A stretch of DNA of 64,000 nucleotides from Candidatus Fermentibacterota bacterium (GTDB taxonomy: Bacteria; Fermentibacterota; Fermentibacteria; Fermentibacterales; Fermentibacteraceae): positions 1,547,566 through 1,611,565 of the forward strand of contig OY970370.1 in the NCBI GenBank assembly GCA_963718745.1. Reading direction: 5' to 3'. The notes beneath the pieces are model-generated. The model saw only the letters and a program-made list of their open reading frames with translations, had not been told where the DNA came from and did no database searches. A program made the translations under genes and the position numbers. Each line of letters starts with the position of its first letter. Positions within the stretch are counted from its first letter, which is position 1. Shown here piece after piece: positions 1 through 64,000 of the stretch.

Positions 1-33
1 GCCCGCGGCCTCTTCGTTAACGCCCCCGTGCGG

Positions 34-630
34 CTAGAGTGCGTAGATTCTGCTGATCAGGAGCTCTGCCAGGCTTGTGAGGGTTGCCGTCCTGTCCAGC
101 TCGGGATAGATCGCCACGTCGTACCTGATCCGGATGCAGACGTCTCCCCGGCGGATCAGGATGGCGGCCTTCGTGGCGCCCGCATCCTCCATGGTTCCGA
201 TTATCGCCTGATCCCAGAGTTCGTTCGCAGCTTCGACAGGTTCGTTGACGAAGGCCGTGACCCTGTCGTAGTTGCTCTGTCCCTCGGCGCAGTAAACCAG
301 GAAGTTTACGCAGGAGGCGGCGAGCTGTCCGTCGTAGAAGCTTCCCTGCGGCTTGCCGGCGGCCGGGTCGCTCAGGGTCTCGGCCCAGGGCTGGAAGCCC
401 GTGCGTCCCATGATGGCCTCGACTTCAGCCGGCGTGATGGCATCGTTGATCTCCCAGCCGGCAGGCAGAGTGATCGTCGCGCTGAGGTCGGGGGTTTCGG
501 CAGGCTCTGTGGCAGTCTCCGCAGGCTCCGCCGCGGTATCCGCAGGCTCGTCGGCGGGTTCCCCGCCACAGCCGGGCAGGGCGAACATGGATACGGAGAG
601 CAGGATCGCGAACGTCAGGATACGGAACAT
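34..630 (-). CDS. hypothetical lipoprotein
   Basis: ORF 34..636; internal ATG gives N-terminus MFRILTFAILLSVSMFALPGCGG (signal peptide with lipobox); purine-rich RBS upstream. Confidence 0.6.
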   Translation of the reverse strand: MFRILTFAILLSVSMFALPGCGGEPADEPADTAAEPAETATEPAETPDLSATITLPAGWEINDAITPAEVEAIMGRTGFQPWAETLSDPAAGKPQGSFYDGQLAASCVNFLVYCAEGQSNYDRVTAFVNEPVEAANELWDQAIIGTMEDAGATKAAILIRRGDVCIRIRYDVAIYPELDRTATLTSLAELLISRIYAL

Positions 631-819
631 GGCCACCCCTCTCTCGGGTCGGGAAGTTGTGATACTGCTGGACAGCCTCGAAGCATTGTGCGGCGAGGCC
701 CCTGAATATTAGTCCGGATACGCGTGCGGCGGTATGCGCGGAGTGGCGGGAGATCGCTCCGGGGAGAGATGTGCAGAGGGCCGGGATCGCTCACGGCCCC
801 CCTGCTGCTGCCGTACAGG

Positions 820-1620
820 TCAGAGGTTGCTGAAGATCGTCAGCCTTGGAATCGGCTGGTACCAGTAGTTGAACTCCAGACCGTAGACGATGCTGTCCGG
901 TGCGATCGTGTCGGCCGGGATCCCGGTGACGTTCATCTTGACGAAGTTCCCGCTCGAAAGTTCGATGAAGAGCCTGTCGCCGTCGATCAGATGAATGGAG
1001 TCGACATACCCGGAGTCGGGCGCGATCCTCGGGTTGTTCCCCTTGGCCATGTCGACATGGCTGCCGTCCCCGAAGGGAGCCAGGTCTCCGGAGTTGAGGC
1101 CGACCGGGCTCTGAGCCCATCCCCCGTCGAAACAGTAAGCATCCTGCAGGAAGGCGGGATCGGATGCCTTGCCGAGAGTGCCGCTCGTTTCGCCGAAGAT
1201 GACGGCATCTAGGCTGTCCGCCGGAGCGTGGTTCGACCAGATGGTGAAGCTGCCGCAGAAGACGGGGTGGGTGTTCGCGTAATCCGAGTAATCCTCCGAA
1301 GTGTCGACCCCGTTGAAGGCAAGGACCGTGTAGTAGCCTGCGCCTCCGTTGCTCCGGAGCGACACGTCGTCGACGTATGTCGTGTCGACTACGTTCACCA
1401 GCTCGTCCCAGGAGCCCGTGGTCTCCGACCAGTAGAGCCTGTAGCCGTCGACGTCGGGAACCGAGTTCCACCTGAGGCTGACCTGCGTTCCCGTACAGAG
1501 GCTTTCCACCACTTCGAGGCCTGTAACCTGGGGTAGCGATCCGGTGGGCGACGATGGGTCGCCGCAACCCGGTGCGAGGATCAGTGCGAATGAGACCGAT
1601 GCGAGAACGAGTTTCTTCAT
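820..1620 (-). CDS. hypothetical lipoprotein, possible fibronectin type III-like domain
   Basis: Within ORF 820..2115; start placed at MKKLVLASVSFALILAPGCG (lipoprotein signal) with GGGAGG RBS; the upstream ORF extension is low-complexity. Confidence 0.6.
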   Translation of the reverse strand: MKKLVLASVSFALILAPGCGDPSSPTGSLPQVTGLEVVESLCTGTQVSLRWNSVPDVDGYRLYWSETTGSWDELVNVVDTTYVDDVSLRSNGGAGYYTVLAFNGVDTSEDYSDYANTHPVFCGSFTIWSNHAPADSLDAVIFGETSGTLGKASDPAFLQDAYCFDGGWAQSPVGLNSGDLAPFGDGSHVDMAKGNNPRIAPDSGYVDSIHLIDGDRLFIELSSGNFVKMNVTGIPADTIAPDSIVYGLEFNYWYQPIPRLTIFSNL

Positions 1621-1721
1621 GACCCCTCCCTTGTTCGTGCGTTCGTGAAGATAAAGGATGGCAAGCGTATGCGGGAGTGTTCCGCCGCCCGGCCCTCTCC
1701 GGTCACGCATGGACGGGCTGC

Positions 1722-2522
1722 TCAGGGGTTCGCAGTCCTCGCCAGGCGGAATCCCAGATAGTGCTGATACTCCTCCGGGATCTCGTAGAAGCGATTGGAA
1801 GATGTGCATACTCCCGCGCCCAGGTCGAAGCTCCCGCCTCTGCTTATCCTGAAGGTGTAGCTGTCCTCCTCGATCCAGGCCGAGCCGTCGTCCGGGGCTC
1901 CGGAGTAGTCGGCATGATAGAGATCCTCGCAGAGTTCGATGGCGTTCCCCAGCATGTCGTAGAGTCCCCACGGGTTCGGCTGCAGGCTCCCCGCCGGGTG
2001 CAGCGCGTAGCGGGAGTTGCCGGCGTACCAGCAGTAGAGGGCCATCAGGGCGGGGGAGCCGTCGTCCCCCCAGAAGTACTTCGTCGAGGTTCCGGCTCGG
2101 CAGGCGTATTCCCACTCCGCTTCGCTCGGGAGGCGGTAGGTGTGCTGCGGGTCCAACCTGTTCAGGGTTTCGATGAAGTCATGACAGTCGGCCCAGTCGA
2201 TGTAGTGGACGGGGAACGAGGGGCCGCACCCGTAGAGGCTCCGGCTCGGGTGGGCCCGGTCGCGCTGCTCCTCGATCGTGCGCCCGGTGACGGCCTCCCA
2301 TGCGGCCTGGGTGACCTCCGTGGTCATCATCTCGAAGCTCTCGATCCGGACGGAATGCACGGGCCGCGAGTCTTCGAATGCGTAAGGGGCGTCCGAACCC
2401 ATCATGAAACTGCCCGCCGGGATCGTCACGAACTCCATCCCCAGGTCCGCTGCGACGTCGCCCGCCTCCGCGCCCGTGGTCGCCAGGATCAACGAAGACA
2501 ATAGCATCAGGATCGATTCCAT
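1722..2522 (-). CDS. formylglycine-generating enzyme (FGE/SUMF1) family protein
   Basis: ORF 1722..2552; start at MESILMLL signal; FGE-sulfatase-like motifs (WEYACRAGT, GLYDMLGNAIE, RGGSF). Confidence 0.8.
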   Translation of the reverse strand: MESILMLLSSLILATTGAEAGDVAADLGMEFVTIPAGSFMMGSDAPYAFEDSRPVHSVRIESFEMMTTEVTQAAWEAVTGRTIEEQRDRAHPSRSLYGCGPSFPVHYIDWADCHDFIETLNRLDPQHTYRLPSEAEWEYACRAGTSTKYFWGDDGSPALMALYCWYAGNSRYALHPAGSLQPNPWGLYDMLGNAIELCEDLYHADYSGAPDDGSAWIEEDSYTFRISRGGSFDLGAGVCTSSNRFYEIPEEYQHYLGFRLARTANP

Positions 2523-2601
2523 CTCGTTCCTTCCCGTCCGGTGCGGGCGCATGCCGCTCTCCGATGAAGCCTGGAGGAATATCCGCGCCTCCGCCCCCCG
2601 T

Positions 2602-2630
2602 CACCAGTTCCAGGTTTAAATAAGCTTGAA
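2602..2630. promoter_or_regulatory. conserved 29-bp intergenic motif CACCAGTTCCWGGTTTAAAWWAGCTTGAA (copy 1)
   Basis: Near-identical copy at 43168..43196; contains the CCAG-TTC-CTGG palindrome; sits in the divergent region between the FGE gene and the lipoprotein gene. Confidence 0.35.
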
Positions 2631-2712
2631 TTGGGATTGTTAACGCTAGCGGGAGAAGTTATGCCATCATTCCGTGTTCATCATGGGTAAACGGTCGGAA
2701 TGGAGGTCGAGG

Positions 2713-3651
2713 ATGTCAGGAGGCTCCGATCCAGGTGAAAGGCACGGCCAGGTCCGGATGTCCCGTCAGTCAGGCACCGGCGTTCGCTTCCACGTTGCGC
2801 TCTTCTTCGTCGTTCTCGCAGCCGGCTGCGGAACAGGATCCCCTGGCGGCCCCGGTCCGGAGGAGAACGTCGGCTTCGCCGGCGTGCGCTCCTCCAGCTA
2901 CGGGGTCGATCCCTTCCCGGACCCGGCCGGCTGGGTGGACTGCATCCTCGCCATGTCCGACGCCTTCCCGGGCTCGACGCCGTCCGCCCTCTGGGTTGTG
3001 GGGACGGTCGACGAGGGGATTGGCGGGGTGAACCTGGAGTTCCCGACGCCGGACAGCCTAGTGTATCCGCATGTGAGCTTCTCGGACGAGGACCTGCACG
3101 AGGAGTACCTGGCCTGGTTCGACCAGTGCGGGGTGGAGGTGTTCCTGCAGGTCGAGCCCGGGTACGCGGATGTCGAAACGCTGATCTGCCTGGTCATGCA
3201 GCAGTACGGCGACCATCCCTGCGTCATAGGGTTCGGTGTCGACGTCGAGTGGCTCGGAAACGTCACCGAGGGCGGGGAGGGGACTCCGGTCGGCGATTCG
3301 ACGGCCGCCTCCTGGGAGAGCCTGATACATGGTTTCGATCCGGCGTACGGCCTGTTCCTCAAGCACTGGGACGCTTCGTTCATGCCCCCTTCGTACAGGG
3401 GGAGCATCATCTTCGTGGACGACGGCCAGGGCTACTCAGACATGGGGGCCTACCTGGACGACATGGGGGAGTGGGCGGAGACTTTCGCTCCGAACAGGGT
3501 CTTCTACCAGTACGGATACGAGGCCGACCGGCCCTGGTGGGAGGACCTGGAGTCACCTCCGATCGCCATCGGAGAGGCGCTGGCCGGGCAGACCGCCCAG
3601 GAGTGCGGCCTGTTCTGGGTGGACTTCAACCTATCCGAGCTGCAGCGCTAG
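2713..3651 (+). CDS. hypothetical lipoprotein
   Basis: ORF 2674..3651; ATG at 2713 has a GGAGG RBS; hydrophobic segment VALFFVVLAAGCG with lipobox. The start could also be 2674 or 2758. Confidence 0.6.
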   Translation: MSGGSDPGERHGQVRMSRQSGTGVRFHVALFFVVLAAGCGTGSPGGPGPEENVGFAGVRSSSYGVDPFPDPAGWVDCILAMSDAFPGSTPSALWVVGTVDEGIGGVNLEFPTPDSLVYPHVSFSDEDLHEEYLAWFDQCGVEVFLQVEPGYADVETLICLVMQQYGDHPCVIGFGVDVEWLGNVTEGGEGTPVGDSTAASWESLIHGFDPAYGLFLKHWDASFMPPSYRGSIIFVDDGQGYSDMGAYLDDMGEWAETFAPNRVFYQYGYEADRPWWEDLESPPIAIGEALAGQTAQECGLFWVDFNLSELQR

Positions 3652-3721
3652 TTCCGCGCTAGTTCCTGGTTTCAGATGCTTCAGATGCAGTCATATCACT
3701 ATGTATGGCTATGATTTAGCA

Positions 3722-4438
3722 TCAGTAACGAGTTTCCGATCTGAATGTTGATAGGAATTCTTCGAGTTCCATTCCGTATGTGCTCTCGAAAACATCATCA
3801 GGGTCGCTCCAGAACGTGTGCCGGGTCATGTACTCCTGGAATCTCTCGCGTCCGAACCTCTCGATGAGATTATTCACTATGAGGGCGAATTCGCAGTAGA
3901 TGAACGGCTGCCTGTACTCGACATCCAGTCCTACCTCATCCTCGGAATCGGTGCCAAAAACTGCAGGCGGCATCCAGTTGCCCGCCGCGATAAGCCTCAC
4001 GGTCTCCGCCGAATCCGGATAGAAGGTGGCGCCCATCTGGTCTGCACCGAGTGTCGCCATCCCCTCCATGAGCCATCGCGGATACCGGAGAGCGGCGATC
4101 AGATCCATGTGCTGATAGAGGAGAGTGTGCGACAGCTCGTGCGTGAGGTAGGTCTCCAGCGATATCAGGCCTTCCGCGTCCTCCCTGGAAGCCCATGGCG
4201 AGACCACGATGGAGCCTGAAGGGAAGGCGCAGAGCCTGGCTCTCGAGGGGGAGCGCCGGGAATAGGTCCCATCGTCGCCGAAGAGGAAGACCCTCGGCCT
4301 GGAGCTGAAATCGAGCCCGTGGAACTCCTCCACTCGCCGGGGGAGTGAGTCGATCCAGCCGGTGTCGCCGAAGTCGAATCCCTTCTGGGTGTAGACCGCA
4401 ACGCAGGGATAGTCGGTCCTGTCGAAGCCCACGATCAC
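3722..4438 (-). CDS. putative zinc metallopeptidase (HExxH), 5' end likely frame-disrupted
   Basis: ORF 3722..4438 (GTG); HELSH zinc-binding motif; the upstream in-frame stretch reads like a signal peptide but has no start, while an ATG with RBS lies at 4520 in another frame. Confidence 0.5.
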   Translation of the reverse strand: MIVGFDRTDYPCVAVYTQKGFDFGDTGWIDSLPRRVEEFHGLDFSSRPRVFLFGDDGTYSRRSPSRARLCAFPSGSIVVSPWASREDAEGLISLETYLTHELSHTLLYQHMDLIAALRYPRWLMEGMATLGADQMGATFYPDSAETVRLIAAGNWMPPAVFGTDSEDEVGLDVEYRQPFIYCEFALIVNNLIERFGRERFQEYMTRHTFWSDPDDVFESTYGMELEEFLSTFRSETRY

Positions 4439-4958
4439 CGGGGAGTAGGGGAAGAGCCTGCCCCAGACGAGAGCGTACGAGAGCCCGGGAGCAAGCAGGA
4501 GATTCCTGCTGCTGCCGCATGTGCGGTTCTCCAGCTCTTCCGGCTCTTGTCATCTCCATGCCCCCTGCGTCGTGCGAACCCGGTCTATCCGGCATCGCCG
4601 GGCTGTTCCTGGCGGGAAGGGAGGATTCAACTGTCCGCCGGCACGCCACGGCGGACAGTCCCTTCCGGGACCAGGACTATAGATTCCGGGACGGATGCGA
4701 GCAATAATGACCGGAATGGCGGATCACGCTTCTGGCCGGGAGAGTTGAGCGGTAAGGTTATAGCCTTCTGTGCCCCGGTGCCGCCCTTGCCTGGGAATAT
4801 CCGCACAGCAGCCGTTTGTGAACATCGCTCTGAAGAGCGCCTTGATGGCGGCTGCCATCATGAAGGAATCTTACTTGTCAGCGTGGGGCGGTTGGTGACC
4901 GCAGCGGCAGACAGGGAACAGGGCAGAGATAGTGCCCTGTCCCCCCAGAGAAGCGAAT

Positions 4959-5783
4959 CTAGCGGACTATCGCGAAAGTCGCCGAATCGAACGACTGCCC
5001 TGTGGATGCCGTGACCACATACGCTCCTGACGGGAGAGGGTTCCCGTCGTTGCCGCGGCCGTCGAAGTCGAAGTAAACCTCTTCTGTCGATGTCTGCACA
5101 CCATCGAGAGTTCGCACGCACCGACCCATGATGTCGATTACTTCGGCACCGACAGCTTCGGCGTCATCTCCACGGTAGCGGAAGACGAACGGGCCGGAGA
5201 TTGAGACCCTGGTTACACTCAGCCCGGCTTCGGAAGCAGGAAGAGGAATCCCGGCTGTAATCTCCGAGCCGTCGGAAAGGTTTTCAGGGAAGAACGGTCT
5301 GTACATGACGTCGTAGTTGGTGTGTCCGCTGCTGAGATAGGCCGCCCCTGCAGCGAAGAAATGCCCCGCCTCCGTGACACAGCCACCCATCTGATCGCAG
5401 GATGGGGCAGTTAATCCGAAGGAGCCCGTGTCGGCGCTTCCGACAAAGGAGTGAGTGAGTTCGAAGTCGTTGTTCAGCCTTCCGATCCAAATATACCATT
5501 CGTCTCCATCTCTTACCATGCCGGAGACCATGTAGCCCGCGGAGAACAGCTCGAAATCGTAGACTCTGATCCCATCGAAGGGATTCGGGGGATAGACTTT
5601 GTAATCCCTAAGGAAGTTCAGCGACTCGTCGAGGATAGTAATCGAGATGTATGCATCTGTATGCTGGAAGATGCCCTCCATGCTCTGAGTGGTGATCGGA
5701 TTGCCCATCACGACATAGCCGGGGGCTCCCGGAAGGGGAAATGATGTTCGATCTCCTGATACTGCTGACGATTGCGGCTTCAC
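4959..5783 (-). CDS. protein with T9SS/FlgD-like C-terminal sorting domain, possibly N-terminally truncated
   Basis: C-terminus EVYFDFDGRGNDGNPLPSGAYVVTASTGQSFDSATFAIVR resembles the Por-secretion C-terminal domain; no signal peptide, and the 5' end overlaps the divergent gene at 5741. Confidence 0.45.
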   Translation of the reverse strand: MKPQSSAVSGDRTSFPLPGAPGYVVMGNPITTQSMEGIFQHTDAYISITILDESLNFLRDYKVYPPNPFDGIRVYDFELFSAGYMVSGMVRDGDEWYIWIGRLNNDFELTHSFVGSADTGSFGLTAPSCDQMGGCVTEAGHFFAAGAAYLSSGHTNYDVMYRPFFPENLSDGSEITAGIPLPASEAGLSVTRVSISGPFVFRYRGDDAEAVGAEVIDIMGRCVRTLDGVQTSTEEVYFDFDGRGNDGNPLPSGAYVVTASTGQSFDSATFAIVR

Positions 5784-7354
5784 CGGTCAGGATTGCAGTC
5801 CTGGGTGACAGGACCGGGGGTCCGGACGACGAGGAATTCGAATCAGCCCTCGAGGCGGTCTCGATACTGGCTCCCGACCTGGTGATGAACGTGGGTGATC
5901 TCATCGACGGCTACACCGACGACACGGACGCCCTCGGCGGGCAGTGGGACCATGTCCTCGGCATGATCGACTCAACCCTGGGCGAACTCCCGTTCGTATT
6001 CGTCCCGGGCAATCACGACATCACCTACGACGAGGCCGAGGCCGTCTGGCTGGAGAGGACCGGGACAGGGCCAGACAGGACCGAATCGACCAGCGGTGTC
6101 GAGTTCATTGTCTGGGACACGTCCAGAGACGAGATCCTGGAGGCTGACGATCTGGACCGTCTCGCCGCCCTTCTCGAGGACGTCCGCCCCGGCGGTACAA
6201 CCATCCTCGCGACCCACAGGCCGTTCTGGATGATGTGGGAGACGGATCCGGAGATGGCTGCGAGGCTTCGCGCCATGGTCGCCGCAGCCGACGTGGAGGT
6301 AGTCATCGGGGGCCATATCCATACTTACGCGTGGGAGCAGGTCGACGGGGTCCACTACATTACGATGGGGACATCCGGAGGCGATTACGGGCAGGAGGAC
6401 ATCCAGGCGGGGTGCTTCCCCCAGGTGGGCTGGCTGACGCTGGACGGCGACGAAGCGGCATTCGCCCTCCTGGACCCCAGGTCGGTCCACCCTCTCGATC
6501 TCAACACTGTCATCGAGGAGACCCTGCTCTATCTCGCTACCACAAGGCTGCTCTCGCTCAGGCCTCTCGAGGATGCGCTCGAATCCGCCTCACTCACGGT
6601 GGAATCGATCGAGGACGTGGAGCGCACGGTCGGGATCGCGATCGACCCCGGTTGCTGGGGCTTCGATCCCGAGAGCGTTTCGGTGCTTCTCCCCCCCGGC
6701 GGTCAGGTGCCGGTGCACTTGAGCCAGAATCCGTCCGGAGCTGTCTTCCCCCTCCCCGTGCTGCACGTGAGCATTCCCTACGGTGACAGGGGCAAGATTG
6801 CGGAGTTCGATACGTGCTGGCCTGCGCTGAGGTCGATCGATGCTCCACGGGGCGTTGTGGATATCGACGGTACTGCTTTCCCGACCGAATACCCGGGTCC
6901 GGCCGAGACGCTGTTCGCAGGAGACGGCGGCATGCCGGCGCAGAACGGTCCAATGGAGGTCCTCATAGCCGATTCGGACGGCATGCTCTGCTTCCAGTCC
7001 AGGATGGGCCTGAGCCCGGACGGTCTGCTGGAGGACGAGTCGTTCGCGGTGGTCCTGTTTGCGGACGGCCTCTTCTGGAGGGTCAAGGTCTTCCCGGACG
7101 GCGGCGTCGATGCGATCTGCTACTCCGATGAAGGCATCGAGGAGTGGACGGAAGGATGGCAGGCCGTCTCGACAGTTTCGGAAGGCGGCTGGGAGGCCGA
7201 GATCGGGATCGACCCCGCTGCCGTCGGAGCTTCGGAGCCGGAGCTGCGCACGCACATCTACCGCCTGTCGACCAATGGGTACGCCACCTGGTCGTGGCCC
7301 CTCGAGTTCGACATGGAGGCTATGGGTCTCGTCTGCACGGAGCCGGGGATCTGA
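5741..7354 (+). CDS. metallophosphoesterase (calcineurin-like) family protein with C-terminal extension
   Basis: Motifs VLGDRTGG, GNHD, GGHIHTY; hydrophobic N-terminus. Confidence 0.75.
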   Translation: MMFDLLILLTIAASPVRIAVLGDRTGGPDDEEFESALEAVSILAPDLVMNVGDLIDGYTDDTDALGGQWDHVLGMIDSTLGELPFVFVPGNHDITYDEAEAVWLERTGTGPDRTESTSGVEFIVWDTSRDEILEADDLDRLAALLEDVRPGGTTILATHRPFWMMWETDPEMAARLRAMVAAADVEVVIGGHIHTYAWEQVDGVHYITMGTSGGDYGQEDIQAGCFPQVGWLTLDGDEAAFALLDPRSVHPLDLNTVIEETLLYLATTRLLSLRPLEDALESASLTVESIEDVERTVGIAIDPGCWGFDPESVSVLLPPGGQVPVHLSQNPSGAVFPLPVLHVSIPYGDRGKIAEFDTCWPALRSIDAPRGVVDIDGTAFPTEYPGPAETLFAGDGGMPAQNGPMEVLIADSDGMLCFQSRMGLSPDGLLEDESFAVVLFADGLFWRVKVFPDGGVDAICYSDEGIEEWTEGWQAVSTVSEGGWEAEIGIDPAAVGASEPELRTHIYRLSTNGYATWSWPLEFDMEAMGLVCTEPGI

Positions 7355-7396
7355 CCCCGGCTGTGTGTTGCGGGGCCGCCCCCGCGGTCTCCGGCC

Positions 7397-8449
7397 CTAC
7401 CGCCAGCTCGACGGATCCGTCGGGATGGTCATCCTGACCAGGAAGACCTCTTCCGAACCGGGGCTTGTTCCTGCCGCCAGATACTCATCTGCTGAAGGAT
7501 CGGCGCAGGCGATTCCCGTGAGCCAGTTCGAAGACTGCAGTCCGATCACGGACTCACCGAGCAGGTTGCCCTCGCCGTCGAGCACGACGAGCAGGGGGAG
7601 CATCTCCTCGCAGGTGGAAAGACCGCATCCTGCGACGACCGGGATGGAGGTCGAGCCCACCGCAAGCAGAAGCCCGGAATCGGTCTCGACTGTCTGAAAG
7701 GCATTCGCTGTGCCGAGGCCGAACCCGGTCGTCTTCCAGACAGGTTCCCCGGTGTCCCCGTCCAGGATGCAGACGTACCACGCCCCGGGCGTGGTGAACC
7801 ACTCCGAGACGCTGCCCGACAGGAGCACATCACCGGAACGGGTCAGGGTCATCGACTCGACGCCGGGTCCGGTCTCGCCGTCGAATTCCGGAAGGTCCAG
7901 CAGATAGTAGTTGCTGAGCTGGACGGAGAAGATGACCTCCCCGGACGGCGAGAGACGGAGGACGCGCGTCTCGTTTCTGTTGCAGTCGGGGCGGATGCTC
8001 ACGAGGTATCCGTCCGCCTCAGAGCCGGCCACGACAGGGCAGTTGTCGAACTCGTCGGTTCCATCCAGGGTGCATGTCCACAGCGTGTCTCCCGCCGTTG
8101 TGCAGGCAACGAGGACCTGGTTCCCCGCATAACCCCCGGGCTGGAACACGGTGATCACAGGATCTCCGGACACGATCACAGGCTCGCAGGAAGCCGGGTC
8201 TCCACAGGAGCCTTCAACCAGACCCCATGCGTCATAGTCGTTCACCACAGGCAGCGAATAGATGTACCTGCTCGCGACGAGACCCGTGATCCCGAAGGCT
8301 CCGGCCTCGAAGCCTTCCATGTGGACCGGGTACGTCCCGTACGAGGTGGCGGGTATTCCGCAGGGCAGCTCGGACAGGATTTCAACGGGTGCATTGTCGT
8401 ACGACGCGGGAAGCAGCAGGGCGAGAAGCAGCAGCATCAAGGACACCAC
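7397..8449 (-). CDS. hypothetical secreted protein
   Basis: ORF with signal peptide MVSLMLLLLALLLPASY; Cys/Gly/Thr-rich. Confidence 0.6.
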   Translation of the reverse strand: MVSLMLLLLALLLPASYDNAPVEILSELPCGIPATSYGTYPVHMEGFEAGAFGITGLVASRYIYSLPVVNDYDAWGLVEGSCGDPASCEPVIVSGDPVITVFQPGGYAGNQVLVACTTAGDTLWTCTLDGTDEFDNCPVVAGSEADGYLVSIRPDCNRNETRVLRLSPSGEVIFSVQLSNYYLLDLPEFDGETGPGVESMTLTRSGDVLLSGSVSEWFTTPGAWYVCILDGDTGEPVWKTTGFGLGTANAFQTVETDSGLLLAVGSTSIPVVAGCGLSTCEEMLPLLVVLDGEGNLLGESVIGLQSSNWLTGIACADPSADEYLAAGTSPGSEEVFLVRMTIPTDPSSWR

Positions 8450-8600
8450 CTTCGGCTCGAGTTCGATGATAGATCCGAGGTCGGAATGGACCCGGTATCT
8501 GACGGATTTCAGAGGATCGCTTCACGAAATCCCCGGATTATCATCGGCCTCAGGCCCCGTTGTCACCTATCGAGAAGCCCGGGAACTTCGCCCCGTCGGA

Positions 8601-8792
8601 TCAGCTGCTCCTGCTCGACAGCCGTGTTACCAGCAGGGCGGCGCTCACGCCGGCCGTGATCCCGACTATGCGCCCGGGCCAGACCCCGCCTATCAGCGCC
8701 CCGGAGACGGAGCCCAGGACTAGACAGAGCACCACTGTGACGGCTGTCCAGACAGCCAGAAGCTTCCCGTTTCCTCGGATGCTGAAGGACAT
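8601..8792 (-). CDS. small hypothetical membrane protein
   Basis: Internal start in ORF 8601..8942 gives MSFSIRGNGKLLAVWTAVTVVLCLVLG with two predicted TM helices; downstream of the regulator gene on the same strand. Confidence 0.4.
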   Translation of the reverse strand: MSFSIRGNGKLLAVWTAVTVVLCLVLGSVSGALIGGVWPGRIVGITAGVSAALLVTRLSSRSS

Positions 8793-8938
8793 GTCTACCC
8801 CTCTCCGACGGTTCCAGGTGAAGGATTTGCATGAATCCGCTCTTTCACATACCGGATGACAGGAGAGGGTATTCCCTCTTCCAGGCTCCTCCGGGATCAC
8901 CTGTGTCGTTTCACCAGAGCAGCACTGATCAGCCTTCA

Positions 8939-9253
8939 TCAAGACCCGAGTGCGGCGAGCATGGCCCGCCTGTACCCGTCGAAGGCCTCTCTGCCGGCCG
9001 TGGTCAGCCTGTACATGGTCCGCGGCCTCCGGTCCACGAACTCCTTCTTCTCCTCGACGTAGCCGGCGCCAGCGAGCCTGCTCATGTGCGACGACAGGTT
9101 GCCGTTCGTGAGGCCGGTCCTGTTCAGCAGGAAAACGAAATCGGCGCTGTCGACCACATAGAGATTCGCCATGATGGTCAGGCGAGCGGGTTCGTGTATC
9201 AGCCTGTCGATCCCGGGAAGACCCGCTTCATCCTGTGCGGCTCCCGGGACCAT
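8939..9253 (-). CDS. winged-helix transcriptional regulator (ArsR/HTH_34-like)
   Basis: Start at MVPGAAQ overlaps the stop of the upstream membrane gene; wHTH signature HEPARLTIMANL...GNLSSHMSRLAGAGYVEEKKEF...RPRTMYRLTTAGREAF. Confidence 0.6.
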   Translation of the reverse strand: MVPGAAQDEAGLPGIDRLIHEPARLTIMANLYVVDSADFVFLLNRTGLTNGNLSSHMSRLAGAGYVEEKKEFVDRRPRTMYRLTTAGREAFDGYRRAMLAALGS

Positions 9254-9840
9254 CACGCAGCCTCGACCTTCTGCACCGGGTTCCGCCGGACGAATCTCAC
9301 CAGGAGCAGGACGCCGACAACGAATATCGGCGCCCCTGTGGCCATGACGGGCCAGGTGTGGGGCTGGCCGAAGAACTGCGCGCCTGCGAAGTCGAGCACG
9401 GCCATGATTGCATAGACGTAGAACCTGCCTGCGGACTTTGCCCATGCGACCGCCGCCATGCTGACCGCCACGAAAAGGCCGAGCACTAGGGTCGCGTGAT
9501 TCGATACGGCTCCCAGCCAGGCAACAGGCTTGTCCGCGAAGAACAGAGCAAGGCCCAGGGGGATCGGCAGCAGGACGAGTAGCGCGATGAGCAGCACGCC
9601 CGTCCTCTCGCGGGCCCTGCGGTCCGCCGCGAACCTCACCCTTCCGACCCTGGGGGTCACGACGAACTTCCTGAGCAGTACGGCCAGAAGCAGGCAGTAT
9701 GTCGGGACGAGATAGGCTCCGACGGTGGCAAGGAGCCCGTACCCCAGCAGGCCTGCTCCGACCACGACGTCGAGTAACCCGCTCTCGCTCCTGACGGCAT
9801 AAGCCCTGCTCTCTATCTCCTTCAGATCAAGCGCATCCAT
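9253..9840 (-). CDS. hypothetical integral membrane protein
   Basis: ORF with multiple hydrophobic helices; first gene of a three-gene unit with the wHTH regulator. Confidence 0.6.
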   Translation of the reverse strand: MDALDLKEIESRAYAVRSESGLLDVVVGAGLLGYGLLATVGAYLVPTYCLLLAVLLRKFVVTPRVGRVRFAADRRARERTGVLLIALLVLLPIPLGLALFFADKPVAWLGAVSNHATLVLGLFVAVSMAAVAWAKSAGRFYVYAIMAVLDFAGAQFFGQPHTWPVMATGAPIFVVGVLLLVRFVRRNPVQKVEAA

Positions 9841-9850
9841 CTCCTACCCT

Positions 9851-9885
9851 CCGCAGATTAATTTGTAATGCAAACCGATCTGCGG
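9851..9885. promoter_or_regulatory. inverted repeat CCGCAGAT-N19-ATCTGCGG upstream of membrane/wHTH operon
   Basis: Perfect 8-bp arms 11 nt upstream of the start at 9840; candidate operator. Confidence 0.3.
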
Positions 9886-10185
9886 AAGTATATCAACTAC
9901 CCCGGGAGTGTCAAGGCTGCCCCGGTCCGGTTGCCTTTTGCTTGTCTCAATCCAAAGGCGTGAACCTTATCGTCCACGTGCCGATGGCGGTCTCGTCGTC
10001 GTATGGAAGAAGGATCTCGCAGGGCTCCCCCTCCCCCAGTTTCGAGAGGGGGACCGGAAAGACCACCACGCCGCTCTCGATGGAGGTTTCAGCGAAGTCG
10101 GGATACTGCCACTGCAGCTCCGGCCCCAATTTGACACGGATCCGCACCGTCCTGATTTTCGACAGGAGATGCAATCAGGACCACT

Positions 10186-11574
10186 ATGATGATCGAATGT
10201 ATCCCACAGACTGGGAGAGTGGATGTGAGAACTTCCGTCTTGTCCTTCCTGGTCGCCCTGGTACCTTTCTCGATGTCTTTCGCGAACGGCGGCCCGATCG
10301 ACGGATCGCGAGTACTCGGCGCGGGAAGCATCGAGATCGCCCCGGTCGACGGTGTGGAGCTGAGATCCGAGGATCTGTCGTTCGTAATCAGAGGCGATTA
10401 CGTCGATGTAGTGGCAGTCTACGAACTGGAGAACACCGGGGCCGCCCGGGATGTGGAGTTCGCGTTCCCCGTGGACTTCGTCACGGACTACGAAGAGGTG
10501 AACTACTTCTCCGAAGACTCGCCCGAGCCGCTCCAGGAGGTCGAGGAATTCTCGATGACGCTGGACGGCGTGCCGCTACGGATAAGCCGCATCGTGGCGG
10601 ACTCCTCCGAGATCGAGCTGGACGAATGGGTCTATACGAGATCCTCCCTCTGGCACGTCGCCACTCTGCCCCTCGAGGACGGAGCGACACAGATGCTCAG
10701 GGTCGGGTACAGCTTCAAGCCCTTCTTCATGGATGCCGCCTTCAGCAAGGGCTGGTTCCCGTACTGGGGGACGAGGAGCTTCACATACAGGCTGGACCCG
10801 GCGGGCGGCTGGGGTGACGGGATCGTGGAGTCTTTCTCGTGCAGGATGGACGTCTCCACGCTCGAGCACTACGGCGACAGCTTCTCCCTTCCCGAAGGCG
10901 GGAGCTGGATCACCCCCGGCGTTTACGGATGGAGCTGGACGGACTGCGATCTGAGCAGCGCCGATCCCCTCCTGATGTCCTACTCGGTCACGAACGCAAA
11001 GAATTCGCGGTTCCTGCTGGATGACCGGCTCGACTCCGCGGACGTCGCAGCCATTCGTTCCTCCTCGGATCTGGCCCCGCAGGACGGCAACACCTACGAT
11101 CCGGGCAACCTCCTCGACATGGACTTCACTACGGCGTGGTGCCCCGGGGGTCCGGCCGGAGGCGTGGGTTCCTGGGTGGAGTTCGACATGGAGCCCTGCC
11201 TCGCAGGCGCAATTCTCATCGGGAACGGCTACACGAAGAGCGCGGAGGCTTACACCGCCAACTCGCGAGCGCGATCCGTCAGGCTGATCCTGACGGGCGA
11301 CCCCGACAACCCGCATGGCTACGGGGACGGCGGCGTGATATTCGACGAGGTGATCAACCTGGAGGACACGCCGTGGGCGGAGCTGGACGAAGGTAACTTC
11401 GCACGCGGTCTGCAAAGGCTCTTCTCGACTGGAGACATGGGCGAGGCAGTGGGCAGGATCCGCCTCGAGATCCTCGAGGTCTACCCCGGGGATGCTTGCG
11501 ATGACCTGTGCATCTCTGAACTTGTAATCGCGGGTTACGACGGGGAGGACTTCGCACGCTGGGAATCCGACTGA
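10186..11574 (+). CDS. hypothetical secreted protein
   Basis: Signal-like N-terminus (VLSFLVALVPFSMSFA); C-terminal region is W/D-rich and may be a carbohydrate-binding-like domain. Confidence 0.6.
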   Translation: MMIECIPQTGRVDVRTSVLSFLVALVPFSMSFANGGPIDGSRVLGAGSIEIAPVDGVELRSEDLSFVIRGDYVDVVAVYELENTGAARDVEFAFPVDFVTDYEEVNYFSEDSPEPLQEVEEFSMTLDGVPLRISRIVADSSEIELDEWVYTRSSLWHVATLPLEDGATQMLRVGYSFKPFFMDAAFSKGWFPYWGTRSFTYRLDPAGGWGDGIVESFSCRMDVSTLEHYGDSFSLPEGGSWITPGVYGWSWTDCDLSSADPLLMSYSVTNAKNSRFLLDDRLDSADVAAIRSSSDLAPQDGNTYDPGNLLDMDFTTAWCPGGPAGGVGSWVEFDMEPCLAGAILIGNGYTKSAEAYTANSRARSVRLILTGDPDNPHGYGDGGVIFDEVINLEDTPWAELDEGNFARGLQRLFSTGDMGEAVGRIRLEILEVYPGDACDDLCISELVIAGYDGEDFARWESD

Positions 11575-11612
11575 CGCTGTCGCCCGGCGCCGCGGCAGCC
11601 TGCTCCGCGGCC

Positions 11613-12476
11613 GTGATCCTGACGGGGGGCGTGCGGGTGGACGGGACGAGCATGCACGTCCTCTCCGGAGACTCGATCGTTCTGGTGTCGGAGTGCACCT
11701 CGGACTGGTACATCATTCGGCCGGAGCCCGCATCCTACGACCGATTGGAAAGCAGTATTCCGTGCGGAGCCGCGGATACTCTGGCATACACCAGAGTCCT
11801 GCTGTCGGCCGGTGCGTGCAGCCTGGAGACGGTTGCTGGAAGCCTTGCAGGCCCCCTGGGTGCGGGAACCTTCTACATCCAGGCACTTCCCGCCGGGGCT
11901 GCATGCCCGGAGAGCCTGCATTCGACGGAGCCGCCCCATCTTGTGGAACCAGGGATGGTGCAGGTTGCGGTGCGCCCCGGTGACGAGTACGTGGACTTCC
12001 TCATGGAGGCGCTCGGCACGCCGTTCGTGATGATGCCCGGTCGCACGCCCCGGGGCGCCCACCAGGCCGACGACCTCCTGGGTTTCGACTGCGCGGGGCT
12101 CGCCGTCTACGGGGCGCGGAGGCTCGGCCTGGATGTGGAGTACCTCGGGCCGCAGGGGATCATGCGGTATCTCGATCCGGTCGCCTCGGGTCTGTACTCG
12201 CCGGAGCCGGAGGGCGGCCTGTCCGTCTACAGGGATTCCGGAGGCCGGACGGTCGCGGTCGGCGAAGGCGGCCTGGTCACGGGTGACATCCTGCATCAGA
12301 GGACCCAGGTCTCGGTGTTTCTGGAGGACCGCGGGGTGCCGGGCCTGCTCGATTCCGAGGACCTCGTGATCCAGTCCTGGTTCGACGGCCCAATGATCTG
12401 TACGCTGGAGGAGAACGGCTTCTACGGCCTGCCGCTTCGCGTCATGCGCTGGCATGGCATGCCCGCAGCACAGTGA
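11613..12476 (+). CDS. hypothetical protein, weak NlpC/P60-like cysteine peptidase signature
   Basis: GTG start; GFDCAGLAVYGARRLG resembles the NlpC/P60 catalytic Cys region, with downstream His candidates. Confidence 0.45.
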   Translation: MILTGGVRVDGTSMHVLSGDSIVLVSECTSDWYIIRPEPASYDRLESSIPCGAADTLAYTRVLLSAGACSLETVAGSLAGPLGAGTFYIQALPAGAACPESLHSTEPPHLVEPGMVQVAVRPGDEYVDFLMEALGTPFVMMPGRTPRGAHQADDLLGFDCAGLAVYGARRLGLDVEYLGPQGIMRYLDPVASGLYSPEPEGGLSVYRDSGGRTVAVGEGGLVTGDILHQRTQVSVFLEDRGVPGLLDSEDLVIQSWFDGPMICTLEENGFYGLPLRVMRWHGMPAAQ

Positions 12477-12596
12477 TGGAGCAGGATGCCCGGGCGATGA
12501 TGCGGCGCCCGTTCCGCCGCCTGCCCGCCCGTCGACGTCTCGAAGTCGTGGAAGAGGGTCCCGGCGAGGTCTACTCAGGCTCCTGACGATCTCCGA

Positions 12597-15188
12597 TCAT
12601 CTGCCTGATCTCGTCCGCCTTGCTCCGGGTCGACTCGTCGAACTCCCCTCCGAGGATCTCCGTCGCCCTTTCGAGGGACTCCCGGCCTCCGCCCGGCGTC
12701 CAGTGAAGGCGGCAACCTGGGCGAGCACGAGCAGGGCGTGACCCTGCATGCTGGCATGCTCGATGGACTCCGCGATCCGCAGGCATTCCCCGGCCAGCCG
12801 TCCAGCCCTTTCAGGATCCTCCCGGCACAGCAGGTCGGCGATGCCCAGGAGCGACAGCTCCTCGGCCCTCCTGTCGCCCACTTCCCTCGCGATTTCGAGG
12901 GATTCCTCCAGGCAGGCGAGCGCGCGGGCGTCCTCGCCGGCGTGGATGAGCATGAAGCCCATGCTGCCGAGGGTCCGCATCTGCATGATGATGTCTCCCT
13001 GGATCCTGGCGTGGTCGAGAGCCTTCCCGTAGTGCTCCACGCCCTTCATCAGGTTGCCGCCGATCGCCTCGAGCGTGGCCAGGTTGGTGAGCGCGACTGC
13101 TATCTGCCTGTGATCCCCGATCTCCTCGACCGTGGCCAGCATCCTCTCGAAGAATCTCCTGGCTGCATCGTGCCGGCCCCCCTGCGCCTCCATGACTCCC
13201 AGCGTGCCGAGTATCCTGGGCTCGAGGTCCTTCTCCCCGGAGCCCGCTGCCAGGGTCAGGGCCTCTTCGAGCAGCAGCCGGGAATCCTCCGCCCGGCCGG
13301 CAAGCTGCAGGAAGGTCGCCATCCTCTCCATCACGTTCGCCAGCAACCCGGACCTATCGGGCTGCAGATCCCGTCCCCACCTCGACCTGAAGATCTCGAG
13401 CTTCTCGCCGAAGACCTGCAGGGCGAGGCCTGTTGTGCTCCGCACGATGAAGATCTGGCTCAGCGCGATCAGGAAGCCGCGCGTCTCGGCTGGCGGCCAC
13501 AGCCTCGCGGCCCGGTCCCACGCCTGGAGGAGGTTGGGCAGAGCCGTCTCGATCTGCTTCAGGACCTCCGCCGAACCGGCCCGGTTGATGTCCTGTCTGG
13601 CCTGCTCCAGCCAGGCGGCGAAGTGGCGGGCATGCCTCTCCGACAGTTCCTCCCGCCTGCCGGGGTCGTTCGACAGCTTTTCCGCGGCATATGCGTGGAC
13701 GATGGGGTGCATGAGGAACCTGCCGGGGGAGGGGCAGTTGAGCAGCGACCTGTCGAGGAGGCTCCGAAGGTTGCGAAGACCGCAGTCCGCCACCGCCGAG
13801 GCAGCCGGAGGATCGAACTCCCCCGCGAAGATCGACAGTCCGGATAGAGCACGCCTGCCTTCCTCGTCGAGCAGTTTCCAGGAATACTCGAAGACGGCCT
13901 CGAGCCCCCGATGCCTTCCCGGCATGTCCAGGGGAGCGGAGTCGAGCAGCTCGAAGCTGCGCGCCAGCTCGGAGACGATATCCGCCGGCGGGACCATCCG
14001 GACCCAGGAGGAGGCGAGCTCGATGCCCAGCGGGCTGCCCTCCAGCATTCTGCAGATGGAGGCTATTGCAGGCCTGTCCGCCCGCGAGGCATCCCAGCCG
14101 GGGTCCGCCCTGCGGGCCGATGCGAGGAAGAGATCCGACGCGTCGCAGCCCTCGAGGTCGGATCCGTCCGGCGCCGGAAGGTCCATCCCGCGCAGCACGA
14201 AAACCCTCTCCTCGCGGATGTCGAGCCTGTGACGGGAGGTGACCAGCAGCTTCAGCCCCGGGCTCCTGGAGAGCAGGCGCGAGAGGACCGGCGAGTCCTG
14301 CGACAGATGCTCGAAGTTGTCGGCGACGACGAGCACTTCTCTGTCGGCGAGGAACGAGGCCAGCTGGTCCTCCTCGGAGGAGGTTCCGGAGAACCTGAGG
14401 GACATTGCAGAGGCCACAGCGGCGGGGATCATGGAAGCGGAGGGGATGTCCTCGAGGCGCACGAAGAAGGCTCCGTGCCTGAAGCCAGTTATGGCGCGAG
14501 CAGCAGACTGCAGCGCCAGGCGGCTCTTACCCGTGCCGCCGGGGGCGAGTATCGTGAGCAGCCTGCAGCTTGGGTCCTCGAGCTGTGCGCAGATCTCGTC
14601 CAGCTCTCTCGCGCGGCCGACGAATGGCGTCGGCTGTGGCGGTAGGTTCTGAGGGCGGCTGGAGACCGTCCGCAGGGCGGGGAACTCCGATCTGAGTGAC
14701 GGGTGGGTCAGGATGTGGATCTGCTGAGGCTCCATCAGGTCGCGAAGAATGTGCAGACCGGCATCCAGGAGCGATGCTCCGGCGGGAAGCACTTCGGTTC
14801 GACCTGCCTCATCGTTGGCCAGGACCTGCCCGCCCCATGCCGCCGAAAGCATGCGGGCGGCGCCGTTCATGACAGGGCCGAAGTAGTCGTCGCCCCTTCG
14901 CTCGGCCTCCCCTGCGAACGCGCACATCCTGACGTTGAGTCCCCCGACCCCGGACCAGTCCCCGGCCTGCAGGGCGACCTGGGCATGGATGGCGCATTCC
15001 AGGGCCCGGCCATTGTCGAAGACGGCGATGATGCCGTCACCCGTGTGCTTGACGATCCTGCCGCCGTGGAGGGCTGCCGATTCCCGCAGGATGGAGTCGT
15101 GGCGGCAGAGGGCGGCCGACATGGCGTCGGGTGCGCTCTCCCACCTGGCGGTCGAGCCTTCGATGTCGGTGAACAGGAACGTGGGCAT
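12597..15188 (-). CDS. adenylate/guanylate cyclase domain protein with AAA-type P-loop ATPase and TPR repeats
   Basis: N-terminal class III cyclase motifs (FLFTDIEGSTARWE, HGGRIVKHTGDGIIAVF); P-loop APGGTGKSRLA; alpha-helical repeat C-terminus. Confidence 0.8.
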   Translation of the reverse strand: MPTFLFTDIEGSTARWESAPDAMSAALCRHDSILRESAALHGGRIVKHTGDGIIAVFDNGRALECAIHAQVALQAGDWSGVGGLNVRMCAFAGEAERRGDDYFGPVMNGAARMLSAAWGGQVLANDEAGRTEVLPAGASLLDAGLHILRDLMEPQQIHILTHPSLRSEFPALRTVSSRPQNLPPQPTPFVGRARELDEICAQLEDPSCRLLTILAPGGTGKSRLALQSAARAITGFRHGAFFVRLEDIPSASMIPAAVASAMSLRFSGTSSEEDQLASFLADREVLVVADNFEHLSQDSPVLSRLLSRSPGLKLLVTSRHRLDIREERVFVLRGMDLPAPDGSDLEGCDASDLFLASARRADPGWDASRADRPAIASICRMLEGSPLGIELASSWVRMVPPADIVSELARSFELLDSAPLDMPGRHRGLEAVFEYSWKLLDEEGRRALSGLSIFAGEFDPPAASAVADCGLRNLRSLLDRSLLNCPSPGRFLMHPIVHAYAAEKLSNDPGRREELSERHARHFAAWLEQARQDINRAGSAEVLKQIETALPNLLQAWDRAARLWPPAETRGFLIALSQIFIVRSTTGLALQVFGEKLEIFRSRWGRDLQPDRSGLLANVMERMATFLQLAGRAEDSRLLLEEALTLAAGSGEKDLEPRILGTLGVMEAQGGRHDAARRFFERMLATVEEIGDHRQIAVALTNLATLEAIGGNLMKGVEHYGKALDHARIQGDIIMQMRTLGSMGFMLIHAGEDARALACLEESLEIAREVGDRRAEELSLLGIADLLCREDPERAGRLAGECLRIAESIEHASMQGHALLVLAQVAAFTGRRAEAGSPSKGRRRSSEGSSTSRPGARRTRSGR

Positions 15189-15600
15189 CGTCAGCCACCT
15201 TCCCCGATGCGGAGGCCGGTCTCTCCGGCCGCAAGATTATGGCGCAGGGCAGGGAGCCCTGTCCCGTTCTGTCGATCCAGCCGGGCGGGTCGTCGCTGGG
15301 GCCTCGCAGCTTCCGGTCGGACCCCCTAGTCATCCGGGCAGTGAAGAGCGCTCCGGTCAGGTTTCGAACAGCCAGCCTCTGAACGTGTTCACTCTGTCAG
15401 ATGTCCCGGGTTTCTCCCGGTCGGAGAGGCGGAAGCCGGAGGGGTTCGAACAGCGGAATCCAGGAGGACGGATATCTTGAATTGGAACATCATGCTGGTT
15501 GCAGGATAAATAGATGCACGAATGGCCTGACCGGCCGTCGGAGTCGCAGGGGATGGGTGTCCATGGCCGCAGAGGGTGCAACTGTAGAGGGGAGTTTCAA

Positions 15601-16263
15601 ATGCGCCTGATGTTCCGTACTCTGTCAGCCCTGGTTATCGTGGCTCTGGGATGCGGGGATTCCCCGTCCGGGCCGGATGATCCGGGTTATCCAGTCTGGA
15701 TGCCGATGAATGAATCCGAGCAGTGGCTCTATGAAGCTTCGGGTTACATGGTCCAGGAGGGCGACACCCTCGATGCTTCGGGGCTTTTCATTATCGACTA
15801 CAAGCAGGAGGTGATGCACTCGCTCGGATTCCCCGTAGTGGAGATCGAGGAGGTGGACAGCACCGTCTTCACACCCCGGAAAGGTGGAGAGACTCTCCGT
15901 GGGAGCAGAGGATGGACCTTCTACAGACGCCTTACCGATGACATGCTCCGGCTGTACTACAATCTGGAAGCCGACAGTGGAATGGTGGAGCTCGTCCTGC
16001 CTCTCGTCGTGGGGGACCAGTGGGAACTGTGCTTCCCCGGATTGCCCGGCGTCACACAAGTCCGCGAAGTCATCAGCCTTACTGATTCGGTCTCGGTCCC
16101 GTTCGGCGATTTTACTGACTGTGCGCACGTACGTGCGAGCGACGGCCTGAGCCTGACCGGGGACTTCTGGTATGCGGACAGCGTAGGGCTCGTGAGATGG
16201 ACCGTCCAGGAGGCCGGTGTAGACATGATGTTCGAACGAATTCCACAGCCTTCGGTTGAATAG
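15601..16263 (+). CDS. hypothetical lipoprotein
   Basis: Internal start MRLMFRTLSALVIVALGCG (lipobox) with GAGGGGAG RBS; upstream part of ORF 15514 is not protein-like. Confidence 0.6.
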   Translation: MRLMFRTLSALVIVALGCGDSPSGPDDPGYPVWMPMNESEQWLYEASGYMVQEGDTLDASGLFIIDYKQEVMHSLGFPVVEIEEVDSTVFTPRKGGETLRGSRGWTFYRRLTDDMLRLYYNLEADSGMVELVLPLVVGDQWELCFPGLPGVTQVREVISLTDSVSVPFGDFTDCAHVRASDGLSLTGDFWYADSVGLVRWTVQEAGVDMMFERIPQPSVE

Positions 16264-16667
16264 GCGCGTCCTCGGGCCGACCCCGTAGCACCTCGCCCCA
16301 CGCGTCAGCTGAAAAAGTACAGGGATGCGGGGTCCGCTCCGGCGGGCCCCGCATCCATCTGTGAAACGGTTGCTGGAAGCTCACCAGCCTGATCCATCGA
16401 GGTCTTCCGACCATCAATCCAGCCTGCTTGTCGCCAACTGCCCCCCGGGGCAACGCATTCCCCGCTGATCAAAGAGCGAGTATTCGATGGGAGCACCATG
16501 TCGGACGGACTCTGTGTCCCGAGTTGCTGGTTTCCTCCTGTCTGACTCCCCCGGATGTCTTCATAATCATGCTGGAAACCGATTCGGGCGCGTGGACGGC
16601 CAGGATGGTCATCCTGAGAAATGCGGCACCATGCACACGGTGCCCGAGTCCCCGGAGGGGAGGAACG

Positions 16668-18578
16668 ATGAGATACCTTCTGCTGCCGGTCATCTGCGCG
16701 CTGCCGTGCTTCTCCGCGGAGCTCCTGTTCCGCAGCCAGGAAGCAATGCCGGACGCCGAGATCCTCGCTTCGGATGCGAGCTCGGTTACCTTGTGCTTCA
16801 ACCTCCCCGCCCTCACCGGATCCGATGCTTTGGTCGACGGTTTCGGCACCGGCACCTGCCTGCGCGTGCCGGGCTGGGGAATGCTGGCCGAAGCGGGCTG
16901 CCCCGACCTGCCGGTGCTCAGGAAGCTCGTCATGGTCCCGGACATCGGGGGGGTGAGCCTCGAGGTGATGGAGGAGACCACCGCGAGCCTGGGTGTGTTC
17001 ACGATACCGCCATTCCAGCATCCACCCCTCAGATCCGGTGAGACTCAGCCGTTCGAGCAGGACCCGGCGATCTATGGTTCGGAAGGTCCTTTTCCTTCCG
17101 AGTGTGCACTGCTGGAAGGCGTTCACGTGCTGAGGGACCTCAGGGTTGCGACGGTCAGGTTCAATCCCGTGAGGTACGACCCACGGACGGGTGAGGTCAC
17201 TCTGGTGACTTCGGCCACTGTCAGGCTGACGTTCGGGGGATCAGGGGAGAACGAGTTGTCGCGAAACTTCACGGGCACCACCCCCGGTTTCCTCCCGGTG
17301 TACGAGGAGGTCCTGGGGTTCGAACCCTCGGGTCCCTTCCTCGACGGCTGCTACCTGTTCATCGGCACCGAGGAGAGCCTCGAAGCGATCGAGGCGCTGA
17401 TCGACTGGAAGAGACAGCGGGGCTACAGGGTGGAACTGGCACAGGTGCCGAACATGGGAACGACAGCCGAAGAGGTCGACGACTGGATCGAGCTTGCCTA
17501 CGCGATCTGGTCGTGCCCGCCCGAGTGGATCCTCATCGCAGGCGGCGAAGACCTCGTGCCGGTGCCGCTGTACGAGGGATTCGCATCCGACAACGTCTAC
17601 GGCGTCATCGGCACAGGGACCAGCGTGCCATCGATACATGTCGGGAGGATCACCGGGTCCATGGAGGACCTCCAGTACCAGGCCTGGAAGATCCGCAGCC
17701 ACGAGGCCGACCCGTACGAGCCGGCAGGCGTGAACTGGCTGCAGAGGACCGTGGTCATCGGCTCGAGCGACGGGCTGGATCCGCTGCACTCCTGGGAGCA
17801 TGCTCAGATCTTCATGCAGCACGGTTTGTCCGTGGATTACTACTGCGACAGCCCCGCGTACGGCGGGGCGCCTCCGGACAAGGCGGCCATCGCGGCGAAC
17901 ATCGACGAGGGAAGGACGATCGTAGACTACATCGGCCACGGGTGGAGCGAAGGCTGGGGCACCTCGGGGTTCTCCTCGACCGACGTGGCAGCCCTTTCGA
18001 ACGGCCGCATGCTCCCCTGGGTGAACTCGATAGCCTGCAGCAACGCGGAGTTCATGTACGGGTACTGCTTCGGAGAAGCCTGGATGACCGAGGGAGACAT
18101 GGTCGACCCCAGGGGCGGGCTCGGTTTCATGGGGGCGACGACGGGCAGCCCCTTCGGCCCGACGGATTCACTGGCGGAGTACACGTGGCGCGGCTACTTC
18201 GAACTCGATATCCATCACATGGGAGCGGCAGTCGACTACGGGAAGCTGAAGGTCGAGGAGTTCTACGGCGGCGGCGGCTGGGCAAACAACATGATGCACA
18301 TGGTGTTCGGATGCCCCGAGGTCGACGTCTATGGCGACACTTCCCCCATCCCCGTCCTGGCATCTGACCACAGCGGGTACATCTGGAGCGGACCGTGGCC
18401 GGTATACGTCACCTCCGAGGGCGATGGTCCCGTCGAAAACGCGATGGTGGGCGTGGTTCAGGGCGACGAACTGCTCGGAGCCGGATACACCGACAGCAAT
18501 GGCTTCCTGCAGCTGGACATCCCGGAACTGCCCTACGGATCTTCCGATGGAGGCCACCATCACTGTCACTGCTCATAA
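16668..18578 (+). CDS. peptidase C25 (gingipain-like) family protein, catalytic region
   Basis: Start MRYLLLPVICALPCFSA (signal) with GGAGGGGAGG RBS; conserved His/Cys regions (IDYIGHGWSEGWG, VNSIACSNAEF); reading frame ends abruptly at 18578. Confidence 0.8.
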   Translation: MRYLLLPVICALPCFSAELLFRSQEAMPDAEILASDASSVTLCFNLPALTGSDALVDGFGTGTCLRVPGWGMLAEAGCPDLPVLRKLVMVPDIGGVSLEVMEETTASLGVFTIPPFQHPPLRSGETQPFEQDPAIYGSEGPFPSECALLEGVHVLRDLRVATVRFNPVRYDPRTGEVTLVTSATVRLTFGGSGENELSRNFTGTTPGFLPVYEEVLGFEPSGPFLDGCYLFIGTEESLEAIEALIDWKRQRGYRVELAQVPNMGTTAEEVDDWIELAYAIWSCPPEWILIAGGEDLVPVPLYEGFASDNVYGVIGTGTSVPSIHVGRITGSMEDLQYQAWKIRSHEADPYEPAGVNWLQRTVVIGSSDGLDPLHSWEHAQIFMQHGLSVDYYCDSPAYGGAPPDKAAIAANIDEGRTIVDYIGHGWSEGWGTSGFSSTDVAALSNGRMLPWVNSIACSNAEFMYGYCFGEAWMTEGDMVDPRGGLGFMGATTGSPFGPTDSLAEYTWRGYFELDIHHMGAAVDYGKLKVEEFYGGGGWANNMMHMVFGCPEVDVYGDTSPIPVLASDHSGYIWSGPWPVYVTSEGDGPVENAMVGVVQGDELLGAGYTDSNGFLQLDIPELPYGSSDGGHHHCHCS

Positions 18579-18924
18579 CTGCAGGGCGTACACGGCTTCA
18601 CTGGACCCGGCTCCGGTGGGCTGGGAGGAAGGCGGCAGCGCGTGTCTCTTCCTCGACCCGGCCACCCCCTCTCCGTTCTCGTCCCTCACCTCGATAACCT
18701 TCGGCCTGCCGTCGGAATCCCCCTGCAATCTGTCCGTCTACGATGTCTCCGGAAGGCTGGTGCGGACGATCATCGACGCCAGCCTGCCCGGCGGCGGTCA
18801 TGCGGTCGTCTGGGACGGTACGACGGGCTCGGGTGCGAGATGCCCGGACGGAGTCTACTTCATTCGCCTGAGCATTCCGGAGGACGGGCTCACCCGGAGA
18901 GTAGTCCGGCTGGGCGGGGATTGA
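18546..18924 (+). CDS. T9SS C-terminal sorting domain, probable 3' continuation of the C25 peptidase in the +1 frame
   Basis: Frame +1 encodes ...CNLSVYDVSGRLVRTIIDASLPGGGHAVVWDGTTGSGARCPDGVYFIRLSIPEDGLTRRVVRLGGD, a classic Por-secretion C-terminal domain; implies a frameshift near 18530-18550. Confidence 0.5.
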
Positions 18925-18943
18925 CGGCTTTCTAGATCATCAT

Positions 18944-18968
18944 GGGGCGGAGTTCCAGGCTCCGCCCC
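18944..18968 (+). terminator. GC-rich hairpin downstream of C25/CTD gene
   Basis: GGGGCGGAG-TTCCAGG-CTCCGCCCC about 20 nt after the stop; weak T-tract. Confidence 0.35.
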
Positions 18969-19184
18969 TGTCCGACTTGTCCGGTATCAGGCCGGGGTCA
19001 CCTTAAGGACAGGTCTGCAGCAGTTACCAGCCTCCGTCCATCTTCTCTGCGGGCGGCATCCCTCACGCCAGATTCCTGAAAGCGTGCACTGAAGGCGATG
19101 GTGTCGATCTGATGGGCGGAGAGGCATCCACAGAAGGAGTCGGACCCGATCATCCGTTTGACGGTATCCGGAGCTCCGCCTGTC

Positions 19185-19565
19185 TCAGTCGCACACCCAC
19201 CAGCGACCGTCGATCAGAATCATCGCAATCTTGATGTTCGTGGCGAGGATCGAGGCTTCAGCGATATCGTCCCGCACTTCGACATAGACTTCGTAGTCGC
19301 CGGGCAGGTCGGGCATCCCGTCGATCTCCATCGCCTGCCTCAACTCGGCCCGCTGTTCGGGCAGGATCCAGAGCAGCGCAGCTTCCATGTCTTTCCGGTC
19401 TACGGCGTCATAGAAGATTTCGGCGACCATCACCGGATTCGATGTGTCGACCTCGGATTCGGTCGATTCCGCAAAGGAGTCCGTGCTCTCATTCCGGATG
19501 CTTCCGCAAGCCACAGAACCCATGATGAAGACGGAACATGCGAATGCTGCAGCTCTCGACGACAT
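19185..19565 (-). CDS. hypothetical lipoprotein
   Basis: Internal start MSSRAAAFACSVFIMGSVACGS (lipobox). Confidence 0.5.
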   Translation of the reverse strand: MSSRAAAFACSVFIMGSVACGSIRNESTDSFAESTESEVDTSNPVMVAEIFYDAVDRKDMEAALLWILPEQRAELRQAMEIDGMPDLPGDYEVYVEVRDDIAEASILATNIKIAMILIDGRWWVCD

Positions 19566-19816
19566 CGATGCCCCCGTTCGGAGATCCAGCCTTTCTGCGT
19601 TCCCGATATGGAATTCTAAGAAGCTCATCGCTCCTGGAACACCCTGATTGTCCTGTTCGTGAAATTGTCCCTCGAGTGGGCTTCCGGCTCCCGGATGCCC
19701 TGATCACTCAGCTGATCGCAGAAGCAGCAGCCGGAAGGGATCGGAACATCGCAGACATCCTGTATCTGCCTGATGCTGCACAAGCGTGCCTCGTCATCCT
19801 GCCGAAGACGTGTGTA

Positions 19817-20878
19817 TCAGTCGTGGTCGTGCCGGTGGTGGATGTCGGGATAGTGCTGGTGGAAATGAGTCAGCGGAGCATGGATGTGGGGATGGCTGTG
19901 CATCTCTCCGTCGGGTTCGGTGCCGTCGTGCTCATGGGCATGATGTTCGTCGTGGGCGTGAGAATGCTGATGGACGATCTCCTCGTGCGTGTGCTCGTGA
20001 CGGTGCTTTTCCCCCAGCTGCAGCCAGACTCCCAGACCCATCAGGAGCGCTGCCGGGAGCAGCAGGGGGCTTGCCTGCTCCCCTAGGAACAGCAATGAGG
20101 CAATTGCTCCTATGAAGGGCGCCGTCGAGAACAGGGCTCCGGTCCTTGCAGCACCCATGTTGCGCAGGGCCAGCACGAACAGCACCAGGCTGGCGCCATA
20201 GCCTATGAATCCCACCAGGCAGGACATGGCGACCATCGGCGCTCGCGGGACGGCCTGTCCGAGGGTCAGAGCGATCGAGACGTTCACCACGCCTGCGAAC
20301 AACCCCTTGATCCCGGCTATGAGCGCTGGATCCCCCGCCGAGATCCGGCGGGTGAGGTTGTTGTCCACGGCCCAGCAGAGGCAGGCGGCCACGATTGCCA
20401 TCCTTCCGGGCAGACCTGCATCAGTGCCACCCTCTGGTGAGATCGACAGGAAGACGGCTCCCGCGATTATTGCGAGGAGCCCGGATAAAACCTTCAGGCC
20501 GATGTTCTCCCGGAAGACCAGCCATGCCAGAAGGGCTGTCAGGATACCCTCGAGGTTCAGAAGCAGCGACGTGGTGGAGGCAGGGGTGCGCATGAGCCCC
20601 CACATGAGAAGCAGTGGCGCGAGAATTCCGCCCGACAGTACGGCGCCTGCGAGCCAGGGAAGATCAGTCCACGCGAGAGGGGTCGATTGTTTCCGACCCC
20701 TCCCGAACAGTCGACCGGCAATGATCAGCGAGCTGAGACCCAGCCCGGAGCCTAGGTATAGGAGTCCGGCCAGCATGAAGGGTGTGACATCGCCGAGAAG
20801 GGCTTTCGCCGCTGCGGTGGCCCCGCCGAAGAAAGCCGCAGCGACGAGGGCCGGAACCGGACCTTCAGCGATCCTCAA
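19817..20878 (-). CDS. EamA/DMT-family transporter with ~60-aa histidine-rich C-terminal tail
   Basis: About ten TM segments typical of EamA; tail HRHEHTHEEIVHQHSHAHDEHHAHEHDG...HSHPHIHAPLTHFHQHYPDIHHRHDHD. Confidence 0.8.
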   Translation of the reverse strand: MRIAEGPVPALVAAAFFGGATAAAKALLGDVTPFMLAGLLYLGSGLGLSSLIIAGRLFGRGRKQSTPLAWTDLPWLAGAVLSGGILAPLLLMWGLMRTPASTTSLLLNLEGILTALLAWLVFRENIGLKVLSGLLAIIAGAVFLSISPEGGTDAGLPGRMAIVAACLCWAVDNNLTRRISAGDPALIAGIKGLFAGVVNVSIALTLGQAVPRAPMVAMSCLVGFIGYGASLVLFVLALRNMGAARTGALFSTAPFIGAIASLLFLGEQASPLLLPAALLMGLGVWLQLGEKHRHEHTHEEIVHQHSHAHDEHHAHEHDGTEPDGEMHSHPHIHAPLTHFHQHYPDIHHRHDHD

Positions 20879-20884
20879 CTGAGG

Positions 20885-21505
20885 CTATCGCATCCCCCTG
20901 CAGCCGCCACCCGTGCGGCCCATACCGCGCATGCCGTCCATGCCGTTCATCCCGCCCATTCCGCAGCCACCGCGCATGTCGGCACCCATCTGATCGAGGT
21001 CGAGATCCTGCAGCTGCTCCAGCTGACCGGGCGTGAGGACCCCGTGTATGCTCACCAGGGCTTCCTCGTGGATGTTCCTGATCTCGTCGGACAGGTCGGC
21101 GGCCCGGCCTGTGAAGTCCTCGAGAGATGCCACCGAGAAGCTGCTGCTGGAGAAGAGATCGAGGAATGCCCTTGCAGGATCGGCCATCCCGGCCTCTTCG
21201 CGGGCTTCGGAGATCCTCTCCTCGAAACCGGCCATGAGATCATCGATCTCGGCCAACTGGGCATCCGAGAGATCGAGGTATCCCAGGAAGGGCATGATCA
21301 TCATCGGGCAGCCCTGCATCATGTTGCATGATCCCATGCCCATCATGCCGCCACACATGCCACCCATACCGCCCATACCAGACATCCCTGAGCCACGGTC
21401 CATGCCCATACCCATGCCGCCCATTCCGCCGCAGCCCTGTGCCCCGGCCGGGACTGCCAGAGCCAGAACAAGTGCGAGCACGAGCAACCATCTGAAGCGG
21501 TTCAT
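20885..21505 (-). CDS. periplasmic Spy/CpxP/ZraP-like protein with Met/Gly/Cys-rich termini
   Basis: Signal peptide; LTxxQ-type motifs (LDLSDAQLAEI, LTPGQLEQL); MGGMG/CGG repeats at both ends. Confidence 0.65.
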   Translation of the reverse strand: MNRFRWLLVLALVLALAVPAGAQGCGGMGGMGMGMDRGSGMSGMGGMGGMCGGMMGMGSCNMMQGCPMMIMPFLGYLDLSDAQLAEIDDLMAGFEERISEAREEAGMADPARAFLDLFSSSSFSVASLEDFTGRAADLSDEIRNIHEEALVSIHGVLTPGQLEQLQDLDLDQMGADMRGGCGMGGMNGMDGMRGMGRTGGGCRGMR

Positions 21506-21699
21506 CTCCGACTCCTCTCGAAAACCATACGACTATACCCTACCTTACAGGTATTCTATAGTGGAATCACATCTTGTGGTTCCCGACCATTTGAATCAGC
21601 AACGCAAGGTTCGTCCATATCCGCTGACAACCCGCAATCAGGGTCGCTGTATCAGTTGATGATGCCCCAGGGGGGAACAAAGCCCCCCTGGGACAAGTC

Positions 21700-21905
21700 G
21701 TGATAGCTATCTATGCATGGACGAGCCTGCGAGCACGGCGAAGGGGAGACACGGTCGTTGCCGGTTGGAACATCATTATAGCCCAGCTCATCAAGACGCG
21801 GAGTGGAGCAGGGTTGCGTAAGGGCAGCTCAGAATGCCTTCTACCCGCTCTGCTGCAAAGAAGCCTCTCCTGGCCGAGAGAAGGGTAGCCATGTCGGATT
21901 GGAGT
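21700..21905. repeat. mosaic intergenic repeat, copy D
   Basis: About 120 bp nearly identical to 25530..25640 and about 55 bp to 29545..29600; lies between the FG-GAP gene stop and the Met-rich gene; a 10-bp GC hairpin sits at 21666..21692. Confidence 0.6.
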
Positions 21906-21934
21906 ACCAGGAGGAAAGGTCCTCCCGCTCGATG

Positions 21935-23755
21935 CTACTCCACCACCACGACGCGTCTCGCGGTCTCGAACTCCCCGGCCTGCATCCTTACGAAGTAGAC
22001 GCCCGGGGGATGCTCGCCCAGTCCAACCTGCGAATAGCCGGGCTGGTATTCGATCGAACCCGTCGATTCCGCAACCCTGCCCGCGATGTCCAGAACGGTC
22101 AGAGTCACCATGGAAGGCTCGGGAATGCCGATCGTGACGAGCAGGGGCCCGGAGACGGGATTGGACACGAAGGGCATCAGCTCGAAACCGCCGGGCATCT
22201 CCGGCCCCTCCGTGCCGAGCGGGTTCCAGGAGACCGTTACGTCGAGCAGAGCGGGGCTGGCGCCGGGATCGTCCGTCGTCATCACGGACCTGTACTGGAA
22301 GTAGTTCGCTCCCTCAGGAAGCACGCCCGCGAGACTGCACGGGTCATCGAGAATGGCCGACCACGCCCCCATCTCGTCGGAATCGTCCGAAGCGCGCACC
22401 TGGAAGGAAATGTCGGTCTGGGAGGGAGAGTCTTCAGTCCATGTCAGACCTCCCCAGCCCGGATCGCCCTGCAGGTATAGGATGCTGGATTCCAGGACCG
22501 CCTCGTTCACATGGATGTCCCACCAGCGGAAGAAGTGCAGGTCCGGCTCGAAGCTGGTCCCCAGGATGTCCATCCAGCCGTCGCCGTCCACGTCACCCGG
22601 GATGATGCAGTCGGCAGTGTTGTACTCCCCGATGTCGCAGACCGTGTGCTCCTCCCAGTCCGTCCCCAGTCCGTCGGAGTTCTCGATCCAGATGTACTGT
22701 CCGCCAAGCCCCGTTGTGACCAGGATGTCGCTGTCTCCGTCCCGGTCGAGATCGCCGGACCCGAGGCCCCAGCAGCAATCGGAATAGGCTGCAACTACGT
22801 GCTTGGTCCAGTCCGAACCCGTGCCGCTCAGGTTCTCCCACCACGAGACGGCGTCCGAGTCAGTACCTGAACCGAGGACGTCGAGATCCCCGTCTCCGTC
22901 GAAATCGGCCGCATGGACGGAGAACGAGCTGTTGTAGCCGTCATCTATGGCGGCCATGGTCCAGGTCGTCCCGAGACCGTCGGTGTTCTCGAGCCAGAAC
23001 ACGCCGTACTCGGCTGAACCTGCGGCAATGATGTCCAGATCTCCGTCTCCGTCCAGATCGCCGGGATGCACACCGTGGTAGGAACTGCTGAGCCCCGTAT
23101 CGATCTCATGTTCGAGCCAGTCGGAGCCGTCCCCCTCGACGTTCTCCCACCAGTACCAGTACAGGCCGAAGACGTCTGCGCAGACGATGTCGATGTCTCC
23201 ATCCCCGTCGAAGTCCCCCGTGCACGGGGTCACTGGCATCTCTGGAGCGGCGCTGATCGAACAACCGATCCATAGAGTCCCCTGGCCGTCCACGTTCTCG
23301 AACCAGGAGACCAGGTCCTGGGCTGCGACGAAGTCGGTGTCGCCGTCGCCGTCGATGTCGCTCGCGCAGATGTATCCGCCGGTTGCAGCTGCTATAAAGT
23401 GAATCGTCCAGTCGGTGCCCGTGCCGTCGTTGTTCTCCCACCAGCAGACGGTGGAGGAGCTGCTCGCAACGACGTCCAGGTCCCCGTCGCCGTCCATGTC
23501 GGCAGCATCCAGGTATTCGGGCTCGAAGATGTCGTCGATGGTGTTCTCGTACTCTCCAGGGAGGATCCCGACCTGCCCGGCGGGAGACGACCACGACGCT
23601 CCGGCGCATTCGTAGAATTCTCCACCCCATGCCGTTACCGGCCCCTGAGTCCCGGGGCCGCCGGCCCAGTCGGTCTGGCTTTCGCTGTCGGCATGGCAGA
23701 CGGAAACTGTAATCAGAAGGGCTATGAGGAGGAAGAGTCGCTGCATCCGGACCAC
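21935..23755 (-). CDS. FG-GAP/VCBS repeat protein with T9SS C-terminal sorting domain
   Basis: Signal peptide; repeated DxDGDGDxD calcium-binding-like motifs; C-terminus TLTVLDIAGRVAE...PGVYFVRMQAGEFETARRVVVVE. Confidence 0.8.
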   Translation of the reverse strand: MVRMQRLFLLIALLITVSVCHADSESQTDWAGGPGTQGPVTAWGGEFYECAGASWSSPAGQVGILPGEYENTIDDIFEPEYLDAADMDGDGDLDVVASSSSTVCWWENNDGTGTDWTIHFIAAATGGYICASDIDGDGDTDFVAAQDLVSWFENVDGQGTLWIGCSISAAPEMPVTPCTGDFDGDGDIDIVCADVFGLYWYWWENVEGDGSDWLEHEIDTGLSSSYHGVHPGDLDGDGDLDIIAAGSAEYGVFWLENTDGLGTTWTMAAIDDGYNSSFSVHAADFDGDGDLDVLGSGTDSDAVSWWENLSGTGSDWTKHVVAAYSDCCWGLGSGDLDRDGDSDILVTTGLGGQYIWIENSDGLGTDWEEHTVCDIGEYNTADCIIPGDVDGDGWMDILGTSFEPDLHFFRWWDIHVNEAVLESSILYLQGDPGWGGLTWTEDSPSQTDISFQVRASDDSDEMGAWSAILDDPCSLAGVLPEGANYFQYRSVMTTDDPGASPALLDVTVSWNPLGTEGPEMPGGFELMPFVSNPVSGPLLVTIGIPEPSMVTLTVLDIAGRVAESTGSIEYQPGYSQVGLGEHPPGVYFVRMQAGEFETARRVVVVE

Positions 23756-24053
23756 CCCCGTTTAAATTTTCACTGCATATCTGATCTCGCACGACATCAG
23801 ACCTGCGTCAAGCCCAACTTCCAGATCGCTTTGACTTCAGGTCCCAGCTCTGGTCGAAGGTTTCGCAGCAGTTTCTTTCGCTAGGCGGAAGACAGGAGTC
23901 ATTCACCTTGAATCCTTTTCATGACCGAGCAAGCTCTGGTTACTGCGGTGCAGTCCTCTGGAGGCACCGACCCTCCCGATCTGCCGGAAACCTGTAAATG
24001 TCCTGCCCGGGAAGCATATCCATCGTTTTCTACGATCCGATGAAGGGTAGGCA

Positions 24054-24082
24054 TTGACTCTACGTACGGCATTGCGTACGAT
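24054..24082 (+). promoter_or_regulatory. sigma70-like promoter TTGACT-N17-TACGAT with CGTACG-N6-CGTACG operator palindromes
   Basis: About 25 nt upstream of the antitoxin start; paired short palindromes in a toxin-antitoxin promoter are the expected autoregulation architecture. Confidence 0.45.
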
Positions 24083-24105
24083 ACAGAAGATAGAAAGGGG
24101 AGCGT

Positions 24106-24348
24106 ATGTCAGCGTTGAGCGCCACTGATGCAAGAGCCCGGCTGTACCGCCTCATCGACGAGGCGGCCGAGACTCATGAACCGATCCTGATAACCGGGAA
24201 GCGGAGTAACGCCATTCTCCTCTCGGAGGAGGACTGGCGTTCGATCCAGGAAACCCTGTTCCTGCTCTCGGTCCCCGGCATGCGCGAGAGCATCGTCGAG
24301 GGCATGAAGACACCGGTCGAGAAGTGCAGCGAGAAGCCCGGCTGGTGA
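24106..24348 (+). CDS. yefM: type II antitoxin, Phd/YefM family
   Basis: 80 aa; MSALSATDARARLYRLIDEAAETHEPILITGKRSNAILLSEEDWRSIQETLFLLSVPGM matches YefM; AAAGGGGA RBS. Confidence 0.85.
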   Translation: MSALSATDARARLYRLIDEAAETHEPILITGKRSNAILLSEEDWRSIQETLFLLSVPGMRESIVEGMKTPVEKCSEKPGW

Positions 24349-24608
24349 CCTGGCGCCTGGTCTACACTGCGCAGGCCCGGAAGGACGCGAAGAAGATCCA
24401 GGCAGCCAGCCTCCGGGAAAAGACGGAAGCTCTCCTCGAACTGATCGCGAAGGATCCTTGCGCCGCCCCTCCTCCCTTCGAGAGGCTCCTCGGTGACCTG
24501 AAGGGCGCGATATCCCGCAGGATCAACATCCAGCACAGACTTGTCTACCAGGTTCTCGAAGCAGAGAAGACCATCAAGGTCCTCAGGATATGGACGCACT
24601 TCGAGTAG
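24324..24608 (+). CDS. yoeB: type II toxin, YoeB/Txe family
   Basis: RLVYTAQARKDAKKI...RRINIQHRLVYQV...IWTHFE matches YoeB; the likely start is the GTG at 24345 overlapping the antitoxin stop. Confidence 0.85.
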   Translation: MQREARLVTWRLVYTAQARKDAKKIQAASLREKTEALLELIAKDPCAAPPPFERLLGDLKGAISRRINIQHRLVYQVLEAEKTIKVLRIWTHFE

Positions 24609-24705
24609 ACAGAATCAGCCCTCTGGAAGCATGACCGCCATGCCTTCTTGCCTGCCTGGACCCTCTTCCGTATCGTCACTTCTGGCGTATGCGAGAGGGG
24701 GGCGT

Positions 24706-25182
24706 ATGCGGATCGTCGCCGAAGTTCTCGGGCTAGTCACGATCTTCACTTTGATGCTCTCAGGATGCGGCAGTTATGAGGACGAAACCGTCATCTTCAC
24801 CAAGGTCCTCCCGGCTGACGTTCAGCAGCTCATGGACAACGGGTATCTCGACAGCGGGGGTGCAAACCCCATCCTTTATCCTGTCGAGGAAATGTGGGAA
24901 GACTTCTACTTCGCAGAAACCCCCGAGATGCTGGACTCCCTGTTCCAGGAATATCCTCCAGTTCTGGACAGCCTCTTCCCGGAAGGCGGCTCACTTCTGA
25001 TCCTGGACCTCCACACAGAAATTGAGGATGAAGTTCTAGGCTACTCTATGGAAGCCAGTTCTGACACAGTGCGGATATGTGTTGAGATAAGATACCGAGA
25101 TGTCGGAAGCCCTTATCCAGGGATTCGCGAGTGGGTTTTCCCGATGGGAGTTGTTCTTGATCCGGAGACTCCCGCTGAGTAG
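24706..25182 (+). CDS. hypothetical lipoprotein
   Basis: Internal start MRIVAEVLGLVTIFTLMLSGCGS with GAGAGGGGGG RBS. Confidence 0.55.
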   Translation: MRIVAEVLGLVTIFTLMLSGCGSYEDETVIFTKVLPADVQQLMDNGYLDSGGANPILYPVEEMWEDFYFAETPEMLDSLFQEYPPVLDSLFPEGGSLLILDLHTEIEDEVLGYSMEASSDTVRICVEIRYRDVGSPYPGIREWVFPMGVVLDPETPAE

Positions 25183-25307
25183 ACTGACGCCGACCAGCTG
25201 ACCTCGCGGACTTCCACACGGATGCAGTAGACGATCTCGCCTAAACCCCGTAATCTCAAAAGGCTTCAACATCCTGGGGCTGCTCAACAACCCGAAGAAG
25301 ACGGATG

Positions 25308-25640
25308 TGTCCCACGGGGATACGCAGCCCCCCGTGGACCGGTCGCGCGAACGAATCGAGCTGAATGGCAGTTGTGAGCGCGACAAGGCATCATCACGGT
25401 CGTTTCACGGAAACGACGATGCTGTGCTTATCTACTGGTGGTGATGATGCCTTTGCCACTTCCCGCAGGGAAGTGGCGGTCCTGGTCCTTTGTGGATGGA
25501 ACACCCTGATGGCCCAACTCGTGAAGATTGCGGCGTGGAGCAGAGTTTCGTAAGGTCTGCTCAGAATGTCCTCTACCCGCTCTGCTGCAAATAAGCCTCT
25601 CCTGGCCGGAGAAGTAATAGCCATGTCGGATTGGAGAATG
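25308..25640. repeat. mosaic intergenic repeat, copy A (includes a hairpin variant of the tRNA-Glu 3'-end motif)
   Basis: About 270 bp aligns with 27396..27650 at high identity; its 3' part matches copy D. Confidence 0.65.
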
Positions 25641-25794
25641 GCCTGAACAATGTGGATGGGATTGCAGGCCAGCTCGATTCCGGATGATCAATTCCCTCGA
25701 TGTTGACGACACTCACATCTGAACTTGCTGGCATGTCCTAGTCTAGGCATAGATAGAATACACTCGGCTTCGGTAATGGGCTGGAGGTGGAACG

Positions 25795-27285
25795 GTGTTG
25801 GCGCTCCTTTTACTTGCAGCGACCGCGAGTCCACCCGAGATCCTGTGGGCTGCCTGGTCCCCTGGCGGGATAGTTGATGTAGAGTGCGCCGGCTTCGTGA
25901 ATGGCGACTCCACCGAAGATGTCTTTGCCGCGTCAGATGAAGCCTCCGGGCATGGCATCATGTGCCTGGACGGGGCTACAGGTGGAATCATCTGGCTCAA
26001 CGACTCTCTTCCGGGAATCACTGGCACGGGTTGCCTCCGAGCTATCAGAGACGTGAATCTTGACGGAGTTCATGATGTTGCGGCAGGTTCATCGGCGAAT
26101 CCTGCGGTGGCTGTCTTCTCTGGAAGCACAGGTGAGATTCTGTGGAGCATTCCCCAGGAGTATCCGGTCTGTTGGATCGAGGCCGCCAATGGTCCTGGTC
26201 CCTCGGACGTCTACGTTCTTGTTAACCGACAGAACTCATACTGGACCAGTTGTGCCGCGCTTGTCGGTCAAACTGGAGCGCAGCAGTGGGCCACGCCTTA
26301 CGTGGCAACCACAGATCTCTGGCTAAGAGCGACTGAAGGTGACATCAACGGTACAGGCTGGTCCGAGTTCGGTATATCGGTTGACAGGGGATCTGTCAGC
26401 GGCGGATGGGCCGACGTGATGGACGGTTCGAATGGCGGCCTGATCCATCGAGAAAACACGATGTATTTCGGATCCATGGACGTATGCGACACGCCCATGC
26501 CGTTGATGGTCATGTCTCACTTCGGAACCTACCCCGTGACATGGGCGTACTCCTTTGTCTCGGGCACTGTAGTATGGCAGAGTTACAACCCGGATCTGGG
26601 TGGCGCCCAGCTCCAGATTCTCCCGAGCATCACCCAGCCTGCCACCCCGGATCGTGAGATCCTCGGATTCGGAAGCAGCAGCCACCTGGTCCTGTTCAGT
26701 TGTGATGAGGAATACACTGACGTTTTTGTTGAATACGTCTTTCCGAGCGCGATCAGGGCGGTTGACTATTTCTGTGAGGCTGCAACGTGGAGGGTTGCCT
26801 TGGTGACCTCGGCCAGATTCCATTGCCCCCTGCTGGACCTTTGGTCCCCACCTTCCACAGAGCCTTCAATCGCCTTGCCTAACGCGGATGCACAGGATCT
26901 TTGCCTGATCGAGTCGGTTCTCTCTCCGACACCACTCGTAGCTGTCGCAATGAAAGCAGCCGGACCAGGTGTCTGCGCGATTCGCACCACATGGCCCGAA
27001 GGCATCGAGGAGGAAAGCACAGCCCCCAATCTGGTCTTGAGCTCCTGTTCGCCTAGTCCTGGGACGGGGGAGTTCAGTCTCACCTGGTCATCCGGCATGG
27101 GGCCGACGGAGATCGGAGTCTATGAGGAATCCGGCAGACTCTGCCTCGATTGCGACCTGGGTCTGATGCCCGAAGGCGAACACTCCACACAGCTCGACCT
27201 GCAGGAAATGCCCTCCGGCTGCTATGTGGTCGTAGTCTCCTGTGGCACAGAGCGGGCCTCCACGAAGCTGGTTGTGCTCAGGTAG
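25795..27285 (+). CDS. secreted repeat protein with T9SS-like C-terminal domain
   Basis: GTG start with GGAGGTGG RBS; signal MLALLLLAATASPP; C-terminus GVYEESGRLCLDCDLG...PSGCYVVVVSCGTERASTKLVVLR. Confidence 0.7.
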   Translation: MLALLLLAATASPPEILWAAWSPGGIVDVECAGFVNGDSTEDVFAASDEASGHGIMCLDGATGGIIWLNDSLPGITGTGCLRAIRDVNLDGVHDVAAGSSANPAVAVFSGSTGEILWSIPQEYPVCWIEAANGPGPSDVYVLVNRQNSYWTSCAALVGQTGAQQWATPYVATTDLWLRATEGDINGTGWSEFGISVDRGSVSGGWADVMDGSNGGLIHRENTMYFGSMDVCDTPMPLMVMSHFGTYPVTWAYSFVSGTVVWQSYNPDLGGAQLQILPSITQPATPDREILGFGSSSHLVLFSCDEEYTDVFVEYVFPSAIRAVDYFCEAATWRVALVTSARFHCPLLDLWSPPSTEPSIALPNADAQDLCLIESVLSPTPLVAVAMKAAGPGVCAIRTTWPEGIEEESTAPNLVLSSCSPSPGTGEFSLTWSSGMGPTEIGVYEESGRLCLDCDLGLMPEGEHSTQLDLQEMPSGCYVVVVSCGTERASTKLVVLR

Positions 27286-27375
27286 GAGAGCCTCCGAAGC
27301 TGCTTCCCGATTCCGTGCTGTAGTGCGTCTGGCTGTCTGTATTAGCGCAAAATATTGCTGTATAACTGATTATAT

Positions 27376-27660
27376 GGTGGCGGTCCCACGGGGCAACGCA
27401 GTCCCCCGTGGACCGGTCGCGCGAACGATTCGAGATGGATAGCCGTTGTGAGCGCGACAAGGCATCATCACGTCGTTTCTCTGGGAACGACGATGCTGTG
27501 CTTATCTACTGGTGGTGATGATGCCTTTGCCACTTCCCGCAGGGAAGTGGCGGGCCTGGTCCTTCGTGGATGGAACACCCTGATGGCCCAGCTCATCAAG
27601 ATCGCAGCCTGGAGCGAGGTTTCGTGAGGGGCAGCTCAGGATGGTGTTATCAGCTCCAAT
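27376..27660. repeat. mosaic intergenic repeat, copy B (starts with a duplicate of the tRNA-Glu 3' terminus)
   Basis: TGGCGGTCCCACGGGG (revcomp = the last 16 nt of tRNA-Glu) followed by the CAACGCAGT-loop hairpin and about 250 bp shared with copy A. Confidence 0.65.
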
Positions 27661-27845
27661 TGGCCATCGATCCTCTACAGGATGGAGAAGTAGTAGCCAG
27701 AGGGGATTGGACCACCACGGTATCTTGCCATTGTTGTGTCTGGTCGACTACAGATCGCTGCCGTCAACCAACCGAGCTAGCTGGTTAGGATACTGGAGCT
27801 CCATGCCCCAGTTCTGAAGACCTTCCTAATGGAACAGCCAACCCA

Positions 27846-28931
27846 CTACTGCAGCTCGAAAATGTAGACCCGGGGCCACGAGCTGGCGAAAGGATTCCAG
27901 GCAAGAATCCCGCGATCTGTGATGCGGAAGATCATCAGCTCGTCGCCGGGGAGGCCACTGACAGCGGAGGTGAACTCCAGCGTGCCATCCGACCTATACA
28001 CGTCGAACTCAGGGTGGAAATAGGAACTGTGGTGCACCCAGACCCTTCCCAGGGAATCCTGGACCTGGATCCCGATCACACCCAGCTCCCTTGGATCAGG
28101 GCGCCAGGCCCCGCCCATGTTGTCACGGTACCGGCGCCAGAGGAGTTCCTCCTCTACTTCCAGAGAATCGCGGAAACCTGGTTCCCGGGGATTTTGAAGA
28201 GTATCCAGGGGGGTACCGTCCTGCGCTAAAACTAGGACACGATTGTTGACGCCAGAGAGGGCCACATATATGTGCCCGTCACTATCTGTAGTTACTGCAG
28301 GCTGTCCGGCATAAAGCTCGTAGAGATCCTCGGGATTGATGCTGATCTGCTGAAGTGAGCTAAAGGTAGTGGTTATCTCTCCGGTGTCGATGCTCCACCG
28401 GGACAAGTCCATAGAAAGCGTGAGATCGCCATTCTGATCCGCAGTGAGATTCCCGGCCCAGCCGAGAGCGGAGCTGTCTGGAAGGATACTCAGCTGATCG
28501 ATGACCGAATTTCCGGGGAGTGTGACGGAACGCACCGTTGCCAAATCAGCTCGGTAGTACACAAATCGTCGAAGGTAGTATTCGTATAGGACGAAGCCTT
28601 CGCCGAATGGCGTTATCCCACCGATGTGATTGTATTCCAAAGGGCCATTGCCCAGATTCTTGACCCGGCTGATGCAGAGACCATCCGGAGAAAACAGACG
28701 CAGATCCTGATACGCCCCGTCCGCAACCAGTATGTTTCCGTCCGGTATGAAGAATGCCCCAGCGACTTTGCCCAGTAAAAGGTTGCTATCTCCGATTTCA
28801 ACTCCGATGGAATCGACAACTCGCAGTTCTCTGTATGTGATCGGATCATCGGTTGCTGGTGTGGGTCCTTTGCAGGCGATAGCCATAAGGATCAATGGCC
28901 CGCCTGAAACAAGGAAATATCCACTTCTCAT
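27846..28931 (-). CDS. hypothetical lipoprotein, beta-propeller-like
   Basis: Start MRSGYFLVSGGPLILMAIACKG (lipobox) with GGAGG RBS; repetitive beta-rich sequence. Confidence 0.65.
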   Translation of the reverse strand: MRSGYFLVSGGPLILMAIACKGPTPATDDPITYRELRVVDSIGVEIGDSNLLLGKVAGAFFIPDGNILVADGAYQDLRLFSPDGLCISRVKNLGNGPLEYNHIGGITPFGEGFVLYEYYLRRFVYYRADLATVRSVTLPGNSVIDQLSILPDSSALGWAGNLTADQNGDLTLSMDLSRWSIDTGEITTTFSSLQQISINPEDLYELYAGQPAVTTDSDGHIYVALSGVNNRVLVLAQDGTPLDTLQNPREPGFRDSLEVEEELLWRRYRDNMGGAWRPDPRELGVIGIQVQDSLGRVWVHHSSYFHPEFDVYRSDGTLEFTSAVSGLPGDELMIFRITDRGILAWNPFASSWPRVYIFELQ

Positions 28932-29149
28932 CCCGCTAATCACCTCCAGTCTGCAATATCATCAGTTTCGCAGCTCTGCCTGTCTAGTTACAGGGATCGA
29001 AGTCCAATCCGGGGAAGGTCAGCATTCCGAGCTTCAGAACCCGGGGACCGTTAATGCGATCCTTCAAGACAAGGACGAGCTGCTTGCACGACCAGGCATC
29101 GTCATGGTCGTTTTAGGAAACGACGGCTCTGAGCTTGTAACCAGTTGGT

Positions 29150-29650
29150 GATGATGCCTTTGCCACTTCCCATGGGGAGGACGCTCAGGCCCTCTCGCGG
29201 CTCGTCTCTTCAGTTTCGCAAGGCGAAACTGATACTTAGCAGAACACTCCAGTTCCGCGAAGCGAAAATGGTACGTAGCGCAACAGCATGGTTCCCGAAG
29301 GGAACCTGCGAGTGCGCGTGTCTGTGTTACCAGGGAACCTGCAAGTGTGCGTGAATGTCGTTGAAGGCTTTACCGCTCTCGCAGGTCCGCTTCGCGGACC
29401 GTGCTGCCGCTAAACTCATCCCTCTTCGCGGGATTCGAGACCTGTCGGGCCAGGTCATTCCCGCAGACGCGGGAATGACCGTGGCGGTCCCACGGGGCAA
29501 CGCAGTCCCCCGTGGACCTGCCGTGAGAGCTTCGTGCGAATACTGTGAGCCTGCGAGCACGGCGCAGGGACGACACGGTTGTTGCCGGAGGGAACGACCA
29601 TTCAACCGTTATGTCTTCGAGGTGTCGTCACTGCTGCCACTTGCCGGAGG
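29150..29650. repeat. mosaic hairpin-rich repeat block, copy C, directly downstream of tRNA-Glu
   Basis: Contains a second duplicate of the tRNA-Glu 3' end (~29482..29497), the hairpin GGTCATTCCCGC-AGAC-GCGGGAATGACC, and units shared with copies D and E. Confidence 0.65.
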
Positions 29651-29654
29651 CAAG

Positions 29655-29730
29655 TGGCGGTCCCACGGGGAATCGAACCCCGGTTTGATGGCTGAGAACC
29701 ACCCGTCCTAGACCTCTAGACGATGGGACC
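29655..29730 (-). tRNA. tRNA-Glu (anticodon CUC)
   Basis: Revcomp GGTCCCATCGTCTAGAGGTCTAGGACGGGTGGTTCTCAGCCATCAAACCGGGGTTCGATTCCCCGTGGGACCGCCA; cloverleaf with TTCTCAG anticodon loop; CCA encoded. Confidence 0.9.
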
Positions 29731-29766
29731 GCAGGCGAGGCCGGTACTATCGCCCGCGAGGGGCTT

Positions 29767-31293
29767 TTACGTCAAGACCCCTCGGCGGGTTGCCCTTCCG
29801 CCGGCTCTTCTCTGAAGAGATCGGCGTACTTCTGCTCCGATGTCCGACAGCATTGCCTGGGTCACGGGGCCGAGGGCCTCGATCGCGCGTCGCAGCCGCA
29901 TGCGCACCATGTCGGTACCCAGCAGCGCCATCGAGTCGTACAGCGGGGTGGAGGCCTTCGACCCGCTCACGGCCATGTAGAACGGTTTCGTGAGATCCCG
30001 CAGCTTGATGCCCAGCCTGTCGCTCATGGTCTTGAACATCTCCTCCACGCCTTCGGCAGTGAGACCCTGCATGCGCTCGATCTCCCAGATCGAGTACTGG
30101 AGGATCTCCTGCGACTCCTGCGGCGTCCGGCCCTTCAGGAGCAATGCTTCCGCATCGAGCGGCACGGAGTCCGAGAAGAAGAAGGAGGTGAGATGCCCCC
30201 AGTCGGAGAGGGTCTCGAGACGGGTGTGGGCAACCCGTGCAACCTTCCCGAGGTATTCCTGATTGAGCCCCCAGCTCTGGAGGCGGGCAAGAAGGGTGTC
30301 GGGCGTGAGGTCCTCCCTGATGTACCTTGCATTCAACCACCGCAGCTTGGCAAAGTCGAACACCGGGCCGCCCAGGGTGACGTCCTCGAGCCTGAACTCC
30401 CTCACCATGTCCTCGACTGTGAACTTCTCCTCCCCGCCCGGCATGCCCCAGCCCATCATCCCCAGGTAGTTGAGGAGAGCCTCCGGGAGGAAGCCCGCCT
30501 GCCTGAAATACGTGATGGAGGTGGGGTTCTTCCTCTTCGACAGCTTGCTCTTGTCCGCATTCCGCAGCAGGGGCAGGTGGCAGAAGACGGGCGGCTCCCA
30601 TCCGAACAGGCTGAAGAGGTGGACGTGCTTGGGGACGGAGTTGATCCACTCCTCGCCGCGGATGATGTGGCTGATCTTCATCAGATGGTCGTCCACCACG
30701 ACCGCGAGGTGGTATGTGGGGAATCCGTCGCTCTTCATCAGCACCTGGTCGTCGACCGTGGACCAGGCCTTCCTGATCTCTCCCCGCAGGAGGTCCGTGA
30801 AGACGCAGTCGCCCTCCAGGGGCGCCTTCATCCGTATTACGAAATGCTCGCCAGCCGTGGCCCGCCTGTCGGACTCCTCGCGCGGGATGTCCCTGCAGTG
30901 CCTGTCATAGCCGGAGCCCGCGCCCGTCCGGCGGGAGTCGCGCATGGAGTCCAGGCGCTCCTTCGTGCAGAAGCAGCGGTATGCGGCTTCCTTCGAGAGA
31001 AGGGCTTCGGCGTGCTCCCTGTAGATCGCGAGCCGCTCGCTCTGCCTGTAGGGTCCATACGGTCCGCCGACACCGGGACCCTCGTCCCACTTCAGGCCGA
31101 GCCACTCGAGGGAATCCAGGATGGCCTTTTCCGAATGCCCGGTGGACCGCTCCTGGTCGGTGTCCTCGATCCTCAGGACGAAGCTGCCGCCGTTCCGCTT
31201 CGCCCAGACATAGTCGAACAGAGCCTGGTAGGCGGTTCCGACATGCGGGTCCCCGGTCGGGGAGGGGGCGATCCTGGTCCTGACCTCCGTCAC
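29767..31293 (-). CDS. gltX: glutamyl-tRNA synthetase
   Basis: HIGH-type motif PHVGTAY and KMSKS-type KLSKRK; full-length class I GluRS; start overlaps the glnS stop. Confidence 0.95.
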
Positions 31294-33032
31294 CCGTTCA
31301 CCCCCGGGGTTCCGGTCCGCTCGATCTTCGCCCAGGTGTCCCTGAGGGTGGCGGTGCGGTTGAAGACCGGCGCGCCCGGCTTCGAGTCCTGGGGGTCCGT
31401 GAAGAAGTAGCCCAGGCGCTCGAACTGCCAGCTGGAGCCGACGGGCGCTTCGGCCAGATGCTTCTCGATCAAGGCCCCGGCGACGATCTCGAGCGATCCG
31501 GGGTTCAGCTCTTCCTTCCAGTCGACACCCTCCGTGGACCCTGGGAACTCGGCCGAGAAGAGGTGGTCGTACAGCCTGACCTCGGTCGCCATGGAATGCC
31601 TCGCGGAGACCCAGTGGAGGGTCGCCTTGACCTTGCGTCCGTCCGGGGCGTCGCCGCCCCGGGTCGCGGGGTCGTATGTGCAGCGCAGTTCGGTCAGTTC
31701 ACCAGTTGAAGGGTCCTTCGTAACGCCGGTGCACTTCACGAGGTAGGCGTACCTGAGCCTGACCTCGACGCCCGGGGAGAGGCGGTGGTACTTCGGCGGC
31801 GGCACCTCGCGGAAGTCGTCACGCTCGATGTAGACCTCGCGGGAGAAGGAGATCTTCCGGGTCCCCGCCGAGAGGTCCTCGGGGTTCACGACGAAGTCGA
31901 ACTCCTCGACCAGGTCCGGAGGATAGTTCTCTATGACAACCTTTATCGGCTTGAGGACTGCCATGGCGCGCGGGGCCGTGCGGTTGAGCTCCTCCCGGAC
32001 GCAGTGCTCGAGCAGCGCGATGTCCACCACGCTGTCGCGCTTCGCTACGCCGACCCTCTCTGCGAAGGCCCGGATGGCAGCGGGCGGGTAGCCCCGGCGC
32101 CTGATCCCCGCAAGCGTCGGCATCCTGGGGTCGTCCCAGCCACGTACGCGACCTTCGTTCACGAGCTGGAGGAACTTGCGCTTGCTCATCACCGTGTGCG
32201 TCAGGTTCAACCTTGCGAACTCGATCTGGCGGGAGTGATGGATGCCTAGCTCGTCGAGGAACCAGTCGTACAGAGGCCTGTGGTCCTCGAACTCCAGCGT
32301 GCAGATCGAATGCGTGATCCCCTCGAGCGAGTCCGAGACCGGGTGGGCGTAGTCGTACATCGGATAGATGCACCATGCGTCCCCGGTCCGGTGGTGGCTG
32401 GCGCGCAGGATCCTGTAGACGACGGGATCGCGCATGTTGAGGTTGGGCGAGGACATGTCGATCCTCGCACGAAGGGTCCTCGAGCCGTCCGGAAACTCTC
32501 CTGCCCGCATCCGCCGGAACAGGTCGAGGTTCTCGGCGACGCTGCGCCCGCGCCACGGGCTGTTCCTGCCAGGCTCGGTCAGGGTGCCCCTGTACTCCTT
32601 CATCTCGTCGGCCGCGAGGTCGCAGACGTAAGCGCTGCCCTTCATGACCAGCCGCTCCGCGAAATCGTACAGCCTGTCGAAGTAGTCCGAGGCGTAGAAG
32701 AGCCTGTCCTCCCAGTCGAATCCCAGCCAGCGAACGTCGTTCATTATCGAGTCGACGTACTCGACCTCCTCCTTCGAGGGGTTCGTGTCGTCGAAGCGGA
32801 GGTTGCACAGACCTGAATACTGCTTCGCGATCCCGAAGTTCAGGCAGATGGATTTGGCGTGGCCGATGTGGAGGTAGCCGTTGGGTTCAGGAGGGAAGCG
32901 CGTGTGTACCAGCCCTCCGAAGCGCCCTGTCCTGTTGTGCTCGTCTATGATCTCGCGGATGAAGTCCCGGGCTCCGGACGATGCCCCAGCATCAGCCCCG
33001 GCAGCCGGCCTCTCGCTCGTCTTCTCGTTCAT
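31290..33032 (-). CDS. glnS: glutaminyl-tRNA synthetase
   Basis: HIGH-type NGYLHIGH and VMSKRK motifs; length and C-terminal anticodon-binding region typical of GlnRS. Confidence 0.9.
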
Positions 33033-33131
33033 CGCATGGCTCCGTTATTCTGGCGACCCGCGGGTCGGTTGTGTTCGTTACGACGCCTTCGCGCACGTTG
33101 AAGCATGCCTGCAGCCTGCAGGAGACGGATT

Positions 33132-33926
33132 CTACTGCTGCGGGATATCGGTGCGCCAGGGCTCGGACAGCCCCCTGTACTGGGCGAACCGCCTGCCGCG
33201 GATGAGGATGGCGTTGACAGGACAGATCGACTGGCAGCGCATGCAGCTTTCGCAGCGGTCGGCGAACTCCGGCAGGGTCGTCATCCTGATGTTGCTCGAG
33301 GGGCAGTGTGCGGCGCAGAGGCCGCAACGGGTGCAGACGGACTGGTCCACCGAGATGGGCAGACCCTTTCTCATCCCCGCGAAAGGCCTGTCGTTCGCCA
33401 TGTATTTCGCGACCAGGTCGGGCAGCCCGGGTATGCGCCGCCAGACAGCCCTGCCCTCGGCAAGGGCGGACGCGAATTCCGAGACACTGCGGAGGGCCTT
33501 CTCCCTCTGAGCCGCGTTCCGCTTCTCGTTCTGCGATGTCAGAAGGAAGTTGGAAGGCATCCTTATGCGTTTCGCTCCGAGCGGCCGGTATCCCTTTGCG
33601 GTGACGAGTTCGCGCATCGGCCCCACGAGGCCCCCGGTGGCTCCGGCCATCGTGACCAGGAGGAACACGCCCTTCCCTCCCCCGGGCCTGAGATTCTTCA
33701 CGAACCGCCACACGAGCGGATAAGTGGTGAAGGCCGCCGCAGGGCAGGCTATGCCTATCGAGCCGGACGAATAGAGCGTTGCAGGATCGGTGTCCTCTAT
33801 CGCCCTGAGGTTGGTCTCGATCCCGCGGATCGAGAAATCCGCGGCCATGCGCCCCGCAGCGAGTGCCGTGTTCCCCGTGCCGGAGAAGAAGCAGAGATCG
33901 ATCGGACCCTCGGGTATCATTTCCAC
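33132..33926 (-). CDS. EFR1-like ferredoxin (flavodoxin-like domain plus two 4Fe-4S motifs)
   Basis: N-terminal CFFSGTGNT; C-terminal CTRCGLCAAHCP and CESCMRCQSICP. Confidence 0.6.
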   Translation of the reverse strand: MEMIPEGPIDLCFFSGTGNTALAAGRMAADFSIRGIETNLRAIEDTDPATLYSSGSIGIACPAAAFTTYPLVWRFVKNLRPGGGKGVFLLVTMAGATGGLVGPMRELVTAKGYRPLGAKRIRMPSNFLLTSQNEKRNAAQREKALRSVSEFASALAEGRAVWRRIPGLPDLVAKYMANDRPFAGMRKGLPISVDQSVCTRCGLCAAHCPSSNIRMTTLPEFADRCESCMRCQSICPVNAILIRGRRFAQYRGLSEPWRTDIPQQ

Positions 33927-33988
33927 CAGACTTCCCTTGCATCAATACCTGCAATGAAACATACACATCCGGAAGGGATGTGAATACG

Positions 33989-35077
33989 ATGGCGGAAAAG
34001 GTGCTCCTGGCGATGAGCGGCGGGCTGGACTCGACCGTTGCCGCCATGCTCCTCCTGGACGCAGGCTGCGAAGTCACGGGCGTGACCTTCACCGTCAAGC
34101 CGCGACCGGGCCTGCCCTCGTGCGCCCTGTCGTCGGGGAGCTCCGCCGCCTCCGCGTCCTCCTCCGCACGGAAACTCGGCATCCCGCACCACGAGGCGGA
34201 CCTGTCCGGGGAGTTCATCTCGAGCGTCCTCGAGCCCTTCAGGCAGGGATACCTGTCGGGCCTGACCCCGAATCCTTGCACCGTGTGCAACGGCGCGATC
34301 AAGTTCGGCGCCCTTCCCCGATGGGCTTCGGCGGCAGGTATCGCGTTCGACCTCGTGGCCACCGGGCATTATGCCGGAACGAGGATCGGATCGGACGGAG
34401 GAGTCGATCTGGTCCGAGGCAGGGACCACAGGAAGGACCAGTCCTACTTCCTGGCCATGCTCGCGCCGGATCAGCTTGCCCGCGCTTTGTTCCCTCTGGC
34501 GGAGCTGACCAAGGACGGTGTCCGGGAATTGGCCGGGCAGCGCGGCTTCGAACAGGTTGCCGGGCGGCCGGAGAGCCAGGATTTCGCCGGCCCCGGCGGG
34601 CTAGGGTCCATCCTGGGTTCGGAGGGGCTCCGGCCGGGTCCTGTTCTCTCGGTCGACGGCAGGGTTCTGGGCGCCCACGGCGGATGGGCGCTCTTCACGA
34701 GGGGGCAGCGCCACGGGCTGGACATCGGGGGCGGGTCCGAACCCCAGTACGTGATCCGCACGGATCCTTCGGACTGCACGGTCACCACGGGACCGCGGAG
34801 CGACCTCATGTCGGACCGGCTCGAGGCCGGACCGATGAACTGGCATCTCCGAGGGGGTCTACCCCGGGAGTTCGAGGCGGAGGCTGCCATCAGGAGCACC
34901 GGCGCGCCTCGCCGCGTGAAGGTCGGCCTGCTCGATCCGGAGGGCGCCTGCGTCGAGGTGTTGTTCGAGGAGCCAGTGTTCGCCGTAACCCCGGGCCAGC
35001 TGCTCGTGCTGTACGACGGGGACAGGGTCCTGGGGGCCGGAACGATCCGCGGTCATCGGAACGGCCGGGGCGCCTGA
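33989..35077 (+). CDS. mnmA: tRNA 2-thiouridine(34) synthase MnmA
   Basis: PP-loop LAMSGGLDSTVAA; C-terminal TPGQLLVLYDGDRVLGAGTI; start inside ORF 33863 with RBS. Confidence 0.9.
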   Translation: MAEKVLLAMSGGLDSTVAAMLLLDAGCEVTGVTFTVKPRPGLPSCALSSGSSAASASSSARKLGIPHHEADLSGEFISSVLEPFRQGYLSGLTPNPCTVCNGAIKFGALPRWASAAGIAFDLVATGHYAGTRIGSDGGVDLVRGRDHRKDQSYFLAMLAPDQLARALFPLAELTKDGVRELAGQRGFEQVAGRPESQDFAGPGGLGSILGSEGLRPGPVLSVDGRVLGAHGGWALFTRGQRHGLDIGGGSEPQYVIRTDPSDCTVTTGPRSDLMSDRLEAGPMNWHLRGGLPREFEAEAAIRSTGAPRRVKVGLLDPEGACVEVLFEEPVFAVTPGQLLVLYDGDRVLGAGTIRGHRNGRGA

Positions 35078-35129
35078 AGGGTTTGTTCGAGGATGTCCGG
35101 TAACCCGGGGTGAGCTCCGGGATCCGGGA

Positions 35130-35924
35130 TCAGCCTTGCCGCCCGGCCCGGGGTTCTGCGCCCGACCTGCCGAGGAACCGGAGCAGGGCGTCCAGGATCG
35201 TCAGGGGATGCGGAGGGCAGCCGGGGATGAAGAGGTCTACCGGCAGAAGCGAGCCGATCCCTCCACAGGTCTTCGGGTTGTCGGAGTAGAGCCCGCCCGA
35301 AATCGCGCAGGTTCCGGTCGCGATGACGATCTTCGGGTCCGGGACGGCCTCGTATGTCGCAAGCAGGGCATCCTTCATGTTCGTCGTGACCGGCCCGGTG
35401 ACCAGGAGTCCGTCCGCATGGCGCGGCGAGGCGACGAACTGGATCCCGAACCTCCCGAGATCCCAGCCCACCGTTCCCAGGACGTTGGAATCGGCCTCGC
35501 AGGCATTGCAGCCGCCCGCGCTGACCTGCCGGAGCTTGAGCGACCGCCCGAAGAGCGATGCGGCTGACTCCGCAAAGACCGGCGGCGGTTCCGCGCCTCC
35601 GCCCGCCTTCACGACCAGGTCACCGCGGGTCCTGGCTGCCAGGCGGTAGTCTTCCGTGAATCTGATCGAGCACGCGGGGCAGACCCTCGCGCACTCCCCG
35701 CAGAAGATGCAGCGGCCCGTGTCCAGCGTGATCTCGCCCGACGGCCCGTTCCCGATGGCGCCGGTGGGGCATCCCGCTATGCATGCCATGCAGCCTTCCG
35801 GGCATTTCGAGGCTTCTATCTGGGGACGGCCCGCGAAGCGCGCAGGCAGCGCAGGAGGCGGTCCGTCCGGGTACCGGATCGTCCTGAACTTCTGGCGGGC
35901 TCTCGCCATGAGGATCCTCAGCAT
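35130..35924 (-). CDS. fused 2x[4Fe-4S] ferredoxin (HycF/NuoI-like) and hydrogenase small subunit (HycG/EchC/NuoB-like)
   Basis: N-terminal CPEGCMACIAGCP and CIFCGECARVCP; C-terminal GGCNACE, RFGIQFVASPRHAD, PDPKIVIATGTC, IPGCPPHP. Confidence 0.8.
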   Translation of the reverse strand: MLRILMARARQKFRTIRYPDGPPPALPARFAGRPQIEASKCPEGCMACIAGCPTGAIGNGPSGEITLDTGRCIFCGECARVCPACSIRFTEDYRLAARTRGDLVVKAGGGAEPPPVFAESAASLFGRSLKLRQVSAGGCNACEADSNVLGTVGWDLGRFGIQFVASPRHADGLLVTGPVTTNMKDALLATYEAVPDPKIVIATGTCAISGGLYSDNPKTCGGIGSLLPVDLFIPGCPPHPLTILDALLRFLGRSGAEPRAGRQG

Positions 35925-35936
35925 CGGTGGGACCCC

Positions 35937-37409
35937 CTAGAGGTCATGTCCGCAGTAGGACAGGTTGAAGCTCTTGTTGCACAGGGGGAAGTCCGAGATC
36001 TGCTGCCCGCGGAGCGCGCAGGCCAGCCCGAACCAGTTCCGGAACGAGGGATCCACGACCTTGCAGCGGCTGAAACCCCCGCGGTCGTCCGTGATCAGGA
36101 CATGGCAGATCTCTCCGCGCCAGCCCTCCGCCAGGGAGACCGCCATCCCGTTCCGCGGCAGCGCGCCCGTATCGACATGGACCGGGCCGTCCGGGAGGCT
36201 TCCGAGCTGTTCCAGGATGAATGCGGCCGATCTCTGTACCTCCATCCACCGGACGAGGGCGCGGGCGAAGACGTCACCCGAATCCCAGACCGAGAGCGGG
36301 ATGTGGGACATCCGGTAGATGCCCGAAGGGAAGTCACGGCGCACGTCCTTCTCGAGCCCGCTGGCCCTGGCGGCCGGTCCGGAAAGGCCGATGGACGCCG
36401 CGAGGCCGGCGGGAACGGTCCCGGTGCCCTCGAACCGCGACAGGACGGAAGGGGTCTCCCACAGCAGGCCCACGGCCCCCTCTGCGTCCCGGAGCGCCGT
36501 CCTGAGCCTGTCCGAGAGGTCCCGCGCCGTCTCCCCGTCGATGTCCCGGGCCAGGCCTCCCGGCCGGAGCAGCCCCCGGCCGAACCTGTTGCCGCACATG
36601 CCCGCCGTTATGTTGAGGACATCCCCCCTGATCCTCCCGCAGTACGACATGGTGGGGAGGAAACCGACGTCGCCCGCCATCGCGCCCAGGTCGCCTACGT
36701 GGTTGGCCATCCTCTCCAGCTCGAGCGCCACGCCCCGGAGGACCTGCGCCCTCGCAGGGACGTCCGTTCCGCACAGAGCCTCGAATGCCGAGCAGTACGC
36801 GGTCGCATGGCCGATGGAGGTGTCTCCCGCGATCGTCTCGACGATGCGGAGCCTCCGGTAGTCCGGCCTGCCCTTCAGCGCCTCCTCGACTCCCCTGTGC
36901 TGGTATCCGAGGGCGATCTCGAGGTGATAAACCGTCTCGCCGTGGCACAGGAACCTGAAGTGGCCGGGCTCGATCACGCCCGCGTGCACGGGGCCGACGG
37001 CGACTTCGTGGATCTCCGCGCCCCTTATCCTGAAGAAGTTGTTCGTCTCCGCAGAAGGCGGGCCGGGGGGGTACCTGACCGGTTTCAACCACGGGTGCCC
37101 CCTGAACTCGATCCCGTACCCCTCGGCGGCCTCGCGCTCGAACATCTGCGCCTGCGGGCAGTCGGGCACCAGCGAGTCCATCCCGCCCGAGGGGCGGGTG
37201 GAGAATACCGAGATCTGGCCGGTGCCAGGCTTCGACATCACCGCGTACATCGTCAGGCTGTCCTGGAGCCGGCATGCGAAGAGCGCGGAAATGGCCGCCC
37301 CGCCCTGCACCGAATCCAGAACGCCCTGCCTGAACTCCGCCCTTGTGAGGAGGGGGATCTCGGCGAGCGGCACGGGTCCTCCGCCCTGGAACAGCGCTGT
37401 GCGTGTCAC
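35937..37409 (-). CDS. NuoC/NuoD-fusion large subunit (HycE-like) lacking NiFe-ligating CxxC motifs
   Basis: C-terminal 490 aa of ORF 35937..38888; GTG start overlaps the stop of the upstream gene; NuoC-like (YAVMS...ISVFSTR...FEREAAEGYGIEFRGHP) then NuoD-like domain; the L1 position reads TIAGDTSIGH and the C-terminus is NLSYCGHDL. Confidence 0.8.
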   Translation of the reverse strand: MTRTALFQGGGPVPLAEIPLLTRAEFRQGVLDSVQGGAAISALFACRLQDSLTMYAVMSKPGTGQISVFSTRPSGGMDSLVPDCPQAQMFEREAAEGYGIEFRGHPWLKPVRYPPGPPSAETNNFFRIRGAEIHEVAVGPVHAGVIEPGHFRFLCHGETVYHLEIALGYQHRGVEEALKGRPDYRRLRIVETIAGDTSIGHATAYCSAFEALCGTDVPARAQVLRGVALELERMANHVGDLGAMAGDVGFLPTMSYCGRIRGDVLNITAGMCGNRFGRGLLRPGGLARDIDGETARDLSDRLRTALRDAEGAVGLLWETPSVLSRFEGTGTVPAGLAASIGLSGPAARASGLEKDVRRDFPSGIYRMSHIPLSVWDSGDVFARALVRWMEVQRSAAFILEQLGSLPDGPVHVDTGALPRNGMAVSLAEGWRGEICHVLITDDRGGFSRCKVVDPSFRNWFGLACALRGQQISDFPLCNKSFNLSYCGHDL

Positions 37410-38888
37410 GGCAGCACCTCGATCACGGACGCGGCGGAGGCCAGGGCTTCCCTGAGGAATGGCGGCATCCATATCCCGAGGACGAGCAGGACTATCATGG
37501 GCACTGCGACTAGCAGCAGGTCGGGTAGCGTCGTGACGGCCTTCAGTGCGGGCCGTTCGGGCGGCATCCATGCCATCGGGATGGCGTGCCGGAGGATCCC
37601 GATGAAGGCGATCGAGACGCCGGCGAGGAAGAGGATCGCCACGAACACGGCGCCCGAGTCGAATGCCGTGCGGAGGATCATGAACTCGGTGAGGAAGATC
37701 GCGAACGGGGCTGTCCCCGTCAGGGCGAGGAGCGAAGCCAGCAGGCCCGCGCCCCACACCGGGGCGGACGAGAGGGTGCCGCGGATCCTGCGCATGTCGT
37801 TGGACCCGCTGATCGCGATGAGCCTCCCGGCTGACAGGAATGCGGTGCTCTTGGCAAGGGAGTGGGACAGGGCGTGCAACATCGCCGCGAGGGCTCCCGC
37901 TCCACCGAGACCGGCGCCGAGCGCGATTATCCCGATGTGCTCGAGGCTGGAGTACGCGAGCAGCCGCTTCAGATCCCTCTGCACCACGATGAAGGCCGCC
38001 GCTGTGAGTATCGAGGCGAGACCCGCCGCGATCAGGATGCTCCTGCCCCAGCCATGGCCGCCTGTCGCCGCCTCCACTATCGGGAGGCAGCGGAAGATGC
38101 AGTACAGGGCTGCGTTCAGGAGGAAGCCCGAGAACACGGCCGAAACGGGGGCGGGCGCCTGGCTGTGCGCGTCGGGCAGCCAGTTGTGCATCGGCGCGAG
38201 CCCCGCTTTCGTCCCGTAGCCCACGACCATGAAGATGAAACCCGCCTTGAGGAGGGTGACGTCCAGGCCGGATGCTGATGCGGCCAGGCTCGTCCAGAGA
38301 AGGGACTCGGTCCCGCGAAGCGAAGTAGGACCCGCCGAAGCCGCGAAGAGGAGGGTGCCTGTGAAGGCCAGGGCGACACCCACGGAGCACATCAGCAGAT
38401 ACTTCCACATGGCCTCGAGGGAGCCCGGCGTGGTGTGAACGCATATCAGGAAAGCGCTCAGGAGCGTCGTCGCCTCTATCCCGACCCACATCACCCCGAG
38501 GTTGTTGGACAGGAGAACGACGAGCATCGCGAAGAGCGAGCCGAACCAGAGCCCCCCGAATCGGCGGGCGGACCGGATGTCGAAAGAGCCGGCGGCGAGT
38601 CTCGTTCTCGAAGTAGCCGGGGGCCTGCAGCGCAGCGAGCGTGAATACGACGCCCATTATCAGGAGATGGAAGGCCGAGAGTGCGTCCAGCCTCAGCCAG
38701 CCGCCCGGTACCGTGACCGGGCCGCCTCCCAGCACAACGAATGCCGCCGCGCCCATGAGGATGCACGTGAAGACCGTGCCCAGGGCGCACAGGCGGAGCG
38801 CCGACCGGGGCGTGCCGGAGAACAGGCTCGCCGCGGCAAGCAGCACGGGAAGGGCCAGCATCGCGGTGATCATCAGGGTCGCCGTCAT
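37406..38888 (-). CDS. HyfF/NuoN-like antiporter-type membrane subunit, frame-disrupted near 38560-38600
   Basis: N-terminal ~96 aa in the frame of ORF 35937..38888 and the remaining 373 aa in ORF 37406..38527; both parts are NuoL/M/N-family TM sequence. Confidence 0.7.
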
Positions 38889-38891
38889 GCG

Positions 38892-39536
38892 TCAGCCCCT
38901 CAGCCTGGAGAGGCGGTCGGAGTCTATGTGGTCGAACTCCGAGTTGATCCTGTAGATGGCTATGCCCATCACGAACACGGCCACGAACATGTCCATCAGG
39001 ACGCCGATCTCCACGAGGAAGGGGACGTCCCTGACGAGTGCCAGGCTGAACGCGTAGATGCCGTTCTCGAGGACCAGGTAGCCCAGGACCTGGTTGACTG
39101 CGGTCCGCCTTGCGACAAGCAGGAAGAGCCCCGTGGACATGAGCGTGAACGAGACTGGGACCATCATGGCGGCGGATGACTGCCGGGGCAGGTCCAGCCT
39201 CCCGTCCAGCCAGAAGGAGGCGGAGAGGGCCAGGACGCCTATCAGGAGAGACGGCACGTACCCGACGAAAGGCTTGACCTCGCGGCTGGTCGCGGACTCC
39301 CTCAGGGCCTTCCTCAGCAGGTTCGGGAACACGAAGCCCTTGAGGGCGAAAACGGCAAGGCCGAGAACCGCTATCCTTATCGAAAGGCCGTCCTCCGCGG
39401 TCACGACGGGCAGCAGGCCGACCAGCATCCCCTGCCAGGCTGCGGTCCTTATGCAGTTCCCGAGCCTGCTCGAGCCGAGCAGCACGAAGTTGGAGAGCAT
39501 GAGGCCCACGAGCACGAGGTCCATCCAGGCCGTCAC
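38892..39536 (-). CDS. HyfE-like small membrane subunit
   Basis: 214-aa polytopic membrane protein in operon position and size matching hydrogenase-4 component E. Confidence 0.7.
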   Translation of the reverse strand: MTAWMDLVLVGLMLSNFVLLGSSRLGNCIRTAAWQGMLVGLLPVVTAEDGLSIRIAVLGLAVFALKGFVFPNLLRKALRESATSREVKPFVGYVPSLLIGVLALSASFWLDGRLDLPRQSSAAMMVPVSFTLMSTGLFLLVARRTAVNQVLGYLVLENGIYAFSLALVRDVPFLVEIGVLMDMFVAVFVMGIAIYRINSEFDHIDSDRLSRLRG

Positions 39537-40453
39537 GGTATGAACCTCGATGCCAGGATGAAGGCGAGTACCGACAGCGCGCCCGCCGCCGCGAGGAGCT
39601 GGGGTGCCCTGGTCAGGCTCAGCCTAGCCATCACTGATTCGGCGACGCCGACGAGAACCCCTGTCAGGAGCATGACACCCAGGAAGGCGGCGAGGTATGG
39701 ATATCCCCCGAGCCCGAAGGGGGAGAGGAGCAGGCCTGCGAACAGGGAGCCGAAGAGCCAGAGCTTGAGCGAGGCGCCGTATGTCACCAGGGCGAAGTCC
39801 GGGCCTGAGCTGTCGAGGACCATCACCTCGTGGACCATCGTCAGTTCAAGGTGGGTGTCGGGGTCGTCGAAGGGGATCCTCGAGTTCTCGGCGAGCAGGA
39901 TTATGAAGAACGACACCGCCACCAGCGCGGGAGCGGTTTCCGCGGAGATCCAGCCTGCGCTCCCCAGGCCCGCGAACATGCCCGGGAGGGAAGCGGAGCC
40001 CGAAATCCTCGACAGCGCCGCGAGACCGGTCAGCAGGGCCGGTTCCGCCAGGGCCGAATAGAGTACCTCCCGGCTCGCGCCCATCCCCTCGAAGCTGGAG
40101 CCGCAGTCCAGTGCCGCTGCGACAGTGAAGAACCTTGACAGACCGAGGATGTACGCGAAGAAGATCATGTCTCCCGCGAATCCCCAGCCGGGCTGGTTCC
40201 CGGCGGGCGCAAGGATCACGAGCGAGGCGAGGACGCATGCTATCGAAAGAGACGGGGCGAGCTTGAAGATCCATGTCGATGTGGAACTGAAGACGGCGCC
40301 CTTCCGCAGCAGCTTGGAGATGTCGCGGTACTGCTGGAGGAGGGGCGCGCCCCTCCTTCCGGCGAAGACGGCCTTGGTCCTGTTCACGACCCCTGCGAGC
40401 AGGGGGGCCAGCAGGAGCCCCGCGAAGACGAACAGCAGACCCTCGGTGCTCAT
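39533..40453 (-). CDS. HyfC/HycD/NuoH-like membrane subunit
   Basis: 306-aa polytopic protein with NuoH-like conserved acidic/aromatic loops; 4-nt overlap with the next gene. Confidence 0.8.
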   Translation of the reverse strand: MSTEGLLFVFAGLLLAPLLAGVVNRTKAVFAGRRGAPLLQQYRDISKLLRKGAVFSSTSTWIFKLAPSLSIACVLASLVILAPAGNQPGWGFAGDMIFFAYILGLSRFFTVAAALDCGSSFEGMGASREVLYSALAEPALLTGLAALSRISGSASLPGMFAGLGSAGWISAETAPALVAVSFFIILLAENSRIPFDDPDTHLELTMVHEVMVLDSSGPDFALVTYGASLKLWLFGSLFAGLLLSPFGLGGYPYLAAFLGVMLLTGVLVGVAESVMARLSLTRAPQLLAAAGALSVLAFILASRFIP

Positions 40454-40466
40454 CGCCGCGCCCCCG

Positions 40467-42455
40467 TCAGAGCTTCCACGCCAGCAGTGCGAAGAGCGCC
40501 GCGACGATGTAGAGGATGTAGAGGTTCACCCTGCCGTGCTGTATCACCCTGAATCGGGAGAAGACGCGCTCCAGGGCGGAGAAGACGGGTCTGTACAGCC
40601 CGTCCTGATAGACATCCGGCGTCTCGGTGGAGAAGGAGGATTCCGCCGGGAACAGGCCGTCCGGTTCCACGAAGCTCCTGCGCCTCCGGAGGATTCCTCC
40701 GAAGAGGCGGACGATCGGCTCGGCGAATGACGACGCAGTGTACTGCATCGACGGGGCGGGCGACCGGAATCCGCAGCCCCAGGTGGGCGCGACGGCAGTT
40801 GTGCGCCTCCTGAGGATTGCCGTCCTCGCCCAGTAGATCGCCGCCGATGCCAGTATCAGGGCGCCCGAGAAGAGTGCGGCCGCCGTCAGGGCATCTCCGG
40901 GCTGCCCCGCCGGTCCGGCGGCGCTGCCGAAGCCCGTGACGAGCCCGGACACGACGGGGCGCAGGAAACCCGCCATGAAGCGGCCCGAGAGGCCGAGCAG
41001 CAGGCAGAGAGAAGCGAGGACCGTCATCGGGAGCCGCATCGAAAGAGGGGTTTCCCCGGCTCTCGACGCGCAGGCGCTGCGCGGCTCCCCGAGGAAGACT
41101 ATGCCGAAGGCCTTCGTGAAGCAGGCCAGGGCGAGGCCGCCCGTCAGGGCCAGGCCGCCCGCGGCCAGCAGGCCGGCCGTGGCACCTGCATGCGAGGAGG
41201 CTGCCGCCTGTGTGATGCCGGAGAATGCGGACAGGTAGACGAGCAGCTCGCTCGCGAATCCGTTGAAGGGCGGCAGCCCGCAGATCGCTATGCTGCCCGC
41301 GAGGAAGCAGATGCCCGTGACCGGCATCGTCCTGAGAAGGCCTCCGAGGTGGTCCAGCTCGCGGGTGCCGGTCTGCTTCAGCACCGCTCCGGCCCCCATG
41401 AACAGGAGGCTCTTGAACAGGGCGTGGTTTATGACGTGGAAGAGGCCTCCCGCGAAGCCGAGGAAGGCCATTGCAGGTATGTCGTAGCTGATCCCGAGGA
41501 AGCCTAGCCCGAGGCCCATCCCGATGATCCCGATGTTCTCCACGCTGTGGTAGGCGAGAAGGCGCTTGAGATCGTGCTGTGCGATGGCCGAGAGCACGCC
41601 GACCAGCGCCGAGACCATGCCGGACAGCAGGAGCACCCATCCCCACCAGGGAGGCGGGGGGCCCAGGAACAGGAGGAAGCGGAGGAGCCCGTATATCCCT
41701 GTCTTGATCATCACGCCGCTCATCACCGCGGACACTCCCGAGGGGGCCGAGGGATGCGCCTCGGGGAGCCAGACATGGAGGGGGACGAATCCCGCCTTGG
41801 TGCCGAAGCCTGCGAAGGCCAGCACGAACGCGACTCCTGCGGGACCCCCCGCCGGCAGGGCGAGCCTAGAGAAATCCAGCGAACCGCCACGGCCCAGGAT
41901 GGCGAACAGAGCAAGCAGGCAGGCTGTGCCGAGGTGTGTGGCTACGAGGTAGATCCAGCCGGATCTCCGGACATCGCCCTCGACGGCGTCGTGCATGACC
42001 AGGAAGAAAGACGCGATGGCCATGACCTCCCAGCCGAGGAGGAACAGGAGCGCGTTCCTGGAGACGGTGACGAGCAGCATCCCGAAGGCGAGCAGGTTGA
42101 AGAATCCCCAGTAACCGGCCCGGTGCCTGCCCGTCCCCGCCGGGCGCCCGAGGTATCCGATGCTGTAGACGGCCGCAAGGGACGAGACCAGCAGGATGGG
42201 GATCGTGAACAGGGCGGACAGAGGATCCATGCCCAGGACCAGCCCGCCCGACGGCATGTCCCAGGGGATGACCGAGGATTCTACCGGGCCATCGAAGAAT
42301 GCGAGGATGGCGGCGGCGATGCCCGGGAGGCTGCCTGCCACGGCCGCGATCGGACCTGCCGTCCTCGAGGCTCCGAACCTGTCGGGGATGGCGAAGGAGA
42401 CCAGAGCCCCGGCCAGGAATGTGCAGAGTGACGCGACTAGCAGTCCGATGATCAT
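40467..42455 (-). CDS. HyfB/HycC/NuoL-like antiporter-type membrane subunit
   Basis: 662 aa; conserved NuoL-family segments (LGWEVMAIASFFLV, FGTKAGFVPLHVWLPEAHPSAPS, HALFKSLLFMGAGAV). Confidence 0.85.
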   Translation of the reverse strand: MIIGLLVASLCTFLAGALVSFAIPDRFGASRTAGPIAAVAGSLPGIAAAILAFFDGPVESSVIPWDMPSGGLVLGMDPLSALFTIPILLVSSLAAVYSIGYLGRPAGTGRHRAGYWGFFNLLAFGMLLVTVSRNALLFLLGWEVMAIASFFLVMHDAVEGDVRRSGWIYLVATHLGTACLLALFAILGRGGSLDFSRLALPAGGPAGVAFVLAFAGFGTKAGFVPLHVWLPEAHPSAPSGVSAVMSGVMIKTGIYGLLRFLLFLGPPPPWWGWVLLLSGMVSALVGVLSAIAQHDLKRLLAYHSVENIGIIGMGLGLGFLGISYDIPAMAFLGFAGGLFHVINHALFKSLLFMGAGAVLKQTGTRELDHLGGLLRTMPVTGICFLAGSIAICGLPPFNGFASELLVYLSAFSGITQAAASSHAGATAGLLAAGGLALTGGLALACFTKAFGIVFLGEPRSACASRAGETPLSMRLPMTVLASLCLLLGLSGRFMAGFLRPVVSGLVTGFGSAAGPAGQPGDALTAAALFSGALILASAAIYWARTAILRRRTTAVAPTWGCGFRSPAPSMQYTASSFAEPIVRLFGGILRRRRSFVEPDGLFPAESSFSTETPDVYQDGLYRPVFSALERVFSRFRVIQHGRVNLYILYIVAALFALLAWKL

Positions 42456-42463
42456 CGCTGGCT

Positions 42464-43165
42464 CTACCGGCGCTTGTCCTGCGCCCGCGAGAGGAGCATG
42501 CCGTCGACCAGGGCGGCCTGCTCGAGGATCTCCGGTTCGGGGCAGCGCCTGGAGACCGATTCGATGAACGGAGGCTGTCTGAGTGCGAAGGCCAGCCTGG
42601 AGAGGAGGTCGAGATGCGAGTTGACCGTCGGGCTTATCATCATGAAGAGGGTGTCGACAGGCCTGCCGTCGAGGGCTCCGAACTCTATCCCGCGCTCCAG
42701 GAAGGAGAGCGTGATGATCGGCCGGGGTATGTCCAGGACGATCGGATTGCGCACGTGGGGGATGGCTATCCCGTCCCCGATGCCCGTCGAGGCGAGGGCT
42801 TCACGGGCTTCGAGGATCTGCAGGAGGTACTTCCTGTCCGCGCTTTCCGGAACGGGCATCAGGGCTAGCGTCGCTTCGAGGACCGAGTGGCGGTCGCCGC
42901 CGGTTACGCCGTACCGGATTCCTCCGGCCTGGAGGGCGTCCCGGAGACCCCACGCCCCGGCCGGGTCATCCGATCCAGCCCCGGAGAAGAGCCCGGAGGC
43001 GAGGGGGATCTGCCTGCGCGTGGCCCACTCCAGAAGCTCGGTGCGGTTGAAGCGGTACTGCCCGCCCACCTTGACCGCGGGCAGGGCATCCTCGCGTATC
43101 CAGCGGAGGAGGGTCTTCTCCGGCACCCCCATGATCCCCGCGGCCTCTCTCATCCCAAGCTGCAT
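42464..43165 (-). CDS. MerR/excisionase-type HTH fused to PTS EIIA(Ntr)-like domain, putative regulator
   Basis: Start MQLGMREAAGIMGVPEKTLLRWIRE (HTH); C-terminal EIIA-2-like region with GIAIPH; ends 8 nt before the first gene of the hyf-like operon. Confidence 0.65.
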   Translation of the reverse strand: MQLGMREAAGIMGVPEKTLLRWIREDALPAVKVGGQYRFNRTELLEWATRRQIPLASGLFSGAGSDDPAGAWGLRDALQAGGIRYGVTGGDRHSVLEATLALMPVPESADRKYLLQILEAREALASTGIGDGIAIPHVRNPIVLDIPRPIITLSFLERGIEFGALDGRPVDTLFMMISPTVNSHLDLLSRLAFALRQPPFIESVSRRCPEPEILEQAALVDGMLLSRAQDKRR

Positions 43166-43167
43166 GG

Positions 43168-43196
43168 CACCAGTTCCTGGTTTAAAATAGCTTGAA
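43168..43196. promoter_or_regulatory. conserved 29-bp intergenic motif (copy 2)
   Basis: Differs at three positions from 2602..2630; abuts the start codon of the MerR-EIIA gene. Confidence 0.35.
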
Positions 43197-43379
43197 AACG
43201 GTCGGTAAAATATTGATGGGCAGAGAGATGAGAGAAAAACAGATCTGGCTGCGTCTCTCCGCTCGAACTGCCATATAACTAACCGTACTCCGGGTCTGCT
43301 GCAAGGTCGAACAAGGCCCATTCCTGGTTTCAGATCCCTCATTCCGGCTGAGCCGGAATGAGCAGGTAGCACATCAGCA

Positions 43380-43860
43380 TGGTTCAAAAAGGAAGGACGC
43401 TCGGGCCCTCTCGCGGTTCGCCACTCCAGTTCCGCGAGGCGGAACTGGTAGGTAGCACGACAGCATGGTTCCCGGAGGGAACCTGCGAAAGTGCGTGCAA
43501 GTCGTTATAGAGGTCGCTCGGAGCCCTCTCGCGGCTCGCCTCTTCCGGCTGATGCTCTGTGAGCTGGCGAGCCACTGACGGGCCAGGTCGTTCCTGCGCT
43601 TGCAGGAACGACCGATGCGAGTGTGCGTGCATGTGTTATAGAGGTTCGCTCGGGCCCTTTCGCGGCTCGCCTCTCCGGAATGTTCTTGATCTGGCGAGCC
43701 ACTGACGGGCCATGTCATTCCCGCGGACGCGGAGTTGATGGAAGCCCTGCGGGCTCGTTTGAGGAAGATCGCCCGGGTCCTCTCGTTATCCGCCAGACGT
43801 CTTGAACAACGGATGGCGGATAACTGTCGGACCTGGTCATTCCTGCCCGTGCAGGAATGA
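43380..43860. repeat. mosaic hairpin-rich repeat block, copy E, directly downstream of tRNA-Ser
   Basis: Tandem ~130-bp units sharing blocks with copy C; perfect hairpin GGTCATTCCTGC-CCGT-GCAGGAATGACC abutting the tRNA-Ser 3' end, plus variants with compensatory stem changes. Confidence 0.65.
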
Positions 43861-43863
43861 CCG

Positions 43864-43956
43864 TGGCGGAGAGGGAGGGATTCGAACCCTCGGATAGGTG
43901 ATAAGCCCATCAACCGCTTAGCAGGCGGTTGCCTTCAGCCTCTCGGCCACCTCTCC
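43864..43956 (-). tRNA. tRNA-Ser (anticodon GCU)
   Basis: Revcomp GGAGAGGTGGCCGAGAGGCTGAAGGCAACCGCCTGCTAAGCGGTT...GAGGGTTCGAATCCCTCCCTCTCCGCCA with long variable arm; CCA encoded. Confidence 0.9.
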
Positions 43957-44103
43957 GCATGGTCGGTGATTATCGGCCGGGAGTGCCGGACAGTCAAGCT
44001 GTGATCCAGCCGCGTCGGCACCGCTGCGCCGCTGCATCGGGGCGATATCCGTTTTGAGTATAGTCCGTACCTGCACGGACGGACGATCCGGGGGAGGTGA
44101 CGG

Positions 44104-45417
44104 ATGCCGAGGATCGACAGGCTTGTGATCGGGATATTCGGGAGGATCAACGCCGGCAAGAGCACGCTCATGAATCTCCTCACCCAGCAGGAGACCTCGA
44201 TAGTTGATCCGACCCCCGGGACGACGGCGGATATCAAGACCGCCGTAATGGAGATCCACTCGCTCGGTCCCGCGCGGCTGCTCGACACCGCGGGCCTCGA
44301 CGAGAAGGGGGAGCTCGGCGACAAGAAGCGCCGGAAGGGTTTCGCCGCGCTCGAGGAATGCGACGTCGCCCTGCTCGTGATCGATCCGATCCAGACCTTC
44401 CTGTCCAATACCCTCGATGTGGAGGAGACCATCGGCAATGCCGCACGGAGGCACGGAAGGGCTCTCGCCGTCGTCTTCAACATCAGGCGGGGATCGGAGC
44501 GGGCGGCGGAGGATGCCGGGACGAGCCTGGGTGATGCGATCGAGTTCTGCCGGACCGCGCTGCCCGACAGGGCGGCCGTTCCGTCCTGTACCACCGACCT
44601 GGCCGACCCGTCGGCGCTCTCCGGGATAGTGAGCCTTATCGAGCGGGCGCGCCCGGCTGCCGACGCGCACCCGCCTCTCCTGCCTTTCATCAGGCCGCGC
44701 GGAGCGGTGCTCCTTCACATCCCCATGGACGAGGAGACCCCGTCGGGCAGGCTCCTGCGGCCCCAGGAGATGGCGATGGAGCACCTCCTGAGGATGATGG
44801 TCCCCGTGGGTCTCTACCGGACCGACCTCAGGCTGGGGCGGAGTTCCACCGAGTCGCTGGCTGCCGCCGAGAGGCGGAAGTTCGAGGCCTTTCTCGGATC
44901 CCTCGGTGGAGACCAGGGAGTCCAGCTCGTCCTCACCGACTCCCAGGCGGTCGACCTGATGAAGGACTGGGTCCCCCGGGACATCCCCCTGACCACCTTC
45001 TCGATAATGATGATCAACCAGACCGCAGGCGGGGATCTGGCGCTCTTCGCGAAGGGCACGGAGGCGCTGGGGCGGCTCGTGCCGGGCGACCGGGTGCTGA
45101 TCGTGGAGGCCTGCAACCACGACCGGATGGCCGAGGACATCGGCACGGTCCAGATCCCGGCAAAGCTCCAGGCTGCAGTTCCAGGCCTGGAGATCGACCA
45201 CGCATTCGGGCGGGAGTTCCCTGATCCGGCCGGTCTGTCACGCTACAGCGTTGCCGTGCATTGCGGAGGCTGTATGATTAGCCGTCAGGCCGCCTCCGCC
45301 AGGGTCAGGAGGCTCGTCGAGGCGGGCGTGCCCGTCACCAACTACGGCCTGGCCCTGTCCTGGTTCGAGGGTCCTGAAGTCCTCGCCAGAGTCCTTGCGC
45401 CCTGGACCGAAAGGTAG
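44104..45417 (+). CDS. hydF: [FeFe]-hydrogenase maturation GTPase HydF
   Basis: G1 motif GRINAGKST and G3 DTAG; HydF-specific C-terminus (LTTFSI, EACNHDRMAEDIGTVQIP, VHCGGCMISR, TNYG). Confidence 0.8.
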   Translation: MPRIDRLVIGIFGRINAGKSTLMNLLTQQETSIVDPTPGTTADIKTAVMEIHSLGPARLLDTAGLDEKGELGDKKRRKGFAALEECDVALLVIDPIQTFLSNTLDVEETIGNAARRHGRALAVVFNIRRGSERAAEDAGTSLGDAIEFCRTALPDRAAVPSCTTDLADPSALSGIVSLIERARPAADAHPPLLPFIRPRGAVLLHIPMDEETPSGRLLRPQEMAMEHLLRMMVPVGLYRTDLRLGRSSTESLAAAERRKFEAFLGSLGGDQGVQLVLTDSQAVDLMKDWVPRDIPLTTFSIMMINQTAGGDLALFAKGTEALGRLVPGDRVLIVEACNHDRMAEDIGTVQIPAKLQAAVPGLEIDHAFGREFPDPAGLSRYSVAVHCGGCMISRQAASARVRRLVEAGVPVTNYGLALSWFEGPEVLARVLAPWTER

Positions 45418-45427
45418 GTTTCGCGGA

Positions 45428-45688
45428 ATGAGACTCCTACACGCGTCAGCCATCGTCACGGCAATGTGCCTTCTCTGCGCGTGCGGCGGGGGACCGGCGG
45501 AGGAAGCCGCCGTAGAGACCGGAACCACCCCGGGGGCCGAGGCCGTCCAGGTTGTACAGACCCAGGAAGTCCTGACCTCCACGCCCGTTCCGGCGCCCTT
45601 CACAGGCGCGATAGGCGAAGCCAGGGAGACGGCCGCAGCCGCCAACGCCCACGTGCAGGCCATCGATTCCATAATGAGCGGCCAGTGA
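45428..45688 (+). CDS. small hypothetical lipoprotein
   Basis: MRLLHASAIVTAMCLLCACGGG lipobox; Ala/Thr-rich. Confidence 0.5.
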   Translation: MRLLHASAIVTAMCLLCACGGGPAEEAAVETGTTPGAEAVQVVQTQEVLTSTPVPAPFTGAIGEARETAAAANAHVQAIDSIMSGQ

Positions 45689-46962
45689 GGGCCCTCGCGG
45701 CCGCGATCCTGCTGCTGCCGGCCCTTGCCGCCGCGGTGCCGGTACATCATCTGGGGCCTCTGTCAGACCAGTTCGACGTCATAGCCGTGTTCCTGCCGGG
45801 CGGGCAGCCCCCTGCAAGCCCCTGGCAGGGCATCTCGGACGATTTCAGGGAGCGCTTCTGGACCCTCGGATGCCAGGGGTTCCTGATCCAGAGAACGGCC
45901 TGGTGCGCCTACCTGGCGGTCACTCCGGCAGGCACGGCAGACCTGTTCCTCGAGGAGATGGCCGGTCTGGGCGACTCGGCCGTCATTAGCGACACGTCGA
46001 TCTGGGCAGGTTTCCTCCAGCTCGAGCCCGTCAACGACGACAGCGCCCTGGCCGTGGTCTGGCACGCCTGCGACGAGCCGTCGCAGCCTCCGACGATCCC
46101 GCTCAGGGGAAGCCGCTGGCTCGCCTCCGGCAGTGATACCCTGATCTCCAACGGACCGTGGAGCACGAGCACATTCCTGTGGACCCGGGATGCCTCGGAA
46201 CAGGCCAGCTACGACGGAGCCTGGAGAGGATCGGGGACCGAGATCGTACCCGTCGGACCTGATCGATCCGTGATCGTGAGCGTTCTGTGCTCCACCGGGA
46301 TGACTCCGGCCGAGCTGCAGTTCGCGGATGATGCCGGACACGATTGGGACGGCGAGTTCGGGAGGACCTGGACCCCGGTCTTCCAGGCGGTAGATGCCCT
46401 CGTTGCTGCATCCTGCCCGCCGGTCACAGGGCCGGCCAGCCTGCTCTGGCTCAAGGGATCCGGCGCGGGAGCGCCGTTCGAGCCCTGGAAGACAGCAGCC
46501 GCTCCACCTCCGCCGGCCAGGTCGCGATCGACCATCGCGCCCCCCGCGGGAATCAGCGGTTTCCAGCGCTCCTGCTCGATGCCTTCCGCACCCGGCATCT
46601 CGATGACGACGATCAGGTGCACAGGCGCATCAGCGGACGAGACCGCTGTATTTGCCGGTGTCTTCGAGAGGGTGCTCGCGCGCAGCGCCCTGCCGGAGCT
46701 CCCGGGGGCTGTCTCCGTGGCCGTCGATGCGGAGGGCGATTCGATAAGGGTATGGCTCGCGGCTGACTGCGAGGTAGATGCCACCGGACTCGCCGGGATG
46801 CTGCCCCGGCTTCTCGGCCCTACTGCGCTCTGCCCGCCCGAGAGCGAACTGGTGGCCAACGCTGCTCTGCGTGCCTCCATGCGCACCGGGAGGTTCGTCT
46901 CCACTCCGTCCCCCACCACGATGGTCCACATCCTGGCGGAGGTCCTGGGGCTGCTGGACTAG
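45685..46962 (+). CDS. hypothetical secreted protein
   Basis: GTG start overlapping the previous stop; signal MRALAAAILLLPALAAAVP. Confidence 0.6.
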   Translation: MRALAAAILLLPALAAAVPVHHLGPLSDQFDVIAVFLPGGQPPASPWQGISDDFRERFWTLGCQGFLIQRTAWCAYLAVTPAGTADLFLEEMAGLGDSAVISDTSIWAGFLQLEPVNDDSALAVVWHACDEPSQPPTIPLRGSRWLASGSDTLISNGPWSTSTFLWTRDASEQASYDGAWRGSGTEIVPVGPDRSVIVSVLCSTGMTPAELQFADDAGHDWDGEFGRTWTPVFQAVDALVAASCPPVTGPASLLWLKGSGAGAPFEPWKTAAAPPPPARSRSTIAPPAGISGFQRSCSMPSAPGISMTTIRCTGASADETAVFAGVFERVLARSALPELPGAVSVAVDAEGDSIRVWLAADCEVDATGLAGMLPRLLGPTALCPPESELVANAALRASMRTGRFVSTPSPTTMVHILAEVLGLLD

Positions 46963-47195
46963 GGTCTTCTTCCCCCGGCCGGCTTGCCGAGGAAGGCAGC
47001 CTTCACCCAGCTCCAGTTGAGGGCGAGGTGGACCAGGGCGAGCCCGATGAAAACGAGCCCCGCATTCGGGTGTACGGTTCTGAACAGGTCCGTATCGACC
47101 AGTCCTGCGCGCCTGCCAATTGCGGCCCCGGCTACGGCGACGAACGAGAGCAGCAGCAGGGGGTTCACGATCTTGAGAGCGGCCTGCTTCTTCAT
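46959..47195 (-). CDS. small hypothetical membrane protein
   Basis: Internal ATG with AAGGAGGAGG RBS; two predicted TM helices. Confidence 0.45.
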   Translation of the reverse strand: MKKQAALKIVNPLLLLSFVAVAGAAIGRRAGLVDTDLFRTVHPNAGLVFIGLALVHLALNWSWVKAAFLGKPAGGRRP

Positions 47196-47209
47196 GCGAT
47201 CCTCCTCCT

Positions 47210-47767
47210 TCAGGTGAGATCCTTCAGTGAACGCGAGATGATCCCGGCGATCTCCTGCGCGAGTCTTCGGGCCTCCGCCTCGTCCTGGAGCACGAGGAGG
47301 TCCTCCTCCCCGTCCATGGTCATCAGACGTATCACGAAGTGCTTCACGCCGGGCCTGCCCTCCCATCCGCCGTCCCTCGACGAGAGGACCATGTCGCGAA
47401 TCGCGGAGAAGGGTACGGAGACCCTCCTCGAGCCCCGGCCGGCCATGCCGCGGGTGAAGGAGACGATTCCGGCCGCGGGGTCGATCGTCGCTCCACCGAG
47501 CTTCCTTGCGAGCAGGACAGAAAAGACGACGCTGAAGAGCGTTATCGCGAGGAACGGCAGGATCATGAAGATCGGACCCCCGGGGAGCTCGTCTCCGCCT
47601 GCCCTCCCGGGGATGGAGCCCGGATTGCTGATGAATATCCCAAGGACGATCACCATGACCACGAGAGGGGGGATCATGGTGTGGATCCTGCGCTGCGATC
47701 CCGCCCCGCCCCCTTTCAGGTAGTACTTCCCGTCCCTGAATTCGAGAGTCGCCATCTCAGCCTCCAT
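47210..47767 (-). CDS. hypothetical membrane protein
   Basis: Two central TM helices with a cytoplasmic-looking C-terminal domain. Confidence 0.5.
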   Translation of the reverse strand: MEAEMATLEFRDGKYYLKGGGAGSQRRIHTMIPPLVVMVIVLGIFISNPGSIPGRAGGDELPGGPIFMILPFLAITLFSVVFSVLLARKLGGATIDPAAGIVSFTRGMAGRGSRRVSVPFSAIRDMVLSSRDGGWEGRPGVKHFVIRLMTMDGEEDLLVLQDEAEARRLAQEIAGIISRSLKDLT

Positions 47768-49745
47768 TGTTTCCGGGCGTCAGCCTCTCGTGCTCCTCCG
47801 CGAACCCGTTCCACCGGGCCTGGAGCCCGTGGACCCTGTCGGCCAGCCAGGCGTGCTCCTTCTGCAGCTCGACCACCCTCCGGCCGTCGGCGAGGACATC
47901 GGGATCGCACAGCGAGGCCTCGATGCACTTCTTCTTCTCCTCCAGCGGGATCAGCTCGCGTTCGACCCTCTGCATCCGCTTCTCGACCTCGAGCCTCTTC
48001 TTGTACAGCCTGTTGCGCTCCTCGGCCTCCGCCCGCTTCCTCTGCTTCTCGATGTCCCTCTGAGAAGGCCCCCTGGGCTCCTCGCGCCTCTCGGCGCCGA
48101 ACCCCGCCTCGAGCTGCTGCTGCTTCTTCTCCACATACCACGCGAACGTACCTGCGAAGGGTCTCACCCTTCCTCCCTCGACCTCGTAGATGGTCTCGAC
48201 CGTCGAGGAGAGCAGCTTCTCGTCGTGGCTTATCAGGATCAGCGTTCCCTTGTAGTCCGCCAGCGCCTCCTCGAGCACCTCGCGGGAGAAGATGTCGAGA
48301 TGGTTTGTGGGCTCGTCCAGGATGAGGAGGTTGAGGGGGGTCATCAGGATGCGGGCCAGCGCCACGCGGGACTTCTCGCCTCCGGAGAGCACCGAGGTCT
48401 TCTTGAAGGCCTCGTCGCCCGTGAAGAGGAACATGCCGAGATAGCTCCTGAGTTCGCCCTGGGACCGTTCGGGTGTGACGGCGGCAACCTGGTCCAGGAC
48501 TGTCAGTTCGCGGTCCAGCGCGAGCTCCACCTCCTGGGAGTAGTAGCCCATCAGGACCCCCGGCCCGGTCGTGACGGTTCCCGCGGTGGCGTCCTCCAGC
48601 CCGGCCATGATGCGCGAGAGGGTGGACTTGCCCTCGCCATTGCGCCCCACGACACCGATCCTGTCTCCCCGCCCGACTATCAGGTCGACGCCTGTGAAGA
48701 TCGTCCTCTCGTAGCTCTTGGCTATGCCCTTCAGCTCCAGCACCTTCTGGGGGCCTCTCGGCACCTCGGGGAAACGGATCCTCATGCGGGACGGGCTGCG
48801 GTGGGTCTCGATGACCTCCATGCGCTCCAGCATCTTCATCCGGCTCTGCACCAGGTTGCGCTTCTTGGGACTGCTGCGGAACTTGTTGATGAATCTCTCG
48901 TAGCGCTCCCGCTGGTCCGCCAGCAGACCCGCCTGCTTCTCGCGCTCCCGGATCTCTTCCCGCTTGAGCTCCTCGTATCGCGTGTAGCCGCCCCGGTACG
49001 AGGTCATCCGGCCGAACTCGATCTCGCATATGCGCTTCACGGTGCGGTCGAGGAAGGCCGGATCGTGCGAGATCATCCAGACGGCCCCCCCGAACGACTT
49101 GAGGTACTCCTCGAGCCAGAGACGCGCATCGAGGTCCAGATGGTTGGTGGGCTCGTCCAGGAGAAGCAGGTCCGGCTCCGCAAGCAGCAGGGCTGCAAGC
49201 TCCGCCCTCATCCTCCAGCCGCCGGAGAACTGGTCGAGCGGCTTGTCCATCTCCTCCTGCCTGAAGCCCAGCCCGCCGAGCAGCCGTGCTGCCCTGTGCT
49301 CGAGGTCGTAGAACCCGGCCGACTCGAGAACCGCCGAAGCACTTGCCAGTTCATGCAGTACGGCCTTTTCCTCCTCCTCGTCCAGCTCTCCCGAAAGGTC
49401 CTCGTGCAATCTGTGCTGGAGGGAGAGGGCTGTGCGGATCTCGTCCGAGTGGAACATGACCCTGCTGAGCAGAGGGCCGGAGGGGAACTCGGACATCTCC
49501 TGGGGCAGGTATCCGACCCGGGTCCCGCGAGCGACGACCAGAGTGCCTTCGGTGGGTTCGAGGAAGCCCCCCATCACCCTGAAAAGCGTCGTCTTGCCCG
49601 CTCCGTTCACGCCTACGAGGGCCGTCCGGTCGCCCCGTTCTATCGAGAAGTTCAATGCGGAGAATATCTCATCCTCGCCGAAGGACATTCCCAGATTGCC
49701 CGCGTGCAGGATCAAGTCAGGACCCCCTCCATGCCGGAACCCCAT
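47757..49745 (-). CDS. ABC-F family ATPase (tandem ABC domains, no TM domain)
   Basis: Two Walker A motifs (GVNGAGKTT, GRNGEGKST), signature LSGG motifs, and a charged linker/C-terminal coiled region. Confidence 0.9.
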   Translation of the reverse strand: MGFRHGGGPDLILHAGNLGMSFGEDEIFSALNFSIERGDRTALVGVNGAGKTTLFRVMGGFLEPTEGTLVVARGTRVGYLPQEMSEFPSGPLLSRVMFHSDEIRTALSLQHRLHEDLSGELDEEEEKAVLHELASASAVLESAGFYDLEHRAARLLGGLGFRQEEMDKPLDQFSGGWRMRAELAALLLAEPDLLLLDEPTNHLDLDARLWLEEYLKSFGGAVWMISHDPAFLDRTVKRICEIEFGRMTSYRGGYTRYEELKREEIREREKQAGLLADQRERYERFINKFRSSPKKRNLVQSRMKMLERMEVIETHRSPSRMRIRFPEVPRGPQKVLELKGIAKSYERTIFTGVDLIVGRGDRIGVVGRNGEGKSTLSRIMAGLEDATAGTVTTGPGVLMGYYSQEVELALDRELTVLDQVAAVTPERSQGELRSYLGMFLFTGDEAFKKTSVLSGGEKSRVALARILMTPLNLLILDEPTNHLDIFSREVLEEALADYKGTLILISHDEKLLSSTVETIYEVEGGRVRPFAGTFAWYVEKKQQQLEAGFGAERREEPRGPSQRDIEKQRKRAEAEERNRLYKKRLEVEKRMQRVERELIPLEEKKKCIEASLCDPDVLADGRRVVELQKEHAWLADRVHGLQARWNGFAEEHERLTPGNNGG

Positions 49746-50488
49746 GCGGGGACCCGGACCGGCGTGAATCCGGTCTGGTCGGCCGAGCACATGATGAACC
49801 TGACTCCTTCCAGGATGAAGTCAGAGAGACCCGGGGATACGGTTCCGTGCAGATGTCCGAAGACGCAGACCGAAACCCCTCCATCGGAGAGGATCCGGGT
49901 GAACTCCGAAGGCCCGCCGTCCTCGGTGGGCGCGAAGTGCATCATCGCCACCAGAGGCTTGCCCGTCATCCCGGAGGCGCTCTCGACCGCTGTCTTCAAC
50001 CTTCCGAACTCCCTGCGGAGGATCGGGTCGTCCCTGTCGGCGCTGTAGTGTTCGGAGGACGGCAGGGTCCAGCCCCTTGCCGCGCAGAGCGCGAATGAGC
50101 CGAGGTCGACGGCCGAATCCAGAAGCGCGTGGACCCCTTCCGGAAGGATCGCGGCCGCCTGGGCCTTTGATTTCCACCAGTAGTCGTGGTTGCCGCGCGT
50201 GATGTACTTGGTGCCCGGCAGTGAGCCGAGGAAGGCGAGGTCCTCCGCCGCGTCGGCCGGGCGCGTGGCCCAGGAGATGTCGCCCGGCACCAGGACGATG
50301 TCGTCGTCACCCACGCATCCGCGCCAGGAGGCCTCGATGCGCTCCGCATGGCCGGTCCAGCCTTCGCCGAACCTGTCCATGGTCTTCCCGGTTCCCCCCG
50401 GAAGATGGAGATCGGAAAGAGCCCAGAGCACGCGTGCACCTCCGTCGGTTCGTACTTTTGCGGTTATATACCGGTCTCTCCGCCCCAT
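49712..50488 (-). CDS. metallophosphoesterase family protein
   Basis: Motifs LSDLHLP, GNHD, GHLHG. Confidence 0.7.
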   Translation of the reverse strand: MGRRDRYITAKVRTDGGARVLWALSDLHLPGGTGKTMDRFGEGWTGHAERIEASWRGCVGDDDIVLVPGDISWATRPADAAEDLAFLGSLPGTKYITRGNHDYWWKSKAQAAAILPEGVHALLDSAVDLGSFALCAARGWTLPSSEHYSADRDDPILRREFGRLKTAVESASGMTGKPLVAMMHFAPTEDGGPSEFTRILSDGGVSVCVFGHLHGTVSPGLSDFILEGVRFIMCSADQTGFTPVRVPAWGSGMEGVLT

Positions 50489-50510
50489 CGACGAACAAAG
50501 GAGCTGTCAG

Positions 50511-51158
50511 TTGCGCAAACTCGCGGTTTTCGACCTCGACGGTACCCTGCACGACTCGTCCGCCGCGCTCACCCCGGCAATTGCCGAGGCCCTCGCCGAG
50601 ATAGGGATGGAGCCGTCCGCCCCGTCGAGCATCGAGGCGCTGTACGGGCAGCCGATGAGCGTGCTGCTGCCGTCCCTGGTGCCCGATCCGAACCTGCGGG
50701 TCGCGTTCGTCGCAGCGCTCGGGAGGATACAGAAGAGGACGGTGTCGGAGTCGGGCAGGACCTTCCCCGGAGTGCCCGAGATGCTAACCGAGCTGAAGTC
50801 GGATGGCTGGAGGACTGCGGTCTGTTCGAACGCCGGCCGATCCTATGTCGAGATGGTCCTCGGCGCCCTGGGCATAAGATCCCTCATCGACAGGGCGGAG
50901 GGGCTCGGGGAGTCCGGCGGCAAGGCCGGCTCGCTGTCCGGTATTCTCTCGGAGGAGAAGCCCGACCGGGCGATCATGGTAGGCGACAGGTACCTGGACT
51001 TCGAGGCGGCGAGGGAGAACGGCATCCCCTCGATAGGCTGCGCGTGGGGATTCGGGGACCCGTCCGAGCTGGCGGAGGCGGACATCGTGGCCGATTCCCC
51101 CGCGGTCGTCCCCGGCCTCCTGGAAGACCTGCTCCGGAGGGGCGAAAGCCTCGGCTGA
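50511..51158 (+). CDS. HAD-family hydrolase
   Basis: TTG start with AAAGGAG RBS; HAD motif I VFDLDGTL and C-terminal GDRYLDFEAA-type motif. Confidence 0.75.
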   Translation: MRKLAVFDLDGTLHDSSAALTPAIAEALAEIGMEPSAPSSIEALYGQPMSVLLPSLVPDPNLRVAFVAALGRIQKRTVSESGRTFPGVPEMLTELKSDGWRTAVCSNAGRSYVEMVLGALGIRSLIDRAEGLGESGGKAGSLSGILSEEKPDRAIMVGDRYLDFEAARENGIPSIGCAWGFGDPSELAEADIVADSPAVVPGLLEDLLRRGESLG

Positions 51159-51184
51159 CCCCTGCGTCTCGATGCGCCCGCGCG

Positions 51185-51856
51185 CTACCCTCCGCAGCGG
51201 CCCGCCTTGCCGCCGGCCACCTCGATCGCGTGCCCGAGGATGGGCAGCATGTGCGAGAAGCTCTCCACCGCGCCCCTGCGGCTTCCCGGCAGGTTCACCA
51301 TGAGGGTCCGGGTGCGGATCCCGGCTACCGCGCGCGAGAGCCAGGCGTTCGGAACCGTTTCCGCCGACTTCAGGCGGATCATCTCGGGGATGCCGGGGAC
51401 CACCCTCTCCAGGACGTCCAGAGTGGCCTCCGGAGTGATGTCCCTGGGGGAGAGGCCGGTTCCGCCGGTCGTCAGGATGATGTCGCACGAGCAGTCGTCG
51501 CACCAGGACCGCAGCCTCCCGGAGATCCTCTCCCGGTCGTCCGGCTCTATGGCGTAGCGGACCGCATGGAATCCCGCGGCTTCGAGCGCTTCGACGAGGG
51601 CCGGGCCGCTCAGGTCCTCCCGGCCGCCCTCGCTGCATGTGTCGCTGACCGTGATCACTCCGGCGTTGCCCGCGCCTGTGCGCTCGAATGTTACGGAGTC
51701 ACCGCAGCCGAATTCTCCGGCTTCGATGACCTCGGCCTTCACGCGGTCCCGCGAGGCGTCGTCGCGGAAGACGGCCAGCACGGCGCGGCCGGCCTTCAGC
51801 AGAGCCCCCTGCCTGATGCAGTCGAGGTCCAGGTCGCTCACTGCGATGAGCTTCAT
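51185..51856 (-). CDS. molybdenum cofactor biosynthesis protein MoaB/MogA family
   Basis: Conserved ILTTGGTG and PGIPEMIR...LMVNLPGS regions; start with GGAGGA RBS. Confidence 0.8.
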   Translation of the reverse strand: MKLIAVSDLDLDCIRQGALLKAGRAVLAVFRDDASRDRVKAEVIEAGEFGCGDSVTFERTGAGNAGVITVSDTCSEGGREDLSGPALVEALEAAGFHAVRYAIEPDDRERISGRLRSWCDDCSCDIILTTGGTGLSPRDITPEATLDVLERVVPGIPEMIRLKSAETVPNAWLSRAVAGIRTRTLMVNLPGSRRGAVESFSHMLPILGHAIEVAGGKAGRCGG

Positions 51857-52009
51857 TCCTCCGTCCCCGACTGGCTTCAGAGGATGCGAGTCCATGCGGG
51901 GACTCGAAGAGCACCACCCGCTCGGGCTCGCGCTCTCCCGCCTCGTTCACGCCCACCAGCGTCGCAGCTATGGGAACCTGCCCCGAGGGGGAGGGGATGC
52001 TGATGTATT

Positions 52010-52492
52010 CTACTCTTGCCATATGTACTCCCCGGATCTGCCCCCGCTCTTCCGCGAAAGCCGTATCCCCTCCATGACCATCGACCTGTCCAGCGCCTTG
52101 AGCATGTCGTAGACTGTCAGGAGAGCAACCGAGACGCCTGTCAGCGCCTCCATCTCGAACCCGGTCCTGTCCTCGCCCGCTACCATGCATCTGCACAGGA
52201 GGCCGTCGGGCAGGGTTTCGAACTCGATCCTCGCTCCGGCTATGCTCAACTGATGGCACAGGGGGATGAGCCCGGGGACCTTCTTGACCGCCATGATCCC
52301 GGCCGCCCTCGCCAGCGCCAGAACGTCGCCCTTGGCGGCGGAGCCGGTTCGGAGAGCCTCCAGGGCCTCTGCGGACATGCGGATCACGCCCCTTGCCTCG
52401 GCCGTCCGTCGCGTGGGCGCCTTGTCGGAGATGTCCACCATGAGCGCCCGGCCGTTCTCGTCCAGATGGGTCAGGCTTCGCCCTTCTCCCAT
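52010..52492 (-). CDS. moaC: cyclic pyranopterin monophosphate synthase MoaC
   Basis: MVDISDK and GLIPLCHQL motifs; 160 aa. Confidence 0.9.
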   Translation of the reverse strand: MGEGRSLTHLDENGRALMVDISDKAPTRRTAEARGVIRMSAEALEALRTGSAAKGDVLALARAAGIMAVKKVPGLIPLCHQLSIAGARIEFETLPDGLLCRCMVAGEDRTGFEMEALTGVSVALLTVYDMLKALDRSMVMEGIRLSRKSGGRSGEYIWQE

Positions 52493-52493
52493 A

Positions 52494-53441
52494 TCAGCCT
52501 CCAGTCCTCCACATCTTGAGCCCGTCGCAGCCGGAGTGTCCAGCCGGCTTCGATTCCACAGCGCCGCGGACCATCCCGGCGATTTCTTCGTCGGATGCTC
52601 CCGAGCGGAGCACCTCTCTGAGCGGGATGCCCGTCTGCGACCCCAGGCACGGCATCAGGTCGCCGGTCGAAGCAAGCCTTATCCTGCGGCATCTCGAGCA
52701 GAACAGAGGATCGGACAGCGGGGCTATCACACCGAACCGGTACCCGGTACCCTCTACCCCGAATGTCCTCTGGAGGTCCCCGGCCGCTCCGGGGAGCTCT
52801 TCCGTGCGACCCAGCACCGAGGCCGCCCGAAGGACCCTCTCCAGTGCGCCGGGTCCGGTCCCGGAGCCCGGCATGAGCTCGATGAAGCGCACCTCCGCGC
52901 CAACGTCGGCCCCCCAGATGATGAAGTCGACCACCTCGCCCTCGTTGACGCCGGGGATGAGGACGGTGTTGATCTTGACAGGCTCGAGACCCGCCCGGTG
53001 CGCGGACTCGACAGCCTTCTCGATGTCCCGGGCGGAGACGGGCGCGCGGCAGACCGCAGCAAGGACTTCGTCCCGGAGGGAGTCGAGGCTGATGTTGACC
53101 CTCTGCAGCCCGGCGCCGGCCAGATCCTCCGCGGTGTCAGGCAGGAGGAGGCCGTTGGTCGTGAGCACGAGCTCGCGCGGGGACAGCGCGGAGATGCGCC
53201 GGATGAGGTCCGCGAGGTTCCTCCTGAGGAGGGGCTCCCCCCCGGTCACCCGGATCTTTGCTATCCCGCAGGAGCCGATGAGGATGGCGCACAGCCTCTC
53301 GATCTCCTCGAAGCGGAGCAGGTCGTCATGCCTCACGAGTTCGACCCCGGAGCCGGGCATGCAGTACGTGCACCTCAGGTTGCACCTGTCCGTGACCGAG
53401 AGCCTCAGATAGTCTATTTCGCGACCCAGGAGGTCCCTCAT
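52494..53441 (-). CDS. moaA: GTP 3',8-cyclase MoaA (radical SAM)
   Basis: N-terminal CNLRCTYC radical-SAM motif; C-terminal Cys cluster; overlaps neighbouring genes. Confidence 0.9.
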   Translation of the reverse strand: MRDLLGREIDYLRLSVTDRCNLRCTYCMPGSGVELVRHDDLLRFEEIERLCAILIGSCGIAKIRVTGGEPLLRRNLADLIRRISALSPRELVLTTNGLLLPDTAEDLAGAGLQRVNISLDSLRDEVLAAVCRAPVSARDIEKAVESAHRAGLEPVKINTVLIPGVNEGEVVDFIIWGADVGAEVRFIELMPGSGTGPGALERVLRAASVLGRTEELPGAAGDLQRTFGVEGTGYRFGVIAPLSDPLFCSRCRRIRLASTGDLMPCLGSQTGIPLREVLRSGASDEEIAGMVRGAVESKPAGHSGCDGLKMWRTGG

Positions 53442-55186
53442 TCCCAGGACGCCTCCTGCGCCGACTCCCAGTTCAGGCTGAAGGGAAGGGAGCCCCCGGG
53501 GGAGACCCCGTCCAGCTCCATGTCGCAGACTGCTATCGCGTTGGTTCCGGCGGTGCTCATCAGGTCCCCCGAACCGCTGGTGTCAGGCATGTCCAGGAGC
53601 CATCGCCCCTGGTCGCGGGTCGCGATGACCCTCAGGAGGTTGGTGCGGCCGGGCCGCTGCCTGTGCTCGAACCGGCAGATGCCCTGCAGGCGTGTCCTGG
53701 AGCAGCGCTCGTGGCCCGACATGCGGCGCAGGGCCGGAGTGACGAATTCGAGGAAGGTGCAGAAGACCGACACGGGGTTGCCCGGGAGGCAGAAGACCGG
53801 TCTCTCCCCGGCCATGCCGAACGAGAATGGCTTGCCCGGCTTGATCGCCACCTCGCGGAACAGGAATCCCGTCCCGGCAGCCTCGAGCGCCGGAGCCACA
53901 TGGTCATGGGCGCCGAGGGAGATCCCGCCCGCGGCTATCAGAACATCCGAGGATGCCAGCAGGGCTTCGGCAGCCTCCGTCGTCTCGCGCAGGGAGTCCG
54001 CCGCGTGCAGGGAGTGCGCCACTTCGAACCCGCAGGCCGAAGCAAGCGAGAGCAGCATCGGCATGTTGGCGTTCCGCACCTGTCCTGGACCCGGCAGCGC
54101 CCCGGGCGCGACCACCTCGTTCCCGGTCGTGAGGATCGAGAGCAATGGGCGCCTGTAGACGCGGAGGGATGGTCTTCCCGCCATCGCGGCCACTCCCGCC
54201 GCCTTCGAGTCCAGCAGCGACCCCCGCCGGAGCACGAGCTGCCCGCGCCTCATGTCCTCGCCTCTGATGCAGATGTTCTCACCCGCCTGCGGCAAGGCCG
54301 CTGGCACAAGCCTGCCTCCATCCACCGAGGATTTCTCGAGCATAAGCACCCTGTCCGCGCCGGGAGGGACCTGCGCGCCGGTCATGATCGGGGATGCTGC
54401 GCCCGCTTCCAGCCGGGCCGGATCGGGGGTTCCTGCGGGGACCTCGTCCGCGAGCCGGTAGCTTCCGGCCTCTCCGGCCAGTGCGTAGCCGTCCATGGCC
54501 GAACGGTCGAACGGGGGCATGTCGATGTCGCTCGCGATATCCTCCGCGAGGACCATGCCGGAGGACCGATGCAGTTCCACGGTCGTCTCCGACGGCGCCG
54601 GGAGGCTCCGGAGGATGGCTTCGAGCGCCTGCTCCGGGGTCAGCATTATCCGGTAGGAATCTGTGCGATCATTCATCCGTGGTGCTCCGGTTCGTTTCGG
54701 GGCTGTCCCTCCGCCCGCGCGGCTCAGTATTTCCATGATGCCGGCTGCGGCATCCCGTGCTGCATCTTCACCGAGCGGACCGTCGAGCAGCAGGTCGGCC
54801 CTCGCGGCAAGCCCGGGATTCTTCGGCTCCGTTTCACCTCCCCGGATGTAGACCAGGCAGTCGGCTTCCATCCAGGACGTCAGCGCGTTGCTCTCCCATA
54901 CGGCGACGTCCTCGTGCCCGAGCAGGCGGGGCATCAGGGATTCGAGCTCGTCCAGGCCGGAGAACCTGACCAGGGCGACCCGGGCTGCGCCCGCGCGGTC
55001 GAAGCGCCAGGTATCCGAGCCTTCCCTTCCGGCTCCTTCGAAGATCCCTGCAGCGCCGTGGCCACCCCGGGAAAGCTTGCAGCAGAGCGCGGTCATGCCG
55101 GCGCCCGTGACCTTCTCGAGCAGCGCGCAGCAGACGGTCGTCTTCCCCAGGTCGGAAGCGGCGGCCGATACGATGACGTGCTTCAA
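53438..55186 (-). CDS. moeA: MobB-like P-loop domain fused to molybdopterin molybdenumtransferase MoeA
   Basis: TTG start with GGAG RBS; P-loop SDLGKTT; MoeA motif PPFDRSAMDGYA; the upstream 70 codons of ORF 53438..55402 are Arg-rich non-protein-like sequence. Confidence 0.8.
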   Translation of the reverse strand: MKHVIVSAAASDLGKTTVCCALLEKVTGAGMTALCCKLSRGGHGAAGIFEGAGREGSDTWRFDRAGAARVALVRFSGLDELESLMPRLLGHEDVAVWESNALTSWMEADCLVYIRGGETEPKNPGLAARADLLLDGPLGEDAARDAAAGIMEILSRAGGGTAPKRTGAPRMNDRTDSYRIMLTPEQALEAILRSLPAPSETTVELHRSSGMVLAEDIASDIDMPPFDRSAMDGYALAGEAGSYRLADEVPAGTPDPARLEAGAASPIMTGAQVPPGADRVLMLEKSSVDGGRLVPAALPQAGENICIRGEDMRRGQLVLRRGSLLDSKAAGVAAMAGRPSLRVYRRPLLSILTTGNEVVAPGALPGPGQVRNANMPMLLSLASACGFEVAHSLHAADSLRETTEAAEALLASSDVLIAAGGISLGAHDHVAPALEAAGTGFLFREVAIKPGKPFSFGMAGERPVFCLPGNPVSVFCTFLEFVTPALRRMSGHERCSRTRLQGICRFEHRQRPGRTNLLRVIATRDQGRWLLDMPDTSGSGDLMSTAGTNAIAVCDMELDGVSPGGSLPFSLNWESAQEASWE

Positions 55187-55296
55187 TATGACTCCATGCC
55201 GGTGATATCTCTGCCCGGGGCGCGCCGCTGTCAAGAATGACGCTTGCAGGACGGGGCGGCTGCTGTCATCTTCGGGTGATGACGGAGGTGTGGAGG

Positions 55297-56268
55297 ATGT
55301 TTGGACGCCGATTGTCCGGGAGTGTCGCACTTTGCGCCCTTTCCGCCGCCTGCCTCTCGTGCGGGGGCGGGGAGGTAAGGGAACCCCACCTGAGGGGCGC
55401 AATCACTGTCGACGGGATCGAGTTCGGTCTCGGAGGCGCGAGGGGTACCGTTCTGAACACGCCCCGGACGGTCTACTGGGCGGGGGTGGCGATGCCGGCC
55501 CTGGTCCGTATCGACCTGTACGGGATGGACGTGGATGTGGACGAGATGGGGCTTCCCGCGAACGACGCCTTCCCGGCGCTGACCCTGATGATACCGGCCG
55601 GACCGGATGGCGACTTCTACGCCGGGGAGGATGCGATCCCGGCATCCATGGAGATGCAGCTCGGGGGCGTCCGGACGTTCATCCCCGAGTCCCTGCTGAT
55701 AAACTGTACCGTCAGCCTGTCCGCGAGCCCGCTGGACACCTCGATAGTCGATCTCGGCATGTACTTCGCCTTCGACAGGGGAGATTCGTTCTACGAGGGC
55801 GAGTACGACTGCCCTGTCTGCTTCCCGGGCGTCCCCGCCTCGGAGTCGCCCCCTGCGTATCCGTCGCATCAGCTTCCGGACTCGCTGTTCTTCACGGCGG
55901 CCAGCGACACTCTGCGCCCCATGTTCTATGCCGCGATGGAGGAGCAGTACGCCGGGAAGGACTGCTTTTCGGTGTATGCCTTCACCGAGCCCTATACCGG
56001 CTCGGTCCCGTCCAAGGCCGGTCAGACATGCCTGCTGTTCAGGATACCCGCCGACCGTGCCGACGGGGAGCCGGTTCCCACGTTCGTAGAGGCCTGTGTG
56101 ATATCGCAGGGGGATACCCTCGGGCTCTCCGCGGGCTATGCCTTCTGCTGGGCCACGGGGCGGGTCGAGGGCTCGGTTCTCGAGGGTTCGGTCCAGTTCC
56201 AGGGGAACGGCAGCGAACAGGCGACCGGCTTCATGGGAGGCGGGCCCTACACCGCACCGATCAAGTAG
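55297..56268 (+). CDS. hypothetical lipoprotein
   Basis: Internal start MFGRRLSGSVALCALSAACLSCGGG with GGAGG RBS. Confidence 0.6.
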   Translation: MFGRRLSGSVALCALSAACLSCGGGEVREPHLRGAITVDGIEFGLGGARGTVLNTPRTVYWAGVAMPALVRIDLYGMDVDVDEMGLPANDAFPALTLMIPAGPDGDFYAGEDAIPASMEMQLGGVRTFIPESLLINCTVSLSASPLDTSIVDLGMYFAFDRGDSFYEGEYDCPVCFPGVPASESPPAYPSHQLPDSLFFTAASDTLRPMFYAAMEEQYAGKDCFSVYAFTEPYTGSVPSKAGQTCLLFRIPADRADGEPVPTFVEACVISQGDTLGLSAGYAFCWATGRVEGSVLEGSVQFQGNGSEQATGFMGGGPYTAPIK

Positions 56269-56896
56269 ACATCGGCTCCGGCGGATCCTCCAGGGTCCTG
56301 AGTACGGCGACCACCTTTCCCAGGACCTTCAGCGGCTCCCCTCCCGGGGAGAATGTCATGACCTGGAATGCGGGATTGGCCGGGACAAGCTCGATGACGT
56401 CCGGCGAGACGCGGTGGAAGTGCTTTACCGTGGCCTCGTCACCAACCAGGACTACGGCCGTCTCGTCCTGACGGACGAAAGGCTGCGACCGCACTAGGAC
56501 AAGGTCCCCGTCCAGGATGCCGTCGTCCTTCATGCTGTCGCCCTTCACGCGAAGGAAGAAGTGGTTCTCGGCCGGGTAGCCAGGCAGTTCGATCCACCCC
56601 GTGATGTTCTCCTGCGCGAGGATCGGCTTTCCCGCCGCCACCTGGCCGATCACCGGGAGCCCGCGGCCCCCGGGTGCGCCGAGGGGTGCACCGCGAACAG
56701 AGATGGCTCGGGCGGCGCGCTCAGACCTGCGGAGGTATCCGCGGGCGACGAGCCAGTCCAGATGGTCTTTTACGCTTTTAGTGCTCTTGAGGCCGACGGC
56801 GGAGGCTATCTCGCGGATGCTGGGGGGGTATCCGTTGCGCTCGTCGAACGAACGGACGAACTCGAGGATCCTCTTGTTCCTGTCGGTGAGTTCCAT
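56261..56896 (-). CDS. lexA: LexA repressor
   Basis: N-terminal wHTH; cleavage-site region; S24 peptidase motifs GDSM and Lys-containing C-terminal domain. Confidence 0.9.
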   Translation of the reverse strand: MELTDRNKRILEFVRSFDERNGYPPSIREIASAVGLKSTKSVKDHLDWLVARGYLRRSERAARAISVRGAPLGAPGGRGLPVIGQVAAGKPILAQENITGWIELPGYPAENHFFLRVKGDSMKDDGILDGDLVLVRSQPFVRQDETAVVLVGDEATVKHFHRVSPDVIELVPANPAFQVMTFSPGGEPLKVLGKVVAVLRTLEDPPEPMST

Positions 56897-56901
56897 GCAC
56901 G

Positions 56902-56919
56902 AAACATACACAGATGTTT
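56902..56919. promoter_or_regulatory. candidate SOS box AAACAT-N6-ATGTTT upstream of lexA
   Basis: Perfect inverted hexamers 6-24 nt upstream of the lexA start codon. Confidence 0.4.
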
Positions 56920-56987
56920 GTATCGGTCAAGTGACCTGCGGCTGCTGGAACCCCGGCTCGATGTCCCGGCTCCGCCGGGTGCCGACG

Positions 56988-57416
56988 TCAGTCCGGCAGG
57001 ATGTCGCTGAAGAAGACTACGTAGGCGGCTATCCTCACCAGCATCTGCTCGTCGGAGCCGTCGGTGTACAGCAGCGTGCTGAAGCTGCGGTCCTCGACGG
57101 TCCCGTCGCTCGATATCGTGATCAGGCAGCTGAAGGACGTGTCAGTCAGCCTTCCGTCATCCTCGAGGTGGTACAGGGTGTTGAAGCTCGCCCCCTCGAT
57201 CCGGCCGTCCCGGATGTAGCCGAGCGTGCGGAAGGACGAGTCCTCGACCCTGGAGTCGTCGCGGATGTACCCCAGCGTGCTGAAGGAGGAATCCTCGATG
57301 CGGCCGTCTTCCCTTATGTAAGCGAGTGTGGAGAAGCTGTCGTCCTCGAGGCGGAGATCACCGGCGGATGCGGAGGTGACCGTCATCATGATAGCAAAAA
57401 ACAGCAGGTTCCTCAT
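56988..57416 (-). CDS. secreted tandem-repeat protein (six ~17-aa SFSTLGYIRxDGRxEDS units)
   Basis: Signal peptide MRNLLFFAIMMTVTSASA; repeats visible directly in the translation. Confidence 0.55.
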   Translation of the reverse strand: MRNLLFFAIMMTVTSASAGDLRLEDDSFSTLAYIREDGRIEDSSFSTLGYIRDDSRVEDSSFRTLGYIRDGRIEGASFNTLYHLEDDGRLTDTSFSCLITISSDGTVEDRSFSTLLYTDGSDEQMLVRIAAYVVFFSDILPD

Positions 57417-57451
57417 GTACGTTGGAACCTCCTTTCAGGACTCATAAAGTA

Positions 57452-58522
57452 ATGTACCCGACAGCGGTGTCAATGGCGGCGCTGCTGGCCTCGCTCCTGG
57501 ACCCGGTCCCGCTGGACATAAACACCGCATCTCTGCGCGACCTGGAGTCGCTCCCGGGGATCGGCCCGGAAAGGGCGGCGGCGATCGTCTCCTTCCGCGA
57601 ATCGTGCGGTCCCGTCCTCGAGCTTTCGGACCTGCTCGGGGTCCCGGGCATCGGCCCGGAGACCCTGGAGGAGCTCGGGCTGCTCATGACGATAGACGAC
57701 AGGCTCGAGCTCCCGGTGGACACCACCCACTGGCTGCCCGTGTTGGACAGCATCTCCGATCCAGTCCTCACGATCGTCTCTATCGACATAGGCGAGGGCG
57801 ACGCGACCCTCGTCCGGTGCGCCGGAGGAGGAACGGTCCTGATCGACGGCGGCCCCGACGAGGGAGGGCCGATCGTGCCCGCGGTCGTCACCCGCCTGCG
57901 GAGCCTGGACATCGACAGCCTGGACGCGGTCGTGATCACCCATCCGCACGACGACCACATCGGAGGCCTGGTCGAGGTCGTACGACGGCTCCACGTCGGC
58001 TGCGTCTATGATCCCGGAACGGCATGCACCTCGCCCGTCTACGAGGACCTTCTGCTCGCCGTCGAGGCCTCCGGGGCAGGCTACAGGCTCCTGGAGGAGG
58101 GCATGGTCCTGGACCTCGGGGTCGCCTCGATCACGGTAGTCGACGCCGGGGACTCCCTGGCGGCGGACATGAACGAGAGCTCGGCCGTCATGCTGGTTTC
58201 CTGCGGGCACTTCAGGGCGCTGCTCGCCGGAGACATCTCGGAGGCCTCCGAGGTCCGCCTGACACCGGAAATGCCGCCTGTGAACTTCATGGTCGCGCCC
58301 CACCACGGCAGCAACACCTCGGCCTTCGAGCCCTTCCTCAGGAGGCTCAGGCCCCAGATCGTCGCCGTCAGCGCGGGACGGGACAACCCGTTCGGCCACC
58401 CGCACATGTCGGTGATGGAGAAGTATCGCGGTCTGGGAGCCGTTTTGTTGCGAACCGACAGGTCCGGGACTATTTTCGTCGAGACCGATGGGGAGTCCGT
58501 CTCGATCCGGACATCGATGTAA
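57452..58522 (+). CDS. ComEA-like helix-hairpin-helix domain fused to MBL-fold (ComEC-type) metallo-hydrolase
   Basis: HhH motifs (LESLPGIGPERAAAIV, LLGVPGIGPETLEEL); MBL motif VITHPHDDHIGG; a TTG at 57422 is an alternative start. Confidence 0.75.
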   Translation: MYPTAVSMAALLASLLDPVPLDINTASLRDLESLPGIGPERAAAIVSFRESCGPVLELSDLLGVPGIGPETLEELGLLMTIDDRLELPVDTTHWLPVLDSISDPVLTIVSIDIGEGDATLVRCAGGGTVLIDGGPDEGGPIVPAVVTRLRSLDIDSLDAVVITHPHDDHIGGLVEVVRRLHVGCVYDPGTACTSPVYEDLLLAVEASGAGYRLLEEGMVLDLGVASITVVDAGDSLAADMNESSAVMLVSCGHFRALLAGDISEASEVRLTPEMPPVNFMVAPHHGSNTSAFEPFLRRLRPQIVAVSAGRDNPFGHPHMSVMEKYRGLGAVLLRTDRSGTIFVETDGESVSIRTSM

Positions 58523-58542
58523 GGCAAGGCAGGGAAGGCCAA

Positions 58543-59493
58543 GTGAAATCCCGAAACAGGATCTGGCTCTCGCCGTATCTCTATGTCCTCCCGGCCCTGG
58601 CCGTAGTGATCGTGTTCAGGATCGTTCCCATCATCAGCTCCTTCCTCGCCTCCTTCACCGAATACGACATCGGCGGTCTTCACGGGTTCATCGCCTTCGA
58701 GAACTACACCCGGATGTTCTCCGATCCCCGATTCTGGGGCAGTTTCGCCAACACTGTCTTCTTCGTCGTCGGCGTGGTCCCGCTGGGCATCGTGTTCCCC
58801 CTGCTCCTCGCCCTCCTGCTGCGCGGCAGGCTCATCGGCAAGAGCTTCTACAGGACGGTCTACTTCCTCCCCGTCGTCACCAGCGCCGTTGCAGTGTCGG
58901 TCGTATGGACCTGGCTCTTCAATCCTGAAGCGGGACCGATCAACCGCATACTCGCCTCCCTCGGGCTGGATCCCCTGATGTGGCTCCGGGAGCCCCGCGG
59001 CATCTTCTCGCTCCTGCTGGAGCCCCTCGGGCTGGATCTCCCCGGGCTGCTCGCGGGTCCCAGCCTTGCGCTTGTTTCCCTGATGATCGTGAGCATCTGG
59101 AAGAGCCTGGGCTACAACACGGTGCTGTTCCTGGCGGGGCTCGAGAACATCCCGGGCGAGTACTACGAGGCCGCGAAGCTGGACGGCGCCGGCCGCTGGC
59201 CCGTGTTCAGGCATGTCACCTGGCCGCTGCTGTCGCCGACGACCTACTACGTGCTGATAATGAGCACGATAACGTCGTTCCAGGCCTTCGCGCTGGTCTA
59301 TGTGATGACTCCTCCGCCGGGCGGGGGGCCGCTGGGAACGACGAACCTGCTCGTCTTCTACCTGTACCACAAGGCGTTCGACAGGTTCGACATAGGCTAC
59401 GCCAGCGCGATCTCGGTGTTCCTCTTCGCCATACTGCTCGGACTGACGATCCTGCAGAGGAGGCTCGCGGGCAGGCGGGTGGTGTACGAATGA
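58543..59493 (+). CDS. sugar ABC transporter permease (MalF/UgpA-like)
   Basis: GTG start; six TM segments; conserved EAA-loop region EAAKLDGAGRWPVFRHVTWPLL. Confidence 0.85.
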   Translation: MKSRNRIWLSPYLYVLPALAVVIVFRIVPIISSFLASFTEYDIGGLHGFIAFENYTRMFSDPRFWGSFANTVFFVVGVVPLGIVFPLLLALLLRGRLIGKSFYRTVYFLPVVTSAVAVSVVWTWLFNPEAGPINRILASLGLDPLMWLREPRGIFSLLLEPLGLDLPGLLAGPSLALVSLMIVSIWKSLGYNTVLFLAGLENIPGEYYEAAKLDGAGRWPVFRHVTWPLLSPTTYYVLIMSTITSFQAFALVYVMTPPPGGGPLGTTNLLVFYLYHKAFDRFDIGYASAISVFLFAILLGLTILQRRLAGRRVVYE

Positions 59494-60272
59494 CCTCCGG
59501 GACCTTCGCCGGCAGGCTTCTCAAGCACGTCCTCCTGGTCGCCGGGAGCCTGGTGATGCTTCTGCCCTTCGTCTGGATGGTCGCGACCTCGCTCGAACAG
59601 GGCGGTTTCCAGAACTACGTCGACGCGTGGACCGAGGTGCCGTTCGGCAGGTATCTGATCAACACGCTGATCGTGACTTCCCTCACGGTGCTCGGCGTGC
59701 TGGTGACCTCCGCCCTCGCCGCATACTCCTTCGCGACGATGGAGTACCGCGGGCGCAACTTCCTGTTCCTGCTCTTCCTCTCCACCATGATGGTCCCCCA
59801 GCCGGTGTACCTCGCGCCCTCCTACGTGATACTCGCCAGGATGGGCTGGATAGACACCTTCGCCGCCCTGATAGTGCCCTGGACCGCCAACGTATTCAGC
59901 GTCTTCCTCCTCCGGCAGCACTTCAGGACCCTCCCGAAATCCCTCTACGAGGCGGCCACGCTGGACGGCTGCAGCAGGTTCGGCTACCTCTGGAGGATCG
60001 CCCTGCCCCTCTCCCGGTCCGTGATCGTCACGGTGGTCCTGTTCGACATCATCGGCAGCTGGAACAGCTTCATGTGGCCCCTCGTGGTTACAAACTCCGA
60101 GAACATGCGGGTGCTCCAGGTCGGTCTCTCGTATTTCAACCAGGAGCAGGCCAGCAACTTCCCGATGCTTATGGCCGCCTCGACCTTCTGCACCGTCCCG
60201 CTGCTCGTCCTGTTCGTGCTGGCGCAGAAGCAGATCGTATCGAGCTACTCCCGCTCGGGACTGAAGGATTGA
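59490..60272 (+). CDS. sugar ABC transporter permease (MalG/UgpE-like)
   Basis: ATGA overlap with the previous gene; EAA-loop YEAATLDGCSRFGYLWRIALPL. Confidence 0.85.
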   Translation: MTSGTFAGRLLKHVLLVAGSLVMLLPFVWMVATSLEQGGFQNYVDAWTEVPFGRYLINTLIVTSLTVLGVLVTSALAAYSFATMEYRGRNFLFLLFLSTMMVPQPVYLAPSYVILARMGWIDTFAALIVPWTANVFSVFLLRQHFRTLPKSLYEAATLDGCSRFGYLWRIALPLSRSVIVTVVLFDIIGSWNSFMWPLVVTNSENMRVLQVGLSYFNQEQASNFPMLMAASTFCTVPLLVLFVLAQKQIVSSYSRSGLKD

Positions 60273-60742
60273 TGAGGGCATTCCTGCTCTGCTTCGTGCT
60301 GGCGTCTGTCTGCTCCGCCGCGGGGGTCATGGAGGAGGGGCTGAGGTTCCTGAACAGGCTGGCCTCGATGGGGTACGAGGGCGTCTTCATCATGCCGATG
60401 GAGGTCTCGATCCTCGAGCCCTGCTCCCTGAAGGTCCTCATGAACCCGGACGCCGGAGACGGTTTCTTCATGGCGCTCGGCGGTGCGAACGTCCTCGACC
60501 TCTCCCTCTCGGTGTCGGGGGACGGATGGACGGTGGCCGACTCGTTCCCGGACGATTTCCCCGTGCTGGAACTGACGGCGCCCAGGACTGCTACAGTGAG
60601 TGAGATGATCGTATGTGCAACGGACATGATCAACAACGCCGATCGCGACAGCGTGGTGGTGATGTATGCCATCTCGGTCGTTGACCGTCCGGAGATGGCA
60701 GATGATGTTCCGGCGGAGCAGGATTCAACGGGGGTTCAATAG
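60272..60742 (+). CDS. hypothetical secreted protein
   Basis: Start overlaps the previous stop; signal MRAFLLCFVLASVCSAAG. Confidence 0.5.
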   Translation: MRAFLLCFVLASVCSAAGVMEEGLRFLNRLASMGYEGVFIMPMEVSILEPCSLKVLMNPDAGDGFFMALGGANVLDLSLSVSGDGWTVADSFPDDFPVLELTAPRTATVSEMIVCATDMINNADRDSVVVMYAISVVDRPEMADDVPAEQDSTGVQ

Positions 60743-61666
60743 ATGAAGGCTGTCGTCGTAGCTCTGTCAGTGGTGATCGCCGCCGCAGGCGTCGCTTCCG
60801 CGGCGGACACCGCCGGTTTCGCGTTCCTCAGGATCCCCGTGGGCGCCCGCGCAACCGCCATGGGCGGCGCATTCTGCGCAGTCACGGGCGACCCGCTCTC
60901 GCTCTACTGGAACCCCGCCGCCGCAGCTTCGGTGGAGTCGCAGTCGCTCACCACGAACTACACCGGCTACTTCCTCGACATGCAGGGAGGGTTCGCAGGC
61001 TGGGTGAACCCCGGCGAGAACGACGCCATGGGCGTCTCGGCCAATTACTTCTACGGCGGCAGCTTCGACCGCACCACGATGGAGGACCCGCTGGGCACGG
61101 GCGAGCAGTTCTCGTCCAGCAGCGTAGCCCTTGCCGGCACCTACGCCCGGAACCTCACTTCGACGATAGATGCGGGCATTACTGCCAAGTTCGTCTACTC
61201 GAGCATCGACACGTACAGCGGCAACGCCTTCTTCGTCGACGCGGGCGCCACCTGGCGGCCCGACGTGGAAAGCCCCCTCACCGCAGCGCTCGTTCTCCGG
61301 AATGCAGGCCTCCAGACGAAGGCCTTCTATCGCGAGAACGATCCCGTCCCCACCGAGATCGCCGCGGGTGGCAGCTACATCCTGGCAAGCCCCGACCTCC
61401 TGGTCTCCGCCGAGGCGACCTACCCGCTGAACGGCGACCCGAATGCCGCTCTCGGGATCGAGTACGGCGTCATGGAGATGCTGGACCTCCGCGTGGGCGG
61501 CAACCTCAGGGACATGGACGCCTCGGGCGAGGCTGGCGGTGGCTTCGTGGACGGCATGGCCTTCGGCCTGGGCACCTCGCTGAACCGTTTCGCCCTCGAC
61601 TACTGCTTCAAGCCGTTCGCCGACCTCGGCACCGTTCACAGGATATCTCTGGGCTACATCCTGTGA
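60743..61666 (+). CDS. PorV/PorQ-family-like outer-membrane beta-barrel protein
   Basis: Signal peptide; N-terminal motif FAFLRIPVGARATAMGGAFCAVTGDPLSLYWNPAA; alternating beta-strand pattern; C-terminal aromatic residue. Confidence 0.6.
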   Translation: MKAVVVALSVVIAAAGVASAADTAGFAFLRIPVGARATAMGGAFCAVTGDPLSLYWNPAAAASVESQSLTTNYTGYFLDMQGGFAGWVNPGENDAMGVSANYFYGGSFDRTTMEDPLGTGEQFSSSSVALAGTYARNLTSTIDAGITAKFVYSSIDTYSGNAFFVDAGATWRPDVESPLTAALVLRNAGLQTKAFYRENDPVPTEIAAGGSYILASPDLLVSAEATYPLNGDPNAALGIEYGVMEMLDLRVGGNLRDMDASGEAGGGFVDGMAFGLGTSLNRFALDYCFKPFADLGTVHRISLGYIL

Positions 61667-62022
61667 CCCTTCTCCACAGGCTCCCTGCAGCGACGGCCCT
61701 CCTGGCCGCCGCAGCGGTGACGGCGTTCGGCTGCGGTCCTGAGAGCAGGGCCGAGGGGCGCCAGAGAAGGCTGGACACCTTCAGGCATATCCTGCCGGAC
61801 AGCGTCCTGGCGGCTTTCGACGCGATCGGCTCTCCCGGGGACTGCGGTCCAGTCGCCCGGATGCTCGCGTCGGCCCGTTCCTCGGACCCCTCGCTCGAAG
61901 CGCGGATCGATTCGGTGATGCACGCAGAACTGATCGACAGCTTCAACGACAGCGACATGGTGTACTTCTTCTGGTACTACTTCGCGGATGCCCTCGAGAA
62001 GGGGAGGATCCCCGAGCCCTGA
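61663..62022 (+). CDS. hypothetical lipoprotein
   Basis: GTG start overlapping the previous stop; LLAAAAVTAFGCG lipobox. Confidence 0.5.
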   Translation: MTLLHRLPAATALLAAAAVTAFGCGPESRAEGRQRRLDTFRHILPDSVLAAFDAIGSPGDCGPVARMLASARSSDPSLEARIDSVMHAELIDSFNDSDMVYFFWYYFADALEKGRIPEP

Positions 62023-62076
62023 CCGCCCCGGGCAGGTTGACCGCCAGCGGAAAAACCCTATATTCCGCGCTACGAT

Positions 62077-62153
<77 letters not shown>

Positions 62154-62158
62154 GTCTC

Positions 62159-62193
62159 GCCCCCGGTAGGCCGCAACCGGGGGCTATTCTTTT
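62159..62193 (+). terminator. rho-independent terminator after tRNA-fMet
   Basis: GCCCCCGGT-AGGCCGCA-ACCGGGGGC hairpin followed by TATTCTTTT. Confidence 0.6.
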
Positions 62194-62448
62194 ATGGCAG
62201 GACTTCGTCGACTGCCCCGAGCTATCGGGGTCAGACCCCAGTTAGGTTCATATACTTGTACTGCAACAATATGCCTCTGTATAGTGTCTGAGCCCCGGAT
62301 TGCCAACTGCCGGTTGCAGTATCGGTGCCTGCCACTCGTGGGGGACCTAGTCGCTGACATGACGCCATGATCGAGAAGGCACTGTAGGAACCGGGATACT
62401 CCAGAGCAGTGTTATTGACAAATAGGGCCTCAAGCGTTAATAACGGAC

Positions 62449-63648
62449 TTGGTTATTAACACTTCTGATAACTGGAGGCATGAATGTTGCGGGGATTCGA
62501 CGACGGGGCGTCTTGTCGAGTCTTCCACTGCTGGAGAGACGGTGCGCGCATTCGTGCCCCTGCCCCTGCCCCCTGTGCCCGCGATCGAGATCACGGCCGA
62601 CCGCCAGAGGCTCCTCGAGAAGGCGCTGCTCGCATGTGGCCGGCTCGATGCAATCACGACTCTGCTGCCCGACCCGGATCTCTTTCTCTATGCCTATGTG
62701 CGCAGGGAGGCAGTGCTTTCGAGCCAGATCGAGGGGACGCAGTCCTCTCTCTCCGATCTGTTGCTTTTTGAGATGGAAGAGGCTCCCGGAGCCCCATTCG
62801 ACGATGTCGTAGAAGTCTCGAACTATGTCGCAGCTCTGGAGCACGGGCTCGCGCGTTTGTCGGGGGGGTTCCCCCTGTGCAACCGACTCCTCCGTGAGAT
62901 CCATGCGATCCTTCTCTCACGCGGACGCGGCTCGGACAGGCAGCCTGGCGAGTTCCGCAGAATCCAGAACTGGATCGGGGGTACGCGTCCCGGCAACGCG
63001 CACTTCGTTCCGCCTCCCCCTGGAGAGGTCCAGCGCTGTATGTCCGAGCTGGAGAGCTTCATGAACAGTTCGAGCGAGGCCGGAGCACTGGTCAAGTCCG
63101 CACTGGCACACGTGCAGTTCGAGACAATCCATCCATTCCTCGACGGCAACGGGAGAGTTGGCAGGCTTCTGATCGCCCTTATCCTCAACATCGAAGGAGT
63201 CCTACGCCAACCGCTCCTCTACCTCAGCCTCTACTTCAAGCAGCACCGCGTCGAGTATTACAGGCTGCTCGACACCGTCCGATCCACAGGTGACTGGGAG
63301 GCCTGGCTCGACTTCTATCTCGAGGGCGTCGAGCGGACCGCGACGGGAGCTGTGGAGACCGCTGGCAGGCTACTTGCGCTGTTCCGGGAGGACTCGGAAA
63401 AGATCAGGACTCTTAATCGTGCTGCAGCAAATGTCCAGCTTATCTTCGAGGCTCTTCGGCACCGACCATTAGCCGGGATCGACTACCTTGCGCAGCAGGC
63501 CGGCGTCTCGTACCCGACCGCCGCCCGCGCTGTCGAGTCGCTGGCGCGGCTGGGAATCGTCTCCGAGGTGACAGGCCGCAGACGGAACCGCGTGTATGCC
63601 TACGGCAGGTACGTCTCGATCCTGAGTGAAGGGGTCGAGCCGAGTTGA
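62449..63648 (+). CDS. Fic family protein
   Basis: Fic motif HPFLDGNGRVGR; N-terminal Fic_N-like region; C-terminal wHTH-like segment; the true start may lie slightly downstream of 62449. Confidence 0.85.
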   Translation: MVINTSDNWRHECCGDSTTGRLVESSTAGETVRAFVPLPLPPVPAIEITADRQRLLEKALLACGRLDAITTLLPDPDLFLYAYVRREAVLSSQIEGTQSSLSDLLLFEMEEAPGAPFDDVVEVSNYVAALEHGLARLSGGFPLCNRLLREIHAILLSRGRGSDRQPGEFRRIQNWIGGTRPGNAHFVPPPPGEVQRCMSELESFMNSSSEAGALVKSALAHVQFETIHPFLDGNGRVGRLLIALILNIEGVLRQPLLYLSLYFKQHRVEYYRLLDTVRSTGDWEAWLDFYLEGVERTATGAVETAGRLLALFREDSEKIRTLNRAAANVQLIFEALRHRPLAGIDYLAQQAGVSYPTAARAVESLARLGIVSEVTGRRRNRVYAYGRYVSILSEGVEPS

Positions 63649-64000
63649 CCGCTGAGCAATCCAGTCTCTCGATTGTCACCGGAACCTGTGCCACCGGCCG
63701 ATCGGGTCTGACTCCGATTTGCACCATAGACCGGTACAACAACGACATGACTCTGAAAGTAGTCTGACCCCAACTCCTTATGTGATGGAAGGCTCACAGC
63801 TGAGGCATTGGCCGAAGCCGGCCAGCCGGTTGTTCTACCTTCTACAGGTGACGCCTTACCGACTGGGTGCTATATGGTTGTGGTGGAGCAGGGTGACGCC
63901 GTGTTCACGCAGAAGGTGGTTGTGCTAAGATGACGAAGAGGGTCGGCGCCCGGCAGTTGATACTGGCAGTATTGCTGCCGGGCGCCACCCTGTTTCTTCC

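Follow-up and report, generated by a model that had tools for sequence, protein, structure and literature searches.

Two intergenic regions of the window, by which we mean the whole 64-kb stretch of DNA that was analysed, share a conserved non-coding 29-mer, and one of its copies stands immediately in front of a regulatory gene. Is this sequence a site from which transcription is controlled, as was proposed when the DNA was read without any database search, or does its recurrence have another origin? We hereby examined the copies in the window, their counterparts in related genomes and metagenomes, and the proteins encoded nearby. It is quite likely that the four sites recognized in the window are solo copies of a dispersed terminal inverted repeat (TIR) belonging to a TIRtron, in which a Y1/HUH transposase gene (TIRYT) is flanked by inverted copies of the repeat; the recurring motif is thus best explained as a genomic repeat of a known kind, the TIRtron/TIRYT class.

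Four copies of one repeat in the window

The 29-mers CACCAGTTCCAGGTTTAAATAAGCTTGAA (2602-2630, + strand) and CACCAGTTCCTGGTTTAAAATAGCTTGAA (43168-43196, + strand) are identical at 26 positions and differ at three, as the sequence-only reading had reported; no such match appeared in 100 dinucleotide-preserving shuffles, and the identity of the pair breaks off sharply at either edge. A shorter sequence had been described as a related half-motif. Its recurrence is real, with corrected coordinates and a differing first base (GTTCCTGGTTTCAGAT at 3662-3677 and ATTCCTGGTTTCAGAT at 43320-43335), and the 15-mer TTCCTGGTTTCAGAT is exactly conserved at 3663-3677 and 43321-43335; when up to two mismatches are allowed this 15-mer is found three times against 0.06 expected, the third occurrence being at 43174, within the 29-mer. 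It is not a separate motif, because the stretch 3656-3685 can be aligned to the entire 29-mer by opening a single gap, and the four sites are therefore copies of one element of about 30-50 nt. Nor are the internal palindromes a conserved feature: CCAG and CTGG are complementary in the 43168 copy only, and AAGCTT is present in the 2602 copy only.

All four copies lie on the + strand and belong to a single repeat family (Table 1), in which h1 and h2 are of the standard type and c1 and c2 of a diverged type, hereafter c-type. The start of h1 is located 11 nt past the stop codon of the lipoprotein gene, whose next neighbour (3722-4438, - strand) is convergent with it. On the inner side of h2 there is an array of hairpin-bearing units of about 125 nt, which extends up to a tRNA-Ser gene (43864-43956, - strand). 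The earlier statement that one copy directly precedes a MerR-EIIA gene holds for c2, which abuts the start codon of a gene encoding an HTH_17 and PTS_EIIA_2 protein at the head of a hyf-like operon.

Table 1. Repeat copies, adjoining features and the TIR arms of the three transposase loci (coordinates of the last three rows refer to their own contigs)
Feature	Position	Strand	Remarks
c1, diverged (c-type) solo TIR-family repeat	2602..2630	+	divergent intergenic region between FGE-sulfatase and lipoprotein genes
FGE-sulfatase gene	1722-2552	-	one side of c1
Lipoprotein gene	2713-3651	+	other side of c1; stop codon 3649-3651
11-nt tandem duplication, GCGCTAGTTCC x2	3645..3666	+	spans lipoprotein stop codon and outer tip of h1
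h1, standard solo copy, TTCCTGGTTTCAGAT GC TTCAGAT GCAGTCATATCAC	3653..3707	+	exact 15-mer; nhmmer envelope 3653-3707
c2, c-type solo copy	43168..43196	+	outer end 2 nt from ATG 43165
HTH_17-PTS_EIIA_2 gene	42464-43165	-	first gene of hyf-like operon; adjoins c2
h2, standard-type solo copy, CCCATTCCTGGTTTCAGATCCC	43311..43341	+	exact 15-mer; nhmmer
TIR arms, L022	3130-3163 / 4308-4341		34 nt, 97% complementary
TIR arms, L024	355-388 / 1542-1575		34 nt, 91%
TIR arms, L039	3888-3914 / 5065-5091		27 nt, 93%

Read from the outer end inward, the family consensus is cccCGGyCGr-TTCCTGGTTTCAGAT-GC-TTCAGAT-GCAGyCGTAA; two tandem 9-mers TTCAGATGC, in some cases three, are part of it (TTTAAAWWAGCTTGAA in the c-type), and no hairpin is formed. 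An nhmmer model of 26 aligned copies recovers h1 (E = 8.6e-14) and h2 (E = 2.1e-06) in the 64-kb window, gives a weak match to c2 (E = 0.83) and misses c1, which is assigned to the family because of its positional orthology and its 26/29 identity to c2. The window holds, in all, two clear and two diverged copies per 64 kb. As single-stranded DNA the consensus folds no better than shuffled sequence (z of +0.5 on one strand and +0.7 on the other, with equal or better folding in 140-151 of 200 shuffles), and the same is true of the 29-mers (z 0.0 and -1.3); across this range of z, from -1.3 to +0.7, the repeat behaves as a plain terminal inverted repeat and not as a self-complementary hairpin unit. 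Neither a GTAG nor a CGTC tag occurs in the alignment of 26 copies, and the motif GGGGWSAS is absent from the consensus, the outer part of which reads cccCGGyCGrTTCCTGG. On inspection of the alignment, a loosely conserved TA(A/T)NNN is found 17 nt past the first TTCAGA.

The repeat at the ends of a transposase gene

At three loci of related Candidatus Fermentibacteria (L022, L024 and L039) the sequence CGG-TTCCTGGTTTCAGAT-GC-TTCAGAT-GCA forms TIRs of 27-34 nt around a Y1/HUH transposase gene, each pair enclosing about 1.15 kb with one ORF of 321-349 aa. The three loci have the same neighbours, in the order ArsB-like permease, TIRtron, glycosyltransferase, and in each contig set the transposase gene occurs once and in synteny; being orthologous, the loci count as a single evolutionary case of this arrangement and are not independent of each other. 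The ORF matches Pfam Y1_Tnp with 30-34 bits (cutoff 23) and NCBIfam REP_Tyr_transpos with 67 bits, below its cutoff of 80. Matches at the C-terminus of P0249, P0250 and P0246 are sub-threshold (Bac_DnaA_C 14-20 bits, cutoff 31.5; HTH_23 about 15 bits), Bac_DnaA_C reaches 26 bits in a 35%-identical homologue (P0264), and many homologues of the transposase carry a precomputed PF08299 match; those at 35-38% identity combine PF08299 with PF01797 and bear the JGI name RayT. The orthologue of the source genome, P0250, is encoded on a contig of 2,522,402 nt, has 72% identity and matches Y1_Tnp with 34 bits, and as annotated it is about 20 N-terminal residues shorter than its relatives. No homologue of solved structure was found by sequence search.

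A mechanism for the spread of the repeat may be proposed. The transposase, through a putative C-terminal DnaA-C/HTH-like domain, would recognise the tandem 9-mers and would nick and rejoin DNA at the outer tip, so that solo copies would be spread or homogenised; copies would then build up just outside coding regions, mostly a few bases past stop codons, where they are tolerated, and effects on the HTH-EIIA/hyf-like operon or on the lipoprotein gene would be secondary, if any. A more specific version, which we regard as possible though doubtful, is that the two or three TTCAGATGC units are double-stranded sites of the HTH ("DnaA-box-like iterons") and that the HUH enzyme is active, nicks the outer tip and copies single ends. 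Nicking at the tip would leave tandem duplications of the form GGAAC(N6-7), and single-end copying by an active enzyme would account for the identical c-type units at two unlinked sites. To our knowledge, transposition, cleavage, binding or mode of recognition has not been demonstrated for any TIRYT; if this version is true, TIRYTs gain a concrete and testable substrate and cleavage site.

Dispersal, turnover and rival explanations

Intergenic copies of the repeat are scattered over several Fermentibacteria genomes. Dispersed metagenomic copies were found on 16 contigs in about 12 distinct contexts, and 15 genome loci carry it, with eight exact matches in Candidatus Fermentibacteria bacterium RA.bin127 and five in the MAG SRP192927_co6_414, against an estimated 0.07 or so chance matches to the search pattern in the genome collection. 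One locus (L032) has a transposase-less pair of 34-nt inverted copies around 708 nt. The standard-type pattern has no match in IMG/VR, and the c-type pattern has none in GTDB species representatives, in IMG/VR or in 258 kb of related loci. Presence in Fermentibacteria genomes and metagenomes, together with absence from the 68-72% orthologous genus-level relative (L001, L003), agrees with the earlier description of the motif as non-random, recurrent, intergenic and lineage-specific.

Comparison of orthologous sites indicates turnover. In fact, L006 and L007 have the standard type, CCATTCCTGGTTTCAGAT(C/T)CTTCAGATTGC, in the alignment columns of c1 in orthologous intergenic regions, and the close relative L005 has the standard-type ATTCCTGGTTTCAGAT at the position of c2; no relative at 90% identity or above was found for the neighbours of c1, and the family membership of the c-type depends on positional orthology, for which each locus offers no more than one or two relatives. 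The c-type 29-mer is a strongly diverged variant seen only in the source genome, where its two copies have at least six derived changes in common and flanks that are identical as far as the unit boundary. Because relatives carry the standard type at both sites and yet the c-type copies share derived changes, alignment of these sequences suggests that a diverged subvariant, the c-type, passed from one locus to the other within the source genome by copying or gene conversion. Moreover, the orthologue of h1 in L006 has three TTCAGATGC units against two in the window and carries the 11-nt tip sequence once, without duplication, similar tip duplications are present in L011 (x5) and L039 (x3), and h2 with one adjacent repeat unit is absent from L005 (an indel of about 96 nt).

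A regulatory function was the explanation proposed by the sequence-only reading. In the form considered here, the motif would be a transcription factor operator, for example for autoregulation by HTH_17-EIIA, or a lineage-specific promoter, with a small regulon including the hyf-like operon and the lipoprotein/FGE-sulfatase pair. It is favoured by c2 abutting the HTH_17-EIIA start codon, by c1 lying in a divergent promoter region, by the position of the motif being kept at both loci in relatives with 78-90% protein identity, by a promoter-like match at c2, described below, and by the c-type copies being identical over more bases than a neutral relic requires. We consider it unlikely as the primary function. 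A transposase gene has this very sequence as its inverted terminal repeats, the palindromes of the motif are unconserved, and two of the four window copies are past stop codons or between convergent genes, as are 13 of 27 copies of the family. Among copies with a called gene on the outer side, 13 of 27 outer ends are 2-22 nt past a co-directional stop codon, often between convergent genes, against 6 of 27 within 26 nt of a divergent start codon, these figures being based on heuristic gene calls made for this analysis; with h1 itself between convergent genes, position and orientation upstream of transcription units are not consistent, and the regulatory reading finds no support as a general explanation. 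The motif is also absent upstream of the more distant orthologues of the HTH-EIIA/hyf locus (68% in L001, 72% in L003/L004). As to promoter sequences, c2 has on the + strand a TTAAAA-18-TAAAAT match (9/12), equivalent to TTCAGA-17-TATAAC in L005, but it is directed away from any protein-coding gene, and no promoter match exists at c1 or h1; clear promoters of the window are of the ordinary TTGACN-17-TATAAT type (tRNA-Met, tRNA-Ser and the gene at 9840). On inspection, the copies cannot all be fitted, in a single orientation, to a consistent -35/-10, sigma-54, ECF or Bacteroidetes-type architecture: sigma-54, ECF (GGAAC / TGAAAC), sigma-32 (CTTGAAA) and Bacteroidetes -33/-7 elements were rejected since the downstream element and spacing are inconsistent across copies. 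An archaeal BRE/TATA promoter with leaderless mRNA, considered from TTTAAATA, was discarded, the host being a Candidatus Fermentibacter-like bacterium with TTGACN-17-TATAAT promoters. A secondary, exapted role may nevertheless exist for the copy abutting the HTH-EIIA start codon, a c-type copy which, as a rarer variant of the TIRtron explanation, may serve as operator or promoter of the HTH-EIIA/hyf-like operon.

The link to a RAYT-like gene (the 67-bit NCBIfam match), the preferential location downstream of genes and the inverted doublets among copies (L012, L017, L032) would also agree with a classical REP/REPIN, an imperfect palindrome which forms a DNA or RNA hairpin, is moved by a RAYT and either stabilises the 3' end of mRNA or terminates transcription. 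This is very improbable, given that the unit does not fold and so lacks the palindrome, that the GTAG/CGTC tag is missing, that the NCBIfam score is under the family cutoff and that a terminator scan was empty at the sites; a hairpin or terminator function was rejected on the scan and the folding, and no known RNA family was found around any copy at gathering or E <= 5 thresholds. Finally, the 29-mers are direct repeats 40.5 kb apart, one of them near tRNA-Ser, and their parallel derived changes indicate gene conversion, so that relics of local duplication or gene conversion without mobile or functional basis, or att repeats of an island of about 40 kb (2.6-43.2 kb), were also considered. We give this hardly any credence, as the presence of the repeat at many unrelated loci of other genomes contradicts it, and the repeat overlaps no tRNA gene; in addition, the repeat stands at each of the two 29-mer positions in relatives that keep the flanking genes, so that these positions are not recent-insertion junctions, for which reason attachment sites of a 40-kb island by tRNA-Ser were discarded.

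Known systems and meaning for Fermentibacteria

The TIRtron assignment agrees with what is known of this class, in which TIRYTs are associated with "moderately abundant families of TIRs" (Di Nocera et al. 2013, PMC3733652), and which corresponds to TnpAY1 subclass 2.1, where the C-terminus is Bac_DnaA_C/HTH and REP hairpins are lacking (Quentin et al. 2018, PMC6006769). As in TIRtrons, we find a Y1/HUH gene that is RAYT-like and about 320-350 aa in length, with a putative DnaA-C/HTH-like C-terminal region, inverted repeats of about 30 nt without hairpin, a single-copy syntenic gene, and moderately abundant intergenic copies that are solo, paired or clustered. The differences are the lack of GGGGWSAS, which is present in many but not all published TIRs, in place of which there are the tandem 9-mers TTCAGATGC x2-3, the host, which belongs here to Candidatus Fermentibacteria, and the tip duplications and the diverged co-resident 29-mer subvariant.

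Other systems are similar in part. REP/REPIN-RAYT systems of Proteobacteria (Nunvar 2010; Bertels and Rainey 2011, PMC3116915; Ton-Hoang 2012) likewise have a domesticated single-copy Y1 transposase flanked by a putatively mobilised repeat, with lineage-specific subfamilies located mostly downstream of genes; however, REPs are imperfect palindromes with a GTAG/CGTC tag recognised as single-stranded DNA hairpins, whereas the unit described here has neither hairpin nor tag and the REP_Tyr_transpos match of the protein stays under the NCBIfam cutoff. With IS200/IS605 the transposase has in common its Y1/HUH catalytic core (Pfam Y1_Tnp); those insertion sequences, in contrast, are multicopy whole elements with subterminal hairpins and no TIRs, while here TIRs are present, one syntenic copy of the gene exists, and dispersal concerns the ends alone. 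The L032 pair resembles a MITE, a short element that encodes no protein and carries at its borders the TIR of an autonomous partner, but most of our copies are single, unpaired ends, as are all four of the window. We identified no target-site duplication.

A conspicuous conserved non-coding motif is thus accounted for without regulation, which guards against the mis-annotation of promoters or operators in Fermentibacteria. Repeats lie a few bases from start and stop codons, among them the start codon of the regulator gene at the head of the hyf-like hydrogenase operon, and may therefore have side effects on expression. Moreover, the little-studied TIRYT/TIRtron class gains with this family a clear-cut member from an uncultured FCB candidate phylum, for which the set of parts is complete: a locus that looks autonomous, a pair without transposase, solo ends, variation in unit number, tip duplications and a co-resident diverged subvariant. 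With these parts one could test the way in which such HUH enzymes recognise their ends and process them.

Copies of the repeat in the window and at orthologous sites

The DNA of the window is bacterial. The product of the first gene of the hyf-like operon, an HTH_17 + PTS_EIIA_2 protein (HTH-EIIA), is identical to protein P0001; a relative with 71% identity to the lipoprotein encoded between repeat copies c1 and h1 bears the name Candidatus Fermentibacter sp.; and type IX secretion (Por_Secre_tail) signals are present in relatives. The 29-mer described in a sequence-only reading of this DNA was recovered at both of its positions, on the same strand and with 26/29 identical bases (0 matches in 100 shuffles), and one copy does adjoin the start of the EIIA gene, as had been claimed. 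The related 16-mer recurs as well, but its coordinates were off by one and its second copy begins with A, not G; the exact match is the 15-mer TTCCTGGTTTCAGAT, at 3663-3677 and 43321-43335. In a low-stringency self-comparison the site at 3656-3685 aligns with the whole 29-mer and needs a single gap (GCGCTAGTTCCTGGTTTCAGAT-GCTTCAGA against GCACCAGTTCCTGGTTTAAAATAGCTTGAAA). One element is thus present four times in the window: as two 29-mers of the "c-type" (c1, c2) and as two copies of the standard type, the former "half-motif" (h1, h2). The palindromes claimed in the motif each occur in a single copy only, and the units and the family consensus fold no better than shuffled sequence.

Positions of the repeat copies, of promoters and of other features (window positions unless a contig is named)
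Feature	Position	Strand	Context or sequence
c1	2602	+	divergent intergenic region, FGE-sulfatase gene / lipoprotein gene
h1	3663	+	starts 11 nt past lipoprotein stop codon; flanking genes convergent
c2	43168	+	end 2 nt from HTH-EIIA start codon
h2	43321	+	147 nt beyond c2; adjoins hairpin-unit array reaching tRNA-Ser
TTCCTGGTTTCAGATNNTTCAGAT match	L028 3728-3751		Alphaproteobacteria MAG contig
TTCCTGGTTTCAGATNNTTCAGAT match	L037 1590-1613		Lachnospiraceae MAG contig
Promoter			upstream of tRNA-Met, TTGACC-17-TATATT
Promoter			upstream of tRNA-Ser, TTGACT-17-GATAAT
Promoter			upstream of gene at 9840, TTGACA-17-TATACT
Second-family units	43338-43862		between h2 and tRNA-Ser 3' end
Second-family paralogues	29175-29472		after tRNA-Glu
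Second-family units	L005 57-141		Fermentibacteria contig
Second-family units	L017 ~1673-1748		Fermentibacteria contig
Second-family units	L026 ~6923-6983		Fermentibacteria contig
19-mer	2670-2688	+	5' region of a gene
19-mer	19518-19536	-	5' region of a different gene
tRNA-Glu 3'-end repeat	29481-29497, 29654-29670	-	CCCCGTGGGACCGCCAC

At the c2 position, a close relative (L005), whose HTH-EIIA falls in the same 90% cluster, carries ATTCCTGGTTTCAGAT, which is of the "half-motif" type and has 18 nt identical to window h2; h2 itself and one ~96-nt repeat unit are missing from L005. The lipoprotein locus was compared in L006 and L007, whose lipoproteins are 83% and 78% identical and where the c1 intergenic region has a mean column identity of 77%; both carry CCATTCCTGGTTTCAGAT(C/T)CTTCAGATTGC at the c1 position. 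At the h1 position L006 has three TTCAGATGC units, versus two in the window, and is without the 11-nt tip duplication of window h1, and no repeat was found at this position of L007. The motif was also not found at more distant HTH-EIIA/hyf orthologous loci (68% and 72%). By these comparisons the repeat sites are old and positionally stable, yet polymorphic, and the c-type is a derived form that occupies the two loci in this genome alone.

A dispersed family and its transposase gene

In metagenomes ATCTGAANNATCTGAAACCAGGAA matched 16 contigs, which represent about 12 differing flanking contexts. Among genomes, taken as one per species, TTCCTGGTTTCAGATNNTTCAGAT matched 15 loci, eight of them in "Candidatus Fermentibacteria bacterium RA.bin127", five in MAG SRP192927_co6_414, and single exact matches to the 22-specified-base pattern in two further MAGs. 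Since by our own estimate ~0.07 matches of this pattern are expected by chance in that collection, even these two are probably real homologues, more likely on misbinned Fermentibacteria-like contigs than through horizontal spread. The consensus of 26 distinct aligned copies is cccCGGyCGr-TTCCTGGTTTCAGAT-GC-TTCAGAT-GCAGyCGTAA....TG; in the window, the profile built from this alignment detected h1 (E = 8.6e-14), h2 (E = 2.1e-06) and, weakly, c2 (E = 0.83), and did not find c1. Among 27 copies with a called outer-side gene (gene calls being heuristic, several of the positions checked by eye), the outer end lies 2-22 nt past a co-directional stop codon in 13; in six, a start codon of divergent orientation is at most 26 nt away from it.

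At three loci (L022, L024 and L039) two inverted copies of 27-34 nt, 91-97% complementary and with ~1.15 kb between them, enclose a single ORF of 321-349 aa. This ORF passes Pfam Y1_Tnp with 30-34 bits (cutoff 23), reaches 67 bits on the NCBIfam "REP-associated tyrosine transposase", below the cutoff of 80, and contains HUH (NHFHLL) and catalytic-Tyr (YIHLNP) motifs; its C-terminal region has sub-threshold matches to Bac_DnaA_C/HTH_23, and homologues at 35-38% identity carry PF08299 and PF01797 and the JGI label RayT. Because genes for an ArsB-like permease and for a glycosyltransferase adjoin all three loci, these count as one evolutionary instance of this arrangement of terminal inverted repeats (TIRs), not three, and the gene is single-copy and vertically inherited, like RAYTs. 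The source genome has an orthologue (P0250, 72% identity, Y1_Tnp 34 bits), and L032 contains an inverted repeat pair without transposase, 708 nt apart.

What the Y1/HUH enzyme recognises is probably the TIR. Boxes of 9 bp are bound by DnaA domain IV (PMC6006769), which makes the tandem 9-bp units an obvious candidate for the site of the enzyme's DnaA-C-like HTH. Possible signs of end processing are that the 9-mer number varies (2 vs 3), that the outer tip with a few flanking bases is tandemly duplicated (window 3645-3666 twice, L011 five times, L039 three times) and that presence or absence of the repeat differs between close strains. Moreover, the c-type departs from the standard type by six or more derived changes that are common to two unlinked loci, its identity stops at unit boundaries and the orthologous sites of relatives are of the standard type, all of which points to copying at the level of the unit, or gene conversion, inside this genome. 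We know of no demonstrated activity for any TIRYT, the transposase of a TIR-flanked RAYT-like gene.

Other features of the window

The second repeat family beside h2 is composed of ~4 tandem units of ~120-130 nt with strong hairpins, e.g. GGTCGTTCCTGC-GCTT-GCAGGAACGACC and CTCATTCCGGCT/AGCCGGAATGAG; similar units follow a probable tRNA gene (identified by eye) in L012, the window and L005 have different numbers of units, and no Rfam match was found for the family. The 124 nt between c2 and h2 (43197-43320) are ~80% conserved in L005 and fold moderately (z -1.3 on the minus strand, -2.0 on the plus strand); TTGCAG-17-TAGTTA, on the minus strand at ~43303-43275, is also present in L005. This segment could be the 5' leader of the HTH-EIIA/hyf-like operon or, alternatively, a small antisense RNA. 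At a 72% orthologous locus (L003 7640-7850, same in L004 230-440), a near-perfect inverted repeat of ~32 bp, ccggtgtcagaggaaaaaatgtcaagtaatca ... tgattacttgacattttttcctctgacaccgg, encloses ~120 nt of AT-rich DNA in the spacer that separates tRNA-Ser from the HTH-EIIA gene; it is a different MITE-like insertion in the same hotspot.

Near c1, L006 and L007 share with the window a conserved block of ~50 nt between the repeat and the minus-strand start codon (2553-2601, ctccgatgaagcct..gaatatc..ctccgccccc), while the gene behind it encodes an FGE-sulfatase-domain protein in the window versus a 352-aa MDEAA.RCTRC.. protein in the relatives, which implies gene replacement behind a retained upstream region. 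The two sites of the 19-mer TTCCGT(G/C)TTCATCATGGGT agree at 18/19 bases; the frame at the second reads ..VFIMGSVAC.., the end of a lipoprotein signal peptide, and the annotated starts there may be too far downstream. The sequence GTTTAAATTTTCA (23760-23772), among only 17 AT-rich patches of the window, lies 14 nt upstream of the start of a 603-aa gene (23746, minus strand) and has GTTTAAAT in common with c1, a match too short for a copy of the repeat. The 3' end of tRNA-Glu recurs ~170 nt downstream of the gene, resembling an attachment-site duplication; the adjoining ~5.7 kb (about 24000-29700), which have a lower GC content (0.57 versus 0.62-0.69), contain few ORFs whose codon usage resembles that of the host. 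They include a 365-aa predicted lipoprotein (27846-28943, minus strand) and may be the remnant of an integrated element.

Regulatory reading and relation to known repeats

The motif had been proposed as a transcription-factor site or promoter element; nothing consistent with a promoter or operator was seen across copies, and the obvious promoters of the window are classical. Two observations leave a small residual possibility of a regulatory role for c2. On the plus strand c2 contains a promoter-like match, TTAAAA-18-TAAAAT, with TTCAGA-17-TATAAC as its counterpart in L005, and across the family TA(A/T)NNN is loosely conserved 17 nt past the first TTCAGA, which could be a weak inward-facing promoter of the element. 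A promoter of that orientation at c2 would point away from the HTH-EIIA gene.

Di Nocera et al. (PMC3733652) gave the names TIRtrons and TIRYTs to a group of RAYT-like genes which they described as having long terminal inverted repeats on their flanks rather than REP hairpins; in some genomes, they noted, "moderately abundant families of TIRs" are scattered as single copies, dimers or clusters. Most TIRYTs were placed by Quentin et al. (PMC6006769) in TnpAY1 subclass 2.1, which is marked by a domain like Bac_DnaA_C/HTH_23/HTH_28 at the C-terminus and by the absence of REP sequences; GGGGWSAS, the motif common among TIRs, is unlike DnaA boxes (PMC6006769). The present family fits this class in four respects: the type of gene, the inverted arrangement, a unit that forms no hairpin, and copies that are dispersed. 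It has tandem 9-mers instead of GGGGWSAS. It lacks the defining palindrome and tag of classical REPs and the architecture of IS200/IS605. The motif is a genuine repeat, non-random and lineage-specific, and its copies are explained as solo ends that belong to a TIRYT-associated TIR family, which adds to an already known class.

Follow-up and report, generated by a model that had tools for sequence, protein, structure and literature searches.

In the system for type IX secretion (T9SS) of Bacteroidota, type A cargo proteins such as RgpB of P. gingivalis carry an N-terminal Sec signal and end in an Ig-like β-sandwich of about 80 amino acids. RgpB, a member of peptidase family C25, consists of a prodomain, a catalytic domain with a His/Cys dyad, and then the C-terminal sorting domain, in which the glycine of the L-β3-β4 motif FDMNGRR is required for secretion (PMC11285876). 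The roles of PorQ, PorZ, PorU, and PorV have been described (PMC12365241); PorQ of P. gingivalis and PorV of F. johnsoniae (6H3I/8GL6) are 14-stranded FadL-like barrels with an N-terminal ARAxAxG..NPA motif. T9SS components have already been reported from several FCB phyla outside the Bacteroidota, and the SprA translocon has been reported in all sampled FCB phyla but Chlorobiota (PMC12611786).

The window analyzed here (the whole stretch of 64,000 nucleotides) belongs to Candidatus Fermentibacteria (Hyd24-12, or Fermentibacterota), a candidate phylum in the FCB superphylum. The earlier note had proposed a high-GC organism of an FCB-related lineage and was right on both points, as the GC content is about 0.63 and the closest named relatives of the barrel protein discussed below are Candidatus Fermentibacteria, Fermentibacter daniensis, Aegiribacteria, and Sabulitectum. 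The lipoproteins it mentioned were also found, in that several open reading frames (34-636, 2758-3651, 24706-25182, 27846-28943, 45428-45688, 55276-56268, and 61663-62022) have lipobox-like N termini, called by a heuristic only.

Five open reading frames share one mutually recognizable C-terminal Ig-like domain of about 85 amino acids, not four as previously proposed. When HMMs were built from three of the four named frames and searched against the six-frame fragments of the window as background, the left-out copies were recovered with E values from 2e-5 (21935-23746) to 0.015 (25795-27285), compared to at least 0.24 for the best background fragment. The domain is terminal in all five copies, each stopping 0 to 2 residues short of the stop codon. 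It is also present in 16 more open reading frames from the loci of relatives that we fetched (12 of them in Fermentibacterota loci), where it ends at most 6 residues from the end of the frame. The consensus, sPNPf...vyDisGRlv...GvYfvRl...r.vv, contains the motifs PNP, D-x-x-G-R, and G-x-Y-f-v-R and a basic last strand. PNP, D-x-x-G-R, G-x-Y, and the basic last strand are common to Bacteroidota type A domains and the window tails, and D-x-x-G-R corresponds to the L-β3-β4 motif of RgpB.

The HMM searches that had been suggested as a check gave a divided answer. The Pfam FlgD_ig model (PF13860, cutoff 27) is passed by two copies, with 35.4 bits (4959-5783) and 37.9 bits (18547-18924), but none of the four claimed tails reaches the curated cutoffs for T9SS tails. 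For TIGR04183 (T9SS type A, cutoff 23), the scores are 22.5 (18547-18924), 21.6 (21935-23746), and 16.3 (25795-27285), with no match for 4959-5783, and for PF18962 (Por_Secre_tail, cutoff 27) the window tails all remain below, at 14.5 to 19 bits. Some tails from relatives do pass the TIGR04183 or PF18962 cutoff. In the PDB, the tail profile matches flagellar FlgD Ig domains (E value of 4e-10) much better than T9SS tails, among which the PorZ C-terminal domain is found at 9e-4 and that of PorU weakly, at 0.09. The AlphaFold2 model of the tail is a β-sandwich (pLDDT of 82) that resembles the C-terminal domains of PorU (TM score of 0.58) and PorZ and those of translocon-bound substrates, with the FlgD Ig domain matching equally well or better (TM score of about 0.63). 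The tail has the Ig-like β-sandwich, the L-β3-β4 glycine motif, and the C-terminal strand motif, and in the NCBI annotation the orthologues go by "T9SS type A sorting domain-containing protein." Judged from sequence and predicted fold, the tag belongs to the T9SS type A/FlgD-Ig class. Compared with the tails of Bacteroidota type A cargo, those of the window score slightly under the curated cutoffs and are nearer to FlgD_ig than to PF18962. The Ig domain of FlgD from the flagellar hook cap (7EH9, 3OSV) is the best match in both sequence and structure, but unlike in FlgD, the window domain is the last element of nonflagellar exported enzymes.

All four named frames do contain the shared domain, but of the five sequences with a tag only two are both intact as genes and equipped with a signal peptide, so the claim of at least four cargo proteins stands only in part. 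The first cargo candidate (21935..23746, minus strand) has the signal peptide MQRLFLLIALLITVSVCHA, six FG-GAP/VCBS repeats (Pfam FG-GAP_3, 8e-46), and a sorting-type Ig domain at 21938-22192 that scores 18.1 bits with Por_Secre_tail and ends at the final residue of the protein. The second candidate (25795..27285, plus strand) has a short signal peptide (MLALLLLAATA), a weakly β-propeller-like body, and a sorting-type domain at 27028-27282 (19 bits with Por_Secre_tail); it starts with GTG, with a GGAGGT Shine-Dalgarno sequence about 6 nucleotides upstream. This gene lies in an island of lower GC content with 247-nucleotide direct repeats on its flanks. The signal peptides were called by a heuristic, which found a third one on the protease frame 16668-18578 and none on 4959-5783 or on the orphan fragment 63763-63930. 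The frame at 4959..5783 (minus strand; domain at 4962-5216) is the 5'-truncated remnant of a cargo gene, as it lacks a hydrophobic N terminus and is bounded by an in-frame stop at 5784-5786. Its closest full-length homologue (P0271), a protein of 520 amino acids to which it aligns at residues 271 to 422, has a signal peptide and is longer at the N terminus by about 270 residues. The frame at 63763..63930 (plus strand), which ends in ..LPTGCYMVVVEQGDAVFTQKVVVLR*, is the orphan C-terminal half of a sorting-type domain (23.3 bits, E value of 2e-6 in a search within the window). Upstream of it are a tRNA-Met and a Fic gene, and a similar fragment of 74 amino acids is present in a relative at 83% identity (L007 13967-14188). 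Of the five tagged sequences, three are nonfunctional as read: one is frameshifted, one is 5' truncated, and one is an orphan half-domain.

The frameshifted gene encodes a gingipain-type C25 cysteine protease with a prodomain, as in the T9SS type A cargo RgpB. The frame 16668..18578 (plus strand) contains a signal peptide followed by Propeptide_C25 and Peptidase_C25 (Pfam, 4e-36 and 1e-14), and its continuation in the +1 frame (18547..18924, plus strand) contains the sorting-type domain (18667-18921). The domain order is that of RgpB, and the catalytic His (IGHGWS) and Cys (SIACSN), aligned to RgpB, are kept. PDB searches matched the mature domain (9e-25) and the prodomain (4e-9) of RgpB. The window protein differs from RgpB in being frameshifted and in an identity of about 25 to 30%, as read from the HMMER alignment. 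We also considered PorU for this gene, and rejected it: the PorU models (NF033707) gave 19.5 to 22.2 bits against cutoffs of 420 to 450, and in the PDB the matches were to the mature domain and prodomain of gingipain rather than to PorU.

The second component is the barrel encoded at 60743..61666 (plus strand), a protein of 307 amino acids with the signal peptide MKAVVVALSVVIAAAGVASA and 14 strands. The predicted ARAxAMGGA motif is present as ARATAMGGA, so that the barrel shares the N-terminal ARAxAxG..NPA segment of PorQ and PorV, and assignment to the PorV/PorQ family was confirmed by NCBIfam NF033709 (146.6 bits, cutoff 90) and by structure. With the Pfam PorV model (cutoff 27), the score of 27.0 just equals the cutoff. 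The barrel fails both equivalog models, with 148.1 bits for PorQ (NF033711, cutoff 220; positions 4 to 215 of 335 covered) and 57.7 bits for PorV (NF033710, cutoff 250). In the PDB, sequence comparison found PorV (6H3I_F, 6e-11), and the best Foldseek matches of the AlphaFold2 model (pLDDT of 89.5, pTM of 0.83, 14 strands) are PorV 8GL6_F and 6H3I_F, with TM scores of 0.74 to 0.75, followed by FadL and TodX at about 0.6 and chains of the Bacteroidota BAM complex at 0.48 to 0.55. Outside the phylum, a PorQ from Rhodothermales (about 28% identity) is the nearest relative with a name, and NCBI names the orthologues "PorV/PorQ family protein." The barrel is therefore a genuine member of the PorV/PorQ family, more PorQ-like than PorV-like, although it is shorter than the matched PorV chains (345 to 402 residues). 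PorV/PorQ-family and UPF0164 barrels also occur in some organisms without a T9SS.

The surroundings of the barrel differ from those of PorQ and PorV, as it lies with ABC permeases and has no PorZ or PorU nearby. It is part of a tightly packed, operon-like block on the plus strand (57452..62022, junctions of -4 to +20 nucleotides) that, according to Pfam and NCBIfam, comprises a ComEA-HHH/MBL gene (57452-58522) and two ABC permeases of the BPD_transp_1 type (58543-59493 and 59490-60272). An exported protein of 156 amino acids with no family name (60272-60742) directly precedes the barrel, and a lipoprotein of 119 amino acids (61663-62022), matched in only 6 open reading frames of the fetched relatives, directly follows it. 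Relatives at 82% and 51% identity share the block from LexA to the barrel, which is also conserved in the Fermentibacterota loci fetched. No substrate-binding protein or ATPase was found in it. None of the core T9SS genes (SprA/Sov, PorK/L/M/N, PorU, PorV proper, and PorZ) nor any further T9SS component was detected in the 64-kb window, where the only match to a PorZ model is one of 12.5 bits in a tail region, and no core gene was found in the neighborhoods of about 20 kb inspected around the barrel and C25 orthologues. At 82.7 bits, the gene at 1722-2552 stays below the TIGR03525 cutoff of 350 and was rejected as GldK/PorK; it encodes a generic FGE-sulfatase domain protein of 276 amino acids.

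Taken as a whole, the window is probably best explained as that of a Candidatus Fermentibacter-like bacterium in which an exported C25 protease, an FG-GAP protein, and a propeller-like protein with FlgD_ig/T9SS type A tails, together with a PorQ-like barrel, point to T9SS-type sorting. Such tags and a barrel of this kind are an ordinary signature for the FCB superphylum. By homology, the signal peptide would direct each protein into the periplasm, the C-terminal domain would be recognized by a T9SS-like outer membrane translocon and shuttle, and the tag would be removed at the surface by a sortase-type attachment complex, of which the barrel may be one outer membrane anchor, as PorQ is for PorZ in Porphyromonas. 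The host is a member of the Fermentibacterota and not of the Bacteroidota, and T9SS dependence is here proposed by homology only. The T9SS-type secretome of the earlier note is thus retained with respect to tail class, barrel family, and lineage, but the number of cargo proteins was overstated and the tail is closer to FlgD. Several observations speak against T9SS-type sorting: no core T9SS gene was seen in the window or in the inspected neighborhoods, all four tails score below the T9SS-tail cutoffs and much closer to FlgD Ig, the barrel fails the PorQ and PorV equivalog cutoffs, and the conserved operon in which it lies contains ABC permeases and not T9SS genes. Barrels of its family, as noted, also occur without a T9SS.

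The tails might instead be Ig-like modules of an ordinary kind, serving at the surface or in adhesion, or signals for a pathway other than a T9SS, and the barrel a FadL-type nutrient channel working with the cotranscribed ABC permeases, in which case the lineage would have no functional T9SS. We consider this unlikely. In both the PDB and Pfam, the tail does match FlgD Ig domains best, with the T9SS models below cutoff, but the lineage is reported to have no flagellar genes (PMC5030696), which excludes a role as FlgD. Moreover, the domain invariably closes the exported proteins that carry it, which are otherwise unrelated to each other, as is typical of a sorting signal, and it keeps the T9SS L-β3-β4 and C-terminal motifs and has a significant match to the PorZ domain. 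An uptake channel would fit the translational coupling of the barrel to the two permeases, the conservation of their block throughout the phylum, and FadL and TodX channels as the next-best folds, but the barrel is closer to PorV (TM score of 0.75) than to FadL (0.6), scores 148 bits with the PorQ model, and lacks a substrate-binding protein and ATPase in its block. The core T9SS genes not being seen in the window and inspected neighborhoods also agrees with this alternative, as does the first genome paper of the phylum, which assumed Sec/Tat-dependent secretion only (PMC5030696).

A separate matter is the interruption of the C25 gene. What had been read as a single frame (16668..18924) is split near 18546 by a +1 frameshift. 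This leaves the protease in a frame that ends at 18578 and its tag in the +1 frame, from 18547 to 18924; the shift lies at about 18544-18547 (TCC-G-ATGGAGGCC). Removal of one base gives a protein of 751 amino acids that is collinear with its orthologues, whereas the deposited genome has two separate proteins of 636 (P0148) and 125 (P0263) amino acids. The frameshift may be an assembly error. That it is real biology instead, a pseudogene or a switch for export of the protease, seems decidedly unlikely to us. In favor of a real frameshift, the genome encodes another C25 paralogue (P0199, 658 amino acids) that appears to be shifted by +1 at most a few codons away from the homologous position: back-translation of its tail, GHDHGHIPQQ, allows a reading in which a shift by one base would give ATTTVTSPN, as deduced from the protein sequence. 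Full-length orthologues in other genomes are intact at this site, those listed being uninterrupted proteins of 733 to 789 amino acids. Programmed +1 frameshifting typically has a slippery or stop-codon context, and the site has neither. In addition, a gene for an antiporter-like hydrogenase subunit in the same window (37406-38888) also appears to be frameshifted, which suggests indel errors in the assembly, and related genes of another assembly are frameshifted at other positions (P0241, P0242). The assembly thus probably carries indel errors.

It is very improbable that Fermentibacterota sort their surface proteins by a T9SS relative that is reduced or has diverged, with FlgD-Ig tails, a short PorQ-like barrel encoded with inner membrane ABC permeases, and no canonical Bacteroidota machinery, and that, separately, the matching +1 frameshifts right before the tail in the two C25 paralogues act as an export-tag switch. 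Six of the seven other FCB phyla that were examined have BamG, a conserved FadL-family outer membrane protein of 14 strands, and several genomes are listed with the BamG gene adjoining the one for the lipoprotein BamH (PMC12611786). That the barrel is such an accessory subunit of an FCB-type BAM complex and not a T9SS component, for which the small lipoprotein gene directly downstream and the FadL-like chains of Bacteroidota BAM complex entries among the structural matches could be cited, is the least probable alternative, as its TM scores are 0.48 to 0.55 to those chains compared to 0.74 to 0.75 to PorV, the PDB sequence search gave PorV and no BAM-complex chain even at an E value of ≤10, and the downstream lipoprotein (119 amino acids) was matched in only six of the open reading frames from fetched relatives.

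In practical terms, it should be kept in mind that of the five tagged genes three are broken here and that the assembly probably carries indel errors. In the open-access literature that we searched, no link between Fermentibacterota and the T9SS was found, and in the first Fermentibacteria genome paper protease export was put down to Sec/Tat only (PMC5030696). The step is a small one, as T9SS components have been reported from several non-Bacteroidota FCB phyla and automated annotation already names the relatives accordingly. If T9SS-type sorting is indeed what these tails and the barrel represent, it would be extended to the Fermentibacterota (Hyd24-12), which are abundant fermenters in anaerobic digesters, and it would explain how proteases such as the C25 enzyme are placed at the surface in these amino acid-dependent organisms.

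The four ORFs to which the earlier note had assigned a Por-secretion C-terminal domain of ~70 residues (4959-5783, 16668-18924, 21935-23755, and 25795-27285) all carry a similar segment of ~85 residues at their C-terminal ends. HMMs built from three of these tails recovered the fourth with E values of 2e-5 to 0.015, and the best background six-frame fragment within the window had an E value of at least 0.24. The same HMM search found a fifth, partial copy at 63763-63930. This copy comprises no more than the final half of a tail, and a relative with 83% identity has a comparable fragment. The shared terminal domain holds. The curated models are divided on its assignment, and those dedicated to type IX secretion (T9SS) stay narrowly below their cutoffs. 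The window tails scored 22.5, 21.6, and 16.3 bits with TIGR04183 (cutoff, 23) and 14.5 to 19 bits with PF18962 (cutoff, 27), and the window copies fail strict membership. Some tails from relatives do reach the cutoff of TIGR04183 or PF18962, and the orthologues are named "T9SS type A sorting domain-containing protein" at NCBI. The Pfam model FlgD_ig (PF13860; cutoff, 27) was passed by 4959-5783 (35.4 bits) and by the 18331-18924 frame (37.9 bits).

A search with the four-tail profile returned seven short proteins, and against the PDB the profile matched flagellar FlgD Ig domains (E = 4e-10), the PorZ CTD (9e-4), and the PorU CTD (0.09). The AlphaFold2 model of the tail is a beta-sandwich (pLDDT 82), and its PDB ranking was FlgD (TM ~0.63), the PorU CTD (0.58), the PorZ CTD, and CTDs of F. 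johnsoniae translocon substrates. Flagellar genes are reported to be absent from the lineage (PMC5030696). Alignment of 21 copies from the window and the loci fetched from relatives gave the consensus sPNPf...vyDisGRlv...GvYfvRl...r.vv, and in all 21 the ORF ends at most 6 residues beyond the tail. The D-x-x-G-R in the tail is the counterpart of FDMNGRR in RgpB. The glycine of this L-beta3-beta4 motif is needed for secretion, and the second functional motif consists of a basic residue in the final strand; such tails are known to be species-specific (PMC11285876). We conclude that the tail belongs, as a divergent form, to the T9SS type-A/FlgD-Ig class and serves as a C-terminal tag.

Genes were called by codon-position composition and annotated with Pfam and NCBIfam. 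Only two of the four proposed cargo genes are intact. The FG-GAP cargo candidate at 21935-23746 (minus strand) combines a signal peptide with six FG-GAP repeats and the tail, and the cargo candidate at 25795-27285 (plus strand), preceded by a GGAGGT ribosome-binding site, combines a short signal peptide with the tail. A frameshift breaks the C25 gene, and 4959-5783 (minus strand) is a 3' remnant, because it lacks a signal peptide, cannot be extended upstream, and has as its nearest full-length homologue a 520-aa protein (P0271) with a signal peptide and ~270 additional N-terminal residues. The 350-aa ORF at 7397-8449 was rejected as the missing N-terminal half, as the N-terminus of P0271 is not significantly similar to it. 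A metagenome scan yielded no relatives of 4959-5783; the homologue P0271 came from a search of the representative library. Another exported protein is encoded at 10240-11574 (plus strand); it has an NADase-type glycan-binding (F5/8 type C-like) domain (PF25302, 2e-20; NF047619, 89 bits versus a cutoff of 38).

The C25 protein contains Propeptide_C25 and Peptidase_C25 domains (Pfam). It matches RgpB over both the mature domain (9e-25) and the prodomain (4e-9), and its His/Cys dyad aligns with that of RgpB. With PorU models it reached only ~20 bits (cutoffs, 420 to 450), and it is cargo rather than the sortase. The frame that starts at 16668 ends at a stop at 18578 (after SSDGGHHHCHCS), and the tail lies in the +1 frame from 18547; the frameshift sits exactly between the protease body and the sorting tag. 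In the deposited genome the gene is split into two ORFs, P0148 (636 aa) and P0263 (125 aa). A one-base deletion anywhere in ~18548-18559 restores a 751-aa protein. Full-length orthologues from other genomes (733 to 789 aa) are uninterrupted and read ..LPYG(G/S/D)S(M/V)(E/D)A.LTVTAHN.. across the site, which places the extra base at TCC-G-ATG (18544-18547). A 54%-identical paralogue of 658 aa (P0199), encoded elsewhere in this genome, also seems to be +1 shifted just before the tail, within a few codons of the homologous site. The shift may have arisen in the assembly, or it may be a true lesion that the two genes possibly share.

A further frameshift is likely near 38550-38600, in the gene for an antiporter-like hydrogenase subunit at 37406-38888 (minus strand). 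Here one frame (GC3 0.83) begins at 38888 and encodes the hydrophobic N-terminus with its transmembrane segments, another frame carries Proton_antipo_M down to 37406, and a G6 run is found within the junction region. With two or more frameshifts in the 64-kb window, indel errors in the assembly are the probable cause, and a real lesion is the less probable one. The surrounding genes (35130-45417) form a group-4-like membrane-bound [NiFe] hydrogenase/formate-hydrogenlyase-type cluster, with some assignments made by eye. Among its subunits, one is a fusion of the 30-kDa and 49-kDa subunits, two are of the Proton_antipo_M type, and one is NuoB/ferredoxin-like. Next come a PTS-EIIA/HTH regulator and HydF (44104-45417), the maturase of [FeFe]-hydrogenase.

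The PorV/PorQ-family barrel that had been proposed at 60743-61666 was confirmed. The protein has a signal peptide and an ARATAMGGA segment, and it passes the PorV/PorQ family model NF033709 (146.6 bits; cutoff, 90) but misses the equivalogs PorQ (148.1 versus 220) and PorV (57.7 versus 250). F. johnsoniae PorV was its sole significant sequence match in the PDB (6e-11). The AlphaFold2 model, from an alignment of 39 sequences, has 14 strands (pLDDT 89.5), and Foldseek ranked PorV (TM 0.74 to 0.75) before FadL/TodX channels (~0.6) and chains of the Bacteroidota BAM complex (0.48 to 0.55). The nearest named relative outside the phylum is a Rhodothermales PorQ (~28% identity); three distant PorV-like matches (P0114, P0115, and P0117) belong to other lineages and are uninformative on Fermentibacterota. 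The gene context of the barrel is not T9SS-like. The gene belongs to a translationally coupled block of ComEA/MBL, two ABC permeases, an exported 156-aa protein, the barrel, and a small lipoprotein. The gene order from LexA through the barrel recurs in relatives sharing 82% and 51% identity, as well as across the fetched Fermentibacterota genomes. Given this context, the barrel might instead be an uptake channel or BamG-like (PMC12611786). The exported 156-aa protein (60272-60742, plus strand) ends exactly at the start of the barrel gene and has no Pfam or NCBIfam match; it matched 19 ORFs in the fetched loci of relatives and is therefore a candidate for a partner of the barrel. A small exported 5-fold beta-flower protein (56988-57416, minus strand; PF21785, 67.6 bits) is encoded between lexA and ComEA/MBL, and its position is also kept in relatives.

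The relatives of the barrel (50 to 86% identity) carry the names Candidatus Fermentibacteria, Ca. Fermentibacter daniensis, Ca. Aegiribacteria, Ca. Sabulitectum, and "candidate division Hyd24-12". The GC content of the window is ~0.63, and published Ca. Fermentibacter genomes have ~64% GC and ~2.2 Mb (PMC5030696). The names of these relatives and the matching GC content show that the guess of a high-GC, FCB-related lineage was right.

The GC content drops to 0.57 at 24 to 28 kb. The island at 24000-29730 (GC 0.57), terminated by tRNA-Glu(ctc) (29655-29730), contains a Phd/YefM antitoxin and ParE/YoeB toxin (24106-24608), two probable lipoproteins (24706-25182 and 27846-28943), and one tagged gene, and it resembles a region that is variable or was acquired. 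A 247-nt direct repeat (25309-25555 and 27383-27629, 88 to 90% identity) brackets the tagged gene 25795-27285. Partial copies (29086-29171, 29487-29518, 29635-29663, and 21763-21823) are found next to tRNA-Glu and immediately downstream of the other intact tagged gene, 21935-23746. Perfect hairpins, such as GCCACTTCCC-GCAG-GGAAGTGGC, occur within the repeat, which has no Rfam match and is not present in the fetched loci of relatives; Rfam found only three tRNAs in the window. Downstream of tRNA-Met (62077-62153), the sequence up to 63933 carries a Fic-family gene (62542-63648, motif HPFLDGNGRVGR) and the orphan tail fragment. In the 82%-identity relative (L001, 11377-20324), a serine recombinase and a type I restriction-modification system occupy this position, so the site is probably an integration hotspot.

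Within the 64-kb window, SprA/Sov, PorK/L/M/N, PorU, PorV proper, PorZ, PorT, and PorP were not detected, and the FGE-sulfatase protein at 1722-2552 was rejected as GldK (82.7 bits; cutoff, 350). No T9SS genes were seen beside the barrel or C25 orthologues in three loci from relatives (L001, L002, and L005), and no core T9SS genes in the inspected neighbourhoods of relatives. Among 116 neighbour ORFs in Fermentibacterota loci, no T9SS family was present in the 25 most frequent of 199 NCBIfam families. A 1164-aa C25 protein beside the barrel in another relative (L024) combines fn3 with FG-GAP domains, runs into an assembly gap, and was rejected as PorU (40.8 bits versus 420). We found no open-access paper linking Fermentibacterota with T9SS and no relevant literature on PorU2/PorV2, which are newer NCBIfam model names. 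The founding genome paper of the phylum invoked only Sec/Tat (PMC5030696). T9SS genes have been reported for several non-Bacteroidota FCB phyla. SprA has been reported in all sampled FCB phyla save Chlorobiota (PMC12611786). Because of these reports, the T9SS prior for the lineage is favourable.

The most likely route, which we favour with reasonable rather than high confidence, would start with Sec export of the tagged proteins. A T9SS-like translocon and shuttle would then recognise the terminal Ig domain, and an attachment complex would process the cargo at the surface, where the PorQ-like barrel may anchor a partner, as in P. gingivalis. Of this route, the domain, its position, the motifs, the signal peptides, and the family and fold of the barrel were observed, and we infer all of the machinery. 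The T9SS-tag signature, which is already present in the automated annotation of relatives, was modestly overstated in the earlier note, is real, and is expected for an FCB lineage.

Follow-up and report, generated by a model that had tools for sequence, protein, structure and literature searches.

What does a bacterium make from a single gene that joins a nucleotidyl cyclase to an ATPase and a long helical-repeat array, and is the cyclase a working one? The question is posed by an open reading frame in the window (i.e. the whole stretch of 64,000 nucleotides of Candidatus Fermentibacterota DNA that was analysed), which the initial annotation read as an N-terminal class III cyclase, a P-loop NTPase of STAND-like architecture and a long TPR array. 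This order of domains is correct by sequence, profile and fold evidence. The ORF placed at 12597-15188 is also real, running from ATG to stop over exactly 12597..15188 on the minus strand and encoding 863 amino acids, and the features that define its reading frame are as follows.

12597..15188, minus strand: ORF as it stands, 863 amino acids from ATG to stop, identical to database protein P0001
12571..15188, minus strand: full gene of 872 amino acids, reconstructed by restoring one base near 12684-12688
12676..12699, minus strand: 1-nt deletion that shifts the frame, best placed at 12684-12688 by DNA alignment to orthologue L010
12571..12686, minus strand: authentic C-terminal coding sequence (capping helix) with its conserved TAG, now out of frame, from the orthologue alignment
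15236..15265, minus strand: sigma-70-like promoter match, ~48 nt upstream of the ATG, a consensus match only and weak evidence

When aligned to orthologue L010, the DNA showed one gap only (GGCGGA-GGCCGGG versus GGTGGATGCCCGGG), and the TAG stop at 12571-12573 aligned with the stop of the orthologue. In the reconstruction, a base inserted anywhere in 12676-12699 yielded a single ORF of 872 amino acids ending in ESLERATEILGGEFDESTRSKADEIRQMIGDRQEPE and a stop, equal in length to orthologues P0002 and P0004 and in agreement with their C-termini. Judged from these alignments, the 1-nt deletion makes the annotated 3' end at 12597 an artefact, and the authentic frame runs to 12571-12573. The loss of frame swaps the last ~40 residues, which form the terminal capping helix, for ~30 Arg/Ser-rich junk residues, and the AF2 model of the 863-aa form displayed a pLDDT <50 at residues 837-863. 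The initial annotation had passed over these ~30 out-of-frame C-terminal residues without remark. In this genome the terminal TPR cap could suffer from the frameshift, and the deletion may have arisen either as an assembly error or as a mild lesion. At the other end of the gene, an RBS-like GGGGAAGGTGG lies directly before the start codon (again a consensus match only and weak evidence).

If the lesion were real and abolished function, the locus would be a decaying pseudogene with no current role in this genome, a reading that we consider improbable. It would fit the single missing base relative to the orthologue, the Arg/Ser-rich tail of low pLDDT and the deposited record, which holds the same 863-aa product; moreover, a window-wide look for frame breaks returned ordinary operon overlaps only, and not the pervasive breaks that would mark an error-prone assembly. 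However, the damage is confined to the last ~40 of 872 residues, the catalytic, NTPase and TPR elements being intact to residue ~833, and other stops or frameshifts are absent. The out-of-frame 3' sequence is still orthologue-like up to the conserved stop, so that the deletion is either very recent or a sequencing error, and the loss or gain of one base within a G/C run is commonplace among consensus errors.

The N-terminal domain and its motifs were assigned as listed here.

14694..15188, minus strand: class III nucleotidyl cyclase catalytic domain, residues 1-165 (PDB phmmer, Foldseek and pLDDT)
15150..15173, minus strand: FTDIEGST motif with the first metal-binding Asp, D8 (117/117 ungapped homologues)
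15033..15050, minus strand: KHTGDG motif with the substrate-specifying Lys, K47, and the second metal-binding Asp, D51 (each 119/119)
14853..14891, minus strand: DDYFGPVMNGAAR motif with the substrate Asp, D101, and the transition-state Asn and Arg, N108 and R112 (alignment)

The class III assignment is borne out by a phmmer search of residues 1-183 against the PDB (Ma1120 adenylyl cyclase, 1.7e-13; GRESAG4 cyclases, 5e-12; and Rv1900c, 3.6e-7) and by Foldseek, in which the AF2 model matched the catalytic domains of Ma1120 and Rv1900c with a TM of 0.85-0.90 and an rmsd of 1.8-2.5 Å. The model had a pLDDT of 89.2 over the whole protein and of mostly 94-98 in the cyclase domain (84-91 at residues 141-165). 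The Pfam profile PF00211 (Guanylate_cyc) scored 20.4 bits, under its gathering cutoff of 21.9, and aligned to residues 3-62 only. This sub-threshold score is a sign of clade divergence, as neither the fold nor the catalytic residues are lacking: P0001-P0009 lack a precomputed PF00211 match, whereas most homologues from P0010 onward have one.

All six canonical cyclase catalytic positions (D8, K47, D51, D101, N108 and R112) are present and are 91-100% conserved in the 120 homologues on which our conservation counts are based, with D101 found in 120/120, N108 in 109/120 and R112 in 119/120, the latter two within an MNGAAR motif. By the test that the initial annotation had proposed, a degenerate enzyme would lack the metal-binding Asp pair and the transition-state residues; no such loss was found, D8/D51 and N108/R112 both being kept. 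The case for a degenerate cyclase fails because all six positions are present and nearly invariant, and the domain looks catalytically intact. K47 aligns with K101 of Ma1120, while D101, N108 and R112 align with its D157, A164 and R168 (phmmer alignment and PMC4215837). Adenylyl cyclases as a group conserve the Lys and Asp that bind the substrate; in guanylate cyclases the corresponding positions are occupied by Glu together with Cys/Ser/Thr/Gly and the like (PMC4215837). The K47/D101 pair thus points to ATP as the predicted substrate and cAMP as the predicted product, and the gene probably encodes a cAMP-making enzyme. Among solved structures, the cyclase domains of Ma1120 (M. avium) and Rv1900c come closest, with 28-29% identity and the same compact ~165-residue extent. 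Ma1120 also shares the K/D substrate pair, but its transition-state Asn is replaced by Ala where the 863-aa protein keeps N108, and neither of the two is fused to a STAND-TPR module.

Downstream of the cyclase lie a linker and the elements of a nucleotide-dependent switch.

14604..14693, minus strand: conserved linker before the P-loop, residues 166-195, ending in NLPPQPTPFVGRARE (conservation)
14184..14603, minus strand: STAND nucleotide-binding domain, residues 196-335 (motifs and NCBIfam AfsR)
14523-14546, minus strand: Walker A, APGGTGKS, residues 215-222 (K221 in 120/120 homologues)
14307-14333, minus strand: Walker B, LVVADNFEH (DNFEH), residues 286-294 (D290 in 120/120 homologues)
14232-14240, minus strand: TSR motif with a sensor-1-like Arg, R319 (116/120 homologues)
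13659..14183, minus strand: NOD helical domain and winged-helix domain, residues 336-510 (model secondary structure and fold match)
14019-14039, minus strand: GxP motif, GSPLGIE (G384-x-P386; P386 in 120/120 homologues)
13704-13712, minus strand: MHD-like MHP (H494) of the winged-helix domain (sequence motif)

The linker is the most conserved segment of the family (mean identity 62%). The NCBIfam profile AfsR, which covers the NOD-arm region, matched residues 170-578 (9.4e-22). Pfam NB-ARC (PF00931) did not reach threshold, only AAA_16 (20.8 bits) and nSTAND_NTPase5 (19.9 bits) being recorded below their cutoffs, and PF00931 is listed for many homologues, often marked as weak. A phmmer search of the NOD region alone against the PDB gave no match, and its placement therefore came from fold comparison. 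Over the whole chain, Foldseek ranked 6MFV, the STAND-TPR protein PH0952, first (E = 4.3e-15 over 664 columns); plant NLRs (Roq1, RPP1 and a wheat resistosome) also matched through their NB-ARC modules. In NB-ARC proteins, an MHD-like His serves to stabilise the state with bound ADP; it is present here as H494, but the MHD-type pattern is matched by only 37/116 family members, the others having Phe, Leu, Gln or similar at the His position. By its motifs and its modelled fold, the P-loop NTPase recognized earlier as STAND-like is indeed a STAND NTPase of NB-ARC/AfsR-like type, occupying about residues 190-510. The pTM of the AF2 model was 0.59, which makes the relative arrangement of the domains unreliable, and the model hence says nothing on autoinhibition.

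12690..13658, minus strand: arm and TPR sensor array, residues 511-833, ~8 helical hairpins (TPR_12, model helices and Foldseek)

The long TPR array is supported by a Pfam TPR_12 match (2.9e-18) and by the model helices, and the sensor of 6MFV and the TPR of LGN matched it in Foldseek. The arm and TPR together are the fastest-evolving region of the protein, with a mean identity of 21-25% versus 45-62% for the cyclase, linker and NBD.

The initial annotation further held that such architectures usually end in a DNA-binding domain that is absent here. The absence stands, as searches of the protein with Pfam and NCBIfam returned no DNA-binding domain or HTH, and the frame-corrected protein ends ~40 residues after its last TPR, at the conserved stop. 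The word 'usually' does not, since it fits the LuxR fusions of the mycobacterial Rv0386 type and not the family of the 863-aa protein: GerE, Trans_reg_C and BTAD occur in 0/120 of the listed homologues according to their precomputed domain lists, so that lacking a C-terminal DNA-binding domain is the rule of the family and no anomaly. Members range from 735 to 1247 amino acids in length (median 974). The cyclase domain of Rv0386 is enzymatically active and reportedly selects its substrate by a Gln/Asn pair, not Lys/Asp; against that reported pair, and with Rv0386 compared by description only, the 863-aa protein has the canonical K47/D101. Rv0386, Rv1358 and Rv2488c from Mycobacterium tuberculosis resemble it in that a single polypeptide begins with a class III cyclase and continues through a P-loop STAND-type ATPase into TPR-like repeats. 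The Rv0386 group is nevertheless longer and ends in a LuxR-type helix-turn-helix (cyclase-ATPase-TPR-LuxR HTH, 1085 amino acids in Rv0386; bioRxiv 10.1101/2024.03.06.583649), which the 863-aa protein and its 120 listed homologues lack.

We consider it reasonably probable, although well short of certain, that the protein is a cytoplasmic, signal-gated adenylate cyclase mounted on an NLR-like (STAND) chassis and working by induced proximity. The class III cyclase would be the output, the NB-ARC/AfsR-like NOD the switch, and the arm and TPR the sensor. At rest, the NOD would hold ADP and be clamped by the arm and TPR, and the protein would be monomeric with its cyclase off, because class III active sites arise solely at a dimer interface. 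Binding of a ligand (a protein or peptide, or a small molecule) to the TPR would release the clamp, upon which the NOD would swap ADP for ATP and then oligomerise, bringing cyclase domains together as catalytic dimers that would convert ATP to cAMP. Receptors whose genes lie elsewhere in the genome would then sense the cAMP. We infer the product and the ligand, as well as the role of 'signalling hub' suggested in the initial annotation, and the logic of autoinhibition and oligomerisation is borrowed from PH0952 (Pyrococcus horikoshii, 6MFV), MalT and AfsR, which share the NOD-arm-TPR order (PMC6468293). In the STAND-TPR fold, the ADP-bound state is autoinhibited through NBD-arm and NBD-TPR contacts and multimerisation is driven by the inducer (PMC6468293). 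The sequence identity between 6MFV and the 863-aa protein is only 17%, and the effectors differ, being DNA-binding domains of ArsR-like (PH0952), LuxR (MalT) and SARP (AfsR) type in these proteins and a cyclase enzyme here.

The gene is flanked by a convergent downstream gene and a divergent upstream gene. A comparison of genomic context, suggested at the outset as a check, was run over eight loci and revealed no conserved operon partner, be it a defence gene, a phosphodiesterase or an effector that binds cNMP. The gene stands alone, with neighbours that vary across L009, L010, L011, L012, L013, L014 and L015 and include no cNMP-binding or defence gene. The neighbourhoods at the eight loci are made up of transporters, secreted peptidases and metabolic genes, with TIR or patatin effectors and mobile-element genes absent from all of them. 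No cAMP receptor or phosphodiesterase was identified within the window. A syntenic calcineurin-like phosphoesterase (Metallophos, 5741-7354) was considered as a CpdA/Rv0805-type cAMP phosphodiesterase and set aside, as neither NCBIfam nor a sequence search of the PDB returned a match for it. A tblastn search detected no paralogue elsewhere in the window, and tandem paralogue pairs are present in L014 and L015. In PADLOC the protein matched nothing beyond a generic TPR model and, weakly, PycC (15.5 bits, E = 0.0021). The nine neighbouring proteins gave no match from defence systems except a marginal PDC-S10 (3.8e-4).

These data also bear on whether the protein is an anti-phage or conflict receptor of the NLR-like, Avs-like kind, in which the TPR would sense an invader protein and a cyclic-nucleotide alarm would act on an unlinked abortive-infection effector. 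The logic of Avs is the same, as described in PMC13581612: an N-terminal effector, a STAND NTPase (NOD) and, at the C-terminus, a TPR-like sensor, with activation upon oligomerisation on phage proteins. cNMP cyclase domains have been catalogued among the effector modules of bacterial conflict systems (PMC7159879), and a fast-evolving sensor, the tandem pairs in L014 and L015 and the weak PycC match would all be in keeping with such a role. We nonetheless regard it as unlikely, given that PADLOC offers no defence model beyond generic TPR and the weak PycC, that no Avs model is among the matches, that the nine neighbours are free of defence matches bar the marginal PDC-S10, and that the eight loci are not defence-like and lack cNMP-binding, TIR or patatin effectors as well as mobile-element genes. 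Avs proteins carry effectors such as nucleases, proteases and SIR2, the text of a 2026 STAND survey contains no mention of cyclase effectors, and the K/D pair would point to ordinary cAMP, not to a dedicated immune nucleotide. The wider proposal, by which the family as a whole would be a large set of NLR-like receptors with cyclic-nucleotide output (a 'cyclase resistosome'), their TPR sensing phage or inter-bacterial proteins and their cNMP serving as an alarm for unlinked effectors, seems to us quite unlikely. Pycsar PycC is alike in its class III-type cyclase fold and gave the weak PADLOC match. Pycsar is, however, a two-gene operon of cyclase and effector, whereas the cyclase here is fused to STAND-TPR, has no adjacent effector and carries K/D residues of the purine/ATP type.

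Finally, a cyclase-like domain that makes no cAMP, and instead either makes another nucleotide (cGMP, or cCMP/cUMP as in Pycsar) or serves solely for nucleotide binding or dimerisation, is very unlikely: the sub-threshold Pfam score, the weak PycC match, an Arg (R149) at the gamma-phosphate Lys position (Lys in 98/120 homologues) and the finding that canonical residues are not always optimal in Ma1120 (PMC4215837) speak for it, but a complete and strongly conserved canonical set is hard to explain in an inactive domain, K47 and D101 form the ATP-specifying pair unlike that of guanylate cyclases (PMC4215837), and the nearest solved structures are all adenylyl cyclases.

Should the signal-gated adenylate cyclase mechanism hold, an NLR/STAND induced-proximity switch could drive a second-messenger enzyme directly, which would explain how dimerisation-dependent class III cyclases are gated by intracellular ligands. 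The STAND induced-proximity outputs known so far are nucleases, proteases, NADases and transcription factors. At this locus the practical value is smaller, and consists of a corrected gene model (872 amino acids, stop at 12571-12573) and a predicted ATP-specific cyclase function.

The cyclase-STAND-TPR arrangement is no oddity, being a common and already catalogued architecture in uncultured bacteria. At 50% identity, 8,956 clusters matched the cyclase and NBD at E <= 1e-30, and the top 150 clusters all matched, mostly over essentially the whole query (E <= 1e-74). Members are annotated by JGI as 'predicted ATPase/class 3 adenylate cyclase', and the named relatives belong to Fermentibacteria, WOR-3, Aegiribacteria, Fraserbacteria and Anaerolineae. 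To our knowledge, no member with exactly this architecture has been characterised so far. A genome scan located only a 67% relative. The family is very large, its lineages are little studied, and biochemical work on a single intact orthologue would therefore annotate thousands of genes.

The ATG-to-stop ORF fills exactly 12597..15188 (-) and encodes 863 amino acids, identical to a protein in the public collection (P0001) that is encoded on a 2.52-Mb contig. Searched as a single sequence, it gave one strong Pfam match, TPR_12 at 2.9e-18, while Guanylate_cyc (residues 3-62; 20.4 bits, gathering score 21.9) and the ATPase families (AAA_16 and nSTAND_NTPase5, ~20 bits each) were marginal. The predicted cyclase identity is settled by stronger tests: in phmmer searches of the PDB, residues 1-183 matched Ma1120, an adenylyl cyclase of Mycobacterium avium (1.7e-13), GRESAG4 cyclases from trypanosomes (5e-12) and Rv1900c of M. 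tuberculosis (3.6e-7). In NCBIfam the AfsR NOD-arm region aligned with residues 170-578 (9.4e-22). An AlphaFold2 model was built from 120 homologues (mean pLDDT 89.2). In Foldseek searches of the PDB with this model, the best whole-chain match was 6MFV (E = 4.3e-15, 664 columns), i.e. PH0952, a STAND ATPase with a TPR sensor; the N-terminal domain superposed on Ma1120 and Rv1900c (TM 0.85-0.90, rmsd 1.8-2.5 A), the nucleotide-binding oligomerisation domain (NOD) resembled plant NLR resistosomes and the TPR array resembled LGN. These sequence, profile and fold matches bear out the cyclase-ATPase-TPR architecture of the initial annotation, and the module boundaries are therefore:

Residues 1-165, cyclase
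Residues 166-195, conserved linker
Residues 196-335, NBD
Residues 336-510, HD + WHD
Residues 511-~833, arm + TPR

The initial annotation had asked whether the cyclase is active or degenerate. The metal-binding Asp pair (D8/D51) and the transition-state residues (N108/R112) are all there, at 109/120 to 119/119 conservation in alignment A1 (the protein plus 119 homologues), as are the two substrate residues:

D8, metal binding, conserved in 117/117
K47, substrate, conserved in 119/119
D51, metal binding, conserved in 119/119
D101, substrate, conserved in 120/120
N108, transition state, conserved in 109/120
R112, transition state, conserved in 119/120

In the phmmer alignment K47, D101, N108 and R112 pair with K101, D157, A164 and R168 of Ma1120, of which K101 and D157 are the two substrate-specifying residues, A164 occupies the site of the usual transition-state Asn and R168 is the transition-state Arg; the K/D pair is kept across adenylyl cyclases (PMC4215837). 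With the canonical class III set present and almost invariant, and with this K/D pair, the domain is predicted to be active and ATP-specific; a degenerate cyclase was rejected on the same positions. At motif level the predicted NTPase is as intact as the cyclase: Walker A K221, Walker B D290 (in DNFEH) and the GxP Pro are invariant in A1 and the TSR Arg is retained in 116/120. An MHD-like His (H494, in MHP) is present, as in only ~1/3 of the family.

Searching with the whole protein gave, among scored candidates, more than 3,400 significant matches. The 120 listed homologues (735-1247 aa, median 974), from sources including Fermentibacteraceae, Aegiribacteria, WOR-3, Fraserbacteria and Anaerolineae, are mostly annotated with PF00211, NB-ARC or AAA_16, and TPR families, and several were named 'predicted ATPase/class 3 adenylate cyclase' by JGI. 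With residues 1-335 (cyclase, linker and NBD) as the query, an exhaustive search yielded 8,956 clusters at 50% identity (E <= 1e-30), and the 150 best matches almost all cover the query end to end. LuxR/GerE, OmpR-type and BTAD domains are listed for none of the 120 homologues. The absence of a DNA-binding domain, which the initial annotation considered unusual, thus holds for this protein but is not unusual: judged from these sequences, the cyclase-NOD-TPR architecture is common and stopping after the TPR is normal for the family. The locus belongs to a known, catalogued type, since automated annotation already picks out its architecture, which is extremely widespread. In its own clade (863-882 aa) the TPR array falls short of the family median by ~100 residues. 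Mean identity is 21-25% in arm + TPR vs 45-62% in cyclase, linker and NBD. The cyclase is similar in predicted function and structure to Ma1120, and the STAND-TPR switch to PH0952/AfsR. The DNA-binding ending mentioned in the initial annotation is that of the mycobacterial LuxR fusions Rv0386, Rv1358 and Rv2488c (bioRxiv 10.1101/2024.03.06.583649), whereas the present protein lacks an HTH and is not a member of these Rv0386-type regulators.

Class III cyclase active sites form at a dimer interface, and in combination with the domain anatomy this makes activation by induced proximity the most economical model. We infer that a ligand would bind the fast-evolving TPR, that the NOD would open, take up ATP and oligomerise, and that the cyclase domains so paired would produce cAMP. 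The observation of the initial annotation is confirmed, and its interpretation as a cyclase-ATPase-TPR protein that may act in second-messenger signalling is supported. To our knowledge, biochemical work has yet to address any protein with exactly this cyclase-NOD-TPR architecture. An Avs-like immune sensor raising a cyclic-nucleotide alarm would have a similar domain layout, but the gene has no defence context and PADLOC gave no Avs model match; the protein falls outside the Avs families as these are now modelled. In the protein itself PADLOC detected no defence system, its matches being a generic TPR model and, weakly, PycC (E = 0.0021); nine neighbours gave one marginal match only. Nor does the protein belong to Pycsar, being without an effector operon: cNMP-binding, TIR or patatin effectors were adjacent in none of the loci surveyed (the window and those of relatives). 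The conserved K/D-N/R set speaks against a different cyclase product or a non-catalytic role.

Comparison of genomic context, likewise proposed in the initial annotation, indicated that the gene is a stand-alone unit whose neighbours vary among relatives. A promoter-like site lies upstream of the ATG, as does an RBS-like element, and the flanking genes are:

11613..12476 (+), downstream convergent neighbour, 287 aa, without family match
15514..16263 (+), upstream divergent neighbour, without family match

The locus of the 80%-identical orthologue (L010) has the same downstream genes (a ~280-aa protein, an NADase-type glycan-binding protein and, farther, a Metallophos protein) and different upstream genes. 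In the 78% and 49% relatives, as in four more distant members, the neighbours are unrelated, e.g. transporters, secreted peptidases and metabolic enzymes. The glycan-binding protein of the window (10186-11574 (+), 462 aa) carries its F5/8 type C / discoidin domain at the C-terminus (Pfam 7.5e-21, NCBIfam 2.8e-25), and its pairing with 11613-12476 (+) also adjoins the orthologue in L010. A 537-aa calcineurin-like metallophosphoesterase (5741-7354 (+)) is syntenic with the 600-aa Metallophos gene of L010; in a relative's locus (L012) a Metallophos gene lies two genes away from the cyclase gene. Tested as a candidate CpdA/Rv0805-type cAMP phosphodiesterase, the 5741-7354 protein drew no match in NCBIfam and PDB sequence searches. 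A 606-aa FG-GAP repeat protein (21935-23755 (-), FG-GAP_3 at 8.4e-46) has a similar counterpart with a Por_Secre_tail near the orthologue (L010, 1216-3024). Within ~1-5 kb of the cyclase-STAND-TPR gene, four loci carry a gingipain-like peptidase C25 gene, often with a Por_Secre_tail (T9SS cargo):

Window, 16428-18578 (+)
L012, 11538-13805
L014, 12896-14940
L015, 14830-17835

L014 is syntenic with L015 and the others are not, and these therefore represent about three independent contexts; the proximity may reflect only C25 abundance in these FCB-group genomes. L014 and L015 also hold tandem paralogue pairs of more distant members (~1010 + 979 aa), each with cyclase, NOD and TPR, which suggests a lineage-specific family expansion:

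L014, 2939-5977 + 6001-8940
L015, 4934-7966 + 8001-10940

Rich in Arg and Ser, the annotated tail, ...AEAGSPSKGRRRSSEGSSTSRPGARRTRSGR*, has a pLDDT below 50 in the AlphaFold2 model. Another frame of the same DNA encodes ...ESLERATEILGGEFDESTRSKADEIRQMIGDRQEPE*, matching the C-terminus (...REFLERATGILGEDMDESARSKEAEIMSMIEEGQEPG) of the 80%-identical orthologue P0002, and a DNA alignment of the two loci contains one 1-nt gap, in the window, with the TAG stops aligned. Adding back a base at any position within 12676-12699 (12684-12688 fits best) yields a single 872-aa ORF ending at 12571-12573, the exact length of P0002 and of a further orthologue, P0004. These alignments indicate that the C-terminus of the ORF is frameshifted and that its gene model should be corrected by one base, the gap being either a genuine mutation or an error in sequencing. 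Damage confined to the last ~40 residues argues against the gene being a pseudogene in this genome. No further frame breaks were seen elsewhere in the 64-kb window.

Elsewhere in the window, GC falls to 0.57 at 24001-30000 (vs 0.60-0.69 in the remainder) and a tRNA gene (29658-29730 (-)) lies at the edge of this stretch, which could for these reasons have been horizontally acquired. An unusually high AT skew (+0.20 to +0.23) marks 38001-42000, across which runs a series of minus-strand ORFs (35937-38888, 39533-40453 and 40467-42455). Besides that tRNA gene and two others, at 43867-43956 (-) and 62077-62150 (+), nothing in the window reaches the gathering threshold in Rfam.

Follow-up and report, generated by a model that had tools for sequence, protein, structure and literature searches.

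A C25 peptidase gene divided by one surplus nucleotide in a Fermentibacterota contig: probable assembly or consensus error

Within the 64,000-nucleotide stretch of contig OY970370.1 that we analysed (the window), a gingipain-like catalytic reading frame comes to a stop while a C-terminal secretion domain is encoded directly downstream in another frame. The initial annotation had attributed this break either to a recent pseudogene or to an indel in the assembly, and had pointed to two further genes as signs of systematic indel error or of ongoing gene decay. We asked what exactly interrupts the gene, and whether the interruption belongs to the organism or to its deposited sequence.

Structure of the interrupted gene

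Two overlapping ORFs lie on the plus strand at 16428..18578 and 18331..18924, the second one base downstream in phase. The first (716 aa) ends in ...PELPYGSSDGGHHHCHCS*, and its translation confirmed the premature TAA at 18576–18578 and the odd GGHHHCHCS tail, which terminate the shifted reading as the initial annotation had described. The proposed start of the gene at ATG 16668 also agreed with the alignment of orthologues. When the intact orthologue P0004 (751 aa) was compared with the DNA by tblastn, residues 1–626 mapped to 16668–18545 in frame 3 and residues 627–751 to 18547–18921 in frame 1, leaving base 18546 unassigned; one nucleotide is thus surplus, and no residue is gained or lost. 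Removal of any single base within 18540–18559 restored a 751-aa ORF that is equal in length to P0002 and P0004, aligns without gaps and carries no other lesion. Single-base deletions in 18544..18553 (TCC-GATG-GAGG, homopolymers of at most two bases) gave GSSMEAT, GSSVEAT, GSSDEAT or GSSDGAT, all of which match orthologue residues, and we regard this zone of the plus strand as the site of the surplus nucleotide. A codon-usage Viterbi analysis called the frame switch at about 18535, with the coding signal going on in the new frame.

The 5' part (16668..18545, plus strand, frame 3; 75% identity to residues 1–626 of P0004) encodes a signal peptide (MRYLLLPVICALPCFSA), a C25 propeptide, a catalytic domain with the GHG and IAC motifs and most of an Ig-like domain. 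On the first ORF, Propeptide_C25 scored 54.2 bits (Pfam cut-off 22) and Peptidase_C25 scored 125 bits over residues 309–628 (cut-off 23). A family profile matched the prodomain of Porphyromonas gingivalis RgpB (4IEF_A) at an E-value of 1.6e-23 and aligned with residues 9–431 of RgpB itself (4IEF_B/1CVR) at 2e-46. In this alignment the catalytic candidates H424 and C457, invariant across 20 family members, fall on the tGHGS and DVACVN motifs of RgpB, whose catalytic residues are His211 and Cys244. An Ig-like domain follows the catalytic domain, the alignment extending to RgpB residue 431 (...LTLTVVGYNK).

The 3' part (18547..18924, plus strand, frame 1), which was deposited as a separate 125-aa protein (P0395) from the same 2,522,402-bp contig, was delimited by Pfam, NCBIfam, residues 627–751 of P0004 and the Viterbi analysis. 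The initial annotation had placed a textbook T9SS C-terminal domain in the +1 frame from about 18546. The domain is indeed found there, but the last Ig beta-strand (EATITVTAHN) and a linker come before it. The label textbook also proved slightly generous: FlgD_ig (PF13860) scored 37.9 bits on the second ORF, above its cut-off of 27, but the T9SS type A sorting domain model TIGR04183 reached 22.5 bits, 0.5 bit below its cut-off of 23. Pfam PF18962 gave no match in the window protein and matched some of the orthologues, and the family profile matched the C-terminal region of PorU (6ZA2). It is in the repaired reading only that a signal peptide at 16668 and a sorting domain ending four residues before the stop (18922–18924) belong to one protein. 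FlgD_ig-type tails were also observed on two further window proteins (4959..5783 and 21935..23755).

RgpB (MEROPS C25; PDB 1CVR, 4IEF) has its propeptide, catalytic His/Cys dyad (GHG and AC), Ig-like domain and C-terminal sorting domain in the same order. Unlike RgpB, to which its similarity is at the profile level only, the window protein comes from another phylum (Fermentibacteria), has a C-terminal domain better described as FlgD_ig than as Por_Secre_tail, and is encoded by a gene interrupted before the last Ig strand. Sequence and domain order together describe a single, ordinary gene for a secreted cysteine peptidase of the C25 (gingipain) type, with an inhibitory propeptide at one end and a C-terminal beta-sandwich (FlgD_ig / T9SS type) as probable sorting domain at the other, which one surplus nucleotide cuts in two.

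Intact orthologues and further disruptions in the same assembly

The comparison with orthologues proposed in the initial annotation showed that they are not split. About 100 C25 orthologues of 739–751 aa are intact and carry the C-terminal domain as part of the same protein. They come from Fermentibacteria, Aegiribacteria and Sabulitectum; unlike the window gene, those in MAGs of these groups (e.g. P0002–P0007, P0015 and P0021) are uninterrupted, and NCBI names them 'T9SS type A sorting domain-containing protein' or 'C25 family cysteine peptidase'. The closest ones (72–74% identity, 749–751 aa) are unshifted and align gap-free over the junction. Among the GTDB representative genomes we found 80 related loci, and the flanks of the orthologues were not syntenic with the window. 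The C-termini of P0092, P0087 and P0028, which were checked for a third genome broken at this site, were all intact. Downstream of the shift we found neither a second lesion nor, by C-part/N-part identity ratio and codon usage, relaxed constraint in the out-of-frame part: the ratio was 0.84–1.04 for the window gene vs 0.83–1.00 among intact orthologues.

The other two cases raised with the C25 gene were also borne out, which supports the earlier suspicion of systematic indel error or gene decay. In the hyfF-like gene (hydrogenase-4 component F, Proton_antipo_M; minus strand), the disruption reported near 38575 was placed at 38598, where blastn showed a base that is missing from three relatives (L083, L084 and L085). 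The extra base is a T on the coding strand (GAG AC[T]C GCC), and the Viterbi switch falls at 38598/38599. It separates a 5' part (38599..38888) from a 3' part (37406..38597) that was deposited as a 373-aa protein, P0393, from the same contig. The three relatives have intact hyfF genes at 89–93% nucleotide identity. Over 6.3 kb of the hyf operon, which is of equal length and intact in all other respects, no other indel breaks a frame. We considered a homopolymer error in the G6 run at 38551–38556 and rejected it, since the relatives put the surplus base at 38598, outside any homopolymer.

The HExxH metallopeptidase-like gene (3722..4558, minus strand), reported as damaged near 4500, was found from ORFs and homologue alignments to have a missing or shifted 5' end. 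Its frame B opens no earlier than 4549, and the first start in it is GTG 4438; homology runs about 22 residues upstream of this only in-frame start, and the ATGs at 4558 and 4520 belong to a different frame. In all homologues, the N-terminus has a stretch rich in K/R that leads into a TM segment.

In total, 3 of the 51 coding segments in the 64 kb are disrupted. The essential genes gltX, glnS and mnmA in the window are intact, indicating that the error rate is not extreme. As a gauge of error from rRNA or other conserved RNAs, the window offers only three tRNAs. The remaining same-strand Viterbi switches (1741, 9261, 45415–45684, 46960–47235, 51898–52020 and 58507–60742) were all ordinary gene boundaries, and a motif shared by the lesion sites (GGCCAC; CGA-N5-GCC) was discarded because its support was too weak and it is too frequent in the window.

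Outside the window, the same contig encodes a second C25 paralogue, P0053, which is truncated and 54% identical to the first. When its tail is read in +1, 27 of 33 positions are compatible with the orthologue P0011, where about 6 would be expected, and no offset is needed; this corresponds to one surplus base in the same alignment column as in the window gene, within one codon. With the last 134 residues of P0011 as query, a protein search gave no match to a downstream ORF of P0053. Independent random mutation is a very unlikely source of a same-column +1 shift in two paralogues, and the alignments point to a site-specific technical cause. There is a precedent from Mono Lake: two C25 paralogues on JGI contig MLSed_10000052 have about 95 nt of identical sequence in common, and at the edge of this shared block both are broken at one site, by deletions of 7 and 14 bp. 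The NCBI MAG of that population has no such break. Around the site studied here the DNA is not identical between the two paralogues, so the repeat-boundary mechanism of the Mono Lake contig is not directly transferable.

Origin of the surplus base

We consider it probable that the organism's DNA lacks the surplus C25 base, and that a site-specific error in the assembly or consensus of long metagenomic reads put it there. Long reads are implied by the source, a single 2,522,402-bp contig of an uncultured lineage. Within this one assembly, the one-base surplus in hyfF, the damaged 5' end of the metallopeptidase-like gene and the same-site +1 shift in the C25 paralogue all argue for a technical cause. 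Homopolymers are the classical location of consensus indels with Nanopore and PacBio reads, and it counts against such an error that both resolved sites (C25 and hyfF) lie outside homopolymers of at least three bases. Residual indels that cause frameshifts are a documented property of long-read assemblies and MAGs, where they occur mostly in homopolymers and single-base indels split conserved genes even in highly contiguous MAGs (Sereika et al, 2022; PMC9262707). The window resembles these cases in that several genes are hit per 64 kb, and differs from the documented errors in the position of its two resolved sites. One possible mechanism is that both alleles of a strain polymorphism were written out one after the other, as two bases: in the C25 gene, GTG/ATG would in this way have given GATG, and in hyfF, ACT/ACC would have given ACTC. 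A GATG made up of GTG and ATG agrees with the orthologues, in which the affected residue is V or M. The cell itself would then make the complete C25 protein and export it like the orthologues.

A very recent real mutation predicts the same sequence features, with the exception of the paralogue coincidence, and this counts against an assembly error. It is possible, though we find it the less convincing of the two, that the extra base is a recent frameshift in this population and the C25 gene a young pseudogene. Its 636-aa product would lack both the final strand of the Ig-like domain and the sorting domain; it could not cross the outer membrane, and would probably misfold. Likewise, hyfF and the metallopeptidase-like gene would count as young pseudogenes, in a genome with some ongoing gene decay. 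The lesion is, after all, present in the deposited sequence, the depositor's own annotation splits the genes, and sites outside homopolymers suit mutation as well as error. Frameshifted pseudogenes at the level of a few percent do occur in real bacterial genomes, and with two to three C25 paralogues per genome in relatives the loss of one copy would be tolerable. However, the gene shows neither the second lesion nor the downstream relaxation of constraint mentioned above, the rest of the hyf operon is perfectly intact, and 3 disrupted genes out of 51 are many for a free-living organism with a genome of 2.5 Mb. The second paralogue also speaks against this reading: a surplus base in the same column of two genes that are 54% identical is very improbable for independent mutations, and their local sequences are too different for gene conversion. 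On the evidence as a whole, we lean towards an assembly or consensus error rather than a recent pseudogene.

A more specific variant, to which we attach little probability, is that the lesions were added after assembly, by protein-guided or mapping-based polishing or frameshift correction acting at equivalent positions of paralogous genes. A protein-guided editor or cross-mapped reads would give a same-column break in two paralogues, and on the Mono Lake contig it was assembly software that broke both paralogues at a single site; hyfF, however, has no paralogue-related explanation, and the variant is a sub-case of assembly error rather than a separate biological reading.

The least likely explanation, and one we hold to be highly improbable, is programmed +1 frameshifting, or a one-base bypass that needs no classical slippery sequence, at a genuine site in both C25 paralogues. 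Such a site, placed where the Ig-like domain gives way to the secretion tail, could yield a truncated, non-secreted (periplasmic) 0-frame form beside the full-length secreted form. The shift at one column in two paralogues of the same genome and the fully conserved downstream coding sequence are what such recoding would show, and, as in prfB-type frameshifting, the direction is +1 and a Shine-Dalgarno-like GGAGG (18549–18553) is nearby. Unlike in prfB, that element has the wrong spacing, overlapping the site instead of preceding it, and the site itself (TCT TCC GAT GGA GGC) has no slippery codon, P-site re-pairing in +1 failing for TCC, GAT and GGA. Neither a stop nor an evident hungry codon is present, the 0-frame stop lying 9 codons downstream, and the fold of 18530–18650 showed no downstream RNA structure (z = -0.81). 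Moreover, none of the about 100 orthologues, the closest included, has the shift, which is shared only by the paralogue from the same assembly, and the +1 lesion in hyfF sits in an unrelated context.

Consequences for the deposited annotation

For biology the locus carries little weight, as it encodes a standard secreted C25 peptidase, with dozens of intact copies already annotated in the lineage. Its relevance is to data quality: one-base lesions split a gene about once per 20 kb of the window, and by extrapolation the whole genome would contain roughly a hundred split genes, the two C25 peptidases and a hydrogenase subunit among them. Conclusions on metabolism or the secretome that rest on the deposited annotation call for caution, and we advise a check of the reads first. 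The same-column break in two paralogues further suggests that artefacts of assembly or polishing can be site-specific, and can in this way mimic a conserved recoding signal.

The C25 peptidase gene and its surplus base

The C25 (gingipain-type) peptidase gene is, in itself, an unremarkable representative of a family with many members. In the window, whose G+C content is about 64%, an ORF at 16428..18578 (+) with the C-terminal end ...LDIPELPYGSSDGGHHHCHCS* is overlapped by another (18331..18924), one base further along in phase, which contains MEATITVTAHNCRAYTASLDPAPVGWEEGG and terminates in GVYFIRLSIPEDGLTRRVVRLGGD*. The true start is ATG 16668, where a signal peptide aligns with the N-termini of the orthologues. 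In the first ORF, Pfam matched Propeptide_C25 (54 bits) and Peptidase_C25 (125 bits); in the second, it matched FlgD_ig (37.9 bits, cut-off 27). The sorting domain, called textbook in the initial annotation, is of the FlgD_ig/T9SS-CTD kind, although it is no textbook match: TIGR04183 (NCBIfam, T9SS type A sorting domain) scored 22.5 bits on the tail, versus a cut-off of 23.

When the two frames were joined into one protein and searched against the protein collection, we found about 100 full-length relatives (739–751 aa) from Fermentibacteria (Hyd24-12), Aegiribacteria and Sabulitectum MAGs, the nearest at 72–74% identity, and in nearly all of them the FlgD_ig tail is fused to the peptidase. 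Over the junction, PYGSSDEATITVTAHNCRAYTASLDPAPVGWEEGG in the window aligns gap-free with the orthologue consensus PYGSSxEATLTVTAHNCRPYTASLDPAPxGxEEG. The one-base split between peptidase and C-terminal domain proposed earlier was confirmed by tblastn of the intact orthologue P0004, which placed residues 1–626 at 16668–18545 (frame 3) and 627–751 at 18547–18921 (frame 1), so that there is one nucleotide too many and no residue is missing. The loss of any one base near the site restores an ORF of 751 aa, as long as P0004 and a second intact orthologue, P0002; deletions at 18544–18553 yield GSSM-, GSSV-, GSSD-EAT or GSSDGAT, each of which occurs there in some orthologue. The longest homopolymer at the site (TCC GATG GAGG CC) is two.

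For comparison with PDB entries, we built a profile from 20 family members. It matched the catalytic and Ig-like domains of RgpB (gingipain R; 4IEF_B/1CVR residues 9–431, E 2e-46) and the RgpB prodomain (4IEF_A, E 2e-23). Both catalytic motifs, GHG and A-C, line up with those of RgpB, and their H424 and C457 do not vary among the 20 members. In the alignment to RgpB, the break lies directly 5' of the last Ig-like beta-strand (equivalent to LTLTVVGYNK), and the deposited 0-frame product therefore ends without that strand, the linker and the sorting domain. T9SS cargo proteins that lose their C-terminal domain are not translocated across the outer membrane. FlgD_ig-type C-terminal domains are also present on two other window proteins, one of unknown function (4959..5783, −) and one with FG-GAP repeats (21935..23755, −), which suggests that the tail is a general sorting signal in this organism.

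The deposited annotation lists the gene pieces as separate proteins, since a 125-aa product (P0395, 18547..18921) and a 373-aa hyfF piece (P0393) are recorded on the same single contig of 2,522,402 bp as the exact 636-aa peptidase product (P0001). An ATG at 18547 followed by GGAGG (18547–18553, +) lies exactly at the shift site, which explains why P0395 was called as a 'protein' of its own; it begins partway through the Ig-like domain and carries no signal peptide.

Two further disrupted genes

Both further cases of disruption listed in the initial annotation held up. In the hyfF-like gene (−), the phase changes by one base between an N-terminal part of 97 codons (38888..38598) and the other 397 codons (38596..37406). 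An intact counterpart (P0123, 493 aa) is 94% identical, and further intact relatives exist. We compared the DNA with three relatives from Logan assemblies, of which L083 is 93% and L084 and L085 are 89.5–89.9% identical. The window reads GAG AC[T]C GCC GCC versus GAG ACC GCC GCC in L083, identifying 38598, which is outside any homopolymer, as the surplus base; a nearby G6 run was ruled out as the lesion by this placement. Over the 6.3 kb of the hyf operon, 38598 is the only net frame-breaking indel, and the neighbouring genes (662, 306 and 214 aa) equal those of L084 in length. A 983-aa ORF at 35937–38888 (−) is a chimera of the hyfF 5' end, about 1.2 kb of hyfF read out of frame, and a hydrogenase large-subunit-like gene (roughly 35937–37410) that is by chance in the same frame.

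The metallopeptidase (3722..4438, HELSH motif) has a frame open only up to 4549, with no start codon before GTG 4438. Alignment with its homologues begins about 22 residues upstream of this GTG, and in all of them a K/R-rich N-terminal stretch leads into a transmembrane segment (about 20 residues); ATG 4558 and ATG 4520 are in a different frame. One possible repair is a single +1 event near 4505. The other starts from the third frame, KSRKSWRTAHAAAAGISCLLPG, which bears a closer resemblance to the N-terminus of the homologues but would require the removal of one base at each of two places (near 4548 and within the CCCGGG near 4492).

Codon-usage Viterbi decoding gave 51 coding segments and, independently of the alignments, switched frame at 18534/18535 and 38598/38599; the remaining same-strand switches in the window are normal gene boundaries. 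Domain coverage is full-length in gltX, glnS, mnmA and other window genes. Disrupted genes thus number 3 of about 51, or about one in every 20 kb. For the peptidase, identity in the C-part divided by that in the N-part is 0.84–1.04 against six orthologues, versus 0.83–1.00 among those orthologues, and the out-of-frame part evolves no faster than in intact genes. Together with the 94% protein and 93% DNA identity of hyfF to its relative, this unrelaxed constraint indicates lesions that are either very young or not real, in line with the earlier reading of a recent pseudogene or an assembly indel as one of several.

A second broken paralogue and the origin of the lesions

A second C25 peptidase, P0053 (658 aa), is encoded outside the window on the same 2.52-Mb contig, with 54% identity to the window gene and 81% to the intact 748-aa P0011. 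Homology stops past ...LTIPSLPSPTE, and the tail continues LGHDHGHIPQQ.... Back-translated and read one base later, this tail becomes WAT(T/I)TATYHN..., with 27 of 33 positions compatible with P0011 at offset zero, versus about 6 expected; exactly one surplus base is therefore present there too. The shift column, just before the xATxTxTxHN strand, coincides with the site in the window gene within one codon. The local DNA differs (GAT G GAG GCC ACC ATC in the window versus back-translated GAR Y TGG GCC ACG AYC), which argues against gene conversion and a shared repeat.

Mono Lake sequences provide a precedent. JGI contig MLSed_10000052 carries two truncated C25 paralogues (P0094 and P0095), both broken past LALYQFR(GY) by 7- and 14-bp deletions (L081 and L082, each 7400–7680) that border a segment of about 95 nt identical in both copies. 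An NCBI MAG from the same population (Ca. Aegiribacteria MLS_C; L020, LQBI01000024) is intact at the site, and aligns to one JGI copy with 2400 of 2400 positions identical plus the 14 bp deleted in the JGI contig. By this comparison, the double break is a clear assembly artefact hitting paralogues symmetrically, and it shows assembly software to be capable of breaking two paralogues at one place. However, its repeat-boundary mechanism is not transferable to the present genome.

An assembly or consensus artefact is our best estimate and a probable one, a little more so when polishing is counted in. That an uncultured lineage is represented by a closed contig of 2.5 Mb points to a long-read assembly, and leftover indels that shift reading frames are a documented weak point of assemblies of this kind (PMC9262707). 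At the C25 and hyfF sites, the surplus base and its neighbour could plausibly form a polymorphism pair: GATG could combine GTG (Val, four orthologues) with ATG (Met, two orthologues), and ACTC could combine the synonymous Thr codons ACT and ACC, the latter carried by the relative. Likewise, GAG-C-TGG in P0053 could represent GAG and GAC. A mixed-strain consensus could retain both alleles as consecutive bases.

The lesions could also be real, very recent frameshifts, which we consider possible although unlikely. Two independent random mutations would coincide in one column only very rarely, so something site-specific is at work in the two paralogues. Programmed +1 frameshifting, to which only the same-column shift in P0053 lends support, is highly improbable, since +1 re-pairing is impossible for every codon near the C25 site, the 0-frame stop comes nine codons later and not at the site, GGAGG (18549–18553) does not precede the site but overlaps it, the 121 nt that start at 18530 (site and downstream) show no folding beyond that of shuffled sequences (z = −0.81), and the hyfF +1 lesion sits in an unrelated context. 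The proposed comparison with orthologues also speaks against recoding, as none of about 100 C25 orthologues is shifted. The annotation of this genome needs read-level checking before use.

Other features of the window

A 6-kb stretch (23737–29838) has a G+C content of about 57%, versus 62–68% elsewhere, and gives no coding signal in the codon model; its long ORFs (24541..25182, 25795..27285 and 27846..28943) had no Pfam matches. It terminates at a tRNA-Glu (29655–29730) and is possibly an island inserted at this tRNA. The gltX-like and glnS-like class I aminoacyl-tRNA synthetase genes (29767–33032, −) lie next to each other, overlap by 4 bases (31290–31293) and have full-length domains.

In the HydF-like maturase (44104–45417, +), HydF_dimer matches only at profile positions 62–95 of 99 (residues 271–304), and about 140 residues between the GTPase domain and this match are unmatched, which could reflect divergence or a compensated local frame error. 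Finally, the 862-aa STAND/TPR protein (12597–15188, −) shows a weak partial Guanylate_cyc match (profile 10–70 of 183) at its extreme N-terminus, and this cyclase domain looks truncated or degenerate.
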